64,000 bases of DNA from Ginglymostoma cirratum. Lineage: Eukaryota. Location: positions 15,092,856 to 15,156,855 of the forward strand of contig JAHRHZ010000035.1 of assembly GCA_024137785.1 (NCBI GenBank). The letters run 5' to 3'. Below, piece by piece: positions 1 to 64,000 of this stretch. Position numbers and translations under genes: made by a program. Positions within the stretch are counted from its first letter, which is position 1, and the number at the start of each line of letters is the position of its first letter. The notes under the pieces were generated by a model, which saw only the letters and a list, made by a program, of their open reading frames with translations, did no database searches and was not told the DNA's origin.

Positions 1-132
1 TTTCAGATGAAGGGTCTAGGCCCGAAACGTCAAGCTTTCCTGCTCCTATGATGCTGCTTGGCCTGCTGTGTTCATCCAGCTCCACACCTTGTTATCTCAG
101 ATTCTCCAGCATCTGCAGTACCTATTATCACT
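1..132 (+). mobile_element. Penelope-like short element, subfamily A (cut by the window edge), hammerhead core degenerate (CAGAUGA)
   Basis: cagatgaagggtctaggcccgaaacgtc...gttatctcagattctccagcatctgcagt is near-identical to the copies at 20321 and 25881. Confidence 0.8.
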
Positions 133-998
133 GCCCATGATACCACTGTTTGACTGTTTACATTGCTCCAATCCAAAAAATCCATTAATCATGCTCTGTT
201 TTTCTGTCCTTTAACTCACTTCTTACGTATGTTTTAATACCATATTTGTGATTTCATCAAGACACAAAACTTCATTTGTCAATAAAATCTGTGACATGCA
301 CAAAGGATTCTTGTTATTCTCTTTTTTGATATGATTTGTCATTTACAAATCGATCTTGGTTTTCCTTAATTGAAACATTTCCCAAGTGTGAATTTTACCT
401 TTATTGTATTCTCTGGAAGTTTACTCACCATTTTTATTAGTTATAAAGTAATTACTCAGCATTTAAGAATAACTATATTCCCAATATGTAAATACTTAAA
501 ATTCACTGCACATCTAGTCTGTGATAGTGTAACACTTATTCTGAATGCTGCTGACAAACATATTGTTTTGAATTAATACTTTAAAGCCTGCTACAAATAA
601 AATGGACTTTGCTTCACAATGAGATAGGATGAGTATCCCTGTTTGCAATGTTGTGTATAACTTACTCATAGCATTGGCCTTTAAAAAGCATCTTTTAAAT
701 TCTCAGCTGCTGTCAGCAGCAGGGGCCAATTGATCACTCTCAGTTTGCCACTGTGCTCTGAAACAGTCTCTCATTGGCAACGTTCCCTCTAGGCTGTGCA
801 CCTCACCACTACTCCTTGTATTCCCCCAAGGTTATGTGCACACTGGTGCACCACCTCGGAGGTCCATGCTCTGAAAAAAATACATTAGGTGGAGCATTAT
901 TCACAGGTACAGTTATATGGCAGTAAACAGGCATGTGACAGCAGCAAGCATGTGAGAGTTAAGATATATTTGAAATATAATGAGAATGGGCGGCATTA

Positions 999-1357
999 AG
1001 GTGGCACGGTGGCTCAGTGGTTAGCACTGCTGCCTCGTAGCACCAGGTTTGATTCCACCCTCGGGCAACTGCCTGTGTGAAGCTTGTACATTCTGCCCAT
1101 GTCTGCATGCGTTTCCTCCGGGTGCCCCAGTTTCCTTTCAGAGTCCAAAGATGTGCAGGTTAGGTGGATTGGCCATGCTAAATTACCCCATAGTCTTCAG
1201 GGATGTGCAGGCTCAGCGGATTAGCCATGAGAAATGTAGGGTTACAGGGAGACGGCAGGGGGGATGGAACTGGGTGGGATGCTGTTCAAAGGGTCAGTGT
1301 GAATTTGATTGCCCAAATGGTCTGCTTCCACATTGTCGAGCTTCTATGATTCTATGA
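999..1357 (+). mobile_element. HE1-type tRNA-derived V-SINE
   Basis: A-box head ggcacggtggctcagtggttagcact, V-domain (gtttcctccgggtgcccc...tccaaagatgtgcaggttagg) and ctatgattctatga tail. Two more copies occur in the window. Confidence 0.85.
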
Positions 1358-2019
1358 ATGCACATGATAATGGGAGGATGCTGTTTATCATTATACAGCT
1401 GTGATATCTGCAATAACGTCAAAGAGATTTTGAAGGATTGATGGAATAGTTTGTGAACAAGATATACATAATACTGTTCTCTTTAAGTTCCATGGCATCA
1501 GTCTGTAGAAACCTACTAAAGTCAAACAAACACCAGTCACTCTTAGCTAAGAGGAAACCAGGACAGTTTGGATTCTTCTTCTGACTGACGTTCTGCTTCA
1601 TTGCACTGCCCTTGAAAGTAGAAAGCAATAGCAAACGCCAACAAAAGAAAACTGCCAAGGAAACCGCTCATACTGTTGCATCAGCTGGCAATGAGCCAAG
1701 GACATGACGTGGTAGACAACACAGATGACATGTTATGTATGAAGCCAATGGAATGACTGCTGACTGAAAGCTGGGATCAAACCCATCAAACACACTTTTC
1801 AATTTACTTTGTTGCAATATTGCACTCACCTCCAGCAAATTACCTAGCTGCGTGGAGATCATTTCCAGAACAAGTGGGAAACTGTTCAACCTATGCTGCC
1901 TTCAAAATCACTGTAACGTCAGTCATTAAGCTCTAGTATGCAGATGATGCGTGTGAGTGCACTCATTCAGAAACTGAGCTCCAGGTCATTGTCGGCTTCT
2001 TCTTCAAAGCATATGATAA

Positions 2020-2150
2020 AATGAACTTTCACTGTAGGAGTAACTTCACCCAGCAGACTATAATGGTACAATAAAGTGGCTCATCACAATCTTCTCAAGA
2101 TCAATAAATGTTGGACATGTCAGCATTGCCCTTATCCCATAGATGAAGAA
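2020..2150 (+). mobile_element. Degenerate 3' end of a CR1-type LINE
   Basis: gtggctcatcacaatcttctcaag...caataaatgttggacatgtcagcattgcccttatcccat resembles the tails at 46850 and 52440. Confidence 0.5.
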
Positions 2151-3014
2151 AGAGAGTATTATACTCTGCATTTCTAGCTGCCCCAATATATCATTGCAGT
2201 TTTAAATACAAGTTTGGAATATCCTACCCATAAGGAAAATAAAACAGTAAAACTTGAGAATGACAAATGCCAATCTGATGTCTTTCGTATACTTCAAAAC
2301 GGAGCTCCAGTACCACTGATGCTTTCCTTTCTAAGTAGTACTGATTTTTTTTTTAATTGCTGTTTCTTCATTCTCTCTGGGTGAGTAAAGAAATGCTTGT
2401 GTAACCCTTCATTTAAATTGCACTGGTTGAACTCGCCAATTTTTAATAGACTGCTGCAACAATTTTAGGAAGATTCCAAGTTCAATTGAGTACATGGGAA
2501 CTCTTTTGAACTATGCCCACTGCACCACGTAGCAGCCAAAAGAAAAAGAGACAATTAATACATTCAGACACTTACAATATCCTTTCCTTGCGTGGGTGTC
2601 ATGTTATTCAGATATTGTAACAGCATTCTCCTTCTAAATAAATAACACTGTTCGTGATGTAATTTTGTCTCACATTTGTTCAAACCTCCAGCTTTCACTT
2701 TTACAAGCCAATTATTTTAATGTTAGAAGAATATCAATAAATTTATTGATTGAACTTTTTAATAGAAATTAAAATGAAGCATGCATTAAAATAATTAAAC
2801 ACTGAATCATGAGTAGATTTTATAGAAAACATTCAGTCCCTGAGTAGCTTGTGTACTGGTCTTTTATATTATATACTTGTAACATTGCAATTATACTGTA
2901 CGTCAACTGTAGGCACATACCATTCCATCCATCATAACTATGACAGGACATGTAATCTGTATAAAACTGCATTAATAAATTTCTAAAAGCAATATCTTGC
3001 ATTTATAATCATGC

Positions 3015-3515
3015 CATTGTTATGTCAAGATTTGACTACTCCAATGCACCTTACACAGTCTACCTTCCACATCTTTACAGTCATCCAAACCTTTACTTTT
3101 CCTATCATTATTCATTCTAAGTCCCATTCAGCCAGCATCCCGGTGCTCATTGAACTGACCAATATTAACACTTGTCAACCAGCATTGTGATTTTAAAATT
3201 GTCTTCAATGTCTTTGAATCCCTCCATTGCCTTGTCCCTGTTTATCTCCAGCTCACAGCCCTTGTAGACATCTACAATCCTCTAACTCTGGCCTCTTAAA
3301 CATCATAGATTTTAATTGCTCTTCCATCCGTGACTGTGCTTTAAGTTACACCATTCTTGAGCTCTGGAATTCCCTCTCCAGATCTCACTAACTCTCTTTG
3401 TTCCTTTAAAATGCTCTTTAAATCCTGGATCACTGTTTTGCTTCACAATGCTCTTGTGAAGTGCCTTGATTGTTTTGTTAAGTTAGGGATATAATACAAA
3501 TGTAAGTTGTTGTTA
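3015..3515 (+). mobile_element. L2-type LINE 3' fragment
   Basis: gactactccaatgca...ttttaaaattgtc...ctctggaattccctc...tgtgaagtgccttg...aaatgtaagttgttgtt. Homologous copies occur elsewhere in the window. Confidence 0.7.
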
Positions 3516-3524
3516 GCAGTTTCA

Positions 3525-3960
3525 GCATAGTAAAACCACACTTCACGGGAGTGTTTCCAAACAAAGTTTGACTACAAACCAAATGAGTTACAAAGAGAAA
3601 GTTGCACATTATGTCCAAAGGCTTGGTCAAAGGGACACATTTTAACGCATGTCTTACAGATGTGCGATAAACTTACACAGAGGTACAAGAAGGGAATTCT
3701 AGCGTTTATGGCTGAGGCAGCTAAAGGAATGGCCAGCATTGAAGCAGTAAGAAAATCAACAATGTACAAAAGGTCAGAACAGAATGAAAGCAAGGATTTT
3801 GAAGATTTATTGGGCTGTGTACAAGGTTACAAGAATAGGTAAGTCTGAGGCAATGGAAGCATTCAGAAATAAGGATGAGAATTTTAAGACCAAGAAGTTT
3901 CCAGGCCTGTACGTTAGCAAGTGGAACGAATTCAGTACGAATAAAATGCTGCTAATTTTA
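3525..3960 (-). mobile_element. L2-type LINE 3' fragment, tail-to-tail with the preceding copy
   Basis: Contains gcttggtcaaag, gggaattct and aaggatgagaattttaa, as do the copies at 21590, 22075 and 38700. Confidence 0.6.
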
Positions 3961-4479
3961 CCTCACAATTTCAAAATGCAAGATAACTATTCTTCTGTCG
4001 GTTTTCACTGGAAGGAACTGTAATGCAATGAAAACCGAGTATTTAGCACCCTAGATTTTCTGGTAAATGGAGGAAACTCTGAATAACATATTCAGTGCTT
4101 CTCTCTCCATATCTTTCACTCCCAGATTAAATTGCAATGCCTTTAATGCCGAAAGTCAAATTCCGAATTGAAACAGCCCATTTAGAATATGTTGAAAAAT
4201 GAAAATCTTTATTTATAAGTGTAGATTGCTTCAAAGTTTTAAAAATTTACTCTCCGCATTCCATCTTATGGTATTAAGTGCTAACAAATGCTATTTGGCA
4301 TCATAACTGGTGCTTCCTTGATTCTACCTAAACCTAATGATCTGTTACAGTAGTTTTCCATGGCCTCCACGTTTGTTTGAAAAAGGTTTTAGTTTTGGCA
4401 TGATTCAGGAATCATTGTTTGAAGTTTGGAAGAGTCATAACTCATTTCTCTCACTTTGAATATTCTAAGGCTTACACCA

Positions 4480-4800
4480 ATAATAATCACAGGAGCCAGT
4501 ACTTAGTTCTCAACTATTTATCATCCATGTTGATAACATAGATGAGGAAACTGAGTATAACATATTCAAGTTTGCTAATGATACATTAGTAAGTAAGTGG
4601 TGAGTAAGACTCAAAGGCACTACATAGGAATATAGCTAAATTAAGTGAGTGGACAAGAACAGTGGAAGATGGATTATAATATAGCGAGGTTAACCAATTT
4701 GGTGGAAACAAAAATGAAAGCAGAATATATTTTAAGCAGTGAAATTTTGGGACAAGTTCAGTGACCTGGGTGGCATTGTATGGGAAGCACAGAAATAAAT
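4480..4800 (+). mobile_element. Degenerate CR1 LINE reverse transcriptase fragment
   Basis: aacatattcaagtttgctaatgatac encodes a KFADDT-like motif, followed by ttaagtgagtggacaaga typical of CR1 RT. Confidence 0.65.
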
Positions 4801-5465
4801 AAGCAGTTGTGCCTTGTGGTTTAACAATCAAGTTCAGCATAACCGAACCCAATGCTGTACTCACTCAATAAAGTTCACACAATCTGGTATGGTTCCCTGG
4901 AACAATGACCAAAAGTCCTCCAAACACTGTCTGTGGTGATTCCAACCAATTCAAAACGTGCTACTGCTCAATACGGGGACATTCCTGGTCTATTTGGTCT
5001 AGTAATATTTGTGGACTCTATTATTTATAAAAGCAACATGTTCTTATGTCACAGCTCTTCTTCATTACTCCATATGTGCTGTCCAGAAAGGCAAAAAGCA
5101 CACAAGGTAATTGAGCATCCTAAGCAACTGACGTGCTGCAAATGTCATTCCTGCTGCTTGAAGTAAATTTCCAGCTGTTATTTCTCCAAGCACAGCAGTT
5201 ATATACAAGATTTATTGACAACACATGATGCAAAATACAGTTAGTGCCAGCACAAGAGTGTACCCGTTATTATCATATTCGCTATCTATTTCAGTACAGA
5301 ACACAAATAGTACACTCTTACTGCAATAAATTTTGTTAACTGCATGTTTTTACTAACTAAATCAAAATGCATCTACAGAGAAATAGTAAATAGGCAAAAG
5401 AGAAAGCTCAATCATTTCCCAATAGCAATTTAGGTAAGTAAATAACAGACAACTATGGGAGAGAC

Positions 5466-5662
5466 GAAAGAAAACAGAAATTGTTAGAGAAACTCAGTGG
5501 GTCTGGCAGCATCTATGGAGAGAATGATCTTTTCCTGAAGAACGGTCATCAGATCTGAAAGGTTAACTCTGTTTTTCCTCCTCAAATGCTGCCAGTCCTG
5601 TTGAGTTTCTCCAGCAATTTGTTTCTGTTTCAGAGTTCCAGCATCCAGTTTTTTGTTTTATT
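5466..5662 (+). mobile_element. Older palindromic Penelope-like element, subfamily B-like, hammerhead decayed
   Basis: Inverted arms gaaactcagtgggtctggcagcat / atgctgccagtcctgttgagtttc, central ctgaagaacggtcatcagatctgaaaggttaac, and tail ccagcatccagtttt. Confidence 0.7.
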
Positions 5663-6968
5663 ATATAAGAGATGAACTGATTTTCAAGAAGTCAAGTGTC
5701 TGCAAAGTTGTCTCAAAATGCCTTGTGACGACAACATCATTCATCTGTTGATTGATTTCTTCAATTAATTTGTACACATGAGTATAATCTCTAAAAAATT
5801 TACCTGTTACAGCAGTTCAAGATTACACAGTGATGGCACCCCTCCAAAACCTTTGGAATACACACTTAACAGAATCAAAATGCAGGAAGGTGTGAATACG
5901 ATGCAATAATTGGTAATTTCCCCATGCAAATGCCAGACAGTAACAGAGTTTAAAAGATGGTAAGACATTTGCATTGCTGGCTACTATTCAGATGAATGGC
6001 AAAAGATATTGCAAAATGTTTTCTCTCACCAGTTACTAATACCATATTTGATGCTCTTTTGAACTTAACTTTCTTGTTTCTCCTGATGTTCAAACACTTT
6101 CAAAATCTTCCTTTCCTTTCATCCTCGCTGTACTCCAAATAAGGCTCTTTACATTGTCTTCACCTCAAACTTTTCCTTTCCCTTTGGCACCAAACCATTG
6201 CACCTCTTACTTCTAGCAATCCTTTATCCCTCTTACAGCAAAACAACATCTTTTTAACATATTTTATCCACATTTTTATTTTGCAACAACAAAAGAGAGC
6301 AAAACAAACATCCTGGAAGCAAAAATCTCAACTCACATTTGCTTTTAACCTTTCAGGCTTTTCCCATGAACAGATTGAATGTTTTTTGGTTTGAGATTTA
6401 AGCATTTCTAAAGGTTTAAGAGATCTTTTAAAGCTATGTTTTTTTGTTTATTAAAATGGAAAACAAATGATATATAAAATTAGATGACATGTAGTTTCAC
6501 ATGACAGTATAAATAGAAAAACACATTATGAAACAAAATTATTATTCATGTTAATTGTCTGTGGCCGCATATCAAGTGTATGAGTGACTTGGCGTTTATG
6601 AGCAGCTTAGTACCAAATATAATGAAGGGATTGATTTTTTTTGCCCTCGAACATAATATTATGATCATTAACAGAAATGATAGCTAGATTGCTTTTAAAG
6701 GTCACGTTCTACAAGATTAGTTATGAATTCTTATGATCTAGTCTGGTTGAACAATAATACCTGCAATTTCTGTTTCTACCAGGCTGTGCAATATGTTTCA
6801 AATATAAAACACAATGAATTTTTGGTGACTGCAGTGACTGTTCTTTGATAAACAACGTATCCATGTCCTTGTATAACAACAACGGCTCACAAACAGCCAA
6901 GAGATAAAAGAGCATTTAATCCATTGTCCAACAGTTTCTTGAGAAAGAAATATCAGTCAGGATATTAA

Positions 6969-7498
6969 AATGGAACGCTGCATTCAATTCTGGTCTCCTT
7001 GCAGTAGCAAATATATTGTGAAACTTAAAAGAATTCAGAAAAGATTTACAATGATGTCATCAGGGTTGGAGGATTTGAGCTACAAGGAGAGGCTGAATAG
7101 GTTTGGGATATTTTCCCTGGAGCGTCAGAAGATAAGGGGTGACCTTATAGAAGTTTATAAAGTCATGAGGGGCATAGATAGGGTGAGTAGCCAAGGTCTT
7201 TTCCTCAGGGTAAGGGAATCCAAAACTAGATGGCATAGGTTTAAGGTGAGAGGGCAAAGATTTAAAAGGGCCTTTTCACACACTGAGTGGTGCATTTATG
7301 GAATGAGCTGGTGGTGTAGAGACTGGTATAATTACAGCATTTAAAAGGCATCTGAATGGCTATGTGAATAGGAAGGGTTTAGATGGGTATGAACCAAATG
7401 CTGGCAAATGGAACTAGATTGATGTAGAATATCTGGTTAGCGTGGATGAGTTGGACCAAAGGGCTGTTTCTGTGCTGTACATCTCTATGGCTCTATGT
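6969..7498 (+). mobile_element. CR1 (HER1-like) LINE 3' end, ORF2 C-terminus
   Basis: ORF 6970..7344 (CIQFWSP...IQKRFT...LSYKERLNRFGIFSLERQKIRGDLIEVYKVMRGIDRV) is the classic CR1 ORF2 end. It terminates in ctctatggctctatg repeats. Confidence 0.9.
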
Positions 7499-7777
7499 AG
7501 GCACTCCTTTGATTTGAAGAATTACAGAGGGTATCTAACATTCACCTGGCTACTGAAACAGCCTGGCTACAGTCCAACATCTGAAAGATCAATATCAAAC
7601 CTGCATTTTGCCATGAACCTGCAGAATTTTCATTTTTCTTGTCCTGAAGGACATCTCAAGACCTAATTATCGAATATTCCACAGATCACGCTGGAGCAAG
7701 ACAACAACAGGTCACCTTAGCAACTACAATGGCTGCCACATGTAAAGCTGTGAAGTAAATAATTAAATTGTACTTAC

Positions 7778-7953
7778 ATTGTACAGAATGTCTGTCCACC
7801 CTTCCATGGTGATACACTGGAAGACAGTGAGCACAGCAAACAAGATATTGTCAAAATTTGTAATTCCATAGTTGGGTCCAGTCCAGTATCCTCTACAAAC
7901 AGTTCCATTTGGACAGCTCCGAGAGCCACACGGGAAATCTGTCACTGGCTCAT
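7778..7953 (-). CDS. CACNA1B: Cav2 alpha-1 subunit internal exon (equivalent to exon 6), domain I extracellular loop and pore helix: (N)[58 protein letters not shown]
   Basis: Overlaps ORF 7763..7945. Acceptor tatctag ends at 7954 and donor gtaagta starts at 7777. The exon is 176 bp, phase 1/0. TMEGW contains the domain I selectivity-filter Glu. EPVxDFPCG, GITNFD and TDILYN are Cav2.2-type. Confidence 0.92.
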
Positions 7954-8798
7954 CTAGATAGAAACAGAAGCAAACAGTTTCAGTTCATGGTCACATTTTA
8001 CAGACCATTAGAAATTACAACACTAAAATTATCTTTAAAGTCACTTATCCTATAAATGGATGAAATAGGATTCATAATCCAAAGGTGAAACATTCCAGTA
8101 AACTTTACTAGTTATAAAGAAAAGTACAAAATGTCTACATTTATTGATACTCATAAGATATGCTGTACAAAACTTCACACGGAGCTCACAATCTTCCTTA
8201 GACTGCAACATATACTTTTATGGGGAGTGTCCAAATCAGTTTTGGGATACATGCAGATCTCAAATCAGGCTTTAAGGGTCTTTGCCAGATATTTCTATAT
8301 CTAACATACATTATCAGCAATGATGTTCCCTATCCAGTTCATCAGACTATCTCAATATGTTACTCAAAAGTTAATTTTATCCAGTGTCAGGAATTGATTG
8401 AAAACGATCATTGGATAAACATTGCCTACTCATTCTCAACTTGAAAATGATTCAACACTTCTGCAGAAGAAATTCAGTTGCTTTAAGCTCAGAAAAATGA
8501 GATAGAATATCTTGGGTTAAAACTCCAACCAAAACAAAATAATTTTGTTGCTACAACCATAGAGAAACTCACAGTTCTTACATGGTGATAGATAGAAGGT
8601 GGCTGACTAAATTTTATAGTTAAATTATTTTTGTTTAGTAAATTATTTCTTGATAAAAATTCCAGCACCAAAACATTGGTGGCGGAATGAATGTTTTGCT
8701 GTTTTGGGAGGTTATATGACCTTGGAGAAAGAGAAACAGAGTGTGGGAGGTTAGAGTGTCTGTCAACTCATGACTTCCACAAGCTGTCAACAAGCTGC

Positions 8799-9190
8799 GG
8801 AGGCAGTGGCCCAGTGGTTATATTGCTGGACTATTAATCCAGAGATGCAGATAATAGTCTGGGGAATGGGTTCAAATCCCACCACAGTAGATGGTGAAAT
8901 CTGAATTAAATTTTAAAAAAATATATAGAATTAAGATTCCAAGATTCAATTCTTGGAATCAAGAGTCTAATGATGACCATGAATCCATTGTTAGTTGTTG
9001 GGAAAAACCCATCTGGTTCACTAATATCCTTTCGGGAAGCAAACTGCTGTCCTTACCCGGTCTGGCCTACATGTGACTTCAGACCCACAGCAATGTGGTT
9101 GACTCTTAACTGCCCTCTGGGCAATTAGCGATGGGCAACCGATGCTGGCTTGGCCAGTGACAACATCATCCCGTGAATGAGTAATAAAAG
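8799..9190 (+). mobile_element. Second tRNA-derived SINE family (~350-390 bp, called SINE-B here)
   Basis: A/B boxes (gtggcccagtgg; gggttcaaatccc), core catctggttcactaat...tctggcctacatgtgactt and tail gcaattagcgatgggcaa. Five or more copies occur in the window. Confidence 0.85.
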
Positions 9191-11547
9191 AAAGCAGGAA
9201 GCAAGGCCTTCATGCCATCGTGGCTGGTTTCTATAATCCGATGGAACGGTTACATCTCCCAGTTGTTGCTGCACATGTTGACATCACAAATATAAGCTCC
9301 AATCAAATTGATATTACCGCCTTTTCGCCATAAACATGTTAAATTTGGAGAGCCAATATCAAGTGTTCGAACAGCAGAATTCTCTTCTGGTAGCTCAGTG
9401 GTACATTGAGTGGCAAGGGAATAAAAAATGAAAACAATTCATTGTCAGGGGAAGTCGGGCAATAAGAAGAGAAAAGCAGCAGCTGCCTGTTTATAAAGAA
9501 TGAGACTTTATTTGGAAAAGGAACAATGAGATAGAAAACAGGATATATCTTCATTTACATCCCAATCAAACAGTAACGGCAAATGAGAGATTAATGAATA
9601 CCTTTCACAGTAGCTTTAGGAACTGAATACAACAACTGGGAATAGTGAAGGTGGGCGGGGAGGGATGGTGAGGTTAAATTAGCTTAAACTCTGAGAACAG
9701 GAATGAATATTTCTGCATGTGATTAGCCCCATGCCTCTATGTTTCTGTGCAGATGACAATGCCACCTGCTCCTCTAAAATAAAGTCTACATGCAGCCTAT
9801 GGTATGGGACGATATTTGCTGACAGCACAGATTGTGAGGGGGGGGGAGGCAATATTGTGAGAACTAAAGCTTTTCAAAAGAAGCTTAAGCAAAGAAAAGG
9901 TGAATTGTGGCTGCAGTAAGTGGTGGCAGATTTTTTGAAAAGTGGATGTAAAGTATAATACTTCAGAAATGGCAGAACATGCCAGATGGTAAACACCAAG
10001 CTTTCATGGCAATACTGAAGGCAGTGGTGCAAGAGGTGGAAAGGGGGGGCATCCTGTATCCAAGGAGGGAGCAGTGTGGGTCAATGGGAAGAGGTAAAAG
10101 TCCAGGCCAATACCAGGAAAGTTACTCCGAGAATGAAGGTGAAGGAAGATTACTTCCGAGAAGGAAGAAATGTAACAACCTGATGATTTATAATGAGTGC
10201 GTTCATCTTTAATGACATTTCCTGTCACCAACTGCACCATTAGCCTAATCTATTTTGTGCATTCTCATCACCCCTTGGTAACAATCTCTTTAAATCAGTG
10301 TCAATTTATCAATTCATACGGTTTTCCACAACTGCTCAGCGCTGTTAGAGGACTCTCTGCCACAAGCACACACCCTTTATACCTTGGTAGCAATTTCAAC
10401 CATAACAGGTACATCACTCAAATATATTGCAGGATACTCTAATGATACACTTTCTTGCCACTTGATAATTAGCTAGTAACTGCAGGCAGCAAGAATAGAT
10501 GCACATGAGGAAAGTCATGCCTACACATTGTTACAACAAAGTCTGGAAACATAGTTAAGCTCCTCTTTTAATTCCTGAGGTTGTTATGACCAATTTTGAA
10601 CTTTTAAGCACATTTTTGTCCCCAACTCAATATGTACTTCAACATGCATTAAAGCTACACAGACTAAGCAAAAGAGATTCCTTTGATTTAATTTAAATTA
10701 AGGAGTTAGATCATTGTAAACTCACCCAAGTGAGGTATAAATGTATTAAATAGCAAAAACTCCTCCAAAATTCCACAGCATAAACACATCCAGAATCATG
10801 TAAGTAACAGAATAAAGTATGGAGTAAGTGGAGGTGGAGTTGATGTGGTTTTGAAGCACAAATCTTAATACTGCTCTGGCTTCCCAACTTAGCAAATGTC
10901 GATGTACTTTGTAATATTCCGTGCGACATATATGTATCTGTCATTGTAATCCCATTATGCACACATGCCTGGGTCCCTGATTGAAAGATTAAGCTATGTC
11001 TTCAGTGGAAAATTCTTGACACCTAGTAGCCAGCCCTCATTCACTAATGAGAGATCAAATACACAAATTGTGGAGGTGATACAGATGAGTAAAGGAATCA
11101 TGATTGTTGTCAACAAGCATCTTAGTACATGAAAATGGTGCCTTTCACATGAAGCATAGCAAAGTTATGTGAATGAAGTCAACAGCACCCTGCATTATAC
11201 TGAAATCTGCAATCTATGCAAACCATTGTGCTTAATTCTGGTAAAAAGCAATGAAATGAACTTCTCTCTCTGTTCGTAGTGAAATGTATCCCTGTTGCTT
11301 GTGCAGTAGTATTTTACAAGCAGTTGCTTATATCTCCAGCAGCAGCTTCAGCGGAACTAAAGGCAGAGAAGTTGAGAATCACAGTCATTTTGATAGCCAC
11401 AGATTATGTTGTTCTTATCCTACTTTGAGGTTGTAATTGAAGCTGCAGCAATTCTCAGTTTTCAGGCCTCTTTTGTGAGGCAAATATATCTCAGGCATTA
11501 TTTTTCGCTGAACTTGAAAAGAAAGAAAATTGTTCCTTAAAGACTGT

Positions 11548-11892
11548 TAGAATCATAGAATTCCTATAGCATGGAAGTAGGCCATTCTACTCATCAAGTC
11601 CATACTGACTTCCAAACAGTATCCCACCCTATCCTATCCCTGTAACCCTGCACTTCCCATGACTAATCCACCTTGTTTGCACATCCCTGAACACTATGGG
11701 CAATTTAGCATGGGCAAACCACCTAAACTGCACATCTTTGGATTAAGAGAGGAAACCAGAGCACCCAAAGGAAACCCATGCAGACTCTAGAGAATGTGCA
11801 AACTCCACACAGACAGTTGCCCAAGGGTGGAACCGAACCCAGGTCGCTGTCACTGTGAGACAGCAGTGCTCGTCACTGAACCACCGTGCCAC
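11548..11892 (-). mobile_element. HE1-type V-SINE
   Basis: Reverse-complement homolog of 999-1357. Confidence 0.85.
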
Positions 11893-13931
11893 GGTATCTT
11901 GATGGATATGGCTTCCTCTTCTTACTCCTCCTTCCTTGAGCAGCTTTACTTGCTGTGTGACCTTTCTTCATTCTTTCACTTATTCTCAAATCCAAGGAAA
12001 AACCCTACTGTGGCATCCATGCCTGGAAGCAACTTGTTTCAGCCCAAACTTTCAAATAAATGGAAATGTCCATTAGTCAGTCACACCACTTAGAATATTC
12101 AAACTTAAGGCAAGGGTAGGCAAGTCCCAAACACAGGCATAAAAGCAACTTGAAGAAATAATCCAGCAACTAACCGCACGTAATTCATGACCCCTTTAAC
12201 TGGGAGGAACTCATCATCCTGTATAAAATAATTTTCAGCATTGCAGGTTTTAGACAGTACTTTGAAAATAGCATGGTGTTTGGACATGGCATCTTGGGCA
12301 TCAAGCCAAAGTTGTGTGAAAATTGATATTGTAACCTCTCTGCCCCTGCCAGCTGCACACACAAGCCATTTCCCCAAAGTGGCATCCTGCCCATTTGCTG
12401 TCAGAAGTCTGCCAGCACCTCTATAGTCTCATTGTCAAGTTTAAGTCAATGAAATGCCTAAAAACTGGTGCTAAGTTTTCTGTTGCTGATGGCCAGACTG
12501 TGAAGGGCAAGACAAAAGCCTAAGTATAATACACTTACAAGCATTTATTTATGTCGATACAAACATGCACCTCCAAATCCTGTCATAGTTTCAATCCCCT
12601 ACTATATATCAGAGCACAGCTGAATTTCTGGTTAATAGTCACTATTTGAATATAATGTAACACTCAATTTCTATATAATTAATACTACACAGTCCAGTCT
12701 AGCCCCTAAATTGCACCATCCAATTTAAAAGGCAGATGCTTGGAGTACATAGGTAATTTTCCTATTCTGTTTCAGAATGGTCAGCTCCCACCTTAAACAT
12801 TTGCCAGATTTTGTGCATAATTTGCTGGTTAATTTTCAGTGGAAAATGAATGTTTTTAATCTTGGGGTATTTAGAGATGTAATATTCTGTGCAACATTAT
12901 TGCAAGAACATTTAAATGTCTGTAACACCTCATTCAGCTAAAGACAAGAAATATGGAGTTAAGGATAATTGCTAACAATCACAATATTTGAAACTCAGTT
13001 AAAGATGTTTTGGCTGTTAAAAGTACAACCTATAATAAACTCAAAACAAACATGAAAAGAGCTTTCACTCTGTGACATTTCCTTCCATTTCAAAAACATA
13101 TGCTCTCCTTTCCATATCAAACTCTGAGATGAAACTGGCCCACTTAAACCTCAACACTTGAGAGGAATGTTAACCTTGAGTTCAAAACAGACCCTTCCTC
13201 ATCCATTATTACATTCTGTCCTTTATGCTTGGTCCATTCTTCACCATCTCCTATCCTCCCTTTTATCTTCCTTCCATATCACCATAGCATCCTTTTCCTC
13301 ACTGCTTCCAGTGAAGATCCAGGCCTTGGTCCAGAACTATGCACCAATGATTGTTGTCTGGTGAAACAATACTTGAGTATTGCTGAAAAAAGAAAAAAAA
13401 TTGTTGAAGCCCTTTTGTCTTGCACTCATTACAACAATTCACAAGAATCCCAATTTAAGGGGAAATTCAGTATTTACACTGTGTAAGACCCAGGACAGTA
13501 TTACTTCTTTTCTGATATCAATGGTTGGCCTTTTTCCTCCATTTTCATCAATTTCCCTGTCCTTCTTCCTCCTCTCCTTCCATTTTCTTCATATTCACCT
13601 CCCCATTATACGGGTTATTTTTCCTTCTCTCTACTCTTCCTCCATTCCCGGCCCAGTCCTCTTATTTTTATCCTCCCTTCTCCAACCTGTAACCAGCTGT
13701 TTTACCACTTTCTAATCTTCTTGACCCCAAGGCCACAAACTTGATCTCACTTCTCCATGTTTACTGTCAAGTGAGTTTGTTTAAGGTTACAAAAAATGTT
13801 CTTGCACACTTTTATGCAATCAACATTTATCTGGCATCACATGTTTTAACCTATTTAGTCTGAAATGATGCAATTTGTGTTGTAAAAACACAGACTTCAT
13901 TTAGAAAAAGTTTATAAAGGAACACTATTTA

Positions 13932-14100
13932 GGAAGCAAAATACTGCAGATACTGGCAATCTGAAGTAAAAACAGGAGATGCTGAAAATACTCAGCAGAC
14001 TGGCAGCATCTGCTGAGGAACAGAGTTCAACAGACTTCAAGCATGATCAACCCAAAATGTTAATTCTGTTTTCTCTCCCCCACAGTTGCTGCCTGACCTT
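13932..14100 (-). mobile_element. Older palindromic Penelope-like element, decayed
   Basis: Tail aaatactgcagatactgg, with arms ggcagcatctg...acagagtt / aattctgt...cagttgctgcc. Confidence 0.6.
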
Positions 14101-15564
14101 TTTAAACAATGCTCTAGTTGCTAATACAATGGCAAACAACCTCTCTGGCTCTGAATAGAAACACGTTAAACTAAATTTCATTCTTGTGCATAGACAATAT
14201 TTGGAGAGTTTAAAACGCTGAATGTGTCATTTGATCATTGTTTTTTGTATCTTCTGCCCATCTCAAGTAATGCACTTTTTTTTCTCTTTAGTTGTTCTTC
14301 ATTGAATCATGCAGTACAGAAGAGGCCATTTGGTCCATGAAGACTGTACTGCCACTTAATCTTTATCCTTCTTTATCTTCAACTCAAATTCACCTATCGC
14401 CTACATCCTCGCTTTCTTTTTTAATCCTTAAAAGCTGCTAGGTCAACAGGTTTGACACAGGAACAATGAAACTGTAATGTTCATACAGTCATATTTCTCA
14501 CCAAGAATTGATTACTCTGGTAACAGAAGTAACTTATTACAAAGTGCTGCTCTTGGAAATGCAAGATACAGTTCACAAAGCTATGACATCGTAGTCCCTG
14601 ATAAGAACTAGTGATATTGAGTTCCCTTTAGAACAATAAGGCCACAGTTCAAAATCTTGCAGGTCTCATCAAATCGCAGCAAGGTGCTCAGATGAATGAA
14701 ACGTTTTTATTTTGCCATCGTTTGCCATCCAGTTGTTGGGTGAATAAACATGACTCCTCATATTAGTTTTTTGAAGCAGAGATTAAGAAACATTTCCTTT
14801 GAGGACTCATACTTTTGTGACTGAAAAAAGCCATAATGAATTGTACTTCAGTGCATAGGCATAACTTGCTTTTATCTGGAATAAAATATTATTTAAAGTA
14901 ATCAACTCATTTCATTCAAAAAATTGCATATGCAATTGTACCATAAGTATGAAAAAGCAACTGAATTTAAGAAACAGAGCAGTACAATTAGCAATTGCAG
15001 AAGAAAAAGATAGGCTAGTAATTTAGAAGTACAATTAATAATACAATTCTGAAACTTATATTTCATTAAGTCTAATGAATTCACACTCAAATGCCAACTG
15101 AGCCTTCTCATTCCATTCTGTCTTCAAGCTTTTTTTTCCATTTGATTTGGATCTGATGACTATTCTTGTTGGCAGTTCAATCTTTCCATTAGTTATGTCA
15201 GAATATTAAATTTAATTCATTGACAAAGAAAGAGAGCATTCAGTAGAGTATATAACGCAACCATGTCGTCTTAACTTGACTTTATTGCAATTTGCAGCAT
15301 GACTGAGATTTTTCTCTGCCTAGTTAATAGTCTAATGACAAAGCGAAAAATAAATAAATACTTTGTTAAGAGCTTCCATCTCACTGAAGAGGCTTCAGGC
15401 CAATCCACAGCCATCAATCTGCTCTGAAAACTCTGTCTAACAATAGGGACAAATTCCACCACAACAGCTGAGACAATCAACGACATTCTAAATAAAACAA
15501 CCTACAACCTTCTAAACATAAAGTAAACTTTCTCCAATTTCCAGGAATGAATGAATCCTTTAAA

Positions 15565-15745
15565 AAAAAATCCAGAATCTTTGGTCTAGATTTTTGCCAA
15601 AATCTAATCAGTTCTTCGTTGAACTATACCCCATCTGTCTGCCAGATTTTGTTGAAATCCTTTAATTAGTTTTTCAGATTTTTAAAAAAATACAAACAAG
15701 AATGAAAACATTACCTCCATCCACCAACAGTAACAGAAATAATGA
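15565..15745. repeat. Unclassified interspersed repeat remnant resembling fish non-autonomous DNA elements
   Basis: aaaatctaatcagttc...gaaatcc...acaaacaagaatgaaaacattacctcc is a pattern recalled from fish repeats. Only one copy is seen here. Confidence 0.35.
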
Positions 15746-17368
15746 TCAGAATGGCCTAATTCTCAAATACTTGGTATTCTGAATGTTTGTAACCACATTG
15801 TTAAGAAATATTTTATGAATTGCTAGACAATTAAACAGCACAGCCTGTCTTGTTTGATTTTTAGCTTTCTGTTGCCACATGATGCATCAATAATGAGATT
15901 CCCTGACCTACTATTGCAATTGACATCTATCAATTTGTCTACCACAGTCTCACACATAACGTTAGTTAGTAAACCTGCAGAAGTGGCAAGATTTAATAAC
16001 TAAAGATACAAATTTTTCCTAAGCCTTCTACACTTTTAGCATTAAGTCTCACATTACTCCCACACTGTATGCCAGATATTGTTCTCTGAAATAAGTGAAT
16101 TAATATGCATTTGAAAGAATCAAAATTAACCACATTTTTCAGACCTTTAGACAACCTGTTTTTAAAATTGACAACACTCGCTGAAATGCATTTCCAATAG
16201 CAGCTGTGCAGAACCAACACCAACATTACCTTTCACAATCACCACAATCCCTACAACTCTTTTTCAATGCACACTTTTAAGCACATGACATGTCCTCATG
16301 ATTTACTGCCCAGGACAACAAAAAAAAAATGCATTATCTAGTCCCCTTACAAGCTTAAAAATATAAATCATATCACCTCATGGAGTAACTGAATGAACTG
16401 AGACAATTTTGCCTAATGAAAGAATGTATAAATCTGTTGAAAGTTCTTGTTTCTCATGGCGATACCAGCTTGCTTCTAGCATTTCACCATTGTTAAGTTA
16501 GTACCAAAAGGTAGTTTCAGCAGAATTGGGTAACCGTGACAATCTAATCAAACAATCCTGAAAACATACAACTAACACAAGAAGAGATGACTTCCAACTC
16601 GAACTGTGGGAGTATTGTGTGTCAAAATCGAGTCTTCCATCTTCTGAAAATGAAATGGGTAATTGGCCGATTAATTTACCAGAAGTACCAAATTGTTTTG
16701 GAACATCTTATAAACAATTTCAGTTCCAGGAACACTACAACAACCTGCTTGCAAATCCATTATCTAAACTGGGGAACACATTGTATGGGAAGCAAACATT
16801 CCATCTGCCACAGTAAAACCATTTACACAGCAACTTTACCACTGAGCTTCAAGCAGAAAATGATCATTTAAAGAACACAGGCATAAGCACAATTAAAGTT
16901 ATAAATGTTCCCTACAATTCTTGCTGGAAAATAGATGTGAATATTTAGTATACATTTAATTTTACTTGTACAATATTAAAAATCAGATCTAGAATAACTG
17001 TTGTGACTTTTAATTATGTTTTCTATTCTGACTGTTATAGATGTTAAAGGGTGACATGCTTACATACTTCAATCCTTTATATCTAGTATTTGCAATGGCA
17101 TGTGCTTAAAAATATTATACATTGTAGATTCTTTTTAAATGCTTGTATTTTTAAAACGAAGAGCAAATGGCTTGCTTTTGACTAAAAAATATTATTTACG
17201 TGGTCATCCAATGAGAAGTATACAGGAGCTGCTCCAATTCTGGATGCATCAGAGAAATTTAGACTTTTTTTAAAAATTGTTATTTCACCACTCTGGACTG
17301 GAAATAATAATGTAATGGCATTGCAAAATCTGATAGCATCATTCCAAAGCAGCAATATGTTTCCTTAC

Positions 17369-17521
17369 TTGTTTCTTCACTGAAGCAGGTTTGGTGAAAC
17401 TTTCCCATGTAGAATTCCAGACCAATAATGGCAAACATCACAATCGCAAAGAACAAGAGAAGCCCAATCTGAAGCAGTGGCACCATTGCCTTCATGATTG
17501 ACTTCAGTACGACTTGTAAAC
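17369..17521 (-). CDS. CACNA1B: Cav2 alpha-1 subunit internal exon (equivalent to exon 5), S4-S5 linker and IS5: (S)[50 protein letters not shown](N)
   Basis: Overlaps ORF 17280..17495. Acceptor catcag ends at 17522 and donor gtaagg starts at 17368. The exon is 153 bp, phase 1/1. MVP...MF...YMGKFH fits Cav2.2 better than Cav2.1 (MIP...IF) or Cav2.3 (YSGKLH). Confidence 0.92.
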
Positions 17522-19248
17522 CTGATGGAAGGAAGACAGGAATTGATAGATTTTGCTTGGGCTACAAAACCAAGACAGATAGGCACAGCCACAGTACAAA
17601 TCAGAGTTCTGTGAATGGCAGAACAGGCTAAAAGGGATGAATGGTCTACTCCTAAGATCCAATGTCAGCTGACTTGTTGTTCAGTCAGTTCAAATTGCAT
17701 TTATCCTGTTGAAAAAAATATACTTAATTCAAAATTGCACGCTCAAGTCTTTTATTTGCAGGCACAATTAAATTGAGATACGGCGATTGTGGAATACAGT
17801 ACTGAAAAGAAAATTAATCTGCATATATGTGTCCATCAGAATGTATCAAATGCAGATAAATTCAAAATACAGAGAACATATTTGAAAATATTTTGTGGAT
17901 ATATCTCCAGCAAAAAAGTCCACAAAATGTAACTTGCAATTACCCTTTGAAAATTCGATTTTAAAAATACTCCACAGATAATTGAAACAATAAAGATAAA
18001 ATCTCATTTTAAAAGAAGTGTGGAAAACATGAAATTTAAAAAGAAAATACGAGCAACTCTGGTTTTAATGCTTCTGTTGAAATTTCAACTTTTACACGTG
18101 TGGGAGTGAATTCCAAAACTGGAGAAACTGAATACAACCATGCTGGAAGAAATGCACTTAAAATACACTTTCCTAGCACAGACTTCAGCAAGTAACCACA
18201 AAAAATGACTAAAAGTTCATGCTATGATGAATGCTGTTCTTCTTTAAGGAGGAAAGTATAATTAATTCTCCTCTAAATATTCTCCTTTGTAGACCATTGA
18301 TAAAAACAAAAGGAATGATCTCACCTTATGAGGCAAAGGGTTCTTTTAATCATGCATAAATTGAACACAGCTTTACCCTACCAAATGCAGGTCCATTCTG
18401 TGATATAGATCTGAGCAGCAATAACTAACAGACATATCACTGTACTTGGCTGGAACTTGAATCTACACAAATTCTTATCACCACTTTTGTAAGGTGCAAA
18501 CTGCTTCAAAATAAAGCCTTATTCATTTTCTACATTGAACATTTTAGCCACTGTCCTTTTTTTGCTTTTTTCATTGTAACTAGCATATCAGGAAGGGATT
18601 GATCTGATGCTCTGTGAAGCACTGGAGTATATCATGCGAAGCTCCTTATTCAGGCTAGACTATCTTCAACCATATTTGACTTTAGAGTGTTCATTTATTC
18701 AAAGCACAGTGACTGATTATTTCGGATTAATGATGATTCATGTGCCTTGAATTTGAAAAACTGCAATAGAACAGACAGGGTTCTCATAGCTCCTGCAGTG
18801 AATTATTTTACCTGGATGAAGTCAGCCTGCAAGTTAGGAGATGGCATTGAACTCCACTAACAATATGATGTATCTCCTGTTTTCATAAAGTCTGAACGTA
18901 CAAAATCAATTGCATAATAATGGGAGTGCCCTTGGCAGGTACAAGTGCTCTCTGATCCGGCCTTTCAACAGAGACAGGCACAAATGGTTATAGTTGAAGC
19001 CTCTCTCAGACTTGTACCAGCTGCAAAGCCCATTCCATAACCATACATTGGTCCCAATCATCAGTCGTACAGCATTCTTGATATCACTGCATGAGGGGAG
19101 ATGAGTGCTTAGTGTTATCATTGCTAGTCTATTAATTCAGAGACCCCAGTAATGATCTTGGGACCCGGATTTGAATCCTACTATGATTTGAATCCAATTA
19201 GAAAATAAAATCTGGAGTTGAGTGCCTAATGATCACAATGAAACTATT

Positions 19249-19449
19249 AGAGACAAAAAAAACTGCAGATGCTAGAATCCAAGGTGGACAAACAGGAGGC
19301 TGGAAAAATGCAGCAAGCCAGGCAGCATCTGGAGGAAAGGAGCAGTCAATGTTTCTTCTGAAGAAGGGTAACTCCCGAAACGTTGACTGCTCCTTTCCTC
19401 CAGATGCTGCCTGGCCTGCTTTGTTGTTCCAGCCTCCTGGTTGTCTAGC
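19249..19449. mobile_element. Palindromic Penelope-like element, subfamily C
   Basis: Long inverted arms. TSD atgaaact(a/g)tt at 19238-19248 and 19450-19460. Confidence 0.8.
19356..19386 (+). ncRNA. Minimal type I hammerhead ribozyme motif
   Basis: CUGAAGA-A-GGG(UAACU)CCC-GAAAC-GUU. Stem I is only ~2 bp. Confidence 0.6.
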
Positions 19450-20226
19450 ATGAAACTGTTGTCAATCGTCAGAAAAATTCATCTGGTTCACTAATCTTCT
19501 TTAGGGGAGGAATCTGCCATCCTTACCAGTTCTGGCCTACATATGACTCCAGACCTACAGCAGTGTGGTTGACTCTAAACTACCCTCTGGATAATTAGGA
19601 ACGCACAATAAATGCTAACCAAGCCAGTGATGCCTGCATCCCATAAATGATTTTTTTTTAATTACCACAATGCCTGTGCATTCCAATTCCCTCAATTCAC
19701 AGCCAATTTAAACTGAAATCCCACATGGTCTCATTATTTCCAGTTATCACAGTGTCACTATGTATTCCTTTGTATTGCTCTCTATCCATATTTTCCGTCT
19801 CTCTCTATCCCATCAACGCCCTGCTTGCTAACCTGGTTTTCTTTTAGGCAGTGCCTCAACTTTAATATTCTCAGTCTCATTTTCAATTCCGTCTGTAGCC
19901 TGACACTCTCTCCATTTCTGCATCCTCCTCCATCTCCACAATCCTATGACAATATGTATACGTCCAATTCTGACCTCTTGAAAATTCCCAGTTTAAATTG
20001 CTGCATTTTTAGTGGCTATGTCTTCCCTTGCTTTGGTCTGAAGCTCTAGACTGTACTCCTGGAACCTCTCTATATCTCCTCTTTGAGGACATTCCTTAAA
20101 ACCTTCCTCTTTGACCAAGTTTTTGGTCAATTGTCCCACTTACACATGTGGCTTGGTTTTAATTTTATTCAATAAAGCTCCTTTGAAGCATGTTGCGCAA
20201 TTTCAAATCTACTATACAAATGTAAT

Positions 20227-20450
20227 AGCAAGGTGTAGAGCTGGATGAACACAGCAGGCCAAGCGGCATCAGAGGAGCAGGAAGGCTGACGTTTCAGGCC
20301 TAGACCCTTCTTCGGAAAATTTCTGAAGAAGGGTCCAGACCCGAAACGTCAGCCTTCCTGCTCCTCTGATGCTGCTTGGCCTGCTGTGTTCATCCAGCTC
20401 TACACCGTGTTATCTCAGATTCTCCAGCATCTGCAGTTCCTACTATCGCT
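20227..20450 (+). mobile_element. Young palindromic Penelope-like element, subfamily A
   Basis: Near-perfect inverted arms of ~90 bp plus a ~36 nt tail. Perfect 14-bp TSD tatacaaatgtaat at 20213-20226 and 20451-20464. Confidence 0.88.
20320..20352 (+). ncRNA. Minimal type I hammerhead ribozyme motif, intact core
   Basis: CUGAAGA-A-GGGUC(CA)GACCC-GAAAC-GUC. Predicted cleavage after 20350. Confidence 0.7.
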
Positions 20451-21587
20451 TATACAAATGTAATGTTATGGTTGTTGTTGCGGAAAGCAATGCAAGTGAA
20501 ACTGGGGAGGGCTCCATCAATTACACACTAGCTATTCACCTCTGAGCCCAGATCCGTATTCACCCCTGAGTAAGTGGAATGAAGTTGTTCCAAGCTCAGA
20601 TAGTTTTCAATTATTTCCTCGAGTGCCATTGGAAGTAATTATAAATGATAGCACACATGCGTTGTCAGGCAAAATGTCGTTTTTCAATGCATTTGTAGTT
20701 ATTATCGAAGCCACATTGCTGGCAGTTACATATAGGAAACAAGCTACGTATTGTTTTATCCATTCTCAGAACCAAACAACATTTTCCAACATAGACCCAA
20801 CACATTCCCATGCATCAGACAGGTTTTCGACGCTCTCGTGAAGTAGTGTGAACAGATGGTAATCTCCTGGGCTCTGTCTAGAGATGCTATTTCAAATTCT
20901 AACATTGGAAGTGCTTGCTTGTTCCTGGCCTGTGGTAGCAGCCAAGAAGCTGGATACAAATTAGTCTGGAGTAGCTAAATATTCTAATATATTATATTAT
21001 AGAGAAAAAAAATGATTCCACAGAGTGCTACTGAAAAAGGTAGATCCAAAGCATAAAGAGATTGGAAGTTTCATTGATAATTTGTCTCACCAATGTGGGC
21101 TTTCCTGTTTCTCCATTTTAATTTAGAAAGCAGGCAGCAGAATGAAAAGGATGCATTTAGTAGCCACAAGAAGAATTCAATTTTCAAATGATTGTACAAC
21201 ATACAAATGATTAGGCATTTAAATGTGACCAAAGATAGCTCTTTAGAATATATTGGGTGAAAAGGATGATATTAATGGGTTTTGCATTTTTACTATCAAC
21301 TGGCCATCAATATTCACTGCACCTTCACAAATAATTTTTAACAACATGCAATTATGCATTTTTTCTTGTGTGTTTTAGATGATTAAGATTTTAAACACTA
21401 TAGAATTAGGCATTGAAACAAAAAAAACACTAATGGGTTATTTTTGTTTGAAAACTATTACTGATGATGAAAGGTAATGATTAATGACCACTGAAAAAAA
21501 ATGCAGGAATGTAATGTTTTGTCACAGATTTTATCTTGATATTCTGGTGTCAATAACAAAAAAGTATTTTTAGGGGCTATAAAATAA

Positions 21588-21995
21588 TAGCAGTTTGTAT
21601 TTATCTAGTGCCTTTAATGTATAAAATATTGCATGGTATTCCATAGGAGCACTACAAAATGTGACATTGAGTTGCATGCATAAATATTAGATCACCTGAT
21701 CAAATGCTTGGCCAAACAAATAGATTCTAAAAGTGCCACAAGGAGGAGTGTGAGGTAGACATGTAGTGTGTGAATTTTTGAGGTTCAGGCCTAGGGATCT
21801 GAAACCACAGCCTCGAACAGCGAAACAATTAAAGTCTGGACACTCAAGAGGCTAGAATTAGATGAGTGTAGCGAGCTAGAAGGTTTGTAGAGCTGGAGAA
21901 TATTATGAAGATAGGGAAGGGGCAAGGCTAAAGAAGGATTTGAAAATGAGGATGAGAATTTTAACATCAAGACATTGCTTGATAGGGAGCCTAGA
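21588..21995 (-). mobile_element. L2-type LINE 3' fragment
   Basis: gtttgtatttatctagtgcctttaatgt...gcttggccaaa...gaggatgagaattttaa. Confidence 0.7.
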
Positions 21996-22079
21996 AACCC
22001 ACAAGTTGATTTATACTGTTCTACAGGAAAAATACAGTCAGTCAAAGATGCCCAATGGGTCAAACAATTCTATTAACTG

Positions 22080-23225
22080 CTCAAAACAGCAACTTATCCT
22101 TACTTATTGTATTAACGCTAGTAAAACATGCCAAGGTGCTTCCTGGGAATATTATCAAACAACACCTGACTGGGACCTACCTACATGAGTAGATATGAAG
22201 CAGATTATTCAAAAAGATTTTAGGAAGATTTAGAAAGATTTTAAAAAGGTTTTAGGAAGCTTTGTCAAGGAGGCAGAGAGTTAGAAAAATTTAGGGAAAT
22301 AATTCCAGAGCTTAGGGCCTAGGTAGCTGAAGGCACAGTTACTAATGTGGAGCAATTTAAAACGTGGGATGTACAGGTCAGAATTAGATGAAAGCAGATA
22401 TGTTTGAGGGTTGAAGAATGCAGGAGATTACAGAGACATGGAGAGGGTGGCCATGGAGGGATTTTTAAAAATCCCTTTAAAAAGGGTAAGAATTTTAAAA
22501 TCAAGGCTTTGGTTGATCAAGAGCCAATGTAAGCCAGAGAGCACAGGGGTTGTGGGTAAATAGATAGATACAGGTGCCAGTGTTTTGCAGGACTTCAGGT
22601 TTACAGAGCATACAATATGGAAGATCAATGATAAGGTATTGAACAATCAAGCCTAAAATTAACAAAGATAACAAGGTGTAGAGCTGGATGAACACAGCAG
22701 GCCAAGCAGCATCAGAGGAGCAGGAAGGCTGACTTTTCGGGCCTAGACCCTTCTTCTGAAATTAACAAATGTCTGCGAGAACATTTCAGCAGTTGATGAT
22801 CTAAGACAGAGACAATATCAGGCAATGCTAGGCAGGAGGAAATACACAGTCTTAGTAAGGCATAGATTTGTGATCAGAAGTTCATCTTGGGAGTCAATCA
22901 TGTCACCAAGTTTGCAAACAGCTTTAATCCCAAACTGTTGACAGGAACAGGAGTGGAGACAGTTACTGGGGGATAGTGTCTAAACAAAAATCTATTGATT
23001 TGGTCCTCCCAATATTTAATAGGAAAATGTTTTTGCTCTTTCAATATTGAATGTGGGATACACAGTCTTTTAATTTAGTAAGGTGGGGAGGGGTCGAGAA
23101 ATTGGTGAGGTACTGCTCAATGTTCTCAATCTACATGTGAAAACAAATGATACGGTTTTGGGTGATATTACTGAGAGGAAGTGTGCAGCCATGAAATTGG
23201 AGGGGATCAAGGAGAAATTCTACTA
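22080..23225 (-). mobile_element. L2-type LINE fragment (~1.1 kb) with a nested Penelope-like insertion
   Basis: ORF 22428..22646 contains PTTPVLSGLHWLLINQSLDFKIL, the L2 ORF2 HITPVLxxLHWLPxxxRIxFKIL motif. Confidence 0.8.
22667..22758 (-). mobile_element. Single-arm Penelope-like element, subfamily A, hammerhead core mutated
   Basis: Matches one arm of 20227-20450. 11-bp TSD aaattaacaaa at 22656-22666 and 22759-22769. Confidence 0.85.
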
Positions 23226-23372
23226 GACAGATTCTACAGCTGTATTTGATGCGCATGTTTTGTTAACATGAATAAAGAGGTGTATAAAAGTGTTCATATA
23301 GAACCTATAACACCAGTTCTTAGACAGATAAAATTAATGTTAAAAATAACGGAAGCTAGTTGTTCAACATAC

Positions 23373-23464
23373 TTGGAATTCCTGATACAAGTTTCAATGG
23401 CCGCAGAACTCGGACAGCCCTCAACGTTCTCAGATCAAAGTCTGTTCCAACAGTGGCTAAAATC
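23373..23464 (-). CDS. CACNA1B: Cav2 alpha-1 subunit internal exon (equivalent to human exon 4), domain I S3-S4 voltage sensor: (G)[30 protein letters not shown](S)
   Basis: Manual minus-strand translation gives the S4 R/K-x-x repeat. Acceptor tgcag ends at 23465 and donor gtatgt starts at 23372. The exon is 92 bp, and its final A joins the GT starting the next exon to form Ser. Confidence 0.9.
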
Positions 23465-25680
23465 CTGCACAAAGATAAAGATTGGAATATTAACTTCTCT
23501 GTAAAATCAGCACACAAAGAAACAAAATTAGCCTGAAGTATACACAGTACTTAAATACATCATTGTGCTTAAAAAGAACAGAACAGCACTTACAAATTCT
23601 GATCAATTTATTCAATTTTTTTATGTTTGATGGATCTTTTATGTTGATTTCTGCTGAGTAGATACAGCTTTACAATAACAAACATGCCAATTAGGTAATG
23701 GCTTGCTACATCTCAATCCATTATACGCTCAATCCTTATGAGAGATGAAGACAAAGTGGGGGAGGGAAGAGAGCAAGAGAAAAGCTGCTTTAATATATCT
23801 TTCAAGCCATGCTTGTGAAAAGTTCACAAGTTCTGGCTGGCTTCCAGAAAGATTAATATTTTCCCACTGAGTCGGTTTAGCAGATAGTCTTGATGAATTT
23901 GACAAGTTCACTTGAGGGTGCTGTTGATACAAAATCAATATAAAAATACTGAGTGACTTTGGGAGTGGAATTCGTCCTCAGCAATAGTTAAGCATGTTCT
24001 ATTTCAGGAAAATAATTGGTTAAGGCTAGGTCTGGACCAAATGCTTTTACATTTAGTTGTTTGGTATTACAAAGCTTTTAAGTATTACCAATTCACAATA
24101 ATATCAATTTGAGGGCAAACCAATACTTATTTTGTATGAAAAAACAATGCTGATTCTTTGGAAAATTGAGTCTAGTAGACCCATTGCCATAGACAATGCA
24201 CTAGTGAATGATGACTGACAGATAGGTAACAGGCTTTGTTCAAATTTTAAACTGGCTGGATTGGTTCTGAAACTTAAACAAAACCTGACAGTTAACTGCC
24301 AGCTATCATTAGCAGGTGTATTTTCCATGGCAATGTCTCTACTCATAAATTCCAATGGCCAACAGTCAGCAGTCACTTCTCATATAGGACAAATGGTAGT
24401 TTCTTATTACATTGTTGTTCTTGCAAATTGCCTTAATGAGTTCAAATACAAAGCTTCAAAAACATGTCTTTTTTCTGCAATATGTTCTCATTTATTTACA
24501 GACCTATACTTACAAACTAACCCAATAACAAGTGTATTTGTATCAGGCTCAAATGAATACCCATCACTTACATATGATTAGGTGTAGGCAATCAACACAA
24601 TATGCATAGTGAATAACACTTAGTGAATTCTAAGCCTTTTTTACTCCTTTTTTTTGTCAAAAACTTCAGTGGAAAATAAAATCAGGTACAGTGTATAACA
24701 GGCTGCTTACTCAGTGTAAAATTGTGATGCTTATATCCTTGAAACCTCTCAGGATCCTGCTTTGTTTCAAGGCCCAAATGCCTTAATGGGTATTGGGAGA
24801 TAAGAGCTAACCACTGGAACTGTGGCTGATGATTCTGTTATGCAACCTCCTCACTATGGCTACGAATAGATACAATGCAGTCCATTCTACAACTGGGGCC
24901 ATCATGGAGTAGGTAATAGGCCTCCTAAAGATGAGATTCCATAGCTTTGATTAGCCTGGGGCAGATGGCCTTAGAGTATTGTGTGACACTTAATCCTTGC
25001 ATGCTGTGTTCTGCACAACTGGAGCAGGCAAAGAGGAAATATGATAAATACTGAAGAACTGGGAGCGATGCAGTAATCTTATGAGGATGAAAATAAGGAT
25101 ATTGTGCAGAACAAACATCAACTGTAGCATGATAGGACACTGCCGCACAAGCATTAGCAGTAAGATAGCACCAAAATTACATCTGTGTCCAATAGATTTG
25201 AGTTGCGTGCAGTGATCATTCATTGACAGTAAATTTGTCATTGCTTGAAAGTAAAGCAATCCTTTTGGTCCCCAGAGGTGATGCAGTTCTGTCTGTACAT
25301 TTTTCCTTTGCTGTTGCTCAATAAAATGTAATGCTTCAACTGTTTGGAGGCTTTCCAACATGCAGTGCTCCCACATTGAACAGTGAGAAGATGAAATGCT
25401 ACACTGAGCATTAGATCCGATTCTAACGTGGTAAGGCACTAAGAACAGATGGCTGTGCAACCTGATTCTTGTAGCTGCAGTTACAAAGATAGCCAATCAG
25501 ATAAGAGATGTTGTAAAATAGCAGTACATTTATAATTATGAGGTTCCATTTACAAATGAAGCGTCGCCTATGTTTGTTCAGAAGCTTAACTTTCCTGTTT
25601 CCTTTCCACCACATGGACTGTGATGAGCTATTTGTGGGTGGACCAGGTGCACAGCTAGGCTTTCAATATAATATTCAAAT

Positions 25681-26008
25681 GTAAAGGTGAATGTAGGTGG
25701 AGAGTTAGGGAAGGGATAGGACCTATCGCCTCCCTAACTCCCCACCTACATTCACCTTTACTGGCTCCAACCCCGTCTCTTTGACCTGTCTGTCTCCTCT
25801 CCACCTATCTTCTCCTTTATCCATCTTCTATCCGCCTCCCCCTCCCTATTTATTTCAGAATCCCCTTCCCCTCCCCCATTTCTGAAGAAGGGTCTCGACC
25901 CGAAACGTCGGCTTTCCTGCTCCTCTGATGCTGCTTGGCCTGCTGTGCTCATCCAGCTCTACACCTTGTTATCTCAGATTCTCCAGCATCGGCAGTTCCT
26001 TCTATCTC
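25681..26008 (+). mobile_element. Longer Penelope-like 3' fragment (5' fold-back, pyrimidine tract, hammerhead, subfamily A terminal repeat, tail)
   Basis: Hairpin 25681-25720/25722-25761 with 37/40 complementarity, C/T-rich 25762-25881, then subfamily A sequence. Confidence 0.85.
25879..25911 (+). ncRNA. Minimal type I hammerhead ribozyme motif, intact core
   Basis: CUGAAGA-A-GGGUC(UC)GACCC-GAAAC-GUC. Predicted cleavage after 25909. Confidence 0.7.
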
Positions 26009-26329
26009 AGCTTATTTTGGAAGTCTTGTGTCAGGCATGCCATTAGTATGTTCCACCTAGCACCAGCTGACTGATTGTAATCAGCACCTCCATGCTAGGG
26101 ATGTTGCCTTGAACAAGGAAATTGATACTGGGACATTTATCCCACAGTTTGACTTGCAAGACTTCATCAGCTCATGTCCCAACCTTTTTTTCAGGATATT
26201 TATGATCACATGTTTGAATGCGTTCTCTGGCTCATTTAAATTTTCCATTTTTTTTTCTTTTATTTCCTTTCATTAGAGTTCAGATTGATAACACTGTTAC
26301 AAAAATATCTAATTAGAATTCTTGTACAG

Positions 26330-26885
26330 TCTGAAACATAAAAGGCAAGAGATACTATTGGATCTTTATCAAAATCTTAAATTAAGAGTGACACATACTT
26401 TATTGACAGTGCACTATATGTCAGAAATTAAAGGTTTAGAAAGAACATGACACAGAATAAAAAGGATTCTGCCTAACTGTAAGAAAACAGATGGAAAGAC
26501 AAATTGCAGGACAATGTAATAGAAGCTTTTGAAATTTTGAAAGGATAGTTTAGGGTCAATAGAACCAGACTATTTGCAGAAGCTGGGATGTCAAGAATGA
26601 GAGACCATAGACAGAACATTGAACATGTTAAATTTAGAGAACAGGGTACGAGAATCTTCACAGGCAGTTGTTGAAGGTGTGGAATTTACTTATAAAGTTA
26701 TTAACTGAGGCAGAAAACATGTCCACATGGAAGATCAGATTGGATAAATATTGAGAGAAAATGGGTTGAAGAGATCGGGAAACCAGGTAGATCAATGTGA
26801 TTAGAACTATTAGTTTACATGGAGAGTTTATATGAAATATGACACAATTGATGGGCGGGATGATCAATTTCTGTGTAATTCCATG
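26330..26885 (+). mobile_element. Old CR1 LINE 3' fragment
   Basis: atagaagcttttgaaattttgaaagga, gtcaagaatgagagacca and ttcacaggcagttgttgaaggtgtggaat are decayed CR1 ORF2 end motifs. Confidence 0.6.
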
Positions 26886-28231
26886 CAGATGCCACTCACG
26901 ACTCAATCAAATGGGGAATATAGATTAATTGTTTCAAAGCTTTAGGAGATGTTGATATCCTCTAAATCAAACAATGTACCGATTCATTTGCTATCTCACT
27001 CTTTCTTCCTTCATCACAAAAAGGAAACATAAAATTTCATCTAATGGCAAGCTACGTGTGAAGAAATCTTCTTGGATTCTGTGTCCTGCAGCTAGTCATT
27101 TTGTGGTACGGAGTGCATTGTTGAAAAGAAACATTTACTAAAACTTTTCATTTACCACTTATCAGAACAATTTGCAAGAAGACCAATGTAAAGGGAAGGC
27201 AACATCTTTACGAGGAGGAAGTACTGATTCATTTGCAAGTGGACTCTGATCGGTAGAGGCATTGCCATGGAAAATGCAACAGTTAGACGATGACCAATAA
27301 TTAAACACCAAATCTCGTTTAAAATTAAATCAGACAGCTCAAAAACTTTAAGTCATTTTTCTTTGATATTGCTCCACCTGTGGCATCTGTATGAATAATC
27401 TCAGCAGCCATAATCAGATTTAAATTGTTTTTCCTATTTCTTACTGAAATGATTTTTAGCATATTACTTGAATTCTTGACATTGTAAATATTGAAGAGTG
27501 TTTCAAGACCCTGGTAACATTTTTTTTGTAAACACTGAATTATCTCTTCCTTCTCAATTCCCCAGTGTTCAAGATCCAAAGGAAAAAGAAACATAATCCA
27601 AAAATTATTGGGAAGCCATGTTAAGTTCCCAGTAGGCATCAATGGAGATTGTTGTAAAGGCCATTTACATCTCAAGAAGTAATAATTGATCCTAAAGCAA
27701 TTGGCTAAATCTTTGAAAAATTCTTTTAGGATGCATGTTTTACCTCCCCACCCCCTCCACTGTCTAATATTTTGGTTTTTTTTGGAAGTTAAGCACACCT
27801 GAGGATTTGTTTATTACTTACTTCCACACATTAGTTAATGATAATATCAAAATGCCTGAGTAAAAAATCATACTGTAAACCAGTGACAATATAAAGGGAA
27901 GCTCAAAAGATCTTATTTGCATAAATGGTTTGGGAAACAGCTGCCATGGTAGTGAAGCCTCAGAGTTTGAATACCCTGAAAGTGAGATGATGTTTAATGA
28001 ATATAGCATGCTTCCAACAGATACTTTGCTAATAATCCAACTAAGACAGTATACTATTCATACCGCTTGAAATAAGTCAATTGTGTGCTAATCTAATGAA
28101 ACATTAAGGATGTTAAAACATCTCAAAGGTGTGTTTGGTGCTGATGACATTGAGCCATCTGGATGGGACCATTGATTTGCTGGGTCAATTCTCTCATTCC
28201 ATACAAGGCAATTATATATACCAAACTACTG

Positions 28232-28470
28232 ATAGGGGCTCTTGTGGCACTGTGATAGCTGGAGCAGGTAGGGAAACTATGTATTTTAACAAGTCTGAAC
28301 AGGTTGTTTCAAAATATCTATCCCACTCCGGCTAATATTCCAAGTGATTTTAAGGGTCTTGTGGTACAGTGATTAGTGTTCCCTACCTCTCAGCCAGAAA
28401 GTCAGTTTTCAAATCCCACATGCCCTAAAGTGTGTCAGAATAACATAGGCAAGGAGGTAAATTATTTTTT
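28232..28470 (+). repeat. tRNA-derived tandem unit repeat (2 decayed units)
   Basis: gggctcttgtggcac / gggtcttgtggtacagtg...ccctacctct; tctgaacaggttg...aaatatct. Homologous to 47555-47978. Confidence 0.6.
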
Positions 28471-28509
28471 TACGTACTGAAATCCTTGTGCTAACTCTGG
28501 AAATTACTC

Positions 28510-28720
28510 AAATAAAAGCAAAATACTGTTGATGCTGGAGGTCTGAAATAAGAAGGGAAAGTGCTGGAGAAACTCACCAGATCTGGCAGCATGTGTTGAG
28601 GGAGGAACAGAGTTATTATTATAAGTCCGATATGACCTTTCTTCAGATTGTTAACTCTGTCTCTCTCTCCATGTATGTTTCTTGCTTGCTCAGTTTCCCC
28701 AGCACTTTCTGTTTTTATTA
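28510..28720 (-). mobile_element. Older palindromic Penelope-like element, subfamily B-like
   Basis: Arms gaaagtgctggagaaactca / tcagtttccccagcactttc, tail aaatactgttgatgctgg, and minus-strand ctgaagaaaggtca remnant. Confidence 0.7.
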
Positions 28721-30294
28721 CTGGAAGTTAATCACTTAAATCTCCAAATGCATTGATCATGGTTGTGGCTCTTTACTGCTGCCAATCTCCAGAATTTAGA
28801 TTATTGATTTCCACATTTGCTTTTAGCCAATTTTCCTTTGGAGTGAAACAGTCTACAATTACATTCTCATTACGGAAAATAATGCACAGTCGAGCAAGGC
28901 CAACATGTATATACTAGGTTTGCCAATACAAAGTGAATTTTAAGTCATCATGCACAGTGTTACCTGGAATAATCTTTTACAAGTAATGCAAAATATAGAA
29001 TAACATGACTAACACTATGGTTTTGTGATGTTCCAATAGCAGAAAGCAGAAATTTTGTGAAAGCGATACTTGATTTCTGTCACCAGATTCTGAAATCAAT
29101 ATACTTTAATAAGCTTGAAGTAAACACAGAAAAATGAGGCAGAATTACTCTGTTGCTATGGTTCCACTTTCTGAAACAATTTGGTTACGAATAGAAAGCC
29201 CCTGACAATTAACGTAAGATTTCTGACACCATCATATTGAGCTTTTCTTTGTTTTCTAAGTGATGAGATCCCAGTTGAGAAATCGTATACCTTCAGAGTC
29301 ATCAAACTGTCGTTACATATTCTACCCTCCTCCTCCAGATGACAGAACACGAGCGTCAACTGCCAGGAAAGCACTGAGAGGAACTGAAGATGCCTGTGAG
29401 CAGCAGCCATTACACTTCAGTGAGAAAGATAAAATAGGCAGATTCTGTAAATGGTAGCGCACATTTCTCTCCAAATCTTACAAACAGTGTCATGTCTGCT
29501 CCACTTGAAAGATTCCTGCAAAGCTGCAAGAGCAGAAATGAAGTTCTGTCACTACATTCTTGTTGTTTTTAACCTTAGTGCTGCAGATTTGTCATTCCAT
29601 GAACTGTGCGTTTGTGAGCACTAGCTGAGAAGGAACCACAAGTAACTTCTATTTTCCTCCCAAAATACTTAAAAGTGTTCTTAACGAAAGAGCCATATCT
29701 ACCAAAACTAAGAATCAAGACAAACTAATGACATCTGGGTTTCCCTAACCATCAAATTTGCTGAGACAAGATGGTATTGTTGTAACCAAGTCTCCAAATC
29801 CAAACTCAGCAGAGACAATGGGCAACAAGTGTCAAAACCGTGGCCAAATAAATATAATTGCAATTCCTGATCAGTTTATTTGGGAATTGATAACTACAAA
29901 GCAGAGTGGATCCAGTGCATCACATTTTATTTCCGATATTTATTCCCAAATTCGTATAATTTTGGTTCTTGTTCTTCTTCTTACTTTCTTCTGCCCTTTT
30001 GAGTTTGAAGCCCTTTCTATAGGAGAAAGGTTGCAAGTTATTGCATCTTTTTTTTCTTTATTGGTTCAATTCTCGGAAAATAAGAGTGAAATCATGGTGC
30101 CTGCCAGTATTAATGCACAAGAACTCGAGAAATGTGTGATGAGAGATACTCCAGAGGTTGCAACTTCCTACAAATTATTGAGCTACTTGCTCCAATTTGT
30201 CTTTGAAAAAGAACAGACGTTCACTGTCCATCTTCCCCAGAAGTGTCAGGAAGTTGTTGAAATTGCACTGTAAAGATGACAGTCACCTTTAGAG

Positions 30295-31441
30295 CTTTTT
30301 GTTTGCTGATGGGATGTGGAAATTGCTGACTAAGTCAGCAGTTATTACCCATCCCTAATTGCCCTGAAAAGGTGGTGGTGAGCTGCCCTTTTGAACTGCC
30401 ACAGTTGAAAACTTGGGCTGTTGAGACAACCACAATGCTGGTAGGAAAGGAGTTCCAGGATTCTGGCCTAGCTGTAGTGAAGGAGACACAATTTCAGTCC
30501 GGGTCAGGATGGTGAGTGGTTTGGAGGGGAATTGTAGGTGGTGGTGTTCCCCTGTATCTGTTGCACTTGTCTTGCTTGCTGGTAGTGGTCGTGGGTTTGG
30601 AAAGAGCTGACTAAGCAGCCTTGGGGAGTTGTTACAGTTCGTCTTCTATATGTTACACACTGCTGTCATTGTGTCTCTGTGGTAAGGGGAGTGAAAGTTG
30701 AACGCACTGGATGAGAGCCAATTAAGTAGGCTGCTTCATCTTGTATGAAGTCTCTATAGTGTTGTTGAGTACGTAGAGAGAATTTTTTCATACTTGTCAC
30801 TTGTGCCATGTAGTAGGCGGACAGGCAGTGGGGTGACAGGAAGTGAGTTATTCGCCACAGACATCTTAGCCTCTGATCACATTGTCACAATGTGTATGTG
30901 GCTGGTCCAGTTCAATTTCTGGCCCCCAGCTTGTTAATAGTGCGGGATTTAGTGATGGTAGTGCCTTGAATATTAGGGAGCTTTGGTCACATTCTGTCTT
31001 GGTTGAAGGTTGTCATTTACTGGCATTTGTATAGCTCAAATATTATTTGCCATTTATTAGCTGAAGCCTGGATATTGTCTAAGTCTTGTTGCAAATAGGC
31101 ACAGACTGCTTCACGATCTGAGTCACCTTAAATGGTGCTGAACATTGTGTAAATCATCAGTGAATATCCCATTTCTGCTCTAATGATGGAGGGAAGGTGA
31201 TTGATGAAGCAGCTAAACATGACTGGCCTTTGGACGCTGTGCTGAGAAACTGCAGAAATATTTTGGATCTGAGATGATCGAACTCCAACAATCACAACCC
31301 TTTTCATTTGTACTGGGTGCGATGTCAAGCAATGGAGAAATTTCCCACAATTCCCATTGACTTTGGTTTTTATTAGGGTCCCTTAATGCCATACTCAATG
31401 TTGCCTTGGTATCAAGGGCAGTAACTCTCACCTCACATTTC
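30295..31441 (-). mobile_element. CR1-clade LINE fragment (RT to 3' end), a second family distinct from the HER1-like one
   Basis: ORF 31128..31328 FSCFINHLPSIIRAEMG resembles the RT segment preceding the FADD motif. The 3' tail gggcaattagggatggg is shared with SINE-B. Confidence 0.8.
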
Positions 31442-32010
31442 ATTTTGTAGGTTCCTGATGAATTATGTAGTTTACAGTTCTGTCAAAATCATTGAGTGCA
31501 TCACACTTCAGTGTGGGAAGGCACTAAATAAATGCAATTATCTCTATAACCAAGAAGAACTGGAACTCCATATAAAAGAAAGTAATTATTTTTAACAAAA
31601 TTTACTTTTGGGGAGACACACTTTAATGCTGGATTAGGTAATGATGCTGGTGTTGTCTCTACATTAACTCAAGACAGCACTCTAAGGCAGATTATGTTGC
31701 AACAAATGATACATCTCCCATGATATAATTGTCACACCGCTCAATCATTATACAAATAATATTCAATGTTTATTTGTTAAACTTCAAAATAGGAGTTTTA
31801 TAATGAATCTGGAATATCCCCTGTGTAAAACTAAAACCGGCAAATGCATTTGGCAAAGAGATTTTCTTAAGATGATAAAGCCCCATTAAATATCAAGGGG
31901 AAAGAAATTTGGCAGATATTTTAATTCTCAGGATTTAATTAAAAGAATGTAGATCTGTTATTTTGTATATCTAGACTGTACAAGTGATGAAGCATGTGGC
32001 AACATAATTT

Positions 32011-32249
32011 GGAACAAAAACAAAGTTGCTGGAAAAGCTCAGCAGGTCTGGCAGCATCTGTGGATGAGAAAACAGAGTTAACGTTTCGGGTCCGGTGATC
32101 CTTCCTCAGTTCTCAGGAAGGGACACTGGACCCAAAACGTTAACTCTGTTTTCTCCTCCACAGATGCTGCCAGACCTGCCGAGCTTTTCCAGCAACTTTG
32201 TTTTTGTTCCTGATTTACAGCATCCGCAGTTCTTTTGGCTTTTATTTAA
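32011..32249 (+). mobile_element. Young palindromic Penelope-like element, subfamily B
   Basis: Inverted arms of ~95-100 bp plus a ~38 nt tail. Perfect 14-bp TSD tggcaacataattt at 31997-32010 and 32250-32263. Confidence 0.88.
32077..32110 (-). ncRNA. Minimal hammerhead motif, core intact, stem I lost at the inversion junction
   Basis: Minus strand CUGAGGA-A-GGAUC(ACCG)GACCC-GAAAC-GUU, with one stem II mismatch. Confidence 0.5.
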
Positions 32250-35200
32250 TGGCAACATAATTTAATGGTACAACTTAATAGCCACTACCACAAAATTGTT
32301 CTTTTGAACGCCCACCGTCCATGTGACTTTTAACAGTAAAAGCTCACTTCAATGACTCCCTGTTCCTTGAACTGCAAAATCCCATAAGCCTTATTCATTT
32401 CCTTTTTGGAACAAAAAGAACAGTTACAAGCAATCTGCATGGGTGAAAGCACAAAGACAGATAACCTATTGTTCAGAGCAAATGATGCTTTTTGTTCCCC
32501 AGTGCTTTTTCTTTGTGTCTACCTCCATGTCCAAAAACACATCGTTTCTATACCAAGGTATGAAAACCTTTCCTTGATCTCAACAGGTTTCAGCTTAGAT
32601 CACACGGGCCCATCCCTGGGGATAGTCAACATGATCATTGTCCTTCCTATCCAGGATGTTCTGTTTTATTTAAGTGAAATATTATATTTTAAAACCTAAT
32701 GTAAAAATTCCACATTTCTAACAGCTAATGGAGCAGTACGATGGCAACTGATGTCAGGTTCTCGGGAGTTTGAGCTCTTTAATCAAATTGTTCTGCCTGG
32801 GCACTGAGGAATTGGAATGTAATCTGCAATACACATCACACATAGAAAGACTGGGGGGATTTTTGACCAGGTTGTATTTTTCCCCTAGTAAATGTGGACT
32901 AAATATAAAATATTATTAAACTTAGTTTGGAATTGGACTATTTGATGATCTCTGTAAACAAAGTTATCTGCTTGAACCAGAGTTTCTAACTGCAGACAGC
33001 GAGGTTGTAACACAGCAGAAGGAGACTTAAGCCTGGAAATTATAATCAGACAACGTTAGGGCTTAAACACTAGTGGTACTTGTAGCAAATCTATTTGTCC
33101 ACTATTTTAACATTAAAATAGGGATCAATTGGATTTTGATATAAATAAGTAAAATGCAATATGAGGGACAATATCATTTGCAGGATTTGCTAGCTTATAA
33201 CTAAGGGCATCTTTCTGCACTTCAGTTGTTATTATCAAATGTATGACTCATTAACAATCATTTCCGAATGGTATTTTTAAATATTTACAAGATGCATCAT
33301 CAATTGACAGTTGACATGCCAAAATGGAAAATGAGAAATTACATCTCCAGGTTCTATGTTTGTAGGTCCAGGATACTGAAGTTTCTGAACCTTACATAAG
33401 GTTCCAATTCCACCTAATTGCATCTTAGCAACCAATACCTCAGAGCTCTGTTATTCTTTTATGAGTCAGCATTTAAATGTCAGGTAAGCTCCCCATGGTA
33501 ACAAATTTTATTCAGCTTTCCTAAGACAGTTCAGCACTGAACTCAGATGTTTGTGTTCAAATGTAGGGTCTCCACTAGAAAAATGAATCTATACTTTTTC
33601 GTATACTCAGCAAAATAGTGAATATCTTCATCATTTCCTATTTTTCTTAATCTGTTTTTAATTATCAGGTATATAAATCTTATTTAACTATAATATAAAT
33701 GGGCAACTTTATTCCTCACGTTCTACAACTCAAGTATTACTGTGCCACCAGTTATTGCCCTAGGTCAGGTGTCACTGTTATCTTTACCTGACACTTTGTC
33801 AATTTGACACCGTCCCACCCTACCAATGCAATCAAGAAATGTCAGGCAGAAACTGCAAACAAATTTAAAAACAATGCATACAATAGTGGTCTACATTATA
33901 CAAAATGTCAAAGTTGAAAACCGGCAACACTATCTCAATATTTTAATGGTCAAATTTTGGACTCCTAATTTGTGCCATCTGGAATCCCATTGTTGACTTG
34001 TCTCATACATAAGCTACGCTTGTTAAATACATATATAGTGATGCTAATAATCACTAGGCTTCCCACATAGTCTTTGTTCCACTCTTATTTCCGTGAGATC
34101 CTGCCAATGTTTTGTTGTACGCTGTTGCAGTGAGCTTAGACCTCAGCACAGAATTGCTCAAATCACTATTTAAATATCTCCAGCTGACTGACAATTATAA
34201 TTGTCTAATGTGCCAGATGTCATAATGTCAAATCTGACCCTGCAGTAGTACATCATAATAAGCTGCAATTACTTGTGTGTGTGTTTTTTTTTGCTTTTGA
34301 TTTGCATAAATTTCCACTTATCATTTTCATAGGTCCAAACTGACAGAAATTGTCTCGTATCAGTTAGCTAATCCCTCAGGATAGTTTTTAAAATGGCAAC
34401 CTCCAGCTCTTCAAAATATAGGATTCATAATTCATAATGGCAGCAGACAATTGATTCTTATAATCACTAAAAGGTCAGAGAAAATAAAGCAGATAATGCT
34501 GAAAGGCATGGGAAATAACATCATGACACTTTGAATCACTTTTCCTTCATGTTTTCAATTAAACCTGTTGCATTGATGCCATATGCTAAGTACAATTTTT
34601 GCAGAAACACTGAAACAAAGACACAGGATTCCTGAGTGTCATTTTTTGGTCACAGTTCCAGCTTCAAGTTTTAACGTTCACCAAGGAACCCAAGGGGTTC
34701 TCAACTCGGTAAGCTCTACTGCACTGATGATCTTAAAAGAGAGCCCAACAACCAGCAATACTTCCTCCTTCCACATTCGGTACTCAACTGGTAAGCTATT
34801 CCGTCCTTGCCAGTTCTGTTTTGAGAGTAAATTGTGTAACAAGAAGAAAGCGTTTTATACGTGCATGATCTAAATGTTTATCAACGCTCAAAGCTTCCTG
34901 CTAAATCATGCTCTGCCAGTGCTAGATTTATGAGAATCCAGAGAACACCCGAGTGAGATGATGAATGAACAGGAAATTGCTTTTTGTTGATCTCTTAGCA
35001 TTTCATAACCTGCTTCATGCAGAGAGCCAATTAAAGACCTTTCTTTCTCTTATGGTCTGACTCATACCAATATGCAATTGAATTCTCTATACCACAGGAT
35101 AATACACATTTTTGATAGGCAAATGGAACAAACAAATATACAAAGAAATCATGAGTAAACTGACTATTGTTAATCTTGCCACCATATATTTTCTTTCTAA

Positions 35201-35388
35201 TTTTAGTCCCCTAATTGTCTCTGAAGGAATTAACGATTCTGGCTACCTGACAACCCTAGAGGCAGCAGTACATCCCAACGTGAGATACTTCACAGCAATG
35301 TGTTCTGAACTGAGTGCTCACTTCTTTCATGGGGAAACTTGACCATTGTGCAACAATTGGAAATTAACTCAGAATACTTTAGCACCTA

Positions 35389-35735
35389 GGAGAGGTGATG
35401 GTTTAGTTGTATTATCAGTAGACTGTTAATCCAGAGACCCAGGTAATGTTCTGGGCACCTGGGTTCAAATCCCAGCCACAGCAGAAGGAGGAATTTGAAT
35501 TCAATAAAAACCTGAAATTGATGATGACCATGAATCAATTTTCAATTGTCAGAAAAAGCCCATCTGATTCACTTATGTCTTTTAAGGAAAGCAATTACTG
35601 TCTTTAGCTAGTTTGGCCTACATATAATTCCAGAGTCACAGCAATTCGTTGACTCTTAACTGACCTCTGGGCAATTAGGAATGGGCAATAAATGCTAGCT
35701 TAGCCAGTGACACCCTCATCTGTGAATGAATAAAA
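35389..35735 (+). mobile_element. SINE-B copy
   Basis: Full-length homolog of 8799-9190. Confidence 0.85.
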
Positions 35736-36556
35736 CCCTATAGATAAGGATACATATATTATACACACACTACCATTCCCCACAGCAAGCCAAGTACAGT
35801 TTTACAGCTGTGACGTTTATAAGATAAGTAACTTTTTGGACTGCATCTTTAAATTTAAGGCAAAATGAAGAATGTCATGTCACCTGTACTGAGTGTGCCT
35901 GACAACGATCTGGGTCATAGGTCAATTACATATTCAAGAAAGGCCTACATTATTTTACTGGGAAGGAGTTGCAGATTCACATTTGCAAGCAATTGCAAAT
36001 GCACTTATGATGCCAAAGGACAAACCACAGGTCTGCAAGTCTAAGGGAATTTGTTAAAATGTCAGGTTACAAAAGCGTATGCTTTGAACCATCCATCTGA
36101 TTCTAGAATAGGATAAATTTGAAGCATAAAGGGTAGCTAATCAGCATTTCAAGTTATATAAAAGGTACACATGATTCACTTTGCCATAGAGAAGGCTGCA
36201 GAGAAAGACATTATAAAGTCCTTGTTGCAGCCTTTACTGAAATATCATTATTAGATGGTGAGCCTGTCAGGATTCAAGAAAGGGAGAGTAACTATTGGTA
36301 GCACAGAATGTCATAGTTCACCTTGAAAAATGTGAATGCGAACTTGCACTCAGATTGGAAAGACAAAATTCATAGGTAGCTATGTCAAGGTTAGAAGAAC
36401 AGCTTAGTTTTACCTAGAGAGAGTCAATTACAGGATAACCCATAGCATAAATGACAGTCTGGAAATTTTTAACTCCAGAACTAAGGAAGGAAAAAGGCAA
36501 GACACTTGGGAGCTAAGAATCATTTTTATACCAATTCTGAGAGAATTGAATATCTA

Positions 36557-36805
36557 TGTAAATGACAGTTGCAATTGGAACAAGATTGGCCAGGTGGATC
36601 ACACTGAGTATGAGATCCCTGATTGGGACTGTTAATCTGGGCCAATCAGGGAGCCCTAGCTGACAGATATAAACAGGAGCATCAGAGAGTCTCTTCATTC
36701 TAGTCACTGGCTCTGAGTTAGCTGGTCAGAGACCACGTACTGTGCACACATTAATAAATGGTGACTTGGTGATGGGATACCAGTCTCCGTGGAGTTATTT
36801 CAACA
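36557..36805 (+). mobile_element. Probable solo LTR (Gypsy-type)
   Basis: TG...CA ends, inverted CCAAT pair, gatataaa TATA-like box and aataaa, in U3-R-U5 order over ~250 bp. No clear TSD. Confidence 0.6.
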
Positions 36806-38699
36806 AAAGTAGTTTTTAATCAAAAGCACCTTTAGTCTATTCATTACAGTAACTATCTTAAAAGATGATAATTTGTCTTGTCATCTATTCAGCTATGAAT
36901 TGGAAGTTCTAATTTCTTTCAACCTTTGAGTAAAGATTTCAAGGCAATTGTAATGATTTGATGCAGCTCCTTAATAATTGGAGAGTGGGTAAGAAAGTTG
37001 AAAAATTACTCAATCTTGAATTTGCTTGAATATGCAATTTTCTTTCATAACTGCTTTCTTTTTTGAACAAACTGTGTCGTATTGCATTTTTTTAAAAAAG
37101 GCTACAGGGCAGAAAATGGTGTGGGTTGCATCTGGTCGTCAGCAGCAAGCTTCCAGCTGTGTATTCAAGCCCCCTGTCGTGGCTGTCAGGTCCAATTTTT
37201 GAATGGTGGCCAGGAACTGGTGTTTAGCACTTCACTAAAAATGCAGGGGGCCCAAGTGCTGTTTTCAAATACCCCTCAGGGAAATTTCTTTCCGGTAAGT
37301 AGAGCAATGTTGAATGGACATCTGCCTCAGGAGTGGTACACCTCTTGGTTATGCACCTGAAAAGAACCTGCCCCCAACCCTTTGGGCCTGCACAAGACAT
37401 TTCATAAAACATGATGAAGGAAAGCTATGCACTTCAGTGTGAAACGCTTTGACACAGTGCCCCCATGTGTGCCTGGATGCTCCTTAAATCAATTGCCACA
37501 GTTTTTGAGTGTCTTGCCATAGACACAGTTTTCTTAAGTGTCTATGTGACATTGATTCCCACATAATGCTGTTACTATGCAATAATGACCTATACGGCAA
37601 ATATTTTTAGGTACTTGATACACTTTTACAACCAGAACATGAGATCCAACAGCTGTGGTGCCAAAGATATGTTACCATAATCTGCCAAACTGTATTTCAC
37701 ATCTCTTTGTGTTTCGCAATCTTTTATTAGGCTGCTTTCATTGGAATGAAGTGACTAACCTCTGTGGCACTATTTTTATGGTTTCATCCATAATAAGTGT
37801 AAGGCAATTCTGAAACCTGATGTGATTCTACCAAAGGTCGTCAGTTTGCCTTTTTTTCCTCTAATCATCTGAATGCAGGAGTTTCAATTTTTTTAAAAAT
37901 TGTGATTGGCAACATAGACAAACATTTGAGGAAGGAAAATAACATTTTTTTGATACAGGCAAAAACATCTTCTTGAAGACATATTACACAAGATGAGTGT
38001 TGGGAATTAATTAACATCTAAAATGTTAAATTTTATTTCAAAATAAAATCAGGACCCTTATTTGAAAAGTTGGTGTTGGGTTTTATTCACAATGTTAACG
38101 AAATTAAATGACTCTCAAACATTTGCTCAATGCAAACTATACCCAAGCTGATAAGTGGGAGGGGGCTGTTACACACTAGTGAGTAAGAATTACTAAGAAT
38201 TGACTTTCTGTAAGAATTCCTGTTCATGGACAAGTCTTCCACTTGTTTGATGTGACAAAACACTTGGGAACATGAACACATTGGTGCAGAACTCTATGTT
38301 TCAAATTTATGAATACAGTCCCCTGATAATATTGCTGAATTGTGTTTTTTCATTGTTAAAAGAAGGTAGTGCATTGTTCCATGTGAAGTTCCTCCAGAAG
38401 AACAGGAATCAGTGGGCTATTTAATTTTTCCCCAAAGCCAACAAACAATATTCAAGTATGCTTCCAAAGCTGGACCTTAAAGATAAAGAGAAAGCTGTCA
38501 TAATAGCAAAAATCCCAGGAAATATAAAAAGCAAAAGCAAAAAGCAAGAATGCCTGGCATAACTTCAAGCCACAATAGACAGAGAGTGTCTCGAGCAAAA
38601 ACAACTTGTCACGCACATCTGGTTGGATTGTCCTGTTCTAGAGGAAAAACACAGGCAGCTGAAAAATACTGGTGCAAACAATTCTATTATTAACCTCTC

Positions 38700-39385
38700 A
38701 AAAACAACAACAACTTGTATTTATATAGCACTTTTAACAGAGTACAACATCTCAAGGTGTTTCACGGGATACTAAGCAAAACCTGACATGGAGACACATA
38801 CAAATGACCAAAAAGCCTAGTCAAAGAAATAGATTTTAAAGATCTCCACAGAGGAGGAATGAGAGGTACAGAGTCAGAGAAAATAAATCCATAGCTCAAG
38901 GTCTAAGCATTGGTGTAGCAATTACACTTTGAGATGTTGTAGAGGCCATAATATCCCAGAGGGTAGTGAGAATGGAAGAGGTTACAAAGATTGGAAGAAG
39001 TGAGGCCATGGGTGGATTTGAATACAAGGATGAGGATGTTAAAATTGAGGCATTGCTTAACTGCGAGCCAATGTAGACAAACATTCATGACATGGATGAA
39101 TGGGATTAGATACAAGTTAAGACATGAGCAGGAGTTTTGGATGACTTCAAGGAGACAGAGGGTAGAATCTGGGAGGTCAGGCAGGCTTGCCCTGGAAGAA
39201 GTAACACAGGCATGGGAGAGCTGAGACAGAGATGGAAAGGAGTGATATTCAGAAGTAACAATAGACAACCCCTGTGATGGCATTGTCAGCTAATCAAAAG
39301 CTTATTTGGTACTCAAATGCCATGCTGAGGTTACAAATAACCTTATTGCAGACTCAGAAATTTTCAAGGGAAGGCACAAAGTTAT
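38700..39385 (-). mobile_element. L2-type LINE 3' fragment
   Basis: aacaacaacaacttgtatttatatagcactttt tail. ORF 38903..39283 contains LHWLAVKQCLNFNILILVFKSTHGL. Confidence 0.8.
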
Positions 39386-39391
39386 TTGCTG

Positions 39392-39470
39392 TAGAAAATA
39401 AAATATACTGGAAATCACAGTGGGTCAGGCAGCATCCATGGAGAGAACAAGCTAACATTTCAAGTCTAGA
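39392..39470 (-). mobile_element. Decayed single arm of a subfamily B-like Penelope element
   Basis: ctggaaatcacagtgggtcaggcagcatccatggagagaacaagctaacatttc. Confidence 0.5.
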
Positions 39471-40172
39471 TGAATATAGATTGGCGATAGTCTTTTTAAT
39501 TGAACAAGTTTTCTTTAAAAAGAAAATCTTTGTGCCACACTCTAGGTCTATGTAGAACAAGAGGCTCATCCACCACAGTAACAGCAATAAATTCAGACAT
39601 TGCTGAATCTTTCAGTAGATCATATTTCTATACCATGGCAACATCACAGAGACTGAAACTCAACAACTCAGGCTGAAATCAGGAGGAAGCAATACATCCT
39701 TCATTTGAACAGACGAGGCTAGTTCACAGTGTATCAAATTTGAATATATTTTGACAGCTGAATTATTTTATTAAATTAAATCAAATTCCAGCAGCTATTG
39801 CAGATATTGTCCACAATGATTGGCAACAAAAATGAAGATTAATATTGCACTGAATCACGCCACCATTAGCGTCATACTATGTAACAGCTGTCAAAAACAT
39901 TTGCAATTCAATCACAGTGTGAGATGAATGAGTAAATTTCACCTAATGCAACAAGTGGCTTCTGAGCTGGGCTAAGGTCACTTACCTAACCCTGCCTATT
40001 CTGACTAGCAAGGGTCCCTAACGTCTGTTTTAAATAATGTTCACGGGTATCTGAAGATTATCTGAAGCCACAGTGGTTACCACAGTATACAAGTGGGAAT
40101 ATTCAAACCTCAAGTGACATTTCAAGAATGTGAAGAGGCTAACTGGATTAAGCAACATCGAATCTACTAACC

Positions 40173-40348
40173 TACATCTCTTCTGAGAAGTTAGAGGAGG
40201 ACATCATAAGGGGGTGCTGCCTTAAAATGTAATACAAACAACGGAGAAGTATAAAATTTATGCAAAACCAAATGCAGCAACATTCAGCAAAGAAATCTGT
40301 TCACTGGATTATTGGAGGCAGGTAGCACAGAAAAGAATACCTGCCTTG
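40173..40348 (+). repeat. ~175-bp direct repeat, copy 1
   Basis: Aligns end to end with 42258-42432. Confidence 0.9.
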
Positions 40349-40455
40349 GTGTATCTGTGATAGAAATCTATTGCTCAACTTTGTTACCTTCTGTGTATCA
40401 GGAGAGGTGCTTAGGGTAACGGGCAAAGTTCAGCTAGGTCAGTTAAGATTAAACT

Positions 40456-40800
40456 TAGAGTCATAGAATCCCTACAGTCCAGAAAGAGGTCATTTGATCC
40501 ATATGTCTCCAACCACCCTCTTTAGAGCACCCCACCCGACCCCTACCTTATTCCTGCATCCCTGCATTTAGCATCGCCAATCGACCTAGCTTCCCCATCC
40601 CTGGACACTACAGAATAATTTAACATGGCCAATCCATCTAACCTGCATATCTTTGGACTCTGGGAGGAAACCAGAGCACCAGGAGGAAACCCACACAGAC
40701 ACAGGGGAGAATGTGCAAACTCCACACAGACAGTCGCCTGAGGCTGGAATCGAACTCGGGTCCCTAACAATGTGGAACAGCAGTACTAGTCACTGAACCA
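40456..40800 (-). mobile_element. HE1-type V-SINE
   Basis: Reverse-complement homolog of 999-1357. Confidence 0.85.
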
Positions 40801-42257
40801 AAAACTTCAATTCCAAAAACATTTTGGAATTTTGTGGGGAGCTGACCTCTGACCAGCTTATGACTTATTTTAGCCTGTAACTGTGGTCTAAAATGAGCAA
40901 TAGCAGAGCAGCCACCAGCTGTGTGTCTATGGCTGCTCCAGCCCGCTGCACTTCCAATCTGCTACACAGTCCTGTCTGCTGCTCAATGTACGAACACACC
41001 TCTAGGTGTCCTGCCACTCTAACCATGCACCTTTGCTCAATGTTCACATCCATCCTTTACAATAACTCCCCATTCCCACCAACTTTGCTTTGGCCATAGA
41101 CTCAGCAGTGAGATTTGCTTCGAACAACTATTGCAGCAGAATCCTAAACCAGTTCTAAAACATTGTCTACAACATCACAAATGCATAGCAACTAGAGATA
41201 ACCATAATTCACTGTGAGTTTTCTATCCACTATCATGTATTACAGATCATCTATTGGTTACTAAAATTGACAGGATTCTAGAGCTCATTCTCTGTTTAGA
41301 ACAGTGGGAAATAACCAGTTACAAACTACAAACCTATTTCTAGAATTGAGTGCCTTCAGCAAGGTAAATTTGTACACATTTATATATTTAGCATGGTAAC
41401 ATGCAGCTCAAAATACTGATTTATTGTTGTCAGATTCCAAGATTGATTCAGAACTTTAAACCAACATAGAATATCACTTCTAATGAGTTATCCCAGTGTT
41501 GCTGCTGCTCCTCAATACATCCACTTCAGACACAATGATGTTTCAATCTCATGCAGTAGTAGTCAGAAACAGTTGTCATTTCCAGTGACAGAAACATAGA
41601 GCTCAGTACTACAATAAAATGGTACTGGTCTCCAACCATGGGCATTTGGAAATGACTGCAGGGTGGTTGTGCTATACAGCTCATTACAGTCAGAAGTATT
41701 CATGCACCTGTCTGAGAAACTAGACACACAGCATGACAACTAGTAGATTCTCTTTAGAAGATAAGATACTCTTCTTGATCAAAACACGGGAAGTGGCCCG
41801 CAGCCTGAGGATGAACACAGCAGGTGCAGATGTCATCCTCTGCAGTGATTCAAGCTGAGCTCTTCTGCTAATTGATTAGAACCCCACACTGTCAATTTTG
41901 TGATAATGCATTGTGATTGCAAAAATGAAATTAAATTCCCAATTCCAAGCACACAAAAATGTATGTCTTAGTCTGTGGCAAACAGAAGCAAAACTTCTAA
42001 TTCTGCAGTTTTGATCAGAACATATAATACTTATCATACTTTCAGAATTGTGTCATTTTCAATAGATAACATGGAGTTGTCACTTTGTATAGGGATTCTA
42101 ATCCAAGTCTCTCTGATTTTTGTCTTCAAGCATGCATTAAAGAGATAGATCATAAATCCTCTCCCAAGGTTGGTCTGTTCGTTAATAGGATGTTGCATTC
42201 ATTCGTACTTATTTCCATAAACTACTCCAGTGGCAGTAATTGAAATGCTCATGAAAT

Positions 42258-42432
42258 TACATCTTTTCTGAGAAGTTAGCACAGGACATCATGAGGGGTT
42301 GCTGCCTTAAAATGTAATACAATGGAGAAGTATAAAATTTGTGCAAAACCAAATGCAGCATCATTCAGCAAAGAAATCTGTTCACTGGGTTATCGGAGGC
42401 AGGTAACACAGAAGAGAATACCAATTGCCTTG
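42258..42432 (+). repeat. ~175-bp direct repeat, copy 2
   Basis: Aligns end to end with 40173-40348. Confidence 0.9.
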
Positions 42433-42829
42433 ATGTTATAATATAATGAGTTAGGGATTATTACATTAAAATCATCAGTGGAGACCAATCACATGCTACT
42501 GGAACCTGAGAGGAAGGTTCGAATGAAGTCTTGCAACAGTCTGCATTGTAAACAGTGTAAGTATTGATAAGTGTTTCTTAGTTTATAACAGCATGGCTTC
42601 CAGCTCTCTTTTATCAAATATACCCCAGTCATGCTATTAATGCATGGTGGAGGCAGTTCAGAACTGCTTTCTAAAGGATCACCATCACCACTGAGCATGG
42701 TAGGAAAGCTGGAAAATAATCAGAATTTGTAGGTCAGACTTTCGAAATGACTGTAGCAGCAAACAAATGGCAATTTTTTAAGGGAGTCCCACTGCAGCTG
42801 AAAGTAGGTCACAGAGATACAGAGAAAAC

Positions 42830-43570
42830 TTCCACCCTCCAAAGCTCTTGGACCATGCAGAAGACCTTGTTCAGGGTCTGGTGAGGATCAGCTGGCATTG
42901 CCACTTCAATTGTTACCACACCATCTCCAGCCTCATCGAGAAACCAAACAGGTACCAGGGCATTGTGCTATTATACACCAGTGCCAACATTATTATGGTC
43001 AGACGGGGGAACATTGAAGAAACTAGGAGATATCAAGAAGTCTTAAAACTTTTTGGGTCTACCTTTAATTTGTGACCTAACAATATAATACACAGGACAA
43101 AATTCAACAACACAGCCACAAACCAAGAGAAAATACTGACCCCTTTATAAAACAATTTGGACCATCTTGCAGATTACAGCAAGCGTGAGACACTGAAAGA
43201 GGAGGTCAAACCAGACTACATCTATACCGTTGGTGCTAGATAAAGTTTTATCGGAATTCCTGCAATCCAAAGAAGAACTTATATTGGTCAAAGCAATGCA
43301 GTTAGCTGAACTTGGAGGCAAAACAAGCCATCCATCTGGGAAGACCGGAGGCTTCCTAGAGCCAGACTACCAGTTCATTAATCAGAGAGCTGCCAACGTG
43401 TCAGCAAGAAAATGTAGGCAGTTTAAAGAAAAACATTAAAACCAGATGATCCTAAAGAACAAGATACGTTCCTCCTAGGGAAAGTGGTACACTCGCAAGT
43501 ACACAGAGGTGACGGCAAATGGCATATTTTAAATTTGATGGAGGATAATCCGAGACCACGCCATGGCTAA
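42830..43570 (+). mobile_element. Frameshifted Gypsy-type LTR retrotransposon gag remnant
   Basis: Fragments SSLIEKP..QGIVLLY, YQEVLKLF, RTKFN, LKEE and VLDKVLSEFLQSKEELILVKAMQL follow the order of Gypsy capsid motifs as recalled. Confidence 0.6.
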
Positions 43571-45521
43571 TACCTGAATTTCTCTAGTTTCCCTGTATGT
43601 CATTCTGAATCACCATTGTTCTTTATTAAGGATTAATAAAGAGGATTATTAAGGAGAAGGATTGTGTGAATTTGAGTCTTTTTTTGTTTGTCAGTTGCAG
43701 TAGAAATTCAGGTAGTTTCAAAGCACCATGGATCAGACTTCCTTGAAGAAACTCCATCCTTTCATTTCTCTTTCAGGAGAGACTAGAAGAAGTGGGAATG
43801 TACAGCACTGAAAATGAACACAACCAGCTCTAAAACGATGTTCTCGTCCTGAGTTGCTATTTCAGGAAACAGCAGGAGAGGGTAATCAATCAAATGCCAC
43901 CGTTATCAAAGATTTGTTGCAGAAAACGGTCCCAAACCTTGCTTTATCCTTTGAAGGCTGTGTACGTAATGTCAGTCCTTCTGTCTCTTCTGACAGCAAT
44001 CAGCATTGTTTACGCGAAAGTGAAAAAGATTCAAATAAGTCAGTTCATTCAGCTGAACTCACCAATGACATGTGCCAACTTCAGCTTGATGCATCAACTG
44101 CTTTATATGGAGCACTGAAAGTAGAAGATCTTTTCATTGGCACGATCCAGTCTGAAGATCAAAAAAGCCATGGAGGATCTTATTACAAATTGTAGTAATG
44201 CCATATATGCGTACAGAGGCTAGTAATTACTCGAAGACTTCAAGAGATCCTTCACTGCTGATGTTGGTAACAACATATTTCCTGCTGAGGTTTCAGGGGT
44301 GATACTGCCTAATGAGAAGGAGACTCACACTGAAGACAATGTGCAAGAAAAATCACTACCTACAAAAAAAGACATTCCTACAGTATCACCAAGAAAATAA
44401 ATTCTTTTTCAGGGTATTCTTCCTTCTTCTCCTCATTCATCTAATTTCTTCATGGATGAACCATCACTCCAGGCTTTATGTTTTATTTTGCAGTGGTAGA
44501 AAATATAGCCAGGAAAGTTCTCACAGGAGTTGATTGAGATTCATTCTTTCAAGTAGGTGCATCTAACAGCGTATCCTTTTACCCAGTGTGCTAGAAGAAG
44601 CAAGAAGGAAGGAAGCAGAGAAGATGAAAACCTCCATCCATCATCTGTCTAAAGTGATTAAGAAGCAGAACTCTTCCAAAGAGAATGGATAGGTTCATCC
44701 TGCATACCCTCTAAGAGAGCCAAGTTGAAGATTTATCCCTATGGCAAAGAGATTTGGGTTTGGGAGCTTAGTTTATGGCTCGAACGAACCACTTCAGGAC
44801 GTGTAGTACACTGAGATAATAGATTTTATGCAAATTGTTAATGCACCATCAGTAATATGAAATCGCAAGTTGCCGGAGCCTGAGAGTGAAAGTTTCGGAT
44901 GAAGTCCTACAACAGTCTACCATGTAAAAAGTGTAAAAAGCTGATTATCATTTATCATTTATCCTTGGTTTCCAGCTCTATTCTATCAAAGATGTGAAGG
45001 CTCCAATCAACCAATTAATGCAAATTTCAACAAACAAATGTGAAGTCATTCTATGCAAGTGGATTACCATCTAAAATATTTGGCCATTTTAAAATTATTA
45101 TTACTAGTGCTTATAGTGACAGACATCTCTGGACACAGAGGAAACTTATTCTAGCCAGACTTATTTACATGCAAATATTTGCATCAGATAGGTTAAAGTA
45201 AGTCTTTGTTACGATCCCAACTATGGGGTAGATTAAATTGCTTGCAAAATATGGCTTTTGAGGAAGTGATAAACAATATGGATACAGAGACCACTGAATG
45301 TGCAGTACTTAGAATTCCAGAAGGTTGTGTGCAGCCACATCCATAAACTGGACACCCTTCGAATTCTCCTGGCTGAAAGGCTAATTACTGCATTCAGTTC
45401 AAACAGCACAAAATGGAGAGAATATAGTTTTTGTGACATATCAATTGAATTTCTGCGACATGTTACTTTGCATTCCAAATAAATTCACAAGCAAATTTGT
45501 TTTGTCAGAGTGCTTTCTACT

Positions 45522-45765
45522 TTAATAAAATCAAAATACAGGGGATGCTGAAAATCTGAAACAATCACCGGAAATGCTGGAGAAACTCAGCAGGTCAGGC
45601 AGCGTCTGTGGAGAAACAGAGTTAACGTTTCAAATCCAGTATGAACGACTAAAGAAGAGTCATAAAGAAGAGGCATACTAGGCTGAAAATTTTAGCTCTG
45701 TTTCTCTCTCAACAGATACAGCCAGATCCACTAAATTTTTCCAACATTTTGATTGTTTTGCATTT
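45522..45765 (-). mobile_element. Older palindromic Penelope-like element, subfamily B-like
   Basis: Tail aaatacaggggatgctg, arms gagaaacagagtta / tagctctgtttctc, and a duplicated central aaagaagag. Confidence 0.7.
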
Positions 45766-46074
45766 ATACTTTAGTTGATAGCCCAAGTTTCGTCACTGTA
45801 GTTTGGCTCTGATTTTAGTTTGTTGGCTCTTGCCCCACTGAAGGACTTTGTGTATACTTGCATGAGGGAAGTGAATCCCAACAATCCAGGTTTAGGTACG
45901 GAACACCATCAGCTCAGAACTCAATAGTCATCATAGTGTGCTCTCAATAGAACAGAAATTGTAATTCTTTTTTTTTTAAACGTTGACAGAAGAAATCTTT
46001 ATTTAATTTTCAAAGGTCTAATATTTTTCTGAAATTTTTATTTTGAAACAAGACATCATATGTAAATGTGATTT

Positions 46075-46160
46075 ATAGGTGTCATCTTTCAGATGAGGTG
46101 TTAATCTGAAATCCTTCCTGTTCTCTCAGGTGGAAGTAAAACTTCCCAACGCATTATGCA
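46075..46160 (+). mobile_element. Deu-domain SINE remnant (AmnSINE1/SacSINE1 superfamily)
   Basis: gtgtcatctttcagatgaggtgttaa...ctctcaggtggaagtaaaacttccca matches the Deu core as recalled. Confidence 0.6.
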
Positions 46161-46619
46161 ATGAACTTTGTTATCTAAGATCAGTTCATGTTCTGTTGAT
46201 ACTTCATGGTGGCACATCCCCTACCACTAATGACTAGGTAGGCCCAAGGTAAAGCAAAGATAAAGGAGGATTGATGGCAACAAAGAACTTCAAACAACCC
46301 TTGAATACCTTTTACTAGTCAAGATAGGGGAAAAAAACCACAAGGCCAGGAGAGGTCATCCAGCAAAATACCATAGCTTTCACGTATTCTTGGACATGCT
46401 GAAGTTGTGAAATGCACCACAAATGTAAGTTCTTTGTCTCCATGTCAAACTAGCCAGCAACACTTTCAAAGGGACCCCGACAAAAATCTATTCTTAATAT
46501 ATAATAAAGACCTAATATTAAATCACCAAGGAATTAATTCAGTGGTTCCCAATTGAATTGAGGTGGGTATGAATGTGGACGAGGAAGCAGAAACTCAATT
46601 TTTTTTTTTTGGATTTTGC

Positions 46620-46940
46620 TAACAATTCTGCCACTTTCCAAACCCACAAACATTACCATTTAGAAGTACAAGGGGATCAAATACATCAGAACAGCACCAA
46701 CTGCAAATTCTCCTCAAAGCCACTCACTATCCTGACTTGGAAACATTTTGCTATTCCTTCAATGTTGCTGGGTCAAAATTCTGGTACTTCCTCCCTAGCA
46801 GTATTGTGGGTTTACTTACAACAAATGGACTGCAGCAATTCATGAAGACCCAACTCACCCTACCTTCTCAGGGATAACTGGGGTGGCAAATAAATACTGG
46901 CTCAGCCAATGATTCCCAAACCTCGTGAATGAATAAAAGA
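46620..46940 (+). mobile_element. CR1-clade LINE 3' end (same family as 30295-31441)
   Basis: ttccaaaccca...ccactcactatcctgacttgg...aataaatactggctcagcca...gtgaatgaataaaa. Confidence 0.75.
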
Positions 46941-47554
46941 AGTCTCTCTGTCACTTCCAATAATAGTACAGACAATACTGATGAAGTAGCCATGGCAATA
47001 GAGATTTTAATCTGTGATGAATGGCTTTATATATAACTGTGTTAAACCATAAAGATTAATGCGACATTTCAACTGTGCAACTGCCCTTTAATATCCTGTT
47101 GAGACGATCCAAAAATTGAGATTCTATCACAGTGAGTCAATGAAAATGCCATTTTTTTAAGAAACATGCCATCACATTATTCATTTTAAAAACTCATTAT
47201 TAAATCAGATAATTTAGTTCCTTCATAGATCAGTTATCTTTTCTTCACTGGTTCAATTATCAATGTCATCTGTTGAGTAAATGATGCAACAAAATTTGCC
47301 AACTACTGTTTAACGTGTCTTGAATACACAGCAAAATCACTTCCAATTCATCTTGCCTGACCTTGTCCTCTCATTAGCCCACATCTGCACTCAGTGTTAG
47401 AGATTCTCTAGGCCTAATTGTGAAGCATACTCTGACGCCAAAGTACTTTGGAAAAACGTTGTTATTGTTTCATGCACAGACGTATTTCTCCACTCAAAAA
47501 TACAGTCAGCCTCTACCAGCTGGCTCCATAGAAACCTATTTGGATGTGTTTTGA

Positions 47555-47978
47555 CCTTCCTCTGGAGCAGGTGGGATTGGAACCAAACCTTTGTGGGTTA
47601 GATATAGGGTAACTACAACTGTACATTAGCCACGCCTAGGTGGTTACTTTAATCAACCACCCGGGGCAGACGGAAATTTGAATCTGGATCTTCAAGCCCA
47701 AAGGTAGGGATACTACCACTGTGCCGCAGCAGCTCCCTATACACGCTAGTAGATATTTTTCATTAACCTGTTCAAATGTGCACAACACACACCTGGGGCA
47801 GCTGGGACTTGAACCCAAGCCTTCTGGCCTCCCAAGAGCCCTCCCCCACCAAACATCTTAGAATTAGATATTCTGAATCAACCTGCTCAGACATGCTGTG
47901 GCAAACCTCTGGAGCAGGTGGAACATGAACCCAGCCCTTCAGACTCAGAGGTAGGGATCTTACCACTGCACTACAACA
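47555..47978 (-). repeat. Tandem array of ~4 tRNA-derived units
   Basis: Repeated ggagcaggtgggattggaacc / ggggcagctgggacttgaaccc / ggagcaggtggaacatgaaccc and ggtagggat..taccactg. Confidence 0.7.
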
Positions 47979-49762
47979 GTTCCAATAAATGAACCATATG
48001 ACTCTGAATGAATAGATCAACTTAAGGCCCAATCGTTTGTTAAACACTGCATCTTCAGATTAAAAGTGTGACGTTCCATCGACTGTGCCATGCAAGCTTA
48101 GTTATAATTAAGTAATCAATACCCAACACCAGGAAAGAAGAAACAAATGGCATAAAAGGACTAATCTGTTCAGAACTTTTCCTGTGTCATATTCTCAGTT
48201 CTAGTTACAGCGTGCAGTTGCATTGCAATTTCAGCAGTTTCTGCACCATAGTGCAGAACAACTCGAGTCAGTGATGTGAGCCACATTGGGGCTGCTAAGT
48301 GACGAATGCTTGAGGAAAGCTGTGACACTCTCGGGCCTGAAGCCTCAATGCAATATAACTTATACACAATGCCGAAACTTGTCAAATTAGAACTCTCATG
48401 AACTTCTTGGTCCTCTTTTAAGCCTAGCCTTCCATGTCTAATGAACACAAACACTCCCCATCAGGCTGTTAAATCAACAAAACTGCAAATGCAGAAGGAG
48501 GAGATCTGCAAATGAGTTAAATGATTCAGTTTTACTCCTGGTCATCAGTTCTGCAGTTGAAACTGGAGAGTCTCAACTAGTCACCGTCAGGGAGAGAACA
48601 GATCTATTGCTGTCAGTCTCAGACTAGTGGCTATGGCATACTGTAAATGCGCTATCAGGATTCCAATGCTGCCATTAATGTGATTTAAGAGAAACTCATA
48701 CAGGTACCTCATGGATATGATATAATTTCTTTGCCCACTGCAATTTAACATTATCAAAACTTCCTCCCAGAAGGCAATCTTTTAAAAAGTGCAGTACACA
48801 ACAAAGCACATTAGTTTGCCACAGGCAACTCGAGGAAATTGGCACTCTATTGCTGAAAGCTCATTCGTGCCTGCCCAATCATATTAATCTTGCTAATAAA
48901 GCAAATAAATCAAGTGTACCTTCCACTTTTCCATTTAGAAAAGCTTACACCACAGTCTCTCATGAAAAATATCTTGCACTTAACTTTCTGTTCATTTTAA
49001 TGAGATCTATTCCTCACCATGTCATTATACATCAACTTGTAGAGAGATGTAACAATGTGAGTTACCCTAATACATTTTAAATATACTTTTATTAACTTAT
49101 ACAATGCACTGAATATTTACAAGCACCAAATGTCTAGCATACTTCCTCCTCTCCCTCTATGAGTGAGTCGCAAACCCACAGGATTCTACATTATCTACAC
49201 TCACTATTGTAATACACAGTCTTCCATCCCACCAGCTCTTTGTTCAACATGATATAACTGATTAGTCACATTGTTTTCTACCATCAGAGGCAGTATGAAA
49301 TATCAGTTCCAGGTTTTGAATCTCATTTTTCAGACATTCACTCTGTTGACTGCAGAAATATGTGACAAAACAAAACAACTGTGTCAACATATCTTACATA
49401 TCGCTCAATGCTTTCGGTGAGTATGATGTTAGCAAATTTCACGACATAGTCTTCCAATATTTCGGTTGGCATGTGCAATATGCATCCAGACTAAGAAACT
49501 TTATAAATTTTGTTTGTTATCATTTTGTCCTAGGTATGCCCTGTAAGTGCTAACTCTTGTTCCTTATCACCCTGGCAACCCTCGCGTAAATCAGCAAAAT
49601 GACTCATCTTTACGTCTGAGTCAAGACCGTGAATGACAGCTTCACACTTGATCCTAATCTCAACAAATTTTTGCTCTTCTCAGCAGATCATTGGATTATA
49701 TTCAGCAGTAAATGTATGGTTCACCAGGCCAGCCCTAGCTGAAACTAAGAGTATAATGCCTT

Positions 49763-49953
49763 ATAAAAACCAAAAGAATTGCAGATGCTGTAAATCAGGA
49801 ACAAAAACAAAGTTACTGGAAAAGCTCAGCAGGTCTGGCAGCATCTGTGGTGGAGAAAACAGAGTTAACGTTTCGGGTCCAGTTCTGAGGAAGGGCCACC
49901 GGACCCGAAACGTTAACTCTGTTTTCTCCTTCACAGATGCTGCCAGGCCTGCT
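49763..49953. mobile_element. Young palindromic Penelope-like element, subfamily B
   Basis: Near-identical to 32011-32249 in the opposite orientation. Perfect 14-bp TSD gagtataatgcctt at 49749-49762 and 49954-49967. Confidence 0.88.
49881..49918 (+). ncRNA. Minimal type I hammerhead ribozyme motif with 4-bp stem I
   Basis: AGUU-CUGAGGA-A-GGGCC(ACCG)GACCC-GAAAC-GUU-AACU. Stem I is AGUU/AACU, with one stem II mismatch. Confidence 0.72.
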
Positions 49954-51074
49954 GAGTATAATGCCTTTATTAGGAAAGCCATAACTGTTGAGTTTACTCA
50001 GAACAGCAGATCTCATCAAAGGAAAAGCTGACACTAAAATTATGCAATCCTTATTAATGCCATGCTTCATTGGCTGTATCTTCGGATTGTAGGCACATTT
50101 GAAGTCAGCATGAATAAGGTCAGTGAGTTGAACAGAGTGGAAAGGACAGGGAGTGGGCATTGAGTATCTGTTCTTAATCATGACCTAATGTTGGAAAATA
50201 AATATATGACCGTCACACGACAGGGGAAAATCCCAGCACAAATGAGTGCTGGGTGCTAAGTATTCCTGGATAAAGGCACACAGGGAAATTGGGAATATCA
50301 ACACACTGCATGATTATTCGGTATTTACTGTTTTAATGCTAAAAAGATCCTTTGTTAAATAAAACAGTTTTGTCACACAAATTGAACAGAAGTTCAATAT
50401 AAAATATTTCGATGAAGACATTTCTTGAATACTGCAACAAAGCCTTTGTGATACCTACTGGAACATTAAAATAAAGCAACAGGTCCCAATTTGCACATTA
50501 GACGTAATGTTGTTGACTTTGATATTACTTATATTTTTGACCAGTTCAGGGATGTCAATTTAAGAAGTCACGCATCAGTGTGGATATGGTTTTGCAAGCA
50601 ATGTTATACATAATTTAATGGCTCTTTTGAAAGAGGTACACATGAAAAGAAAAACAGCTCTACTTTGGCCTGGTTAAATACTGAATCAAAATGTTAATTA
50701 CATCAGTGAACACGTCTTTTTTTTTGTTAAAAAATCAAAGCTCTGTCTGTGAAAAGGCAATGAGTCACCTTGTGAAGCACACGAAAAGAGTAAGCCGATT
50801 CCAGTGGTGTGATTTAATGGGGCTTTAGAAAGACTTTAAAAATTAGGCAGGCCTTTTGATACATGCTTGTTTTGTAATAACAATGAAATCCTTTTGAAAG
50901 TCAGTTGGAAAGCCTTTCTTACAGTATAGGCGCTCTTGACCTGTTCTGTTAACACATTCAAAGGCAAAGGAGTATGGTCTATATAGAAACTGAAGGGTAT
51001 AATTTCTTCTGCACAGTTCATGTTATGTCATCCAGGGCTGATTAATGAAAAAAAAAACAAAAACTCTCTCACAA

Positions 51075-51420
51075 CACCATTACCAAAAGAAAAATGACTG
51101 AGAGTTAAGAGGAGACATTTGGATAGGTAATAAGATGTAGGTTTTTAAGGAGCACCTTAAAAGGTAGAAAGACAGGCAGAGAGGTTTGGAGAGGGAATGT
51201 CAGAACTTGGGCTCTATGTAATGTAAATCACAGTTACCAATGGTGCAGTGATTAATATCAAGGACAAGGAAGGGGCTCCATTTGGACAAGCACGGAGAAC
51301 TTTAGATTGTACAATTAGCAGAGGTTACAGAGTTCGTGGGAAGGAGAGCCTTGGAGGCATTTGAAAACAAGGAAGAAGATTTTTTTTGGAGTGTAGCTGT
51401 ACCATATAGAAGCCGGTGGG
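51075..51420 (-). mobile_element. L2-type LINE 3' fragment
   Basis: gtaggtttttaaggagcaccttaaa...gagggaatgtcaga...atttgaaaacaagga. Confidence 0.65.
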
Positions 51421-51550
51421 ATTCAGTCAAGTGTCCTCCCCATATCTTCCAAATTCGCAATGCTAGAGCATGATGTATCTGATGGAAATTTACTCCCAAG
51501 TTGGTTATGATGTTACTGTACTTAACACAGAGGAAATCCTAGCATCTTAA

Positions 51551-51912
51551 GGGGAGGCAATGACCAAGTGGTATTATCAGTGGACTGTTAATCCAGAGAC
51601 CCAGGTAATATTTTCGGGAACCAGGTTCAAATCCAGTCATGGCAGATGGTAGAATTTGAATTCAATAACAAAAATCTGGAATTAAGAATTTAATGATTAA
51701 TCCATTGTTGATTGTCAGGAAAAAACTCATCTGGTTCACTAATGTTTTTGGGAAGAAAGCTGCCATCCTTACTTGGTCTGGTCTAGTCTGGCCTACATGT
51801 GACTCCAGACCCAATGTGGTTCACGCTTAACTGCCCACTGGGTAATTTGGGATGGGCAATAAATGCTGGCCTAGCCAGCAATGCCCTCATCCAGTGAATG
51901 AATGAAAAAAAA
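51551..51912 (+). mobile_element. SINE-B copy
   Basis: Full-length homolog of 8799-9190 with an A-tail. Confidence 0.85.
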
Positions 51913-52034
51913 CTCCCATGTTAAGTATTTTCCATTAAACATATTGATGGATCATTTCTTTTTCAGGTCAGAGGCTGGAGATTCTGTGTGAACAACTCAT
52001 CTTCTAACTCTCTAAAACCAGTCCACAATCTGCA

Positions 52035-52535
52035 GGACACATGAGTGTGATGAAGGAGTCTCCATTGGCCAGGATAAGCTCAGCCCAATCCAGGACAAAC
52101 GACCCTACCTGACTGGCACCTTCTACATTCAGTCCCTTCACCACCAATGCTGTGGCAGCAGTATGCACCATCTACAAGGTTCACTACAGCAACTCACCAA
52201 GCCTTCTTCAACAGCACCGTCCAAACCCATAACCTAAAGCAGCTCTGAAAGGACAAGGGCAGAAGATGCATGAGAGCACCACTACCTACAAGTTCTCTGC
52301 TAAGTTGTACACCATTCTGACTTGGAACTATATGCTCTTCCTTCACTGTTGCTGAGCCAAATATCCTAGAAATCCCTATCTCACAGCAGTGTGGTTGTAC
52401 CTACTTGGACCTCTTTCCATGAACTACAGTAGTTCAGGAAGCTGACTCACTATCACCTCTTCAAAGGCAATTAGGCATGGGCCATTAATTGCTGGGTTAG
52501 CTAGCAATGCCCAACTCCCATGAATAAATAGATAA
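52035..52535 (+). mobile_element. CR1-clade LINE 3' end (same family as 30295-31441)
   Basis: caccatctacaagg..cactacagcaactcaccaag...ggcaattaggcatggg...catgaataaata. Confidence 0.8.
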
Positions 52536-52759
52536 AATGTTTCCCATTGAATGTAGACCTTTGGGATTTCTTTATCATTCAAAACAGGGGCAGGGCAAAC
52601 AATGAAATGGGGCAACAGGCCTCAGACACGGTTCAGCCCCTGTTCCTTCTTTTCCTAATTTTATGTCCTGTTACATTCCGTATGTGTACATATCCTTTAT
52701 CATTTTCTCCTTAATGGCCCAAAATAAATGTTAAAATATTTAAACTTATGTACATCATA

Positions 52760-52912
52760 ATCTGCCATCCTTCCATTGGTCTGGTCTACATGTGACTCCA
52801 GACTTAACTGGCTTCTGAAATGACCAGGGAAGTTATTCAGTTCAAAGGTAATTACGGATGGACAATGAGTGCTGACCTTGTCAATAATGTCCATATCCTA
52901 TTTAAAAAAAAA
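52760..52912 (+). mobile_element. SINE-B 3' half
   Basis: tctgccatcctt...tctggtctacatgtgactccagac. Confidence 0.6.
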
Positions 52913-53751
52913 ACCAAAAGAATTCCTCCTCCTCCAATGGAGTATGTCCCAGTTTCTCAAGTTTCCTTCTAACTAGATTTTTTTTTATTTTTGGCATCAT
53001 CTTGGTGAATCAAAGCTGTGTTTTAAGTTATGTTTATAATCATCTTGTATGTATCTAATCACTGTTAAATGGGCACATGCTATAAAATAAACTTCTACCC
53101 ATCTTCACTTCATTGTGTACTGCTACTTGTTTAAATATGCTTTCTGTCTCATGCCCATGCAAATGACCAGCTAGCCTCTTCATTGTTGCTCAATGCACTT
53201 TTGGGCAGCTTTGCACAGCCAATAAGCTTGCGAAAATTCTGTCAGAACTGTAAAGCAATAGCTCAAAGCAGAGAGAAAGGAGGGAAAGTAATATAGTTGC
53301 AGCTGGAACCCCAACAGATAAGAAATGATCTAAATAGAAAACAATTCATAGCAAGCATTTGAACCATCTCCAATTTATGGCAGTAAAATAATACTTATCC
53401 TAGTTTTCCATCCACAAGATCATGGTACTTTTGAATATTAAAATGTTTTGCTGTTTTCCAGGAACAGAATTAAGTAGCATGCACAAATTTGTCCTGGGTT
53501 TTGTCCGATCATATTCCAGTTCAAGAAGTATCAATCTTTTGATTGTTATAACCTAGAGGTGAAAGGCATGCAGCCATGAATGATTCCCTAGCTGTTGCAA
53601 TGGATCTAGAGTACTGCTGGAGGTCATCTTGAATTTCATCAAAGCACTCACAGTTTCACAGAGATGTGAGATGTTGCTGCTGCACAATAATCCTTAAGCT
53701 TTTCAGATAGTTTCACTAAAATATGAAGTACCACTGAAGGTCATCGCTTTT

Positions 53752-53970
53752 CAACATGGTTCTCAAAGCAGGGGCTGGGACCTCAAATGGGGTCGTGAGC
53801 TGAAGTTTTACGTTTGCAGCGTCCAAGGCAGCAATGAGGGCTGTGGAGTTCAGCCTAAGTCATAGTGACCATGCTCCTGGTCTAACAGGCCTTCGCTCAG
53901 ACAGGTCTCATTGAGAGGTTGTGAGGATTTTCAATGGGTCACAGAGTGGGAAAGTTAACAAAGCACCTCT
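53752..53970. mobile_element. Possible hAT/Charlie-type MITE remnant
   Basis: One end reads tggttctcaaagcagggg..gggacc..ggggtcg. The other end is decayed. Confidence 0.35.
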
Positions 53971-54026
53971 TTACAACACAAAGATAGTTTTTTTTTGTTA
54001 TGGAAAACAGCTTTTGCTGAGAACTT

Positions 54027-54380
54027 TTTTTTAACAATTCATTCGCGGGACATTTACATCACTGGCCTACATTTATTTCTTATCCCTAGTTAAGAACCTC
54101 AGTTAAGCTTCAACCATATTGCTATGGGTCTGCGGTCACAAACAGGCCAGACCAGTTAAGGAGGGCAGATTTTCTTCCTAAAGGACATGAATGAACCAGA
54201 TAGGTTTTTACAACCATCAGCATGGTTACATGGTCACCATTTAAAATTCAGATTTTTATTGAATTCAAATTTAACTATTTACCAGATATCTGTGGATTCG
54301 AAACCATATCACCAGGGTTATTAGCCTGGACCTCTGGATTACTGAGTCCAGTGATAATACCACAAAATCACCACCTCCCC
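54027..54380 (-). mobile_element. SINE-B copy
   Basis: Reverse-complement homolog (tgaaccagat, tgaattcaaatt, ctctggatta, agtccagtgataatac). Confidence 0.75.
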
Positions 54381-56162
54381 ACATGAGAATGAAAGAGTAA
54401 ATATAAGGATCCTTTTCAGTTAGGCTATGACTGAAGTAAATCACTGATGCATGGACGATAGTGTTCATACAACGCACTCTTACATTTCACACTAATTGTA
54501 GAAATAGGCTTTAACGAATTTGCAGATGAGATGCGCTGTGATATTGTAATTGTGACTTCAGTAACAATATGATAAAGATTCTGCTCAAAGGTTGGAACTA
54601 GACAACTCTAAACAGTAATGTGTTCTGCTAAATCATTACGCACATATATTAAATAAATTCTGTTTGTTAAAAAACAACTTGAGGTCTAAGCCTGAGCTTA
54701 TTTTAACAGATTAACCCGTACTAATACAATAATAAAGTTTTAAACACTACTTCTGCTGTAAAGCATTTTGGCAAGTCTTGAAGTTGTGAATTTTTTTTGC
54801 TATCTGCAGATTGTTTGTTAGACATGCAGGTAGCACGGTTATGTAATCATGCTGAATCCAACAGCAAAGGTGAATGTGATATTCTATCCAGCAAAGAACT
54901 TTGGTGATCCACAGAAACCCAGTTTACGAGTTCTTGCACGATGTAAATATCCTTTTTTATAAAAAAGAAGTCTGTATTCTATCAGAGCACTCTAACAGTG
55001 AAACAGATTTAGCCTGCAGGGGTTATTTACTACATGATGACAAAATACCTGGAGTCACCATCAATTTTCTAATGTTAGACAAATAGCCAATAACTTTGTG
55101 ATGTGTCTATTCCCATTTCTTTACCATTAATGTATACTTGCACTTCACTGACAAATTTCTTTTTATTTTGAGGAGAATAGGCTTAGTTGGCCGTAGGGAC
55201 TGATGGGCAGCTTTTTACAAGCTCTTCCACGGTATAATGGCCACCGCTAGTATTCCATATTTTAAATAAAATTGAGCTTCTCCCATATTATACTGATGTC
55301 AAGTTATTTATTGTTACAAGGTTTGAAATTTTACTTGATGATATAAATTAAGGTTTTGTTTGCAGCTGGAGAGCACTCTTTGGATAACTGCTTGTGCACA
55401 TAAAAATCATTCTTCAAACTTAAGGATCTAGTGAGACAATGGTAATGCTTCACCTCTCAGCTAAAAGGTCCAGGTTCAAATATTTTCATTTTACAATTTA
55501 TAGGCACGGCAACTAGATTTAGTCCTTCTACTGTAATAAATGGCAAGGACAAAAGGCTGATTGAAGATTAAAAAAATCATGGAGAAATGGATAGGAACCA
55601 AAGTTAGGGAGCTGACAAAGTTTCCGACTGATCAGGGTAGGGACTTTACAAAAATAAAGTTTATAAACGTGTGAAAGCATGGAATGGAATTTTCCCCTCC
55701 CAGGTGTGGTGTGAGCATTCACTAGAAAGGCGGGAGAATAGAGTGAGAATTTTAAAAATCTTATCTCGATATCAAGAAAAGTTTTCCAATTTTCCCCTTA
55801 AGCTGAAAAGGGGACTTCTTAGTCTCACCATTGAGTCATGGCCTTATGTCTATGCATTAGCATCTCATTATAACTCTAACTCTCCTCACTTACACCAGCT
55901 ATCCAACTTTGCTGAGAATCTAGATGGTGCATAACCCTAACATGTAAATCAGACTAAGTACCTGGCACTGCAGTTCAAAAATTGCTTGCTCCAGCCATTT
56001 TGCAAATGCTTCTTCATGATAACATCTCTGCATCCTCCAGCGCCATCATCCTCCTTGACCTTTCATCCACACAAATCACCAGCCTCCCCACAGCATCATG
56101 GGATAACAAGCATGGGGCTGAATGAACACAGCAGGTCAAGCAGCATCATAGGAGCAGGAAAA

Positions 56163-56197
56163 CTTGACGTTTCGGGCCTAGATCCTTCATCAGAAAA
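56163..56197 (-). ncRNA. Minimal type I hammerhead motif in host-gene sense orientation
   Basis: UUU-CUGAUGA-A-GGAUC(UA)GGCCC-GAAAC-GUC-AAG. Stem I is UUU/AAG, with one stem II mismatch. Confidence 0.65.
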
Positions 56198-56214
56198 GGG
56201 TCTAGGCCCGAAAC

Positions 56215-56614
56215 NNNNNNNNNNNNNNNNNNNNNNNNNNNNNNNNNNNNNNNNNNNNNNNNNNNNNNNNNNNNNNNNNNNNNNNNNNNNNNNNNNNNNN
56301 NNNNNNNNNNNNNNNNNNNNNNNNNNNNNNNNNNNNNNNNNNNNNNNNNNNNNNNNNNNNNNNNNNNNNNNNNNNNNNNNNNNNNNNNNNNNNNNNNNNN
56401 NNNNNNNNNNNNNNNNNNNNNNNNNNNNNNNNNNNNNNNNNNNNNNNNNNNNNNNNNNNNNNNNNNNNNNNNNNNNNNNNNNNNNNNNNNNNNNNNNNNN
56501 NNNNNNNNNNNNNNNNNNNNNNNNNNNNNNNNNNNNNNNNNNNNNNNNNNNNNNNNNNNNNNNNNNNNNNNNNNNNNNNNNNNNNNNNNNNNNNNNNNNN
56601 NNNNNNNNNNNNNN
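56215..56614. other. Assembly gap, 400 N
   Basis: Run of Ns. Confidence 1.
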
Positions 56615-57194
56615 GCTGCTTGACCTACTGTGTTCATCCAGCCCCATGCTTGTTATCTCGGATTCTCCAGCATCTGCAGTACCTTTTACCTCTCCCCACA
56701 GCATCATGTCTGCTCTCAGATCAAATCAGGCACCACTTCAACCACTTTACATTGGAACTCAGAGAATCCTATGGCTCCATGCTTATGCTGGGTCACTGTA
56801 TGCACAGGGACACACATGTATTTGCATAGGATGCACCTCAGAGTGTTTACTTAGTGCTCACTCACTTTACCATTTACTTGGAGGCTGCAGCCTCTATGTA
56901 CTTCACATTGCTTTTTTCGCACATACTCAAGGATTTCAGCACTAATTTACAGGCTGCCAGTTCTTGTGCGACCCCTGAGCACATAGGATCCTTAGTGCTC
57001 AGTTACAGATTGCCAGCTCAATGGTTTTCATTGAGTTTTAGCGCAGAGAGGGAGGGACAGGCAGCTAGTAACAATGGGGACGACCAAACTGTCAAGCTAT
57101 CAGTCAGACAGCAGAATGGATGTCACTGACTGGCACCATGTCATATCAATATCAGTGCTTGGACCAAAGCGATTGACAGCATTTATAATAATTT

Positions 57195-57842
57195 AGACAA
57201 AGGAACTAAATGTAAAAGTGGACTGTGAGCAGGTGCAGAGATGTTCCAGTGTGATTTGGACAAGTTGAGTGAATGGGCAAATGCATGATAGGTGAGAAAA
57301 TGTGAGGAAATCCACTTTGGTAGCAAAAACAAAAGGTGCATTATTACCTGAATGGCAATACTTTAGGAAAGTGAGAGGTACAATGAGACTAGTCATTGTA
57401 CACCTGTCATAGAAAGTTAGCATGAAGGTCACAGCGAGCAAAAGGCAAAAAGTTACATTGGCCTTCACAGCGAGAGTATTTGAGCAGAGGTACTTTGCTG
57501 CAATTTCACAGGACTGCTATCGAAATTTACCAGACTGATTCCTGGAATGCAGGACTAATGTATGAAGCGAGGATGGATCGGTTAGGACTATAATTAGTTA
57601 GAAATGAGGTGGAATCTCATAGAATCTATAACATTCTCTGCTACAGAAAACGGTTAAGACCAAAACATTGAATGTTTTCAAGAAGGAACGAGAGATAATT
57701 TTTAGGGCTAAAGAGCTCAAAGGGTATGGAGAGCAAGTGGGAACAGGGCACTGAGTTGGACAACCAGCCATGATCATATTGAATGGTGGAGCAGTCTCGA
57801 AGGGTTAAATGACCTACTTCTGTTCCTTTTTCCTATGTTTCA
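57195..57842 (+). mobile_element. CR1 LINE 3' fragment with internal deletions
   Basis: ttgagtgaatgggcaaa, tttaccagactgattcctggaatg, gatcatattgaatggtggagcag..tcgaaggg and a cctatgttt tail. Confidence 0.8.
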
Positions 57843-58849
57843 TTGTAACTGTCATGAAACAATCGCTTTCTAAACATAATGTCGAAAGAAAAGTTGTTTT
57901 TTTCTCTCTCTTCCATTTAATTTAGTTAGCAAGGGATACAAAATGTATTACCTCAACTGCAGCATTTAGATTGATCTCATGATCAAATGGTAAACACTGG
58001 AAGCAACATTTTCTCCAATCAGAAAGCAATTTGCTACCTCGTTAATATCAACCAAGAAGCTGATTGAAACTGTGGAGCTTAGAAAACATGGAGATGGACT
58101 GAAGAAAAGCTCAACTTGAACAACATTCACAGAGTGAAGAGATCTGTTGCCATAGCACTTAGAATTCTTGATGCAGAACGCACATTAAAGGCAACTGAAG
58201 TGCAAGAGACTATTCTTCATCAGTGCTGTGGAACCCTGAAGTGTCACTCACAGAAAGGGCTTGAAGCTAATGGTAAACACAGTAATTGGACAGCAGATAC
58301 AATCAACATAGATGTTATTTAAGGATGATGACTCTTTATTGATCTAGTTATTGCTTTCTTATAACTCATGTGTTAATTATGCAGCACCAAAAAGTTAAGG
58401 GGTAACAAAAGGTTACAAGCAAATTATTGTTGAGCACTGAATAAAATTTAAAACCAAACATAGACATTTCGCTTGTTCATAAATAGCAATGATATGCAGC
58501 ACGTACACCCCAGGTTCAAACAACTGAACTGCATCATTGACATCCCTTAAACCATATATCATTTGTAAGAATAGCGCTTCAAAATAATTTGTAACACCTC
58601 GTGGACCAAAGCTTGGGAAACCAAAATTTTGAATAATATTCAGTATCATATCTGCAAACAGTGGTAATGTTTGACCAACATCTTGGAGTTTTGTGAAAAC
58701 ATTATCAACTTGGTTGAAAGGGAAGGTATGACTGAAAACGTACTTAGATTCACATAAAGCTTTCGCAGCAATTTTCCTCTGCTATTGTGGATAACAATAT
58801 GTATGTTAATTTATCTCCCATAGTTTTCAACAGTGAACATAAAGTGTTG

Positions 58850-58955
58850 CCTGCATATGTGGATGCATACTTGCACATTTGTGCATTTGTATGTGAATAT
58901 GTGTGTTTGCATGGACAGATACATGAAAGCCTGCATTGACATATGTGTGTACATC
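58850..58955. repeat. Degenerate purine-pyrimidine (TG/CA/TA) microsatellite
   Basis: tgcatatgtggatgcatac...tgtgtgtttgcatg...atatgtgtgtaca. Confidence 0.5.
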
Positions 58956-61900
58956 CTAGTAATGAAGATCCAGGGGGTGAAGCTTAAAACGGGATAGTGG
59001 TTAAGATAATTCCATTGCAAATCTTCTTGATGACTCCTAAAATGCTGCCTCTTATGATAATTTGCCTCAGTGGCTATGGACAAGTGGAAAAATAAAATCA
59101 TCCTTGTTCTTATCCCAATCCAGTGACCACAGTGGTATTTGCAGCTTAGTCGACTCTGCACCTCACCATGTGATAGGTATCTTACTACTGTACTAATTGT
59201 AGGGATCTACAGGACCTATTTAGTCTAGTGCGATTAATGGGAAACACTTATTGGTCTAACTAGAAGTATCCCTTGCATTGAAGAAGAACTAATTCATTGC
59301 AGTGTTAGCAACTGATTACAAGCAACATTAATATAATAGACATTGTTTAAAGGACTATGAAAGGACCTGGATATTGGGTCTTAGTTCACTAAGCTCCTAA
59401 GCTAAGTCCCCACAAGTCCATATGAAATCATGATAAAGGGTTGTTCTTATGGTAATCTTCAGCATTGACACTTTTAGTCCCATATACAAGAACCGCTTTG
59501 GAACAACCACCATGTGGACATTAGGTGAAGATAGGATTTTTCGTTTATACTGTTGTTCTCTATGGTTAAACAGCCAGAGAGTATTGGTAATTCACAGTCA
59601 TGTTAACAGTGCTCCCACAATGAGGCATAGGAATCCATCAATGCTTCTAGGCATAAACTTCAACAGGAATACTGTATATTGTCTATGTTTCTCTTCTATC
59701 TTCAAAAGGAGGGAAGATCATGGAGTCCTTTCCTCTCCAGTTGCTACAGATCTCTTCGGTAGCTGCACTGGAAGAGCAACCTGCAACCCCACTGAAATTG
59801 CTTCAAAATGCAGACTCAGTCACTGAACTTAACAAGTGGACCACTATAGAGTCTTGTATTTATTCCCCAATAACAGTTATATTTTTATGATATCAACCAT
59901 TTAAATGTCTGTGATGTTTTATTCACCATGTCCTGAATAACATGCAAAGTAGGATGTCAATAATAGGACTGAGACTATGAATCTTTGGGAGCACTGTGTA
60001 AGTGATTACTGAGGTATATGGTCTCTCAATATATGTTCGACTAAATGGAGCATTTTTTGTAAGTTAATTCATCATAAAACTATAATAAAATGCTGGCAAC
60101 ATGAAAAAATGTTGCATAGTACAAAAATTCAACCACCATCATAACAGAAATATTGCATATAGACCTGAACAATGAATGCAAATCAAATGCAATAATATTA
60201 ACATTGGACCAAGCCATTTAGAAATCCTTAACATTGCAGGAAAAGATTACAGTTTTGATAATTTTTCACAATTACTTTACTTAAGGGAAAGGGGTTTATA
60301 AAATTATGATTTATAGTAGGCAATAGTTCTCAGATGATGCATTTGTTATATCCATGGTACACACACTCATCTTCAAATCAGGCATTTATGGTTTCATATC
60401 CAAATCTAGAAATCAGAATACATAATCCAGACTGATTTATCAGTGTTATACTTGCATTACAGTCATAACTGATGGCCCAGATTTTTGCTCAACATAAAGT
60501 TTCTCTGTCATGACCAAAAATGGCAGAAGATGTTGGAAATCCTCATTCCCATCCCTAAATCCAGCATTTTCTGTTGACATGGTGACACGATTGGGAAGAG
60601 GCATGATTGATACATACATGCTTTGTGGAGGTAGCTGGCCATTTAAATGAGTGGCTTCCTCTACTCAAATTGTATTTTGGAATCCTTGCTGTCTACACTC
60701 CAGAGAAAATAAGTCAGATAAAAAGTTCTTAGTGGACTGGTTTTGAATATCCTTTAGGTACTCCTTTCCTAAGGCACTCCTGTGGATATGGTCCAAGGAA
60801 TCCTTGGGGTCAGGTTCAGGTATGCTTTGATGAGAGATAATGGAACATTTGGGATTGTTACCTGTAAAGGGGATTGTGCATAAATGGTGCATGACCCCTT
60901 AGAACAGTAAAACCTGTAAAAGACCTGTCAAGAAGTGTCAATCTTTTCAAGAACTGACAAGAAGTGTCATGCAGTGTTAAGACACGTCAGGATGTGATAA
61001 TATCTATCAGTAAGCCTCCTCAACTATTCTTACGTAGCTAGATGAAACTTCCAATCCAGTCCGTCCCCATCCCAGACCAAAAATGTCAGGTGCATGTGGC
61101 CATTTTTCAAGGTCAGCAAACCAGGAATTCTCCTGCCTCTATGCACCCAACCTGGGAACAAAATCAGAGCCACTGTCTAACAGAAGAGATGTTTAAGCAA
61201 AACCCTGGTTTTCCCATCTGGTAGGTGAAAAAGATTTCATGATATTGTTCAACAGGGGAGTTATCCCAGTCACTAAAGAGTGAATATTTCAGTCCATATT
61301 GGAATGCATTTATGGGATTAGGAGTGGCTCAAGATAGATGCAAATACCTCTCAACATCATCCAGCGTATTCCCCACCTACTAAGTACCTAGTTGACATGC
61401 ACCAAAGTTCAAGTCAGGATTCAATGCCTTAGGGAGAAATGTTGAAACTACAGTAAAATAATCTTGATAAACAAATGCTGGCACACCAAAATCTTTGATC
61501 GATGCACTAGTGTTCCAGTCTTCCTGCCAATAACTTCTTTCAATAAATTACACCGTACTTGACTCTGATAGCTTCTCAGACACTGACTGTTTAAGATTAA
61601 CCCATAGTAAGCATAAATAAATGCAGCTGCTTTGTTGATTAACAGAAATTGCTGAGTCAGTAGGTACAATATACAACATTGATTGACTTGTACTCAGGAA
61701 AATGGACGACCTGACGTGTATCCCTCTATAACCTGTACCATACTTGGTAAGAGTTGTAACATTTCCCACGGAGAAAGATATTAATTGGCTTAATAATAAC
61801 GTCTCTGCTGAGCTTTGGCAGACAAAGATGAAACAAGATTATACCTCAGGGGGTCAGCCTGCCATTGCTTTAGTAACTCACAATAAATCAAGCAATAACA

Positions 61901-62355
61901 CTTATTGGGCATCAGTGCACAGTAATAATTAGGAACAATGATCCAAACGCATATAAAAGAAAACTTTAAAACATAATTTGAAATAGATTTCCTAGGGTCT
62001 TGTTACTAAATAATGGTTTTGTTCAGTCATAATAAAAGATCTTAAAAACATATTTAAAGTATTAATAGAGACAAATAGGAATATTTTAGGTGCTCCACTG
62101 ATAGAAAAGTGTCTGGAAGATTTTCATTACAGATTCATTGCAATCAGCCCTTATTGTATCACTTCAGTATTTCATACTTTGCAAGATCATGTTAAGTGAT
62201 CATTTCAATATTGAATACAATTTCAGGGTTTAGCTTCAAGAAAAGACTCCACATGACTTCAAACAAACAAATTCCTTCCCCATTCTTCCAAAAATCTCTC
62301 CTGAGATGTAGAATTTCCCAGCTAAGATCACAGGTAAACAGGCTGCAAACACAGC

Positions 62356-62432
62356 TAACAAGCATGGGGCTGGATGAACACAGCAGGTCAAGCAGCATCA
62401 TAGGAGCAGGAAAACTTGACGTTTCGGGCCTA
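62356..62432 (-). mobile_element. Truncated single arm of the subfamily A variant
   Basis: Near-identical to 56104-56180 and truncated within stem II. Possible 6-bp TSD acagct. Confidence 0.8.
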
Positions 62433-63609
62433 AACAGCTCATATGTTTACAGACCTGTGAATGAAAGCACAGGCAATATGTTTCATCCTACCTCCCCTTC
62501 TTCCCTCAAAGTCGCCAGCTGCTGTTCTCAGACATAACTCTCACTCCAGTTTCTGACCCCAACAATGCTACTGAAATGAATAATCCATCATGTGAATGAT
62601 CCTGGCATCTTAAATACACATCATTACAGTCTATGGCATAACACTGCAGGACGTCAATATGCCATAATACTGAGCCATTATTTCAAAACATAGTTTGACA
62701 TACACTGGCAGGCTTTATTTGCCCACTGTTAAAATGAGTTCCTTATATTTCAAGAGATAGTATATGTACTCTTCAAAGCTCTTTCAGTGTTGGACAATTT
62801 TGATGAAAATAAGGTTTTACCATCTGGTAATTCACACAATGTGGGATAACCAAGTTATTGGCACCAGCTCTGCCTCCACAAGATCTGGTAAATCCATTGG
62901 CAGGACAGGCGAACCAACTTTGATGTTCATGCTCCGGTCAACATCCTGACATTTGAAGCACTGATACCATTTGTTCAGCTCCACAGGGTGGGTCACATTG
63001 TCTGCACGCTTGACATGGGACTCCCTAAACAACAGCTCTCCTCAGAATTTCAACATAGCAACTGAGCTCCAGGAAGGCAGAGAAACTTTTCAAGGGGACC
63101 CTCAAAAACTTCCCTTGAAAAGCGCCACATTCATCGACACCAGTGAAATACCGGCCCAATAACTCCCAAAGTGGAAGGAAAGCATCTTGGAAACATCCAT
63201 AGGCCTCAAGTCTTATCTCTCTCCCCCTTCCCCACCCGGTGACTGTAGGTAATGCACTGGACTCTTCACTCACCTGAGAATTCATTACTAGTACGGAAAC
63301 AAGTCATCCTTGAGCACAAGGAACTACCTAAGAAGAAGCCAAAGAATTCTTACAATTAATTTTAGATAACTATGAGCATTATCTTGGTGCAATGCCCAGC
63401 CAACACAAGAGTTAGTCAACAAGTTGCAAATTTTGTAAAGATTAAATGACATACATTAAATGCTCACTTCATTCCAGTTCAGTTGTACTTCAAAACAATG
63501 ACCGTATTCTTCCCTGAGCTCTTTAAGTCTTCACACCAAGAATATACTGCACTGTATGCATGCAATATGTTACAATGCCATAAAGCCAAAAGTACTTATC
63601 CCAAAGCAA

Positions 63610-64000
63610 ATACCAGTGGTACACCAGTCACTGAAAGTAATCATGCAGGTGCAGCAGGCAGTGAAGAAGGCAAATGGTGCATTGGCCTTCATGGTGACAG
63701 GATTCAAAGTACAGGAGCAGGATGTCTTGCTGCAGCTATACAGGGCCTTGGTCAGACAATACCTGGAGTATTGTGTGCTGTTTTGTTTTCCTTATCTGAG
63801 GAAGCATGTTCTGTCTATGAACAGAGTGCAACAAAGGTTTACCAGACTGCTTCCTGGGATGGGAGGACTGATGCCTGAATCCATATAAGATCAGTTGGGA
63901 CTATATTCATTGGTGTTTAGAAGAATGAGGGAGGATCTCATGGAAACCTATAAGATTATAACAGGACTAGACAGAGTAAAAACAGGAAGGATGCTCCTGA
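63610..64000 (+). mobile_element. CR1 LINE ORF2 C-terminal fragment (runs off the window)
   Basis: ORF 63556..63888 QVQQAVKKANGALAF...VLLQLYRALVRQYLEYCVLF...RVQQRFTRLLPGM. Confidence 0.9.

Follow-up and report, generated by a model that had tools for sequence, protein, structure and literature searches.

The window analysed here, a 64,000-nt stretch of the Ginglymostoma cirratum assembly GCA_024137785.1 (contig JAHRHZ010000035.1, positions 15,092,856 to 15,156,855 of the forward strand), contains 14 loci of short related arm repeats, which were obtained as 15 clusters by BLAST with seven window arms as queries (Table 1). The arm at 56615-56692 is part of the 56102 element, on the far side of a 400-N run. 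All 13 loci listed in an initial annotation of the window were recovered, together with the fragment at 39405, which it had overlooked. Its description of the elements as palindromic holds for eight of the 14 loci, which are clear inverted pairs, and for a ninth (28511) with a decayed partner; the remainder are not clear pairs. In a genome-wide sample of 845 kb, the density was one locus per 5.2 kb (163 loci), close to the one per 5 kb proposed from the window; four sampled blocks (600 kb) consisted entirely of N and were excluded from every count. The tblastn search with the protein of a Penelope-like element (PLE) gave no match in the window, an RT/GIY-YIG ORF is absent from the window itself, and neither a tRNA gene nor a long host ORF was found there.

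Table 1. Arm-repeat loci in the window (signed offsets are relative to the hammerhead core).
Locus	Position	Strand	Remarks
Family A tailed arm	1-129	+	begins at core -3; CUGA mutated to CAGA; upstream DNA is N
Old B/D-type inverted pair	5474-5661		core at 5535 decayed
Old D-type inverted pair	13934-14099		core lost
Family C inverted pair	19249-19447		tailed arm on -, tail-less arm on + with core 19358; target duplication ~11 bp; inserted within a SINE-like repeat
Family A inverted pair	20225-20447		tail-less arm on - (20225-20318), tailed arm on + from -4; core at 20323; target duplication 14 bp
Family A solo tail-less arm	22666-22762	-	5' end at -4; core mutated; target duplication ~14 bp
Family A 5'-truncated copy	25684-26008	+	tailed; core at 25882; reaches 166 nt into PLE 3' UTR; small fold-back (25684-25758) at 5' end
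Old D-type tailed arm with decayed partner	28511-28730		tailed arm 28511-28647 on -
Family B inverted pair	32011-32245		tail-less arm on - with core 32109 (stems broken), tailed arm on +; target duplication 14 bp
Old arm fragment	39405-39474	-	70 bp; found by BLAST
Old D-type inverted pair	45523-45758		
Family B inverted pair	49763-49956		tailed arm on - (from +18), tail-less arm on + with core 49885; core stem I 4 bp, stem II with mismatch; target duplication 14 bp
Youngest A subfamily inverted pair	56102-56692		core 56193 on -; spans 400 N (56215-56614); target duplication 17 bp
Youngest A subfamily solo tail-less arm	62353-62435	-	begins inside stem II; without CUGANGA

The six CUGANGA...GAAAC cores reported earlier were all present at their positions and strands (19358+, 20323+, 25882+, 49885+, 32109-, and 56193-). 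The term "intact" was too strong for them: a G>A change breaks the GGG/CCC stem II (2 bp) in 32109- and 56193-, and in no case among the six do a stem II of at least 4 bp and a stem I of at least 3 bp occur together. Individual window copies carry such stem defects, unlike the family majorities, which fit the proposed minimal type I hammerhead (CUGANGA-N-stem II-GAAA-palindromic pair-UH, with a short helix I). The cores are conserved between families, while stem I co-varies (AUUU/AAGU, AGUU/AACU, and AGUC/GACU). The structural descriptor detected 46 motifs in 845 kb and none in each of 10 shuffles; the Rfam scan found no hammerhead family in the window, only sub-threshold matches to miRNA hairpins, which are artefacts of the palindromic loci. 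Extrapolation of the descriptor scan gives ~240,000 motifs genome-wide, and the perfect family-A core was counted in 33,253 exact copies, in comparison with ~4,000 motifs in coelacanth and ~9,000 in Xenopus obtained with a different descriptor (PMC4209133, accessible part). Thirteen arms conserve a leader-tail helix (GAUGCUG/CAGCAUC), without two-sided change; it is recorded as a lead only.

The suspected PLE origin with inverted arms was borne out in families A, B, and C, whose termini continue into RT/GIY-YIG frames. The ~130-nt arm represents the 3' pseudo-LTR of long elements and, in tandem copies, also the 5' leader that leads on to the ORF. Other copies of the 25760-26010 segment reach as much as 2.5 kb into frames for a YIDD-RT and GIY-YIG (Atlas top cluster: RVT_1 41%, GIY-YIG 17%, score 0.97), and RT/EN lies directly upstream, in sense, in 4/30 family B and 7/30 family C loci. 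Among 30 loci retrieved by an N-terminal probe, the core and arm were contiguous with the ORF in three (L259, L260, and L262), where the ORF starts ~165 nt past the core. A 452-aa natural open frame with YIDD and GIY-YIG was found in locus L023, with Pfam matches to GIY-YIG (E 1e-4, 22.9 bits, above the cut-off) and RVT_1 (E 1.5e-5, below the cut-off). The long-copy frames contain a CCHH motif, read by eye, with two cysteines between GIY and YIG (VVYCIRCSRCGLLYIGET...H...H), and a CX2-5CxxC linker between RT and EN (CNRRKCYTC), a feature given as absent in Penelope/Poseidon in the part of PMC8557442 available. The parent elements are RT+GIY-YIG PLEs, apparently of Neptune type judging by the linker motif; none of the long copies examined had an intact full-length ORF. 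The claim of recent activity is supported for at least one subfamily, in which 8 of 16 arms are identical to the column majority.

The inverted pairs consisted of one tailed and one tail-less arm in 48/53 cases (p = 3e-10), and the arm 3' ends were bimodal, at about +94 and +126/+133 (~32 nt apart). Target duplications of at least 8 bp were detected at 47/125 loci vs 3/125 controls. Both arms of a pair belonged to the same subfamily in 25/27 cases, and five rare variants were common to both arms, against 0.56 expected. Palindrome centres differed in 49/51 pairs, a count of distinct junctions inflated by BLAST edge noise, and therefore the palindrome was probably built anew at each insertion. 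The palindromes represent the "inverted copy plus tail" insertion already known from PLEs, and the features of EN+ PLEs were found, namely a partial-tandem pseudo-LTR, an inverted 5'-truncated copy, a one-ended 30-40-bp tail, and a target duplication. MITEs (DNA-transposon derivatives) or miRNA-like hairpins would likewise be short and palindromic, with target duplications and with the sub-threshold Rfam miRNA matches; however, the unequal arms, variable centres, and many single-armed copies make this origin exceedingly improbable, and the contiguity of the arm with RT/GIY-YIG sequence refutes it.

The 5' ends of 205 arms were distributed as follows: 86 in -7 to 0, 1 in -30 to -8, 30 beyond -30, and 88 inside. 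Such a pile-up, 3-5 nt before CUGA, has no printed account in the accessible portions of the literature searched. The family-A copies exact from -2 (33,253) decreased genome-wide to 31,326 (-3), 22,509 (-4), 19,020 (-5), and 16,674 (-6), half of them losing upstream sequence within 4 nt. The edge is therefore not a single position: it covers -2 to -5, and a further 12% of copies are lost at -6. The edge motif in families A, B, C, and D is YCAKTY, which we take to resemble an initiator. An ordinary PLE 5' truncation with fold-back or self-priming, where the pile-up would mark microhomology or a splice/processing site instead of a transcription start, seems unlikely. The inverted copy plus tail, palindromic junctions, and a self-priming model are on record (PMC3846280 and PMC8557442, parts available), many junctions here carry short overlaps or inserts, and the edge of families B-D is a quasi-palindrome adjoining a CAG acceptor-like site. 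However, the edge is unchanged in unpaired solo arms (mode -4), family A carries CAT there instead of CAG, a single arm of 205 ends within 23 nt upstream of the edge, and the sampled short arms compared share no upstream exon sequence. The edge as a splice acceptor was rejected, as it fits the B-D sequence and not that of A, and the peak of family B ends lies at -4/-5 rather than at -2.

In family A, the base before the -4 A was G in 41% of non-C cases (1,433 of 3,489; background ~23%), compared with only 794 of 8,817 (9%) at -4, as expected for a cap-templated base. In hand-checked solos the result was mixed: the excess was confined to family A (5/10 non-C cases; 0/6 in B/D), and it could stem from target microhomology or partner arms. 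The 5' ends at the hammerhead cleavage site were 1/41 in family A and 0/11 in family B, with no peak. Together with the pile-up at -3 to -5, this near-absence suggests run-off cDNA from uncleaved RNA. Contigs from four public runs, whose type was guessed and whose loose ends are not transcript ends, had loose ends coinciding with the genomic edges, at -3 and +93 to +96 in 4/4 runs for family A and at -3/-4 in at least 2/4 runs, among the rows listed, for family B.

From these results, the repeats are best read, with a probability of about 65%, as run-off insertion products of the hammerhead and a ~95-130-nt leader from several RT+GIY-YIG PLE families, the ribozyme being a passenger selected only in master elements. 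This reading is based on the arm being both the long-copy 3' end and the ORF leader, on its two 3' ends, and on its sharp 5' edge at -3 to -5. The enzyme of the element would nick AT-rich DNA, reverse transcription would begin at one of two sites within the leader, and synthesis would run off an uncleaved transcript at its 5' end, so that probably only the first ~130 nt of the RNA are copied. The likely transcript start, judged from the arm ends, is 4 nt before the hammerhead core. Priming would occur on both target strands, with a different start site used for each and a single RNA probably serving both, and a head-to-head junction of the two cDNAs, at a position that varies, would create the palindrome; long copies may result from priming at the downstream pseudo-LTR. 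The target duplications, the tailed and tail-less arm of each palindrome, and the neutral decay belong to the observed basis as well. A narrower version is tentative and, in our estimate, somewhat short of even odds: the PLE initiator +1 would be the first helix I base, a dimeric RT would prime twice on one uncleaved RNA, once per site, and for most transposition events the product would be a head-to-head pair of strong-stop cDNAs of 100-130 nt. The D. virilis Penelope counts against a start at -4, since its intron ends at helix I and its start site lies ~120 nt upstream (PMC4209133 and PMC2377424, as far as accessible).

According to the available part of Frangieh et al. (2024, PMC11167929), the anole Poseidon PAc in vitro likewise has two internal RT start sites that define the tail, to which the 3' ends at about +94 and +126/+133 are likened; both target strands are cleaved and extended, hammerhead cleavage is unnecessary, and no reads end at the cleavage site. 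PAc differs in showing no start-site difference between strands, whereas double insertions here mostly use one site each (the 48/53 above), and in its ORF start, which lies inside the hammerhead and not ~165 nt downstream.

The core bases mutate at leader rates after matching for subfamily and base type, and the catalytic G12 was mutated in 14/68 vs 44/238 at other CpG bases. Pooled over subfamilies, mutations were slightly rarer in the non-CpG core than in the leader (21/660 vs 256/4903, p = 0.02), as in family B (14/375 vs 149/2266, p = 0.04). The repeats decay neutrally, like ordinary dead copies. Predicted folding pairs the core with the antisense arm in 5/6 window elements, which would sequester it, and cofolding predicted an ACGU dimer helix for 3/6 units. 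Dimer cleavage of PLE hammerheads is reportedly described in a 2017 RNA Biology paper.

The separate family of non-coding ribozyme SINEs postulated in the initial annotation was not upheld. It remains improbable that short arms retaining an internal promoter, the start site, and both RT start sites act as transcription units of their own and are mobilised again in trans, as a monomeric retrozyme or a non-autonomous PLE-derived SINE. Short A arms do outnumber long ones (84 vs 18), the long share differs between A subfamilies (4/44 vs 6/16), and the old family D is almost all short, with an upstream ORF remnant in 1/30 loci. In the sources as far as available, the Penelope internal promoter lies wholly in the pseudo-LTR (PMC2377424), pLTRs suffice for trans-mobilisation (PMC3846280), and non-autonomous PLEs such as MRC1 exist (PMC8557442); the expected products would be indistinguishable from run-off copies. 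However, all 4/4 A subfamilies have long as well as short members, and no short-only subfamily was found in this small sample, where family D is poorly constrained. Moreover, the pairs lack a common palindrome centre, and cores are intact in 15/30 short vs 16/18 long A arms. Because of the lack of a short-only subfamily, the decay of G12 like other CpGs, and the predicted sequestration of the core, a self-propagating ribozyme SINE is not supported. Non-LTR retrozymes (PMC7229834; bioRxiv 10.64898/2026.07.22.740005; parts available) are also non-coding, with a type I hammerhead related to PLE pseudo-LTRs, but form head-to-tail tandems giving circRNA; the window loci are solo or head-to-head, without such tandem arrays, and the repeats are identical to coding-PLE ends.

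Canonical Neptune-type EN+ PLEs, in the portions of PMC8557442 and PMC3846280 available, share RT followed by GIY-YIG, the CX2-5CxxC linker, two cysteines in GIY-YIG, the hammerhead pseudo-LTR, heavy 5' truncation, the inverted copy, a 30-40-bp tail at one end, and the target duplication. Unlike them, about half of the loci here stop at the hammerhead 5' edge, resulting in ~100-250-bp elements at one per 5 kb. The ribozymes match metazoan PLE minimal hammerheads in lacking helix III and in having an extra base before stem II, G10.1-C11.1, a palindromic 15.2/16.2, and a helix I of 4-5 bp (Cervera and de la Pena 2014, PMC4209133, accessible part). The same work had observed that the motifs are mostly single, "probably related to truncated PLEs", and that close opposite-strand pairs occur. 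In the accessible literature searched, neither these families nor the run-off class were found to be described; Repbase/Dfam may hold them.

As objects, the repeats are ordinary dead PLE insertions, and hammerhead counts across such genomes mostly tally decaying passengers. Their statistics bear on the open question of PLE transposition mode and hammerhead purpose. Uncleaved templates, differing start sites per arm, shared rare variants, and the fixed edge translate directly into predictions for the in vitro PLE assay that is already available. If the initiator and double-priming reading is true, several hundred thousand copies in the genome preserve a record of where transcription starts, of both priming sites, and of a one-site-per-strand rule, and each of these copies has a promoter and a ribozyme that could be re-mobilised.

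The copies of 25760-26010, used as a query against the 4.36-Gb genome, have up to ~2 kb of upstream sequence in common, with YIDD-type reverse transcriptase (RT) and GIY-YIG frames, CCHH cysteines, and a CX4CxxC linker. By motif, the source element appears to be an EN+ Penelope-like element (PLE) of the Neptune type, as characterized in PMC8557442. Families B and C have their own RT/EN (~50-60% protein identity), located immediately upstream in 4/30 and 7/30 loci, respectively; a fifth family B locus carries RT/EN on the inverted arm, and the old family D has it upstream in 1/30 loci. Among 30 loci retrieved by an N-terminal probe, 3 have the core and arm contiguous with an ORF starting ~165 nt past C3 of CUGA (the reference for all arm positions). 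Since core and arm run directly into the ORF, the arm is the PLE leader, copied again at the 3' end as a pseudo-LTR. All three leader-ORF copies were broken, and natural open RT-EN frames in the copies examined reached at most 452 aa. In loci L259, L260, and L262, the PLE ORF contains a variable-length low-complexity Thr/Ala/Pro repeat between the N-terminal domain and RT.

The 845-kb random sample (five readable blocks and the window; four all-N blocks were dropped) contains 219 arms at 163 loci, of which 56 are inverted pairs. BLAST detected 14 loci in the window, including 8 clear head-to-head pairs. The arm 3' ends form two groups, at about +91 to +101 (tail-less) or +122 to +135 (tailed), matching the two internal RT start sites to which such ends were mapped by Frangieh et al. 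(PMC11167929). One tailed and one tail-less arm were combined in 48/53 scorable pairs (p 3e-10), and 49/51 pairs had distinct palindrome centres. Long copies have the same build; their inverted arms reach 1.6 kb and carry no tail. Target duplications of at least 8 bp flanked 47/125 loci vs 3/125 controls (652-kb subset). The pair structure corresponds to the 'inverted copy plus tail' structure published for PLEs, and single and opposite-strand motifs are treated as probable truncated PLEs by Cervera and de la Pena (PMC4209133). Long palindromic copies may be under-counted because N runs occupy many young palindromes. A SINE-like copy at 19094 is interrupted by the PLE palindrome at 19249, whose insertion is therefore younger.

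Coordinates of arms, cores, and neighbouring features (window positions unless indicated)
Feature	Position	Remark
Query copy	25760-26010	
Core, family C	19358	
Core, family B	32109-	stem II broken
Core, family B	49885+	
Core	56193-	stem II broken
N runs at palindrome centre/edge	56215-56614; loci L111, L113, L114, L116, L120, L125, L128, L137	
SINE-like family, ~400 bp	8796-9189, 19094-19659, 35388-35739, 51550-51910, 52779, 30313-30367(-)	interspersed
Second SINE-like family	1100-1263, 11624-11883, 40540-40800	78-84% alike, both orientations
Protein-like frames	6943-7344, 63450-63878	resemble CR1/L2-type LINE RT C-terminal remnants
Direct repeat, 104 bp	40238-40341, 42319-42422	93% identical, 2.1 kb apart
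Other minimal hammerheads	sample block C9, offsets 28190+, 79191+, 171917-; C12b, 148303+	longer stem II
GAUGCUG/CAGCAUC	leader +44..+50, tail +105..+111; e.g. 20366-20432	complementary, all families

The leader-tail complementarity predicts a helix of 7 bp located between both RT start sites, and the arms compared showed no compensatory changes in it. The hammerheads of blocks C9 and C12b are unrelated to the arms studied and probably represent further PLE clades.

All six hammerhead cores reported in the initial annotation were recovered at their positions. A structural descriptor, which found 46 motifs in the 845 kb and 0 in 10 shuffles, was passed by 4/6; a 4-bp stem II together with a 3-bp stem I occurred in none of the six. 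The proposal of a separate ribozyme family is not supported, as all four A subfamilies mix long arms with short ones (5/20, 3/14, 6/10, and 4/40, long/short) and the core decays once inserted. Within subfamilies, mutations affected 13/499 core vs 128/3050 leader A/T sites (p 0.11) and 8/174 vs 130/3170 G/C sites, and G12 was mutated at its CpG in 14/68 cases vs 44/238 for other CpG bases. The slightly lower core mutation seen on pooling results from subfamily mixing. Intact cores in family A (15/30 short vs 16/18 long arms) are confounded by age. Between families, stem I co-varies around an invariant core, so the master elements were under selection. In whole-palindrome RNA, the GAAA half is predicted to pair with the antisense arm in 5/6 window elements; an RNA beginning internally at -4 would avoid this pairing.

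Among 205 readable 5' ends, 86 lie in -7..0, 1 in -30..-8, 30 further upstream, and 88 internally; solo (unpaired) arms share this edge. Genome-wide, the perfect family-A core has at least 33,253 copies, and stepwise addition of upstream bases gave at least 31,326, 22,509, 19,020, and 16,674. The edge motif across all families is CCATTT, TCAGTT, or CCAGTC, with helix I starting at its A, and we take it to resemble a transcription initiator. G is enriched immediately before the edge A (41% of 3,489 cases) but not at the next position inward (9% of 8,817); in hand-checked solos, the excess held in family A only. On our reading, the template RNA would begin with a cap at -4. Transcription of Penelope itself starts ~120 nt upstream of its hammerhead (PMC4209133, PMC2377424). 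Only 1/41 internal ends in family A and 0/11 in family B fall at the cleavage site, so the templates were uncleaved, as were those of the anole Poseidon PLE (PAc) in vitro (Frangieh et al., PMC11167929). No description of the 5' edge, the G excess, or the one-site-per-arm statistic was found in the literature searched, with Repbase and most subscription papers outside its reach.

The data establish that the arms are identical to PLE ends, that each arm of a pair carries one of two 3' ends, that the centres vary whereas the 5' edge is fixed, and that decay is neutral. In the proposed mechanism, the PLE protein would nick both target strands, priming the first at +94 and the second at +126, and a single RNA probably served as template for both (the arms belong to the same subfamily in 25/27 pairs and share 5 rare variants vs 0.56 expected). 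Synthesis of cDNA would run off the RNA 5' end, and the two cDNAs would be joined through short overlaps. Transcription of the short arms and their mobilization in trans, from which identical stumps would be expected, is a less probable alternative. Priming at the first leader of the RNA would produce stumps, and priming at the downstream pseudo-LTR would produce long copies.
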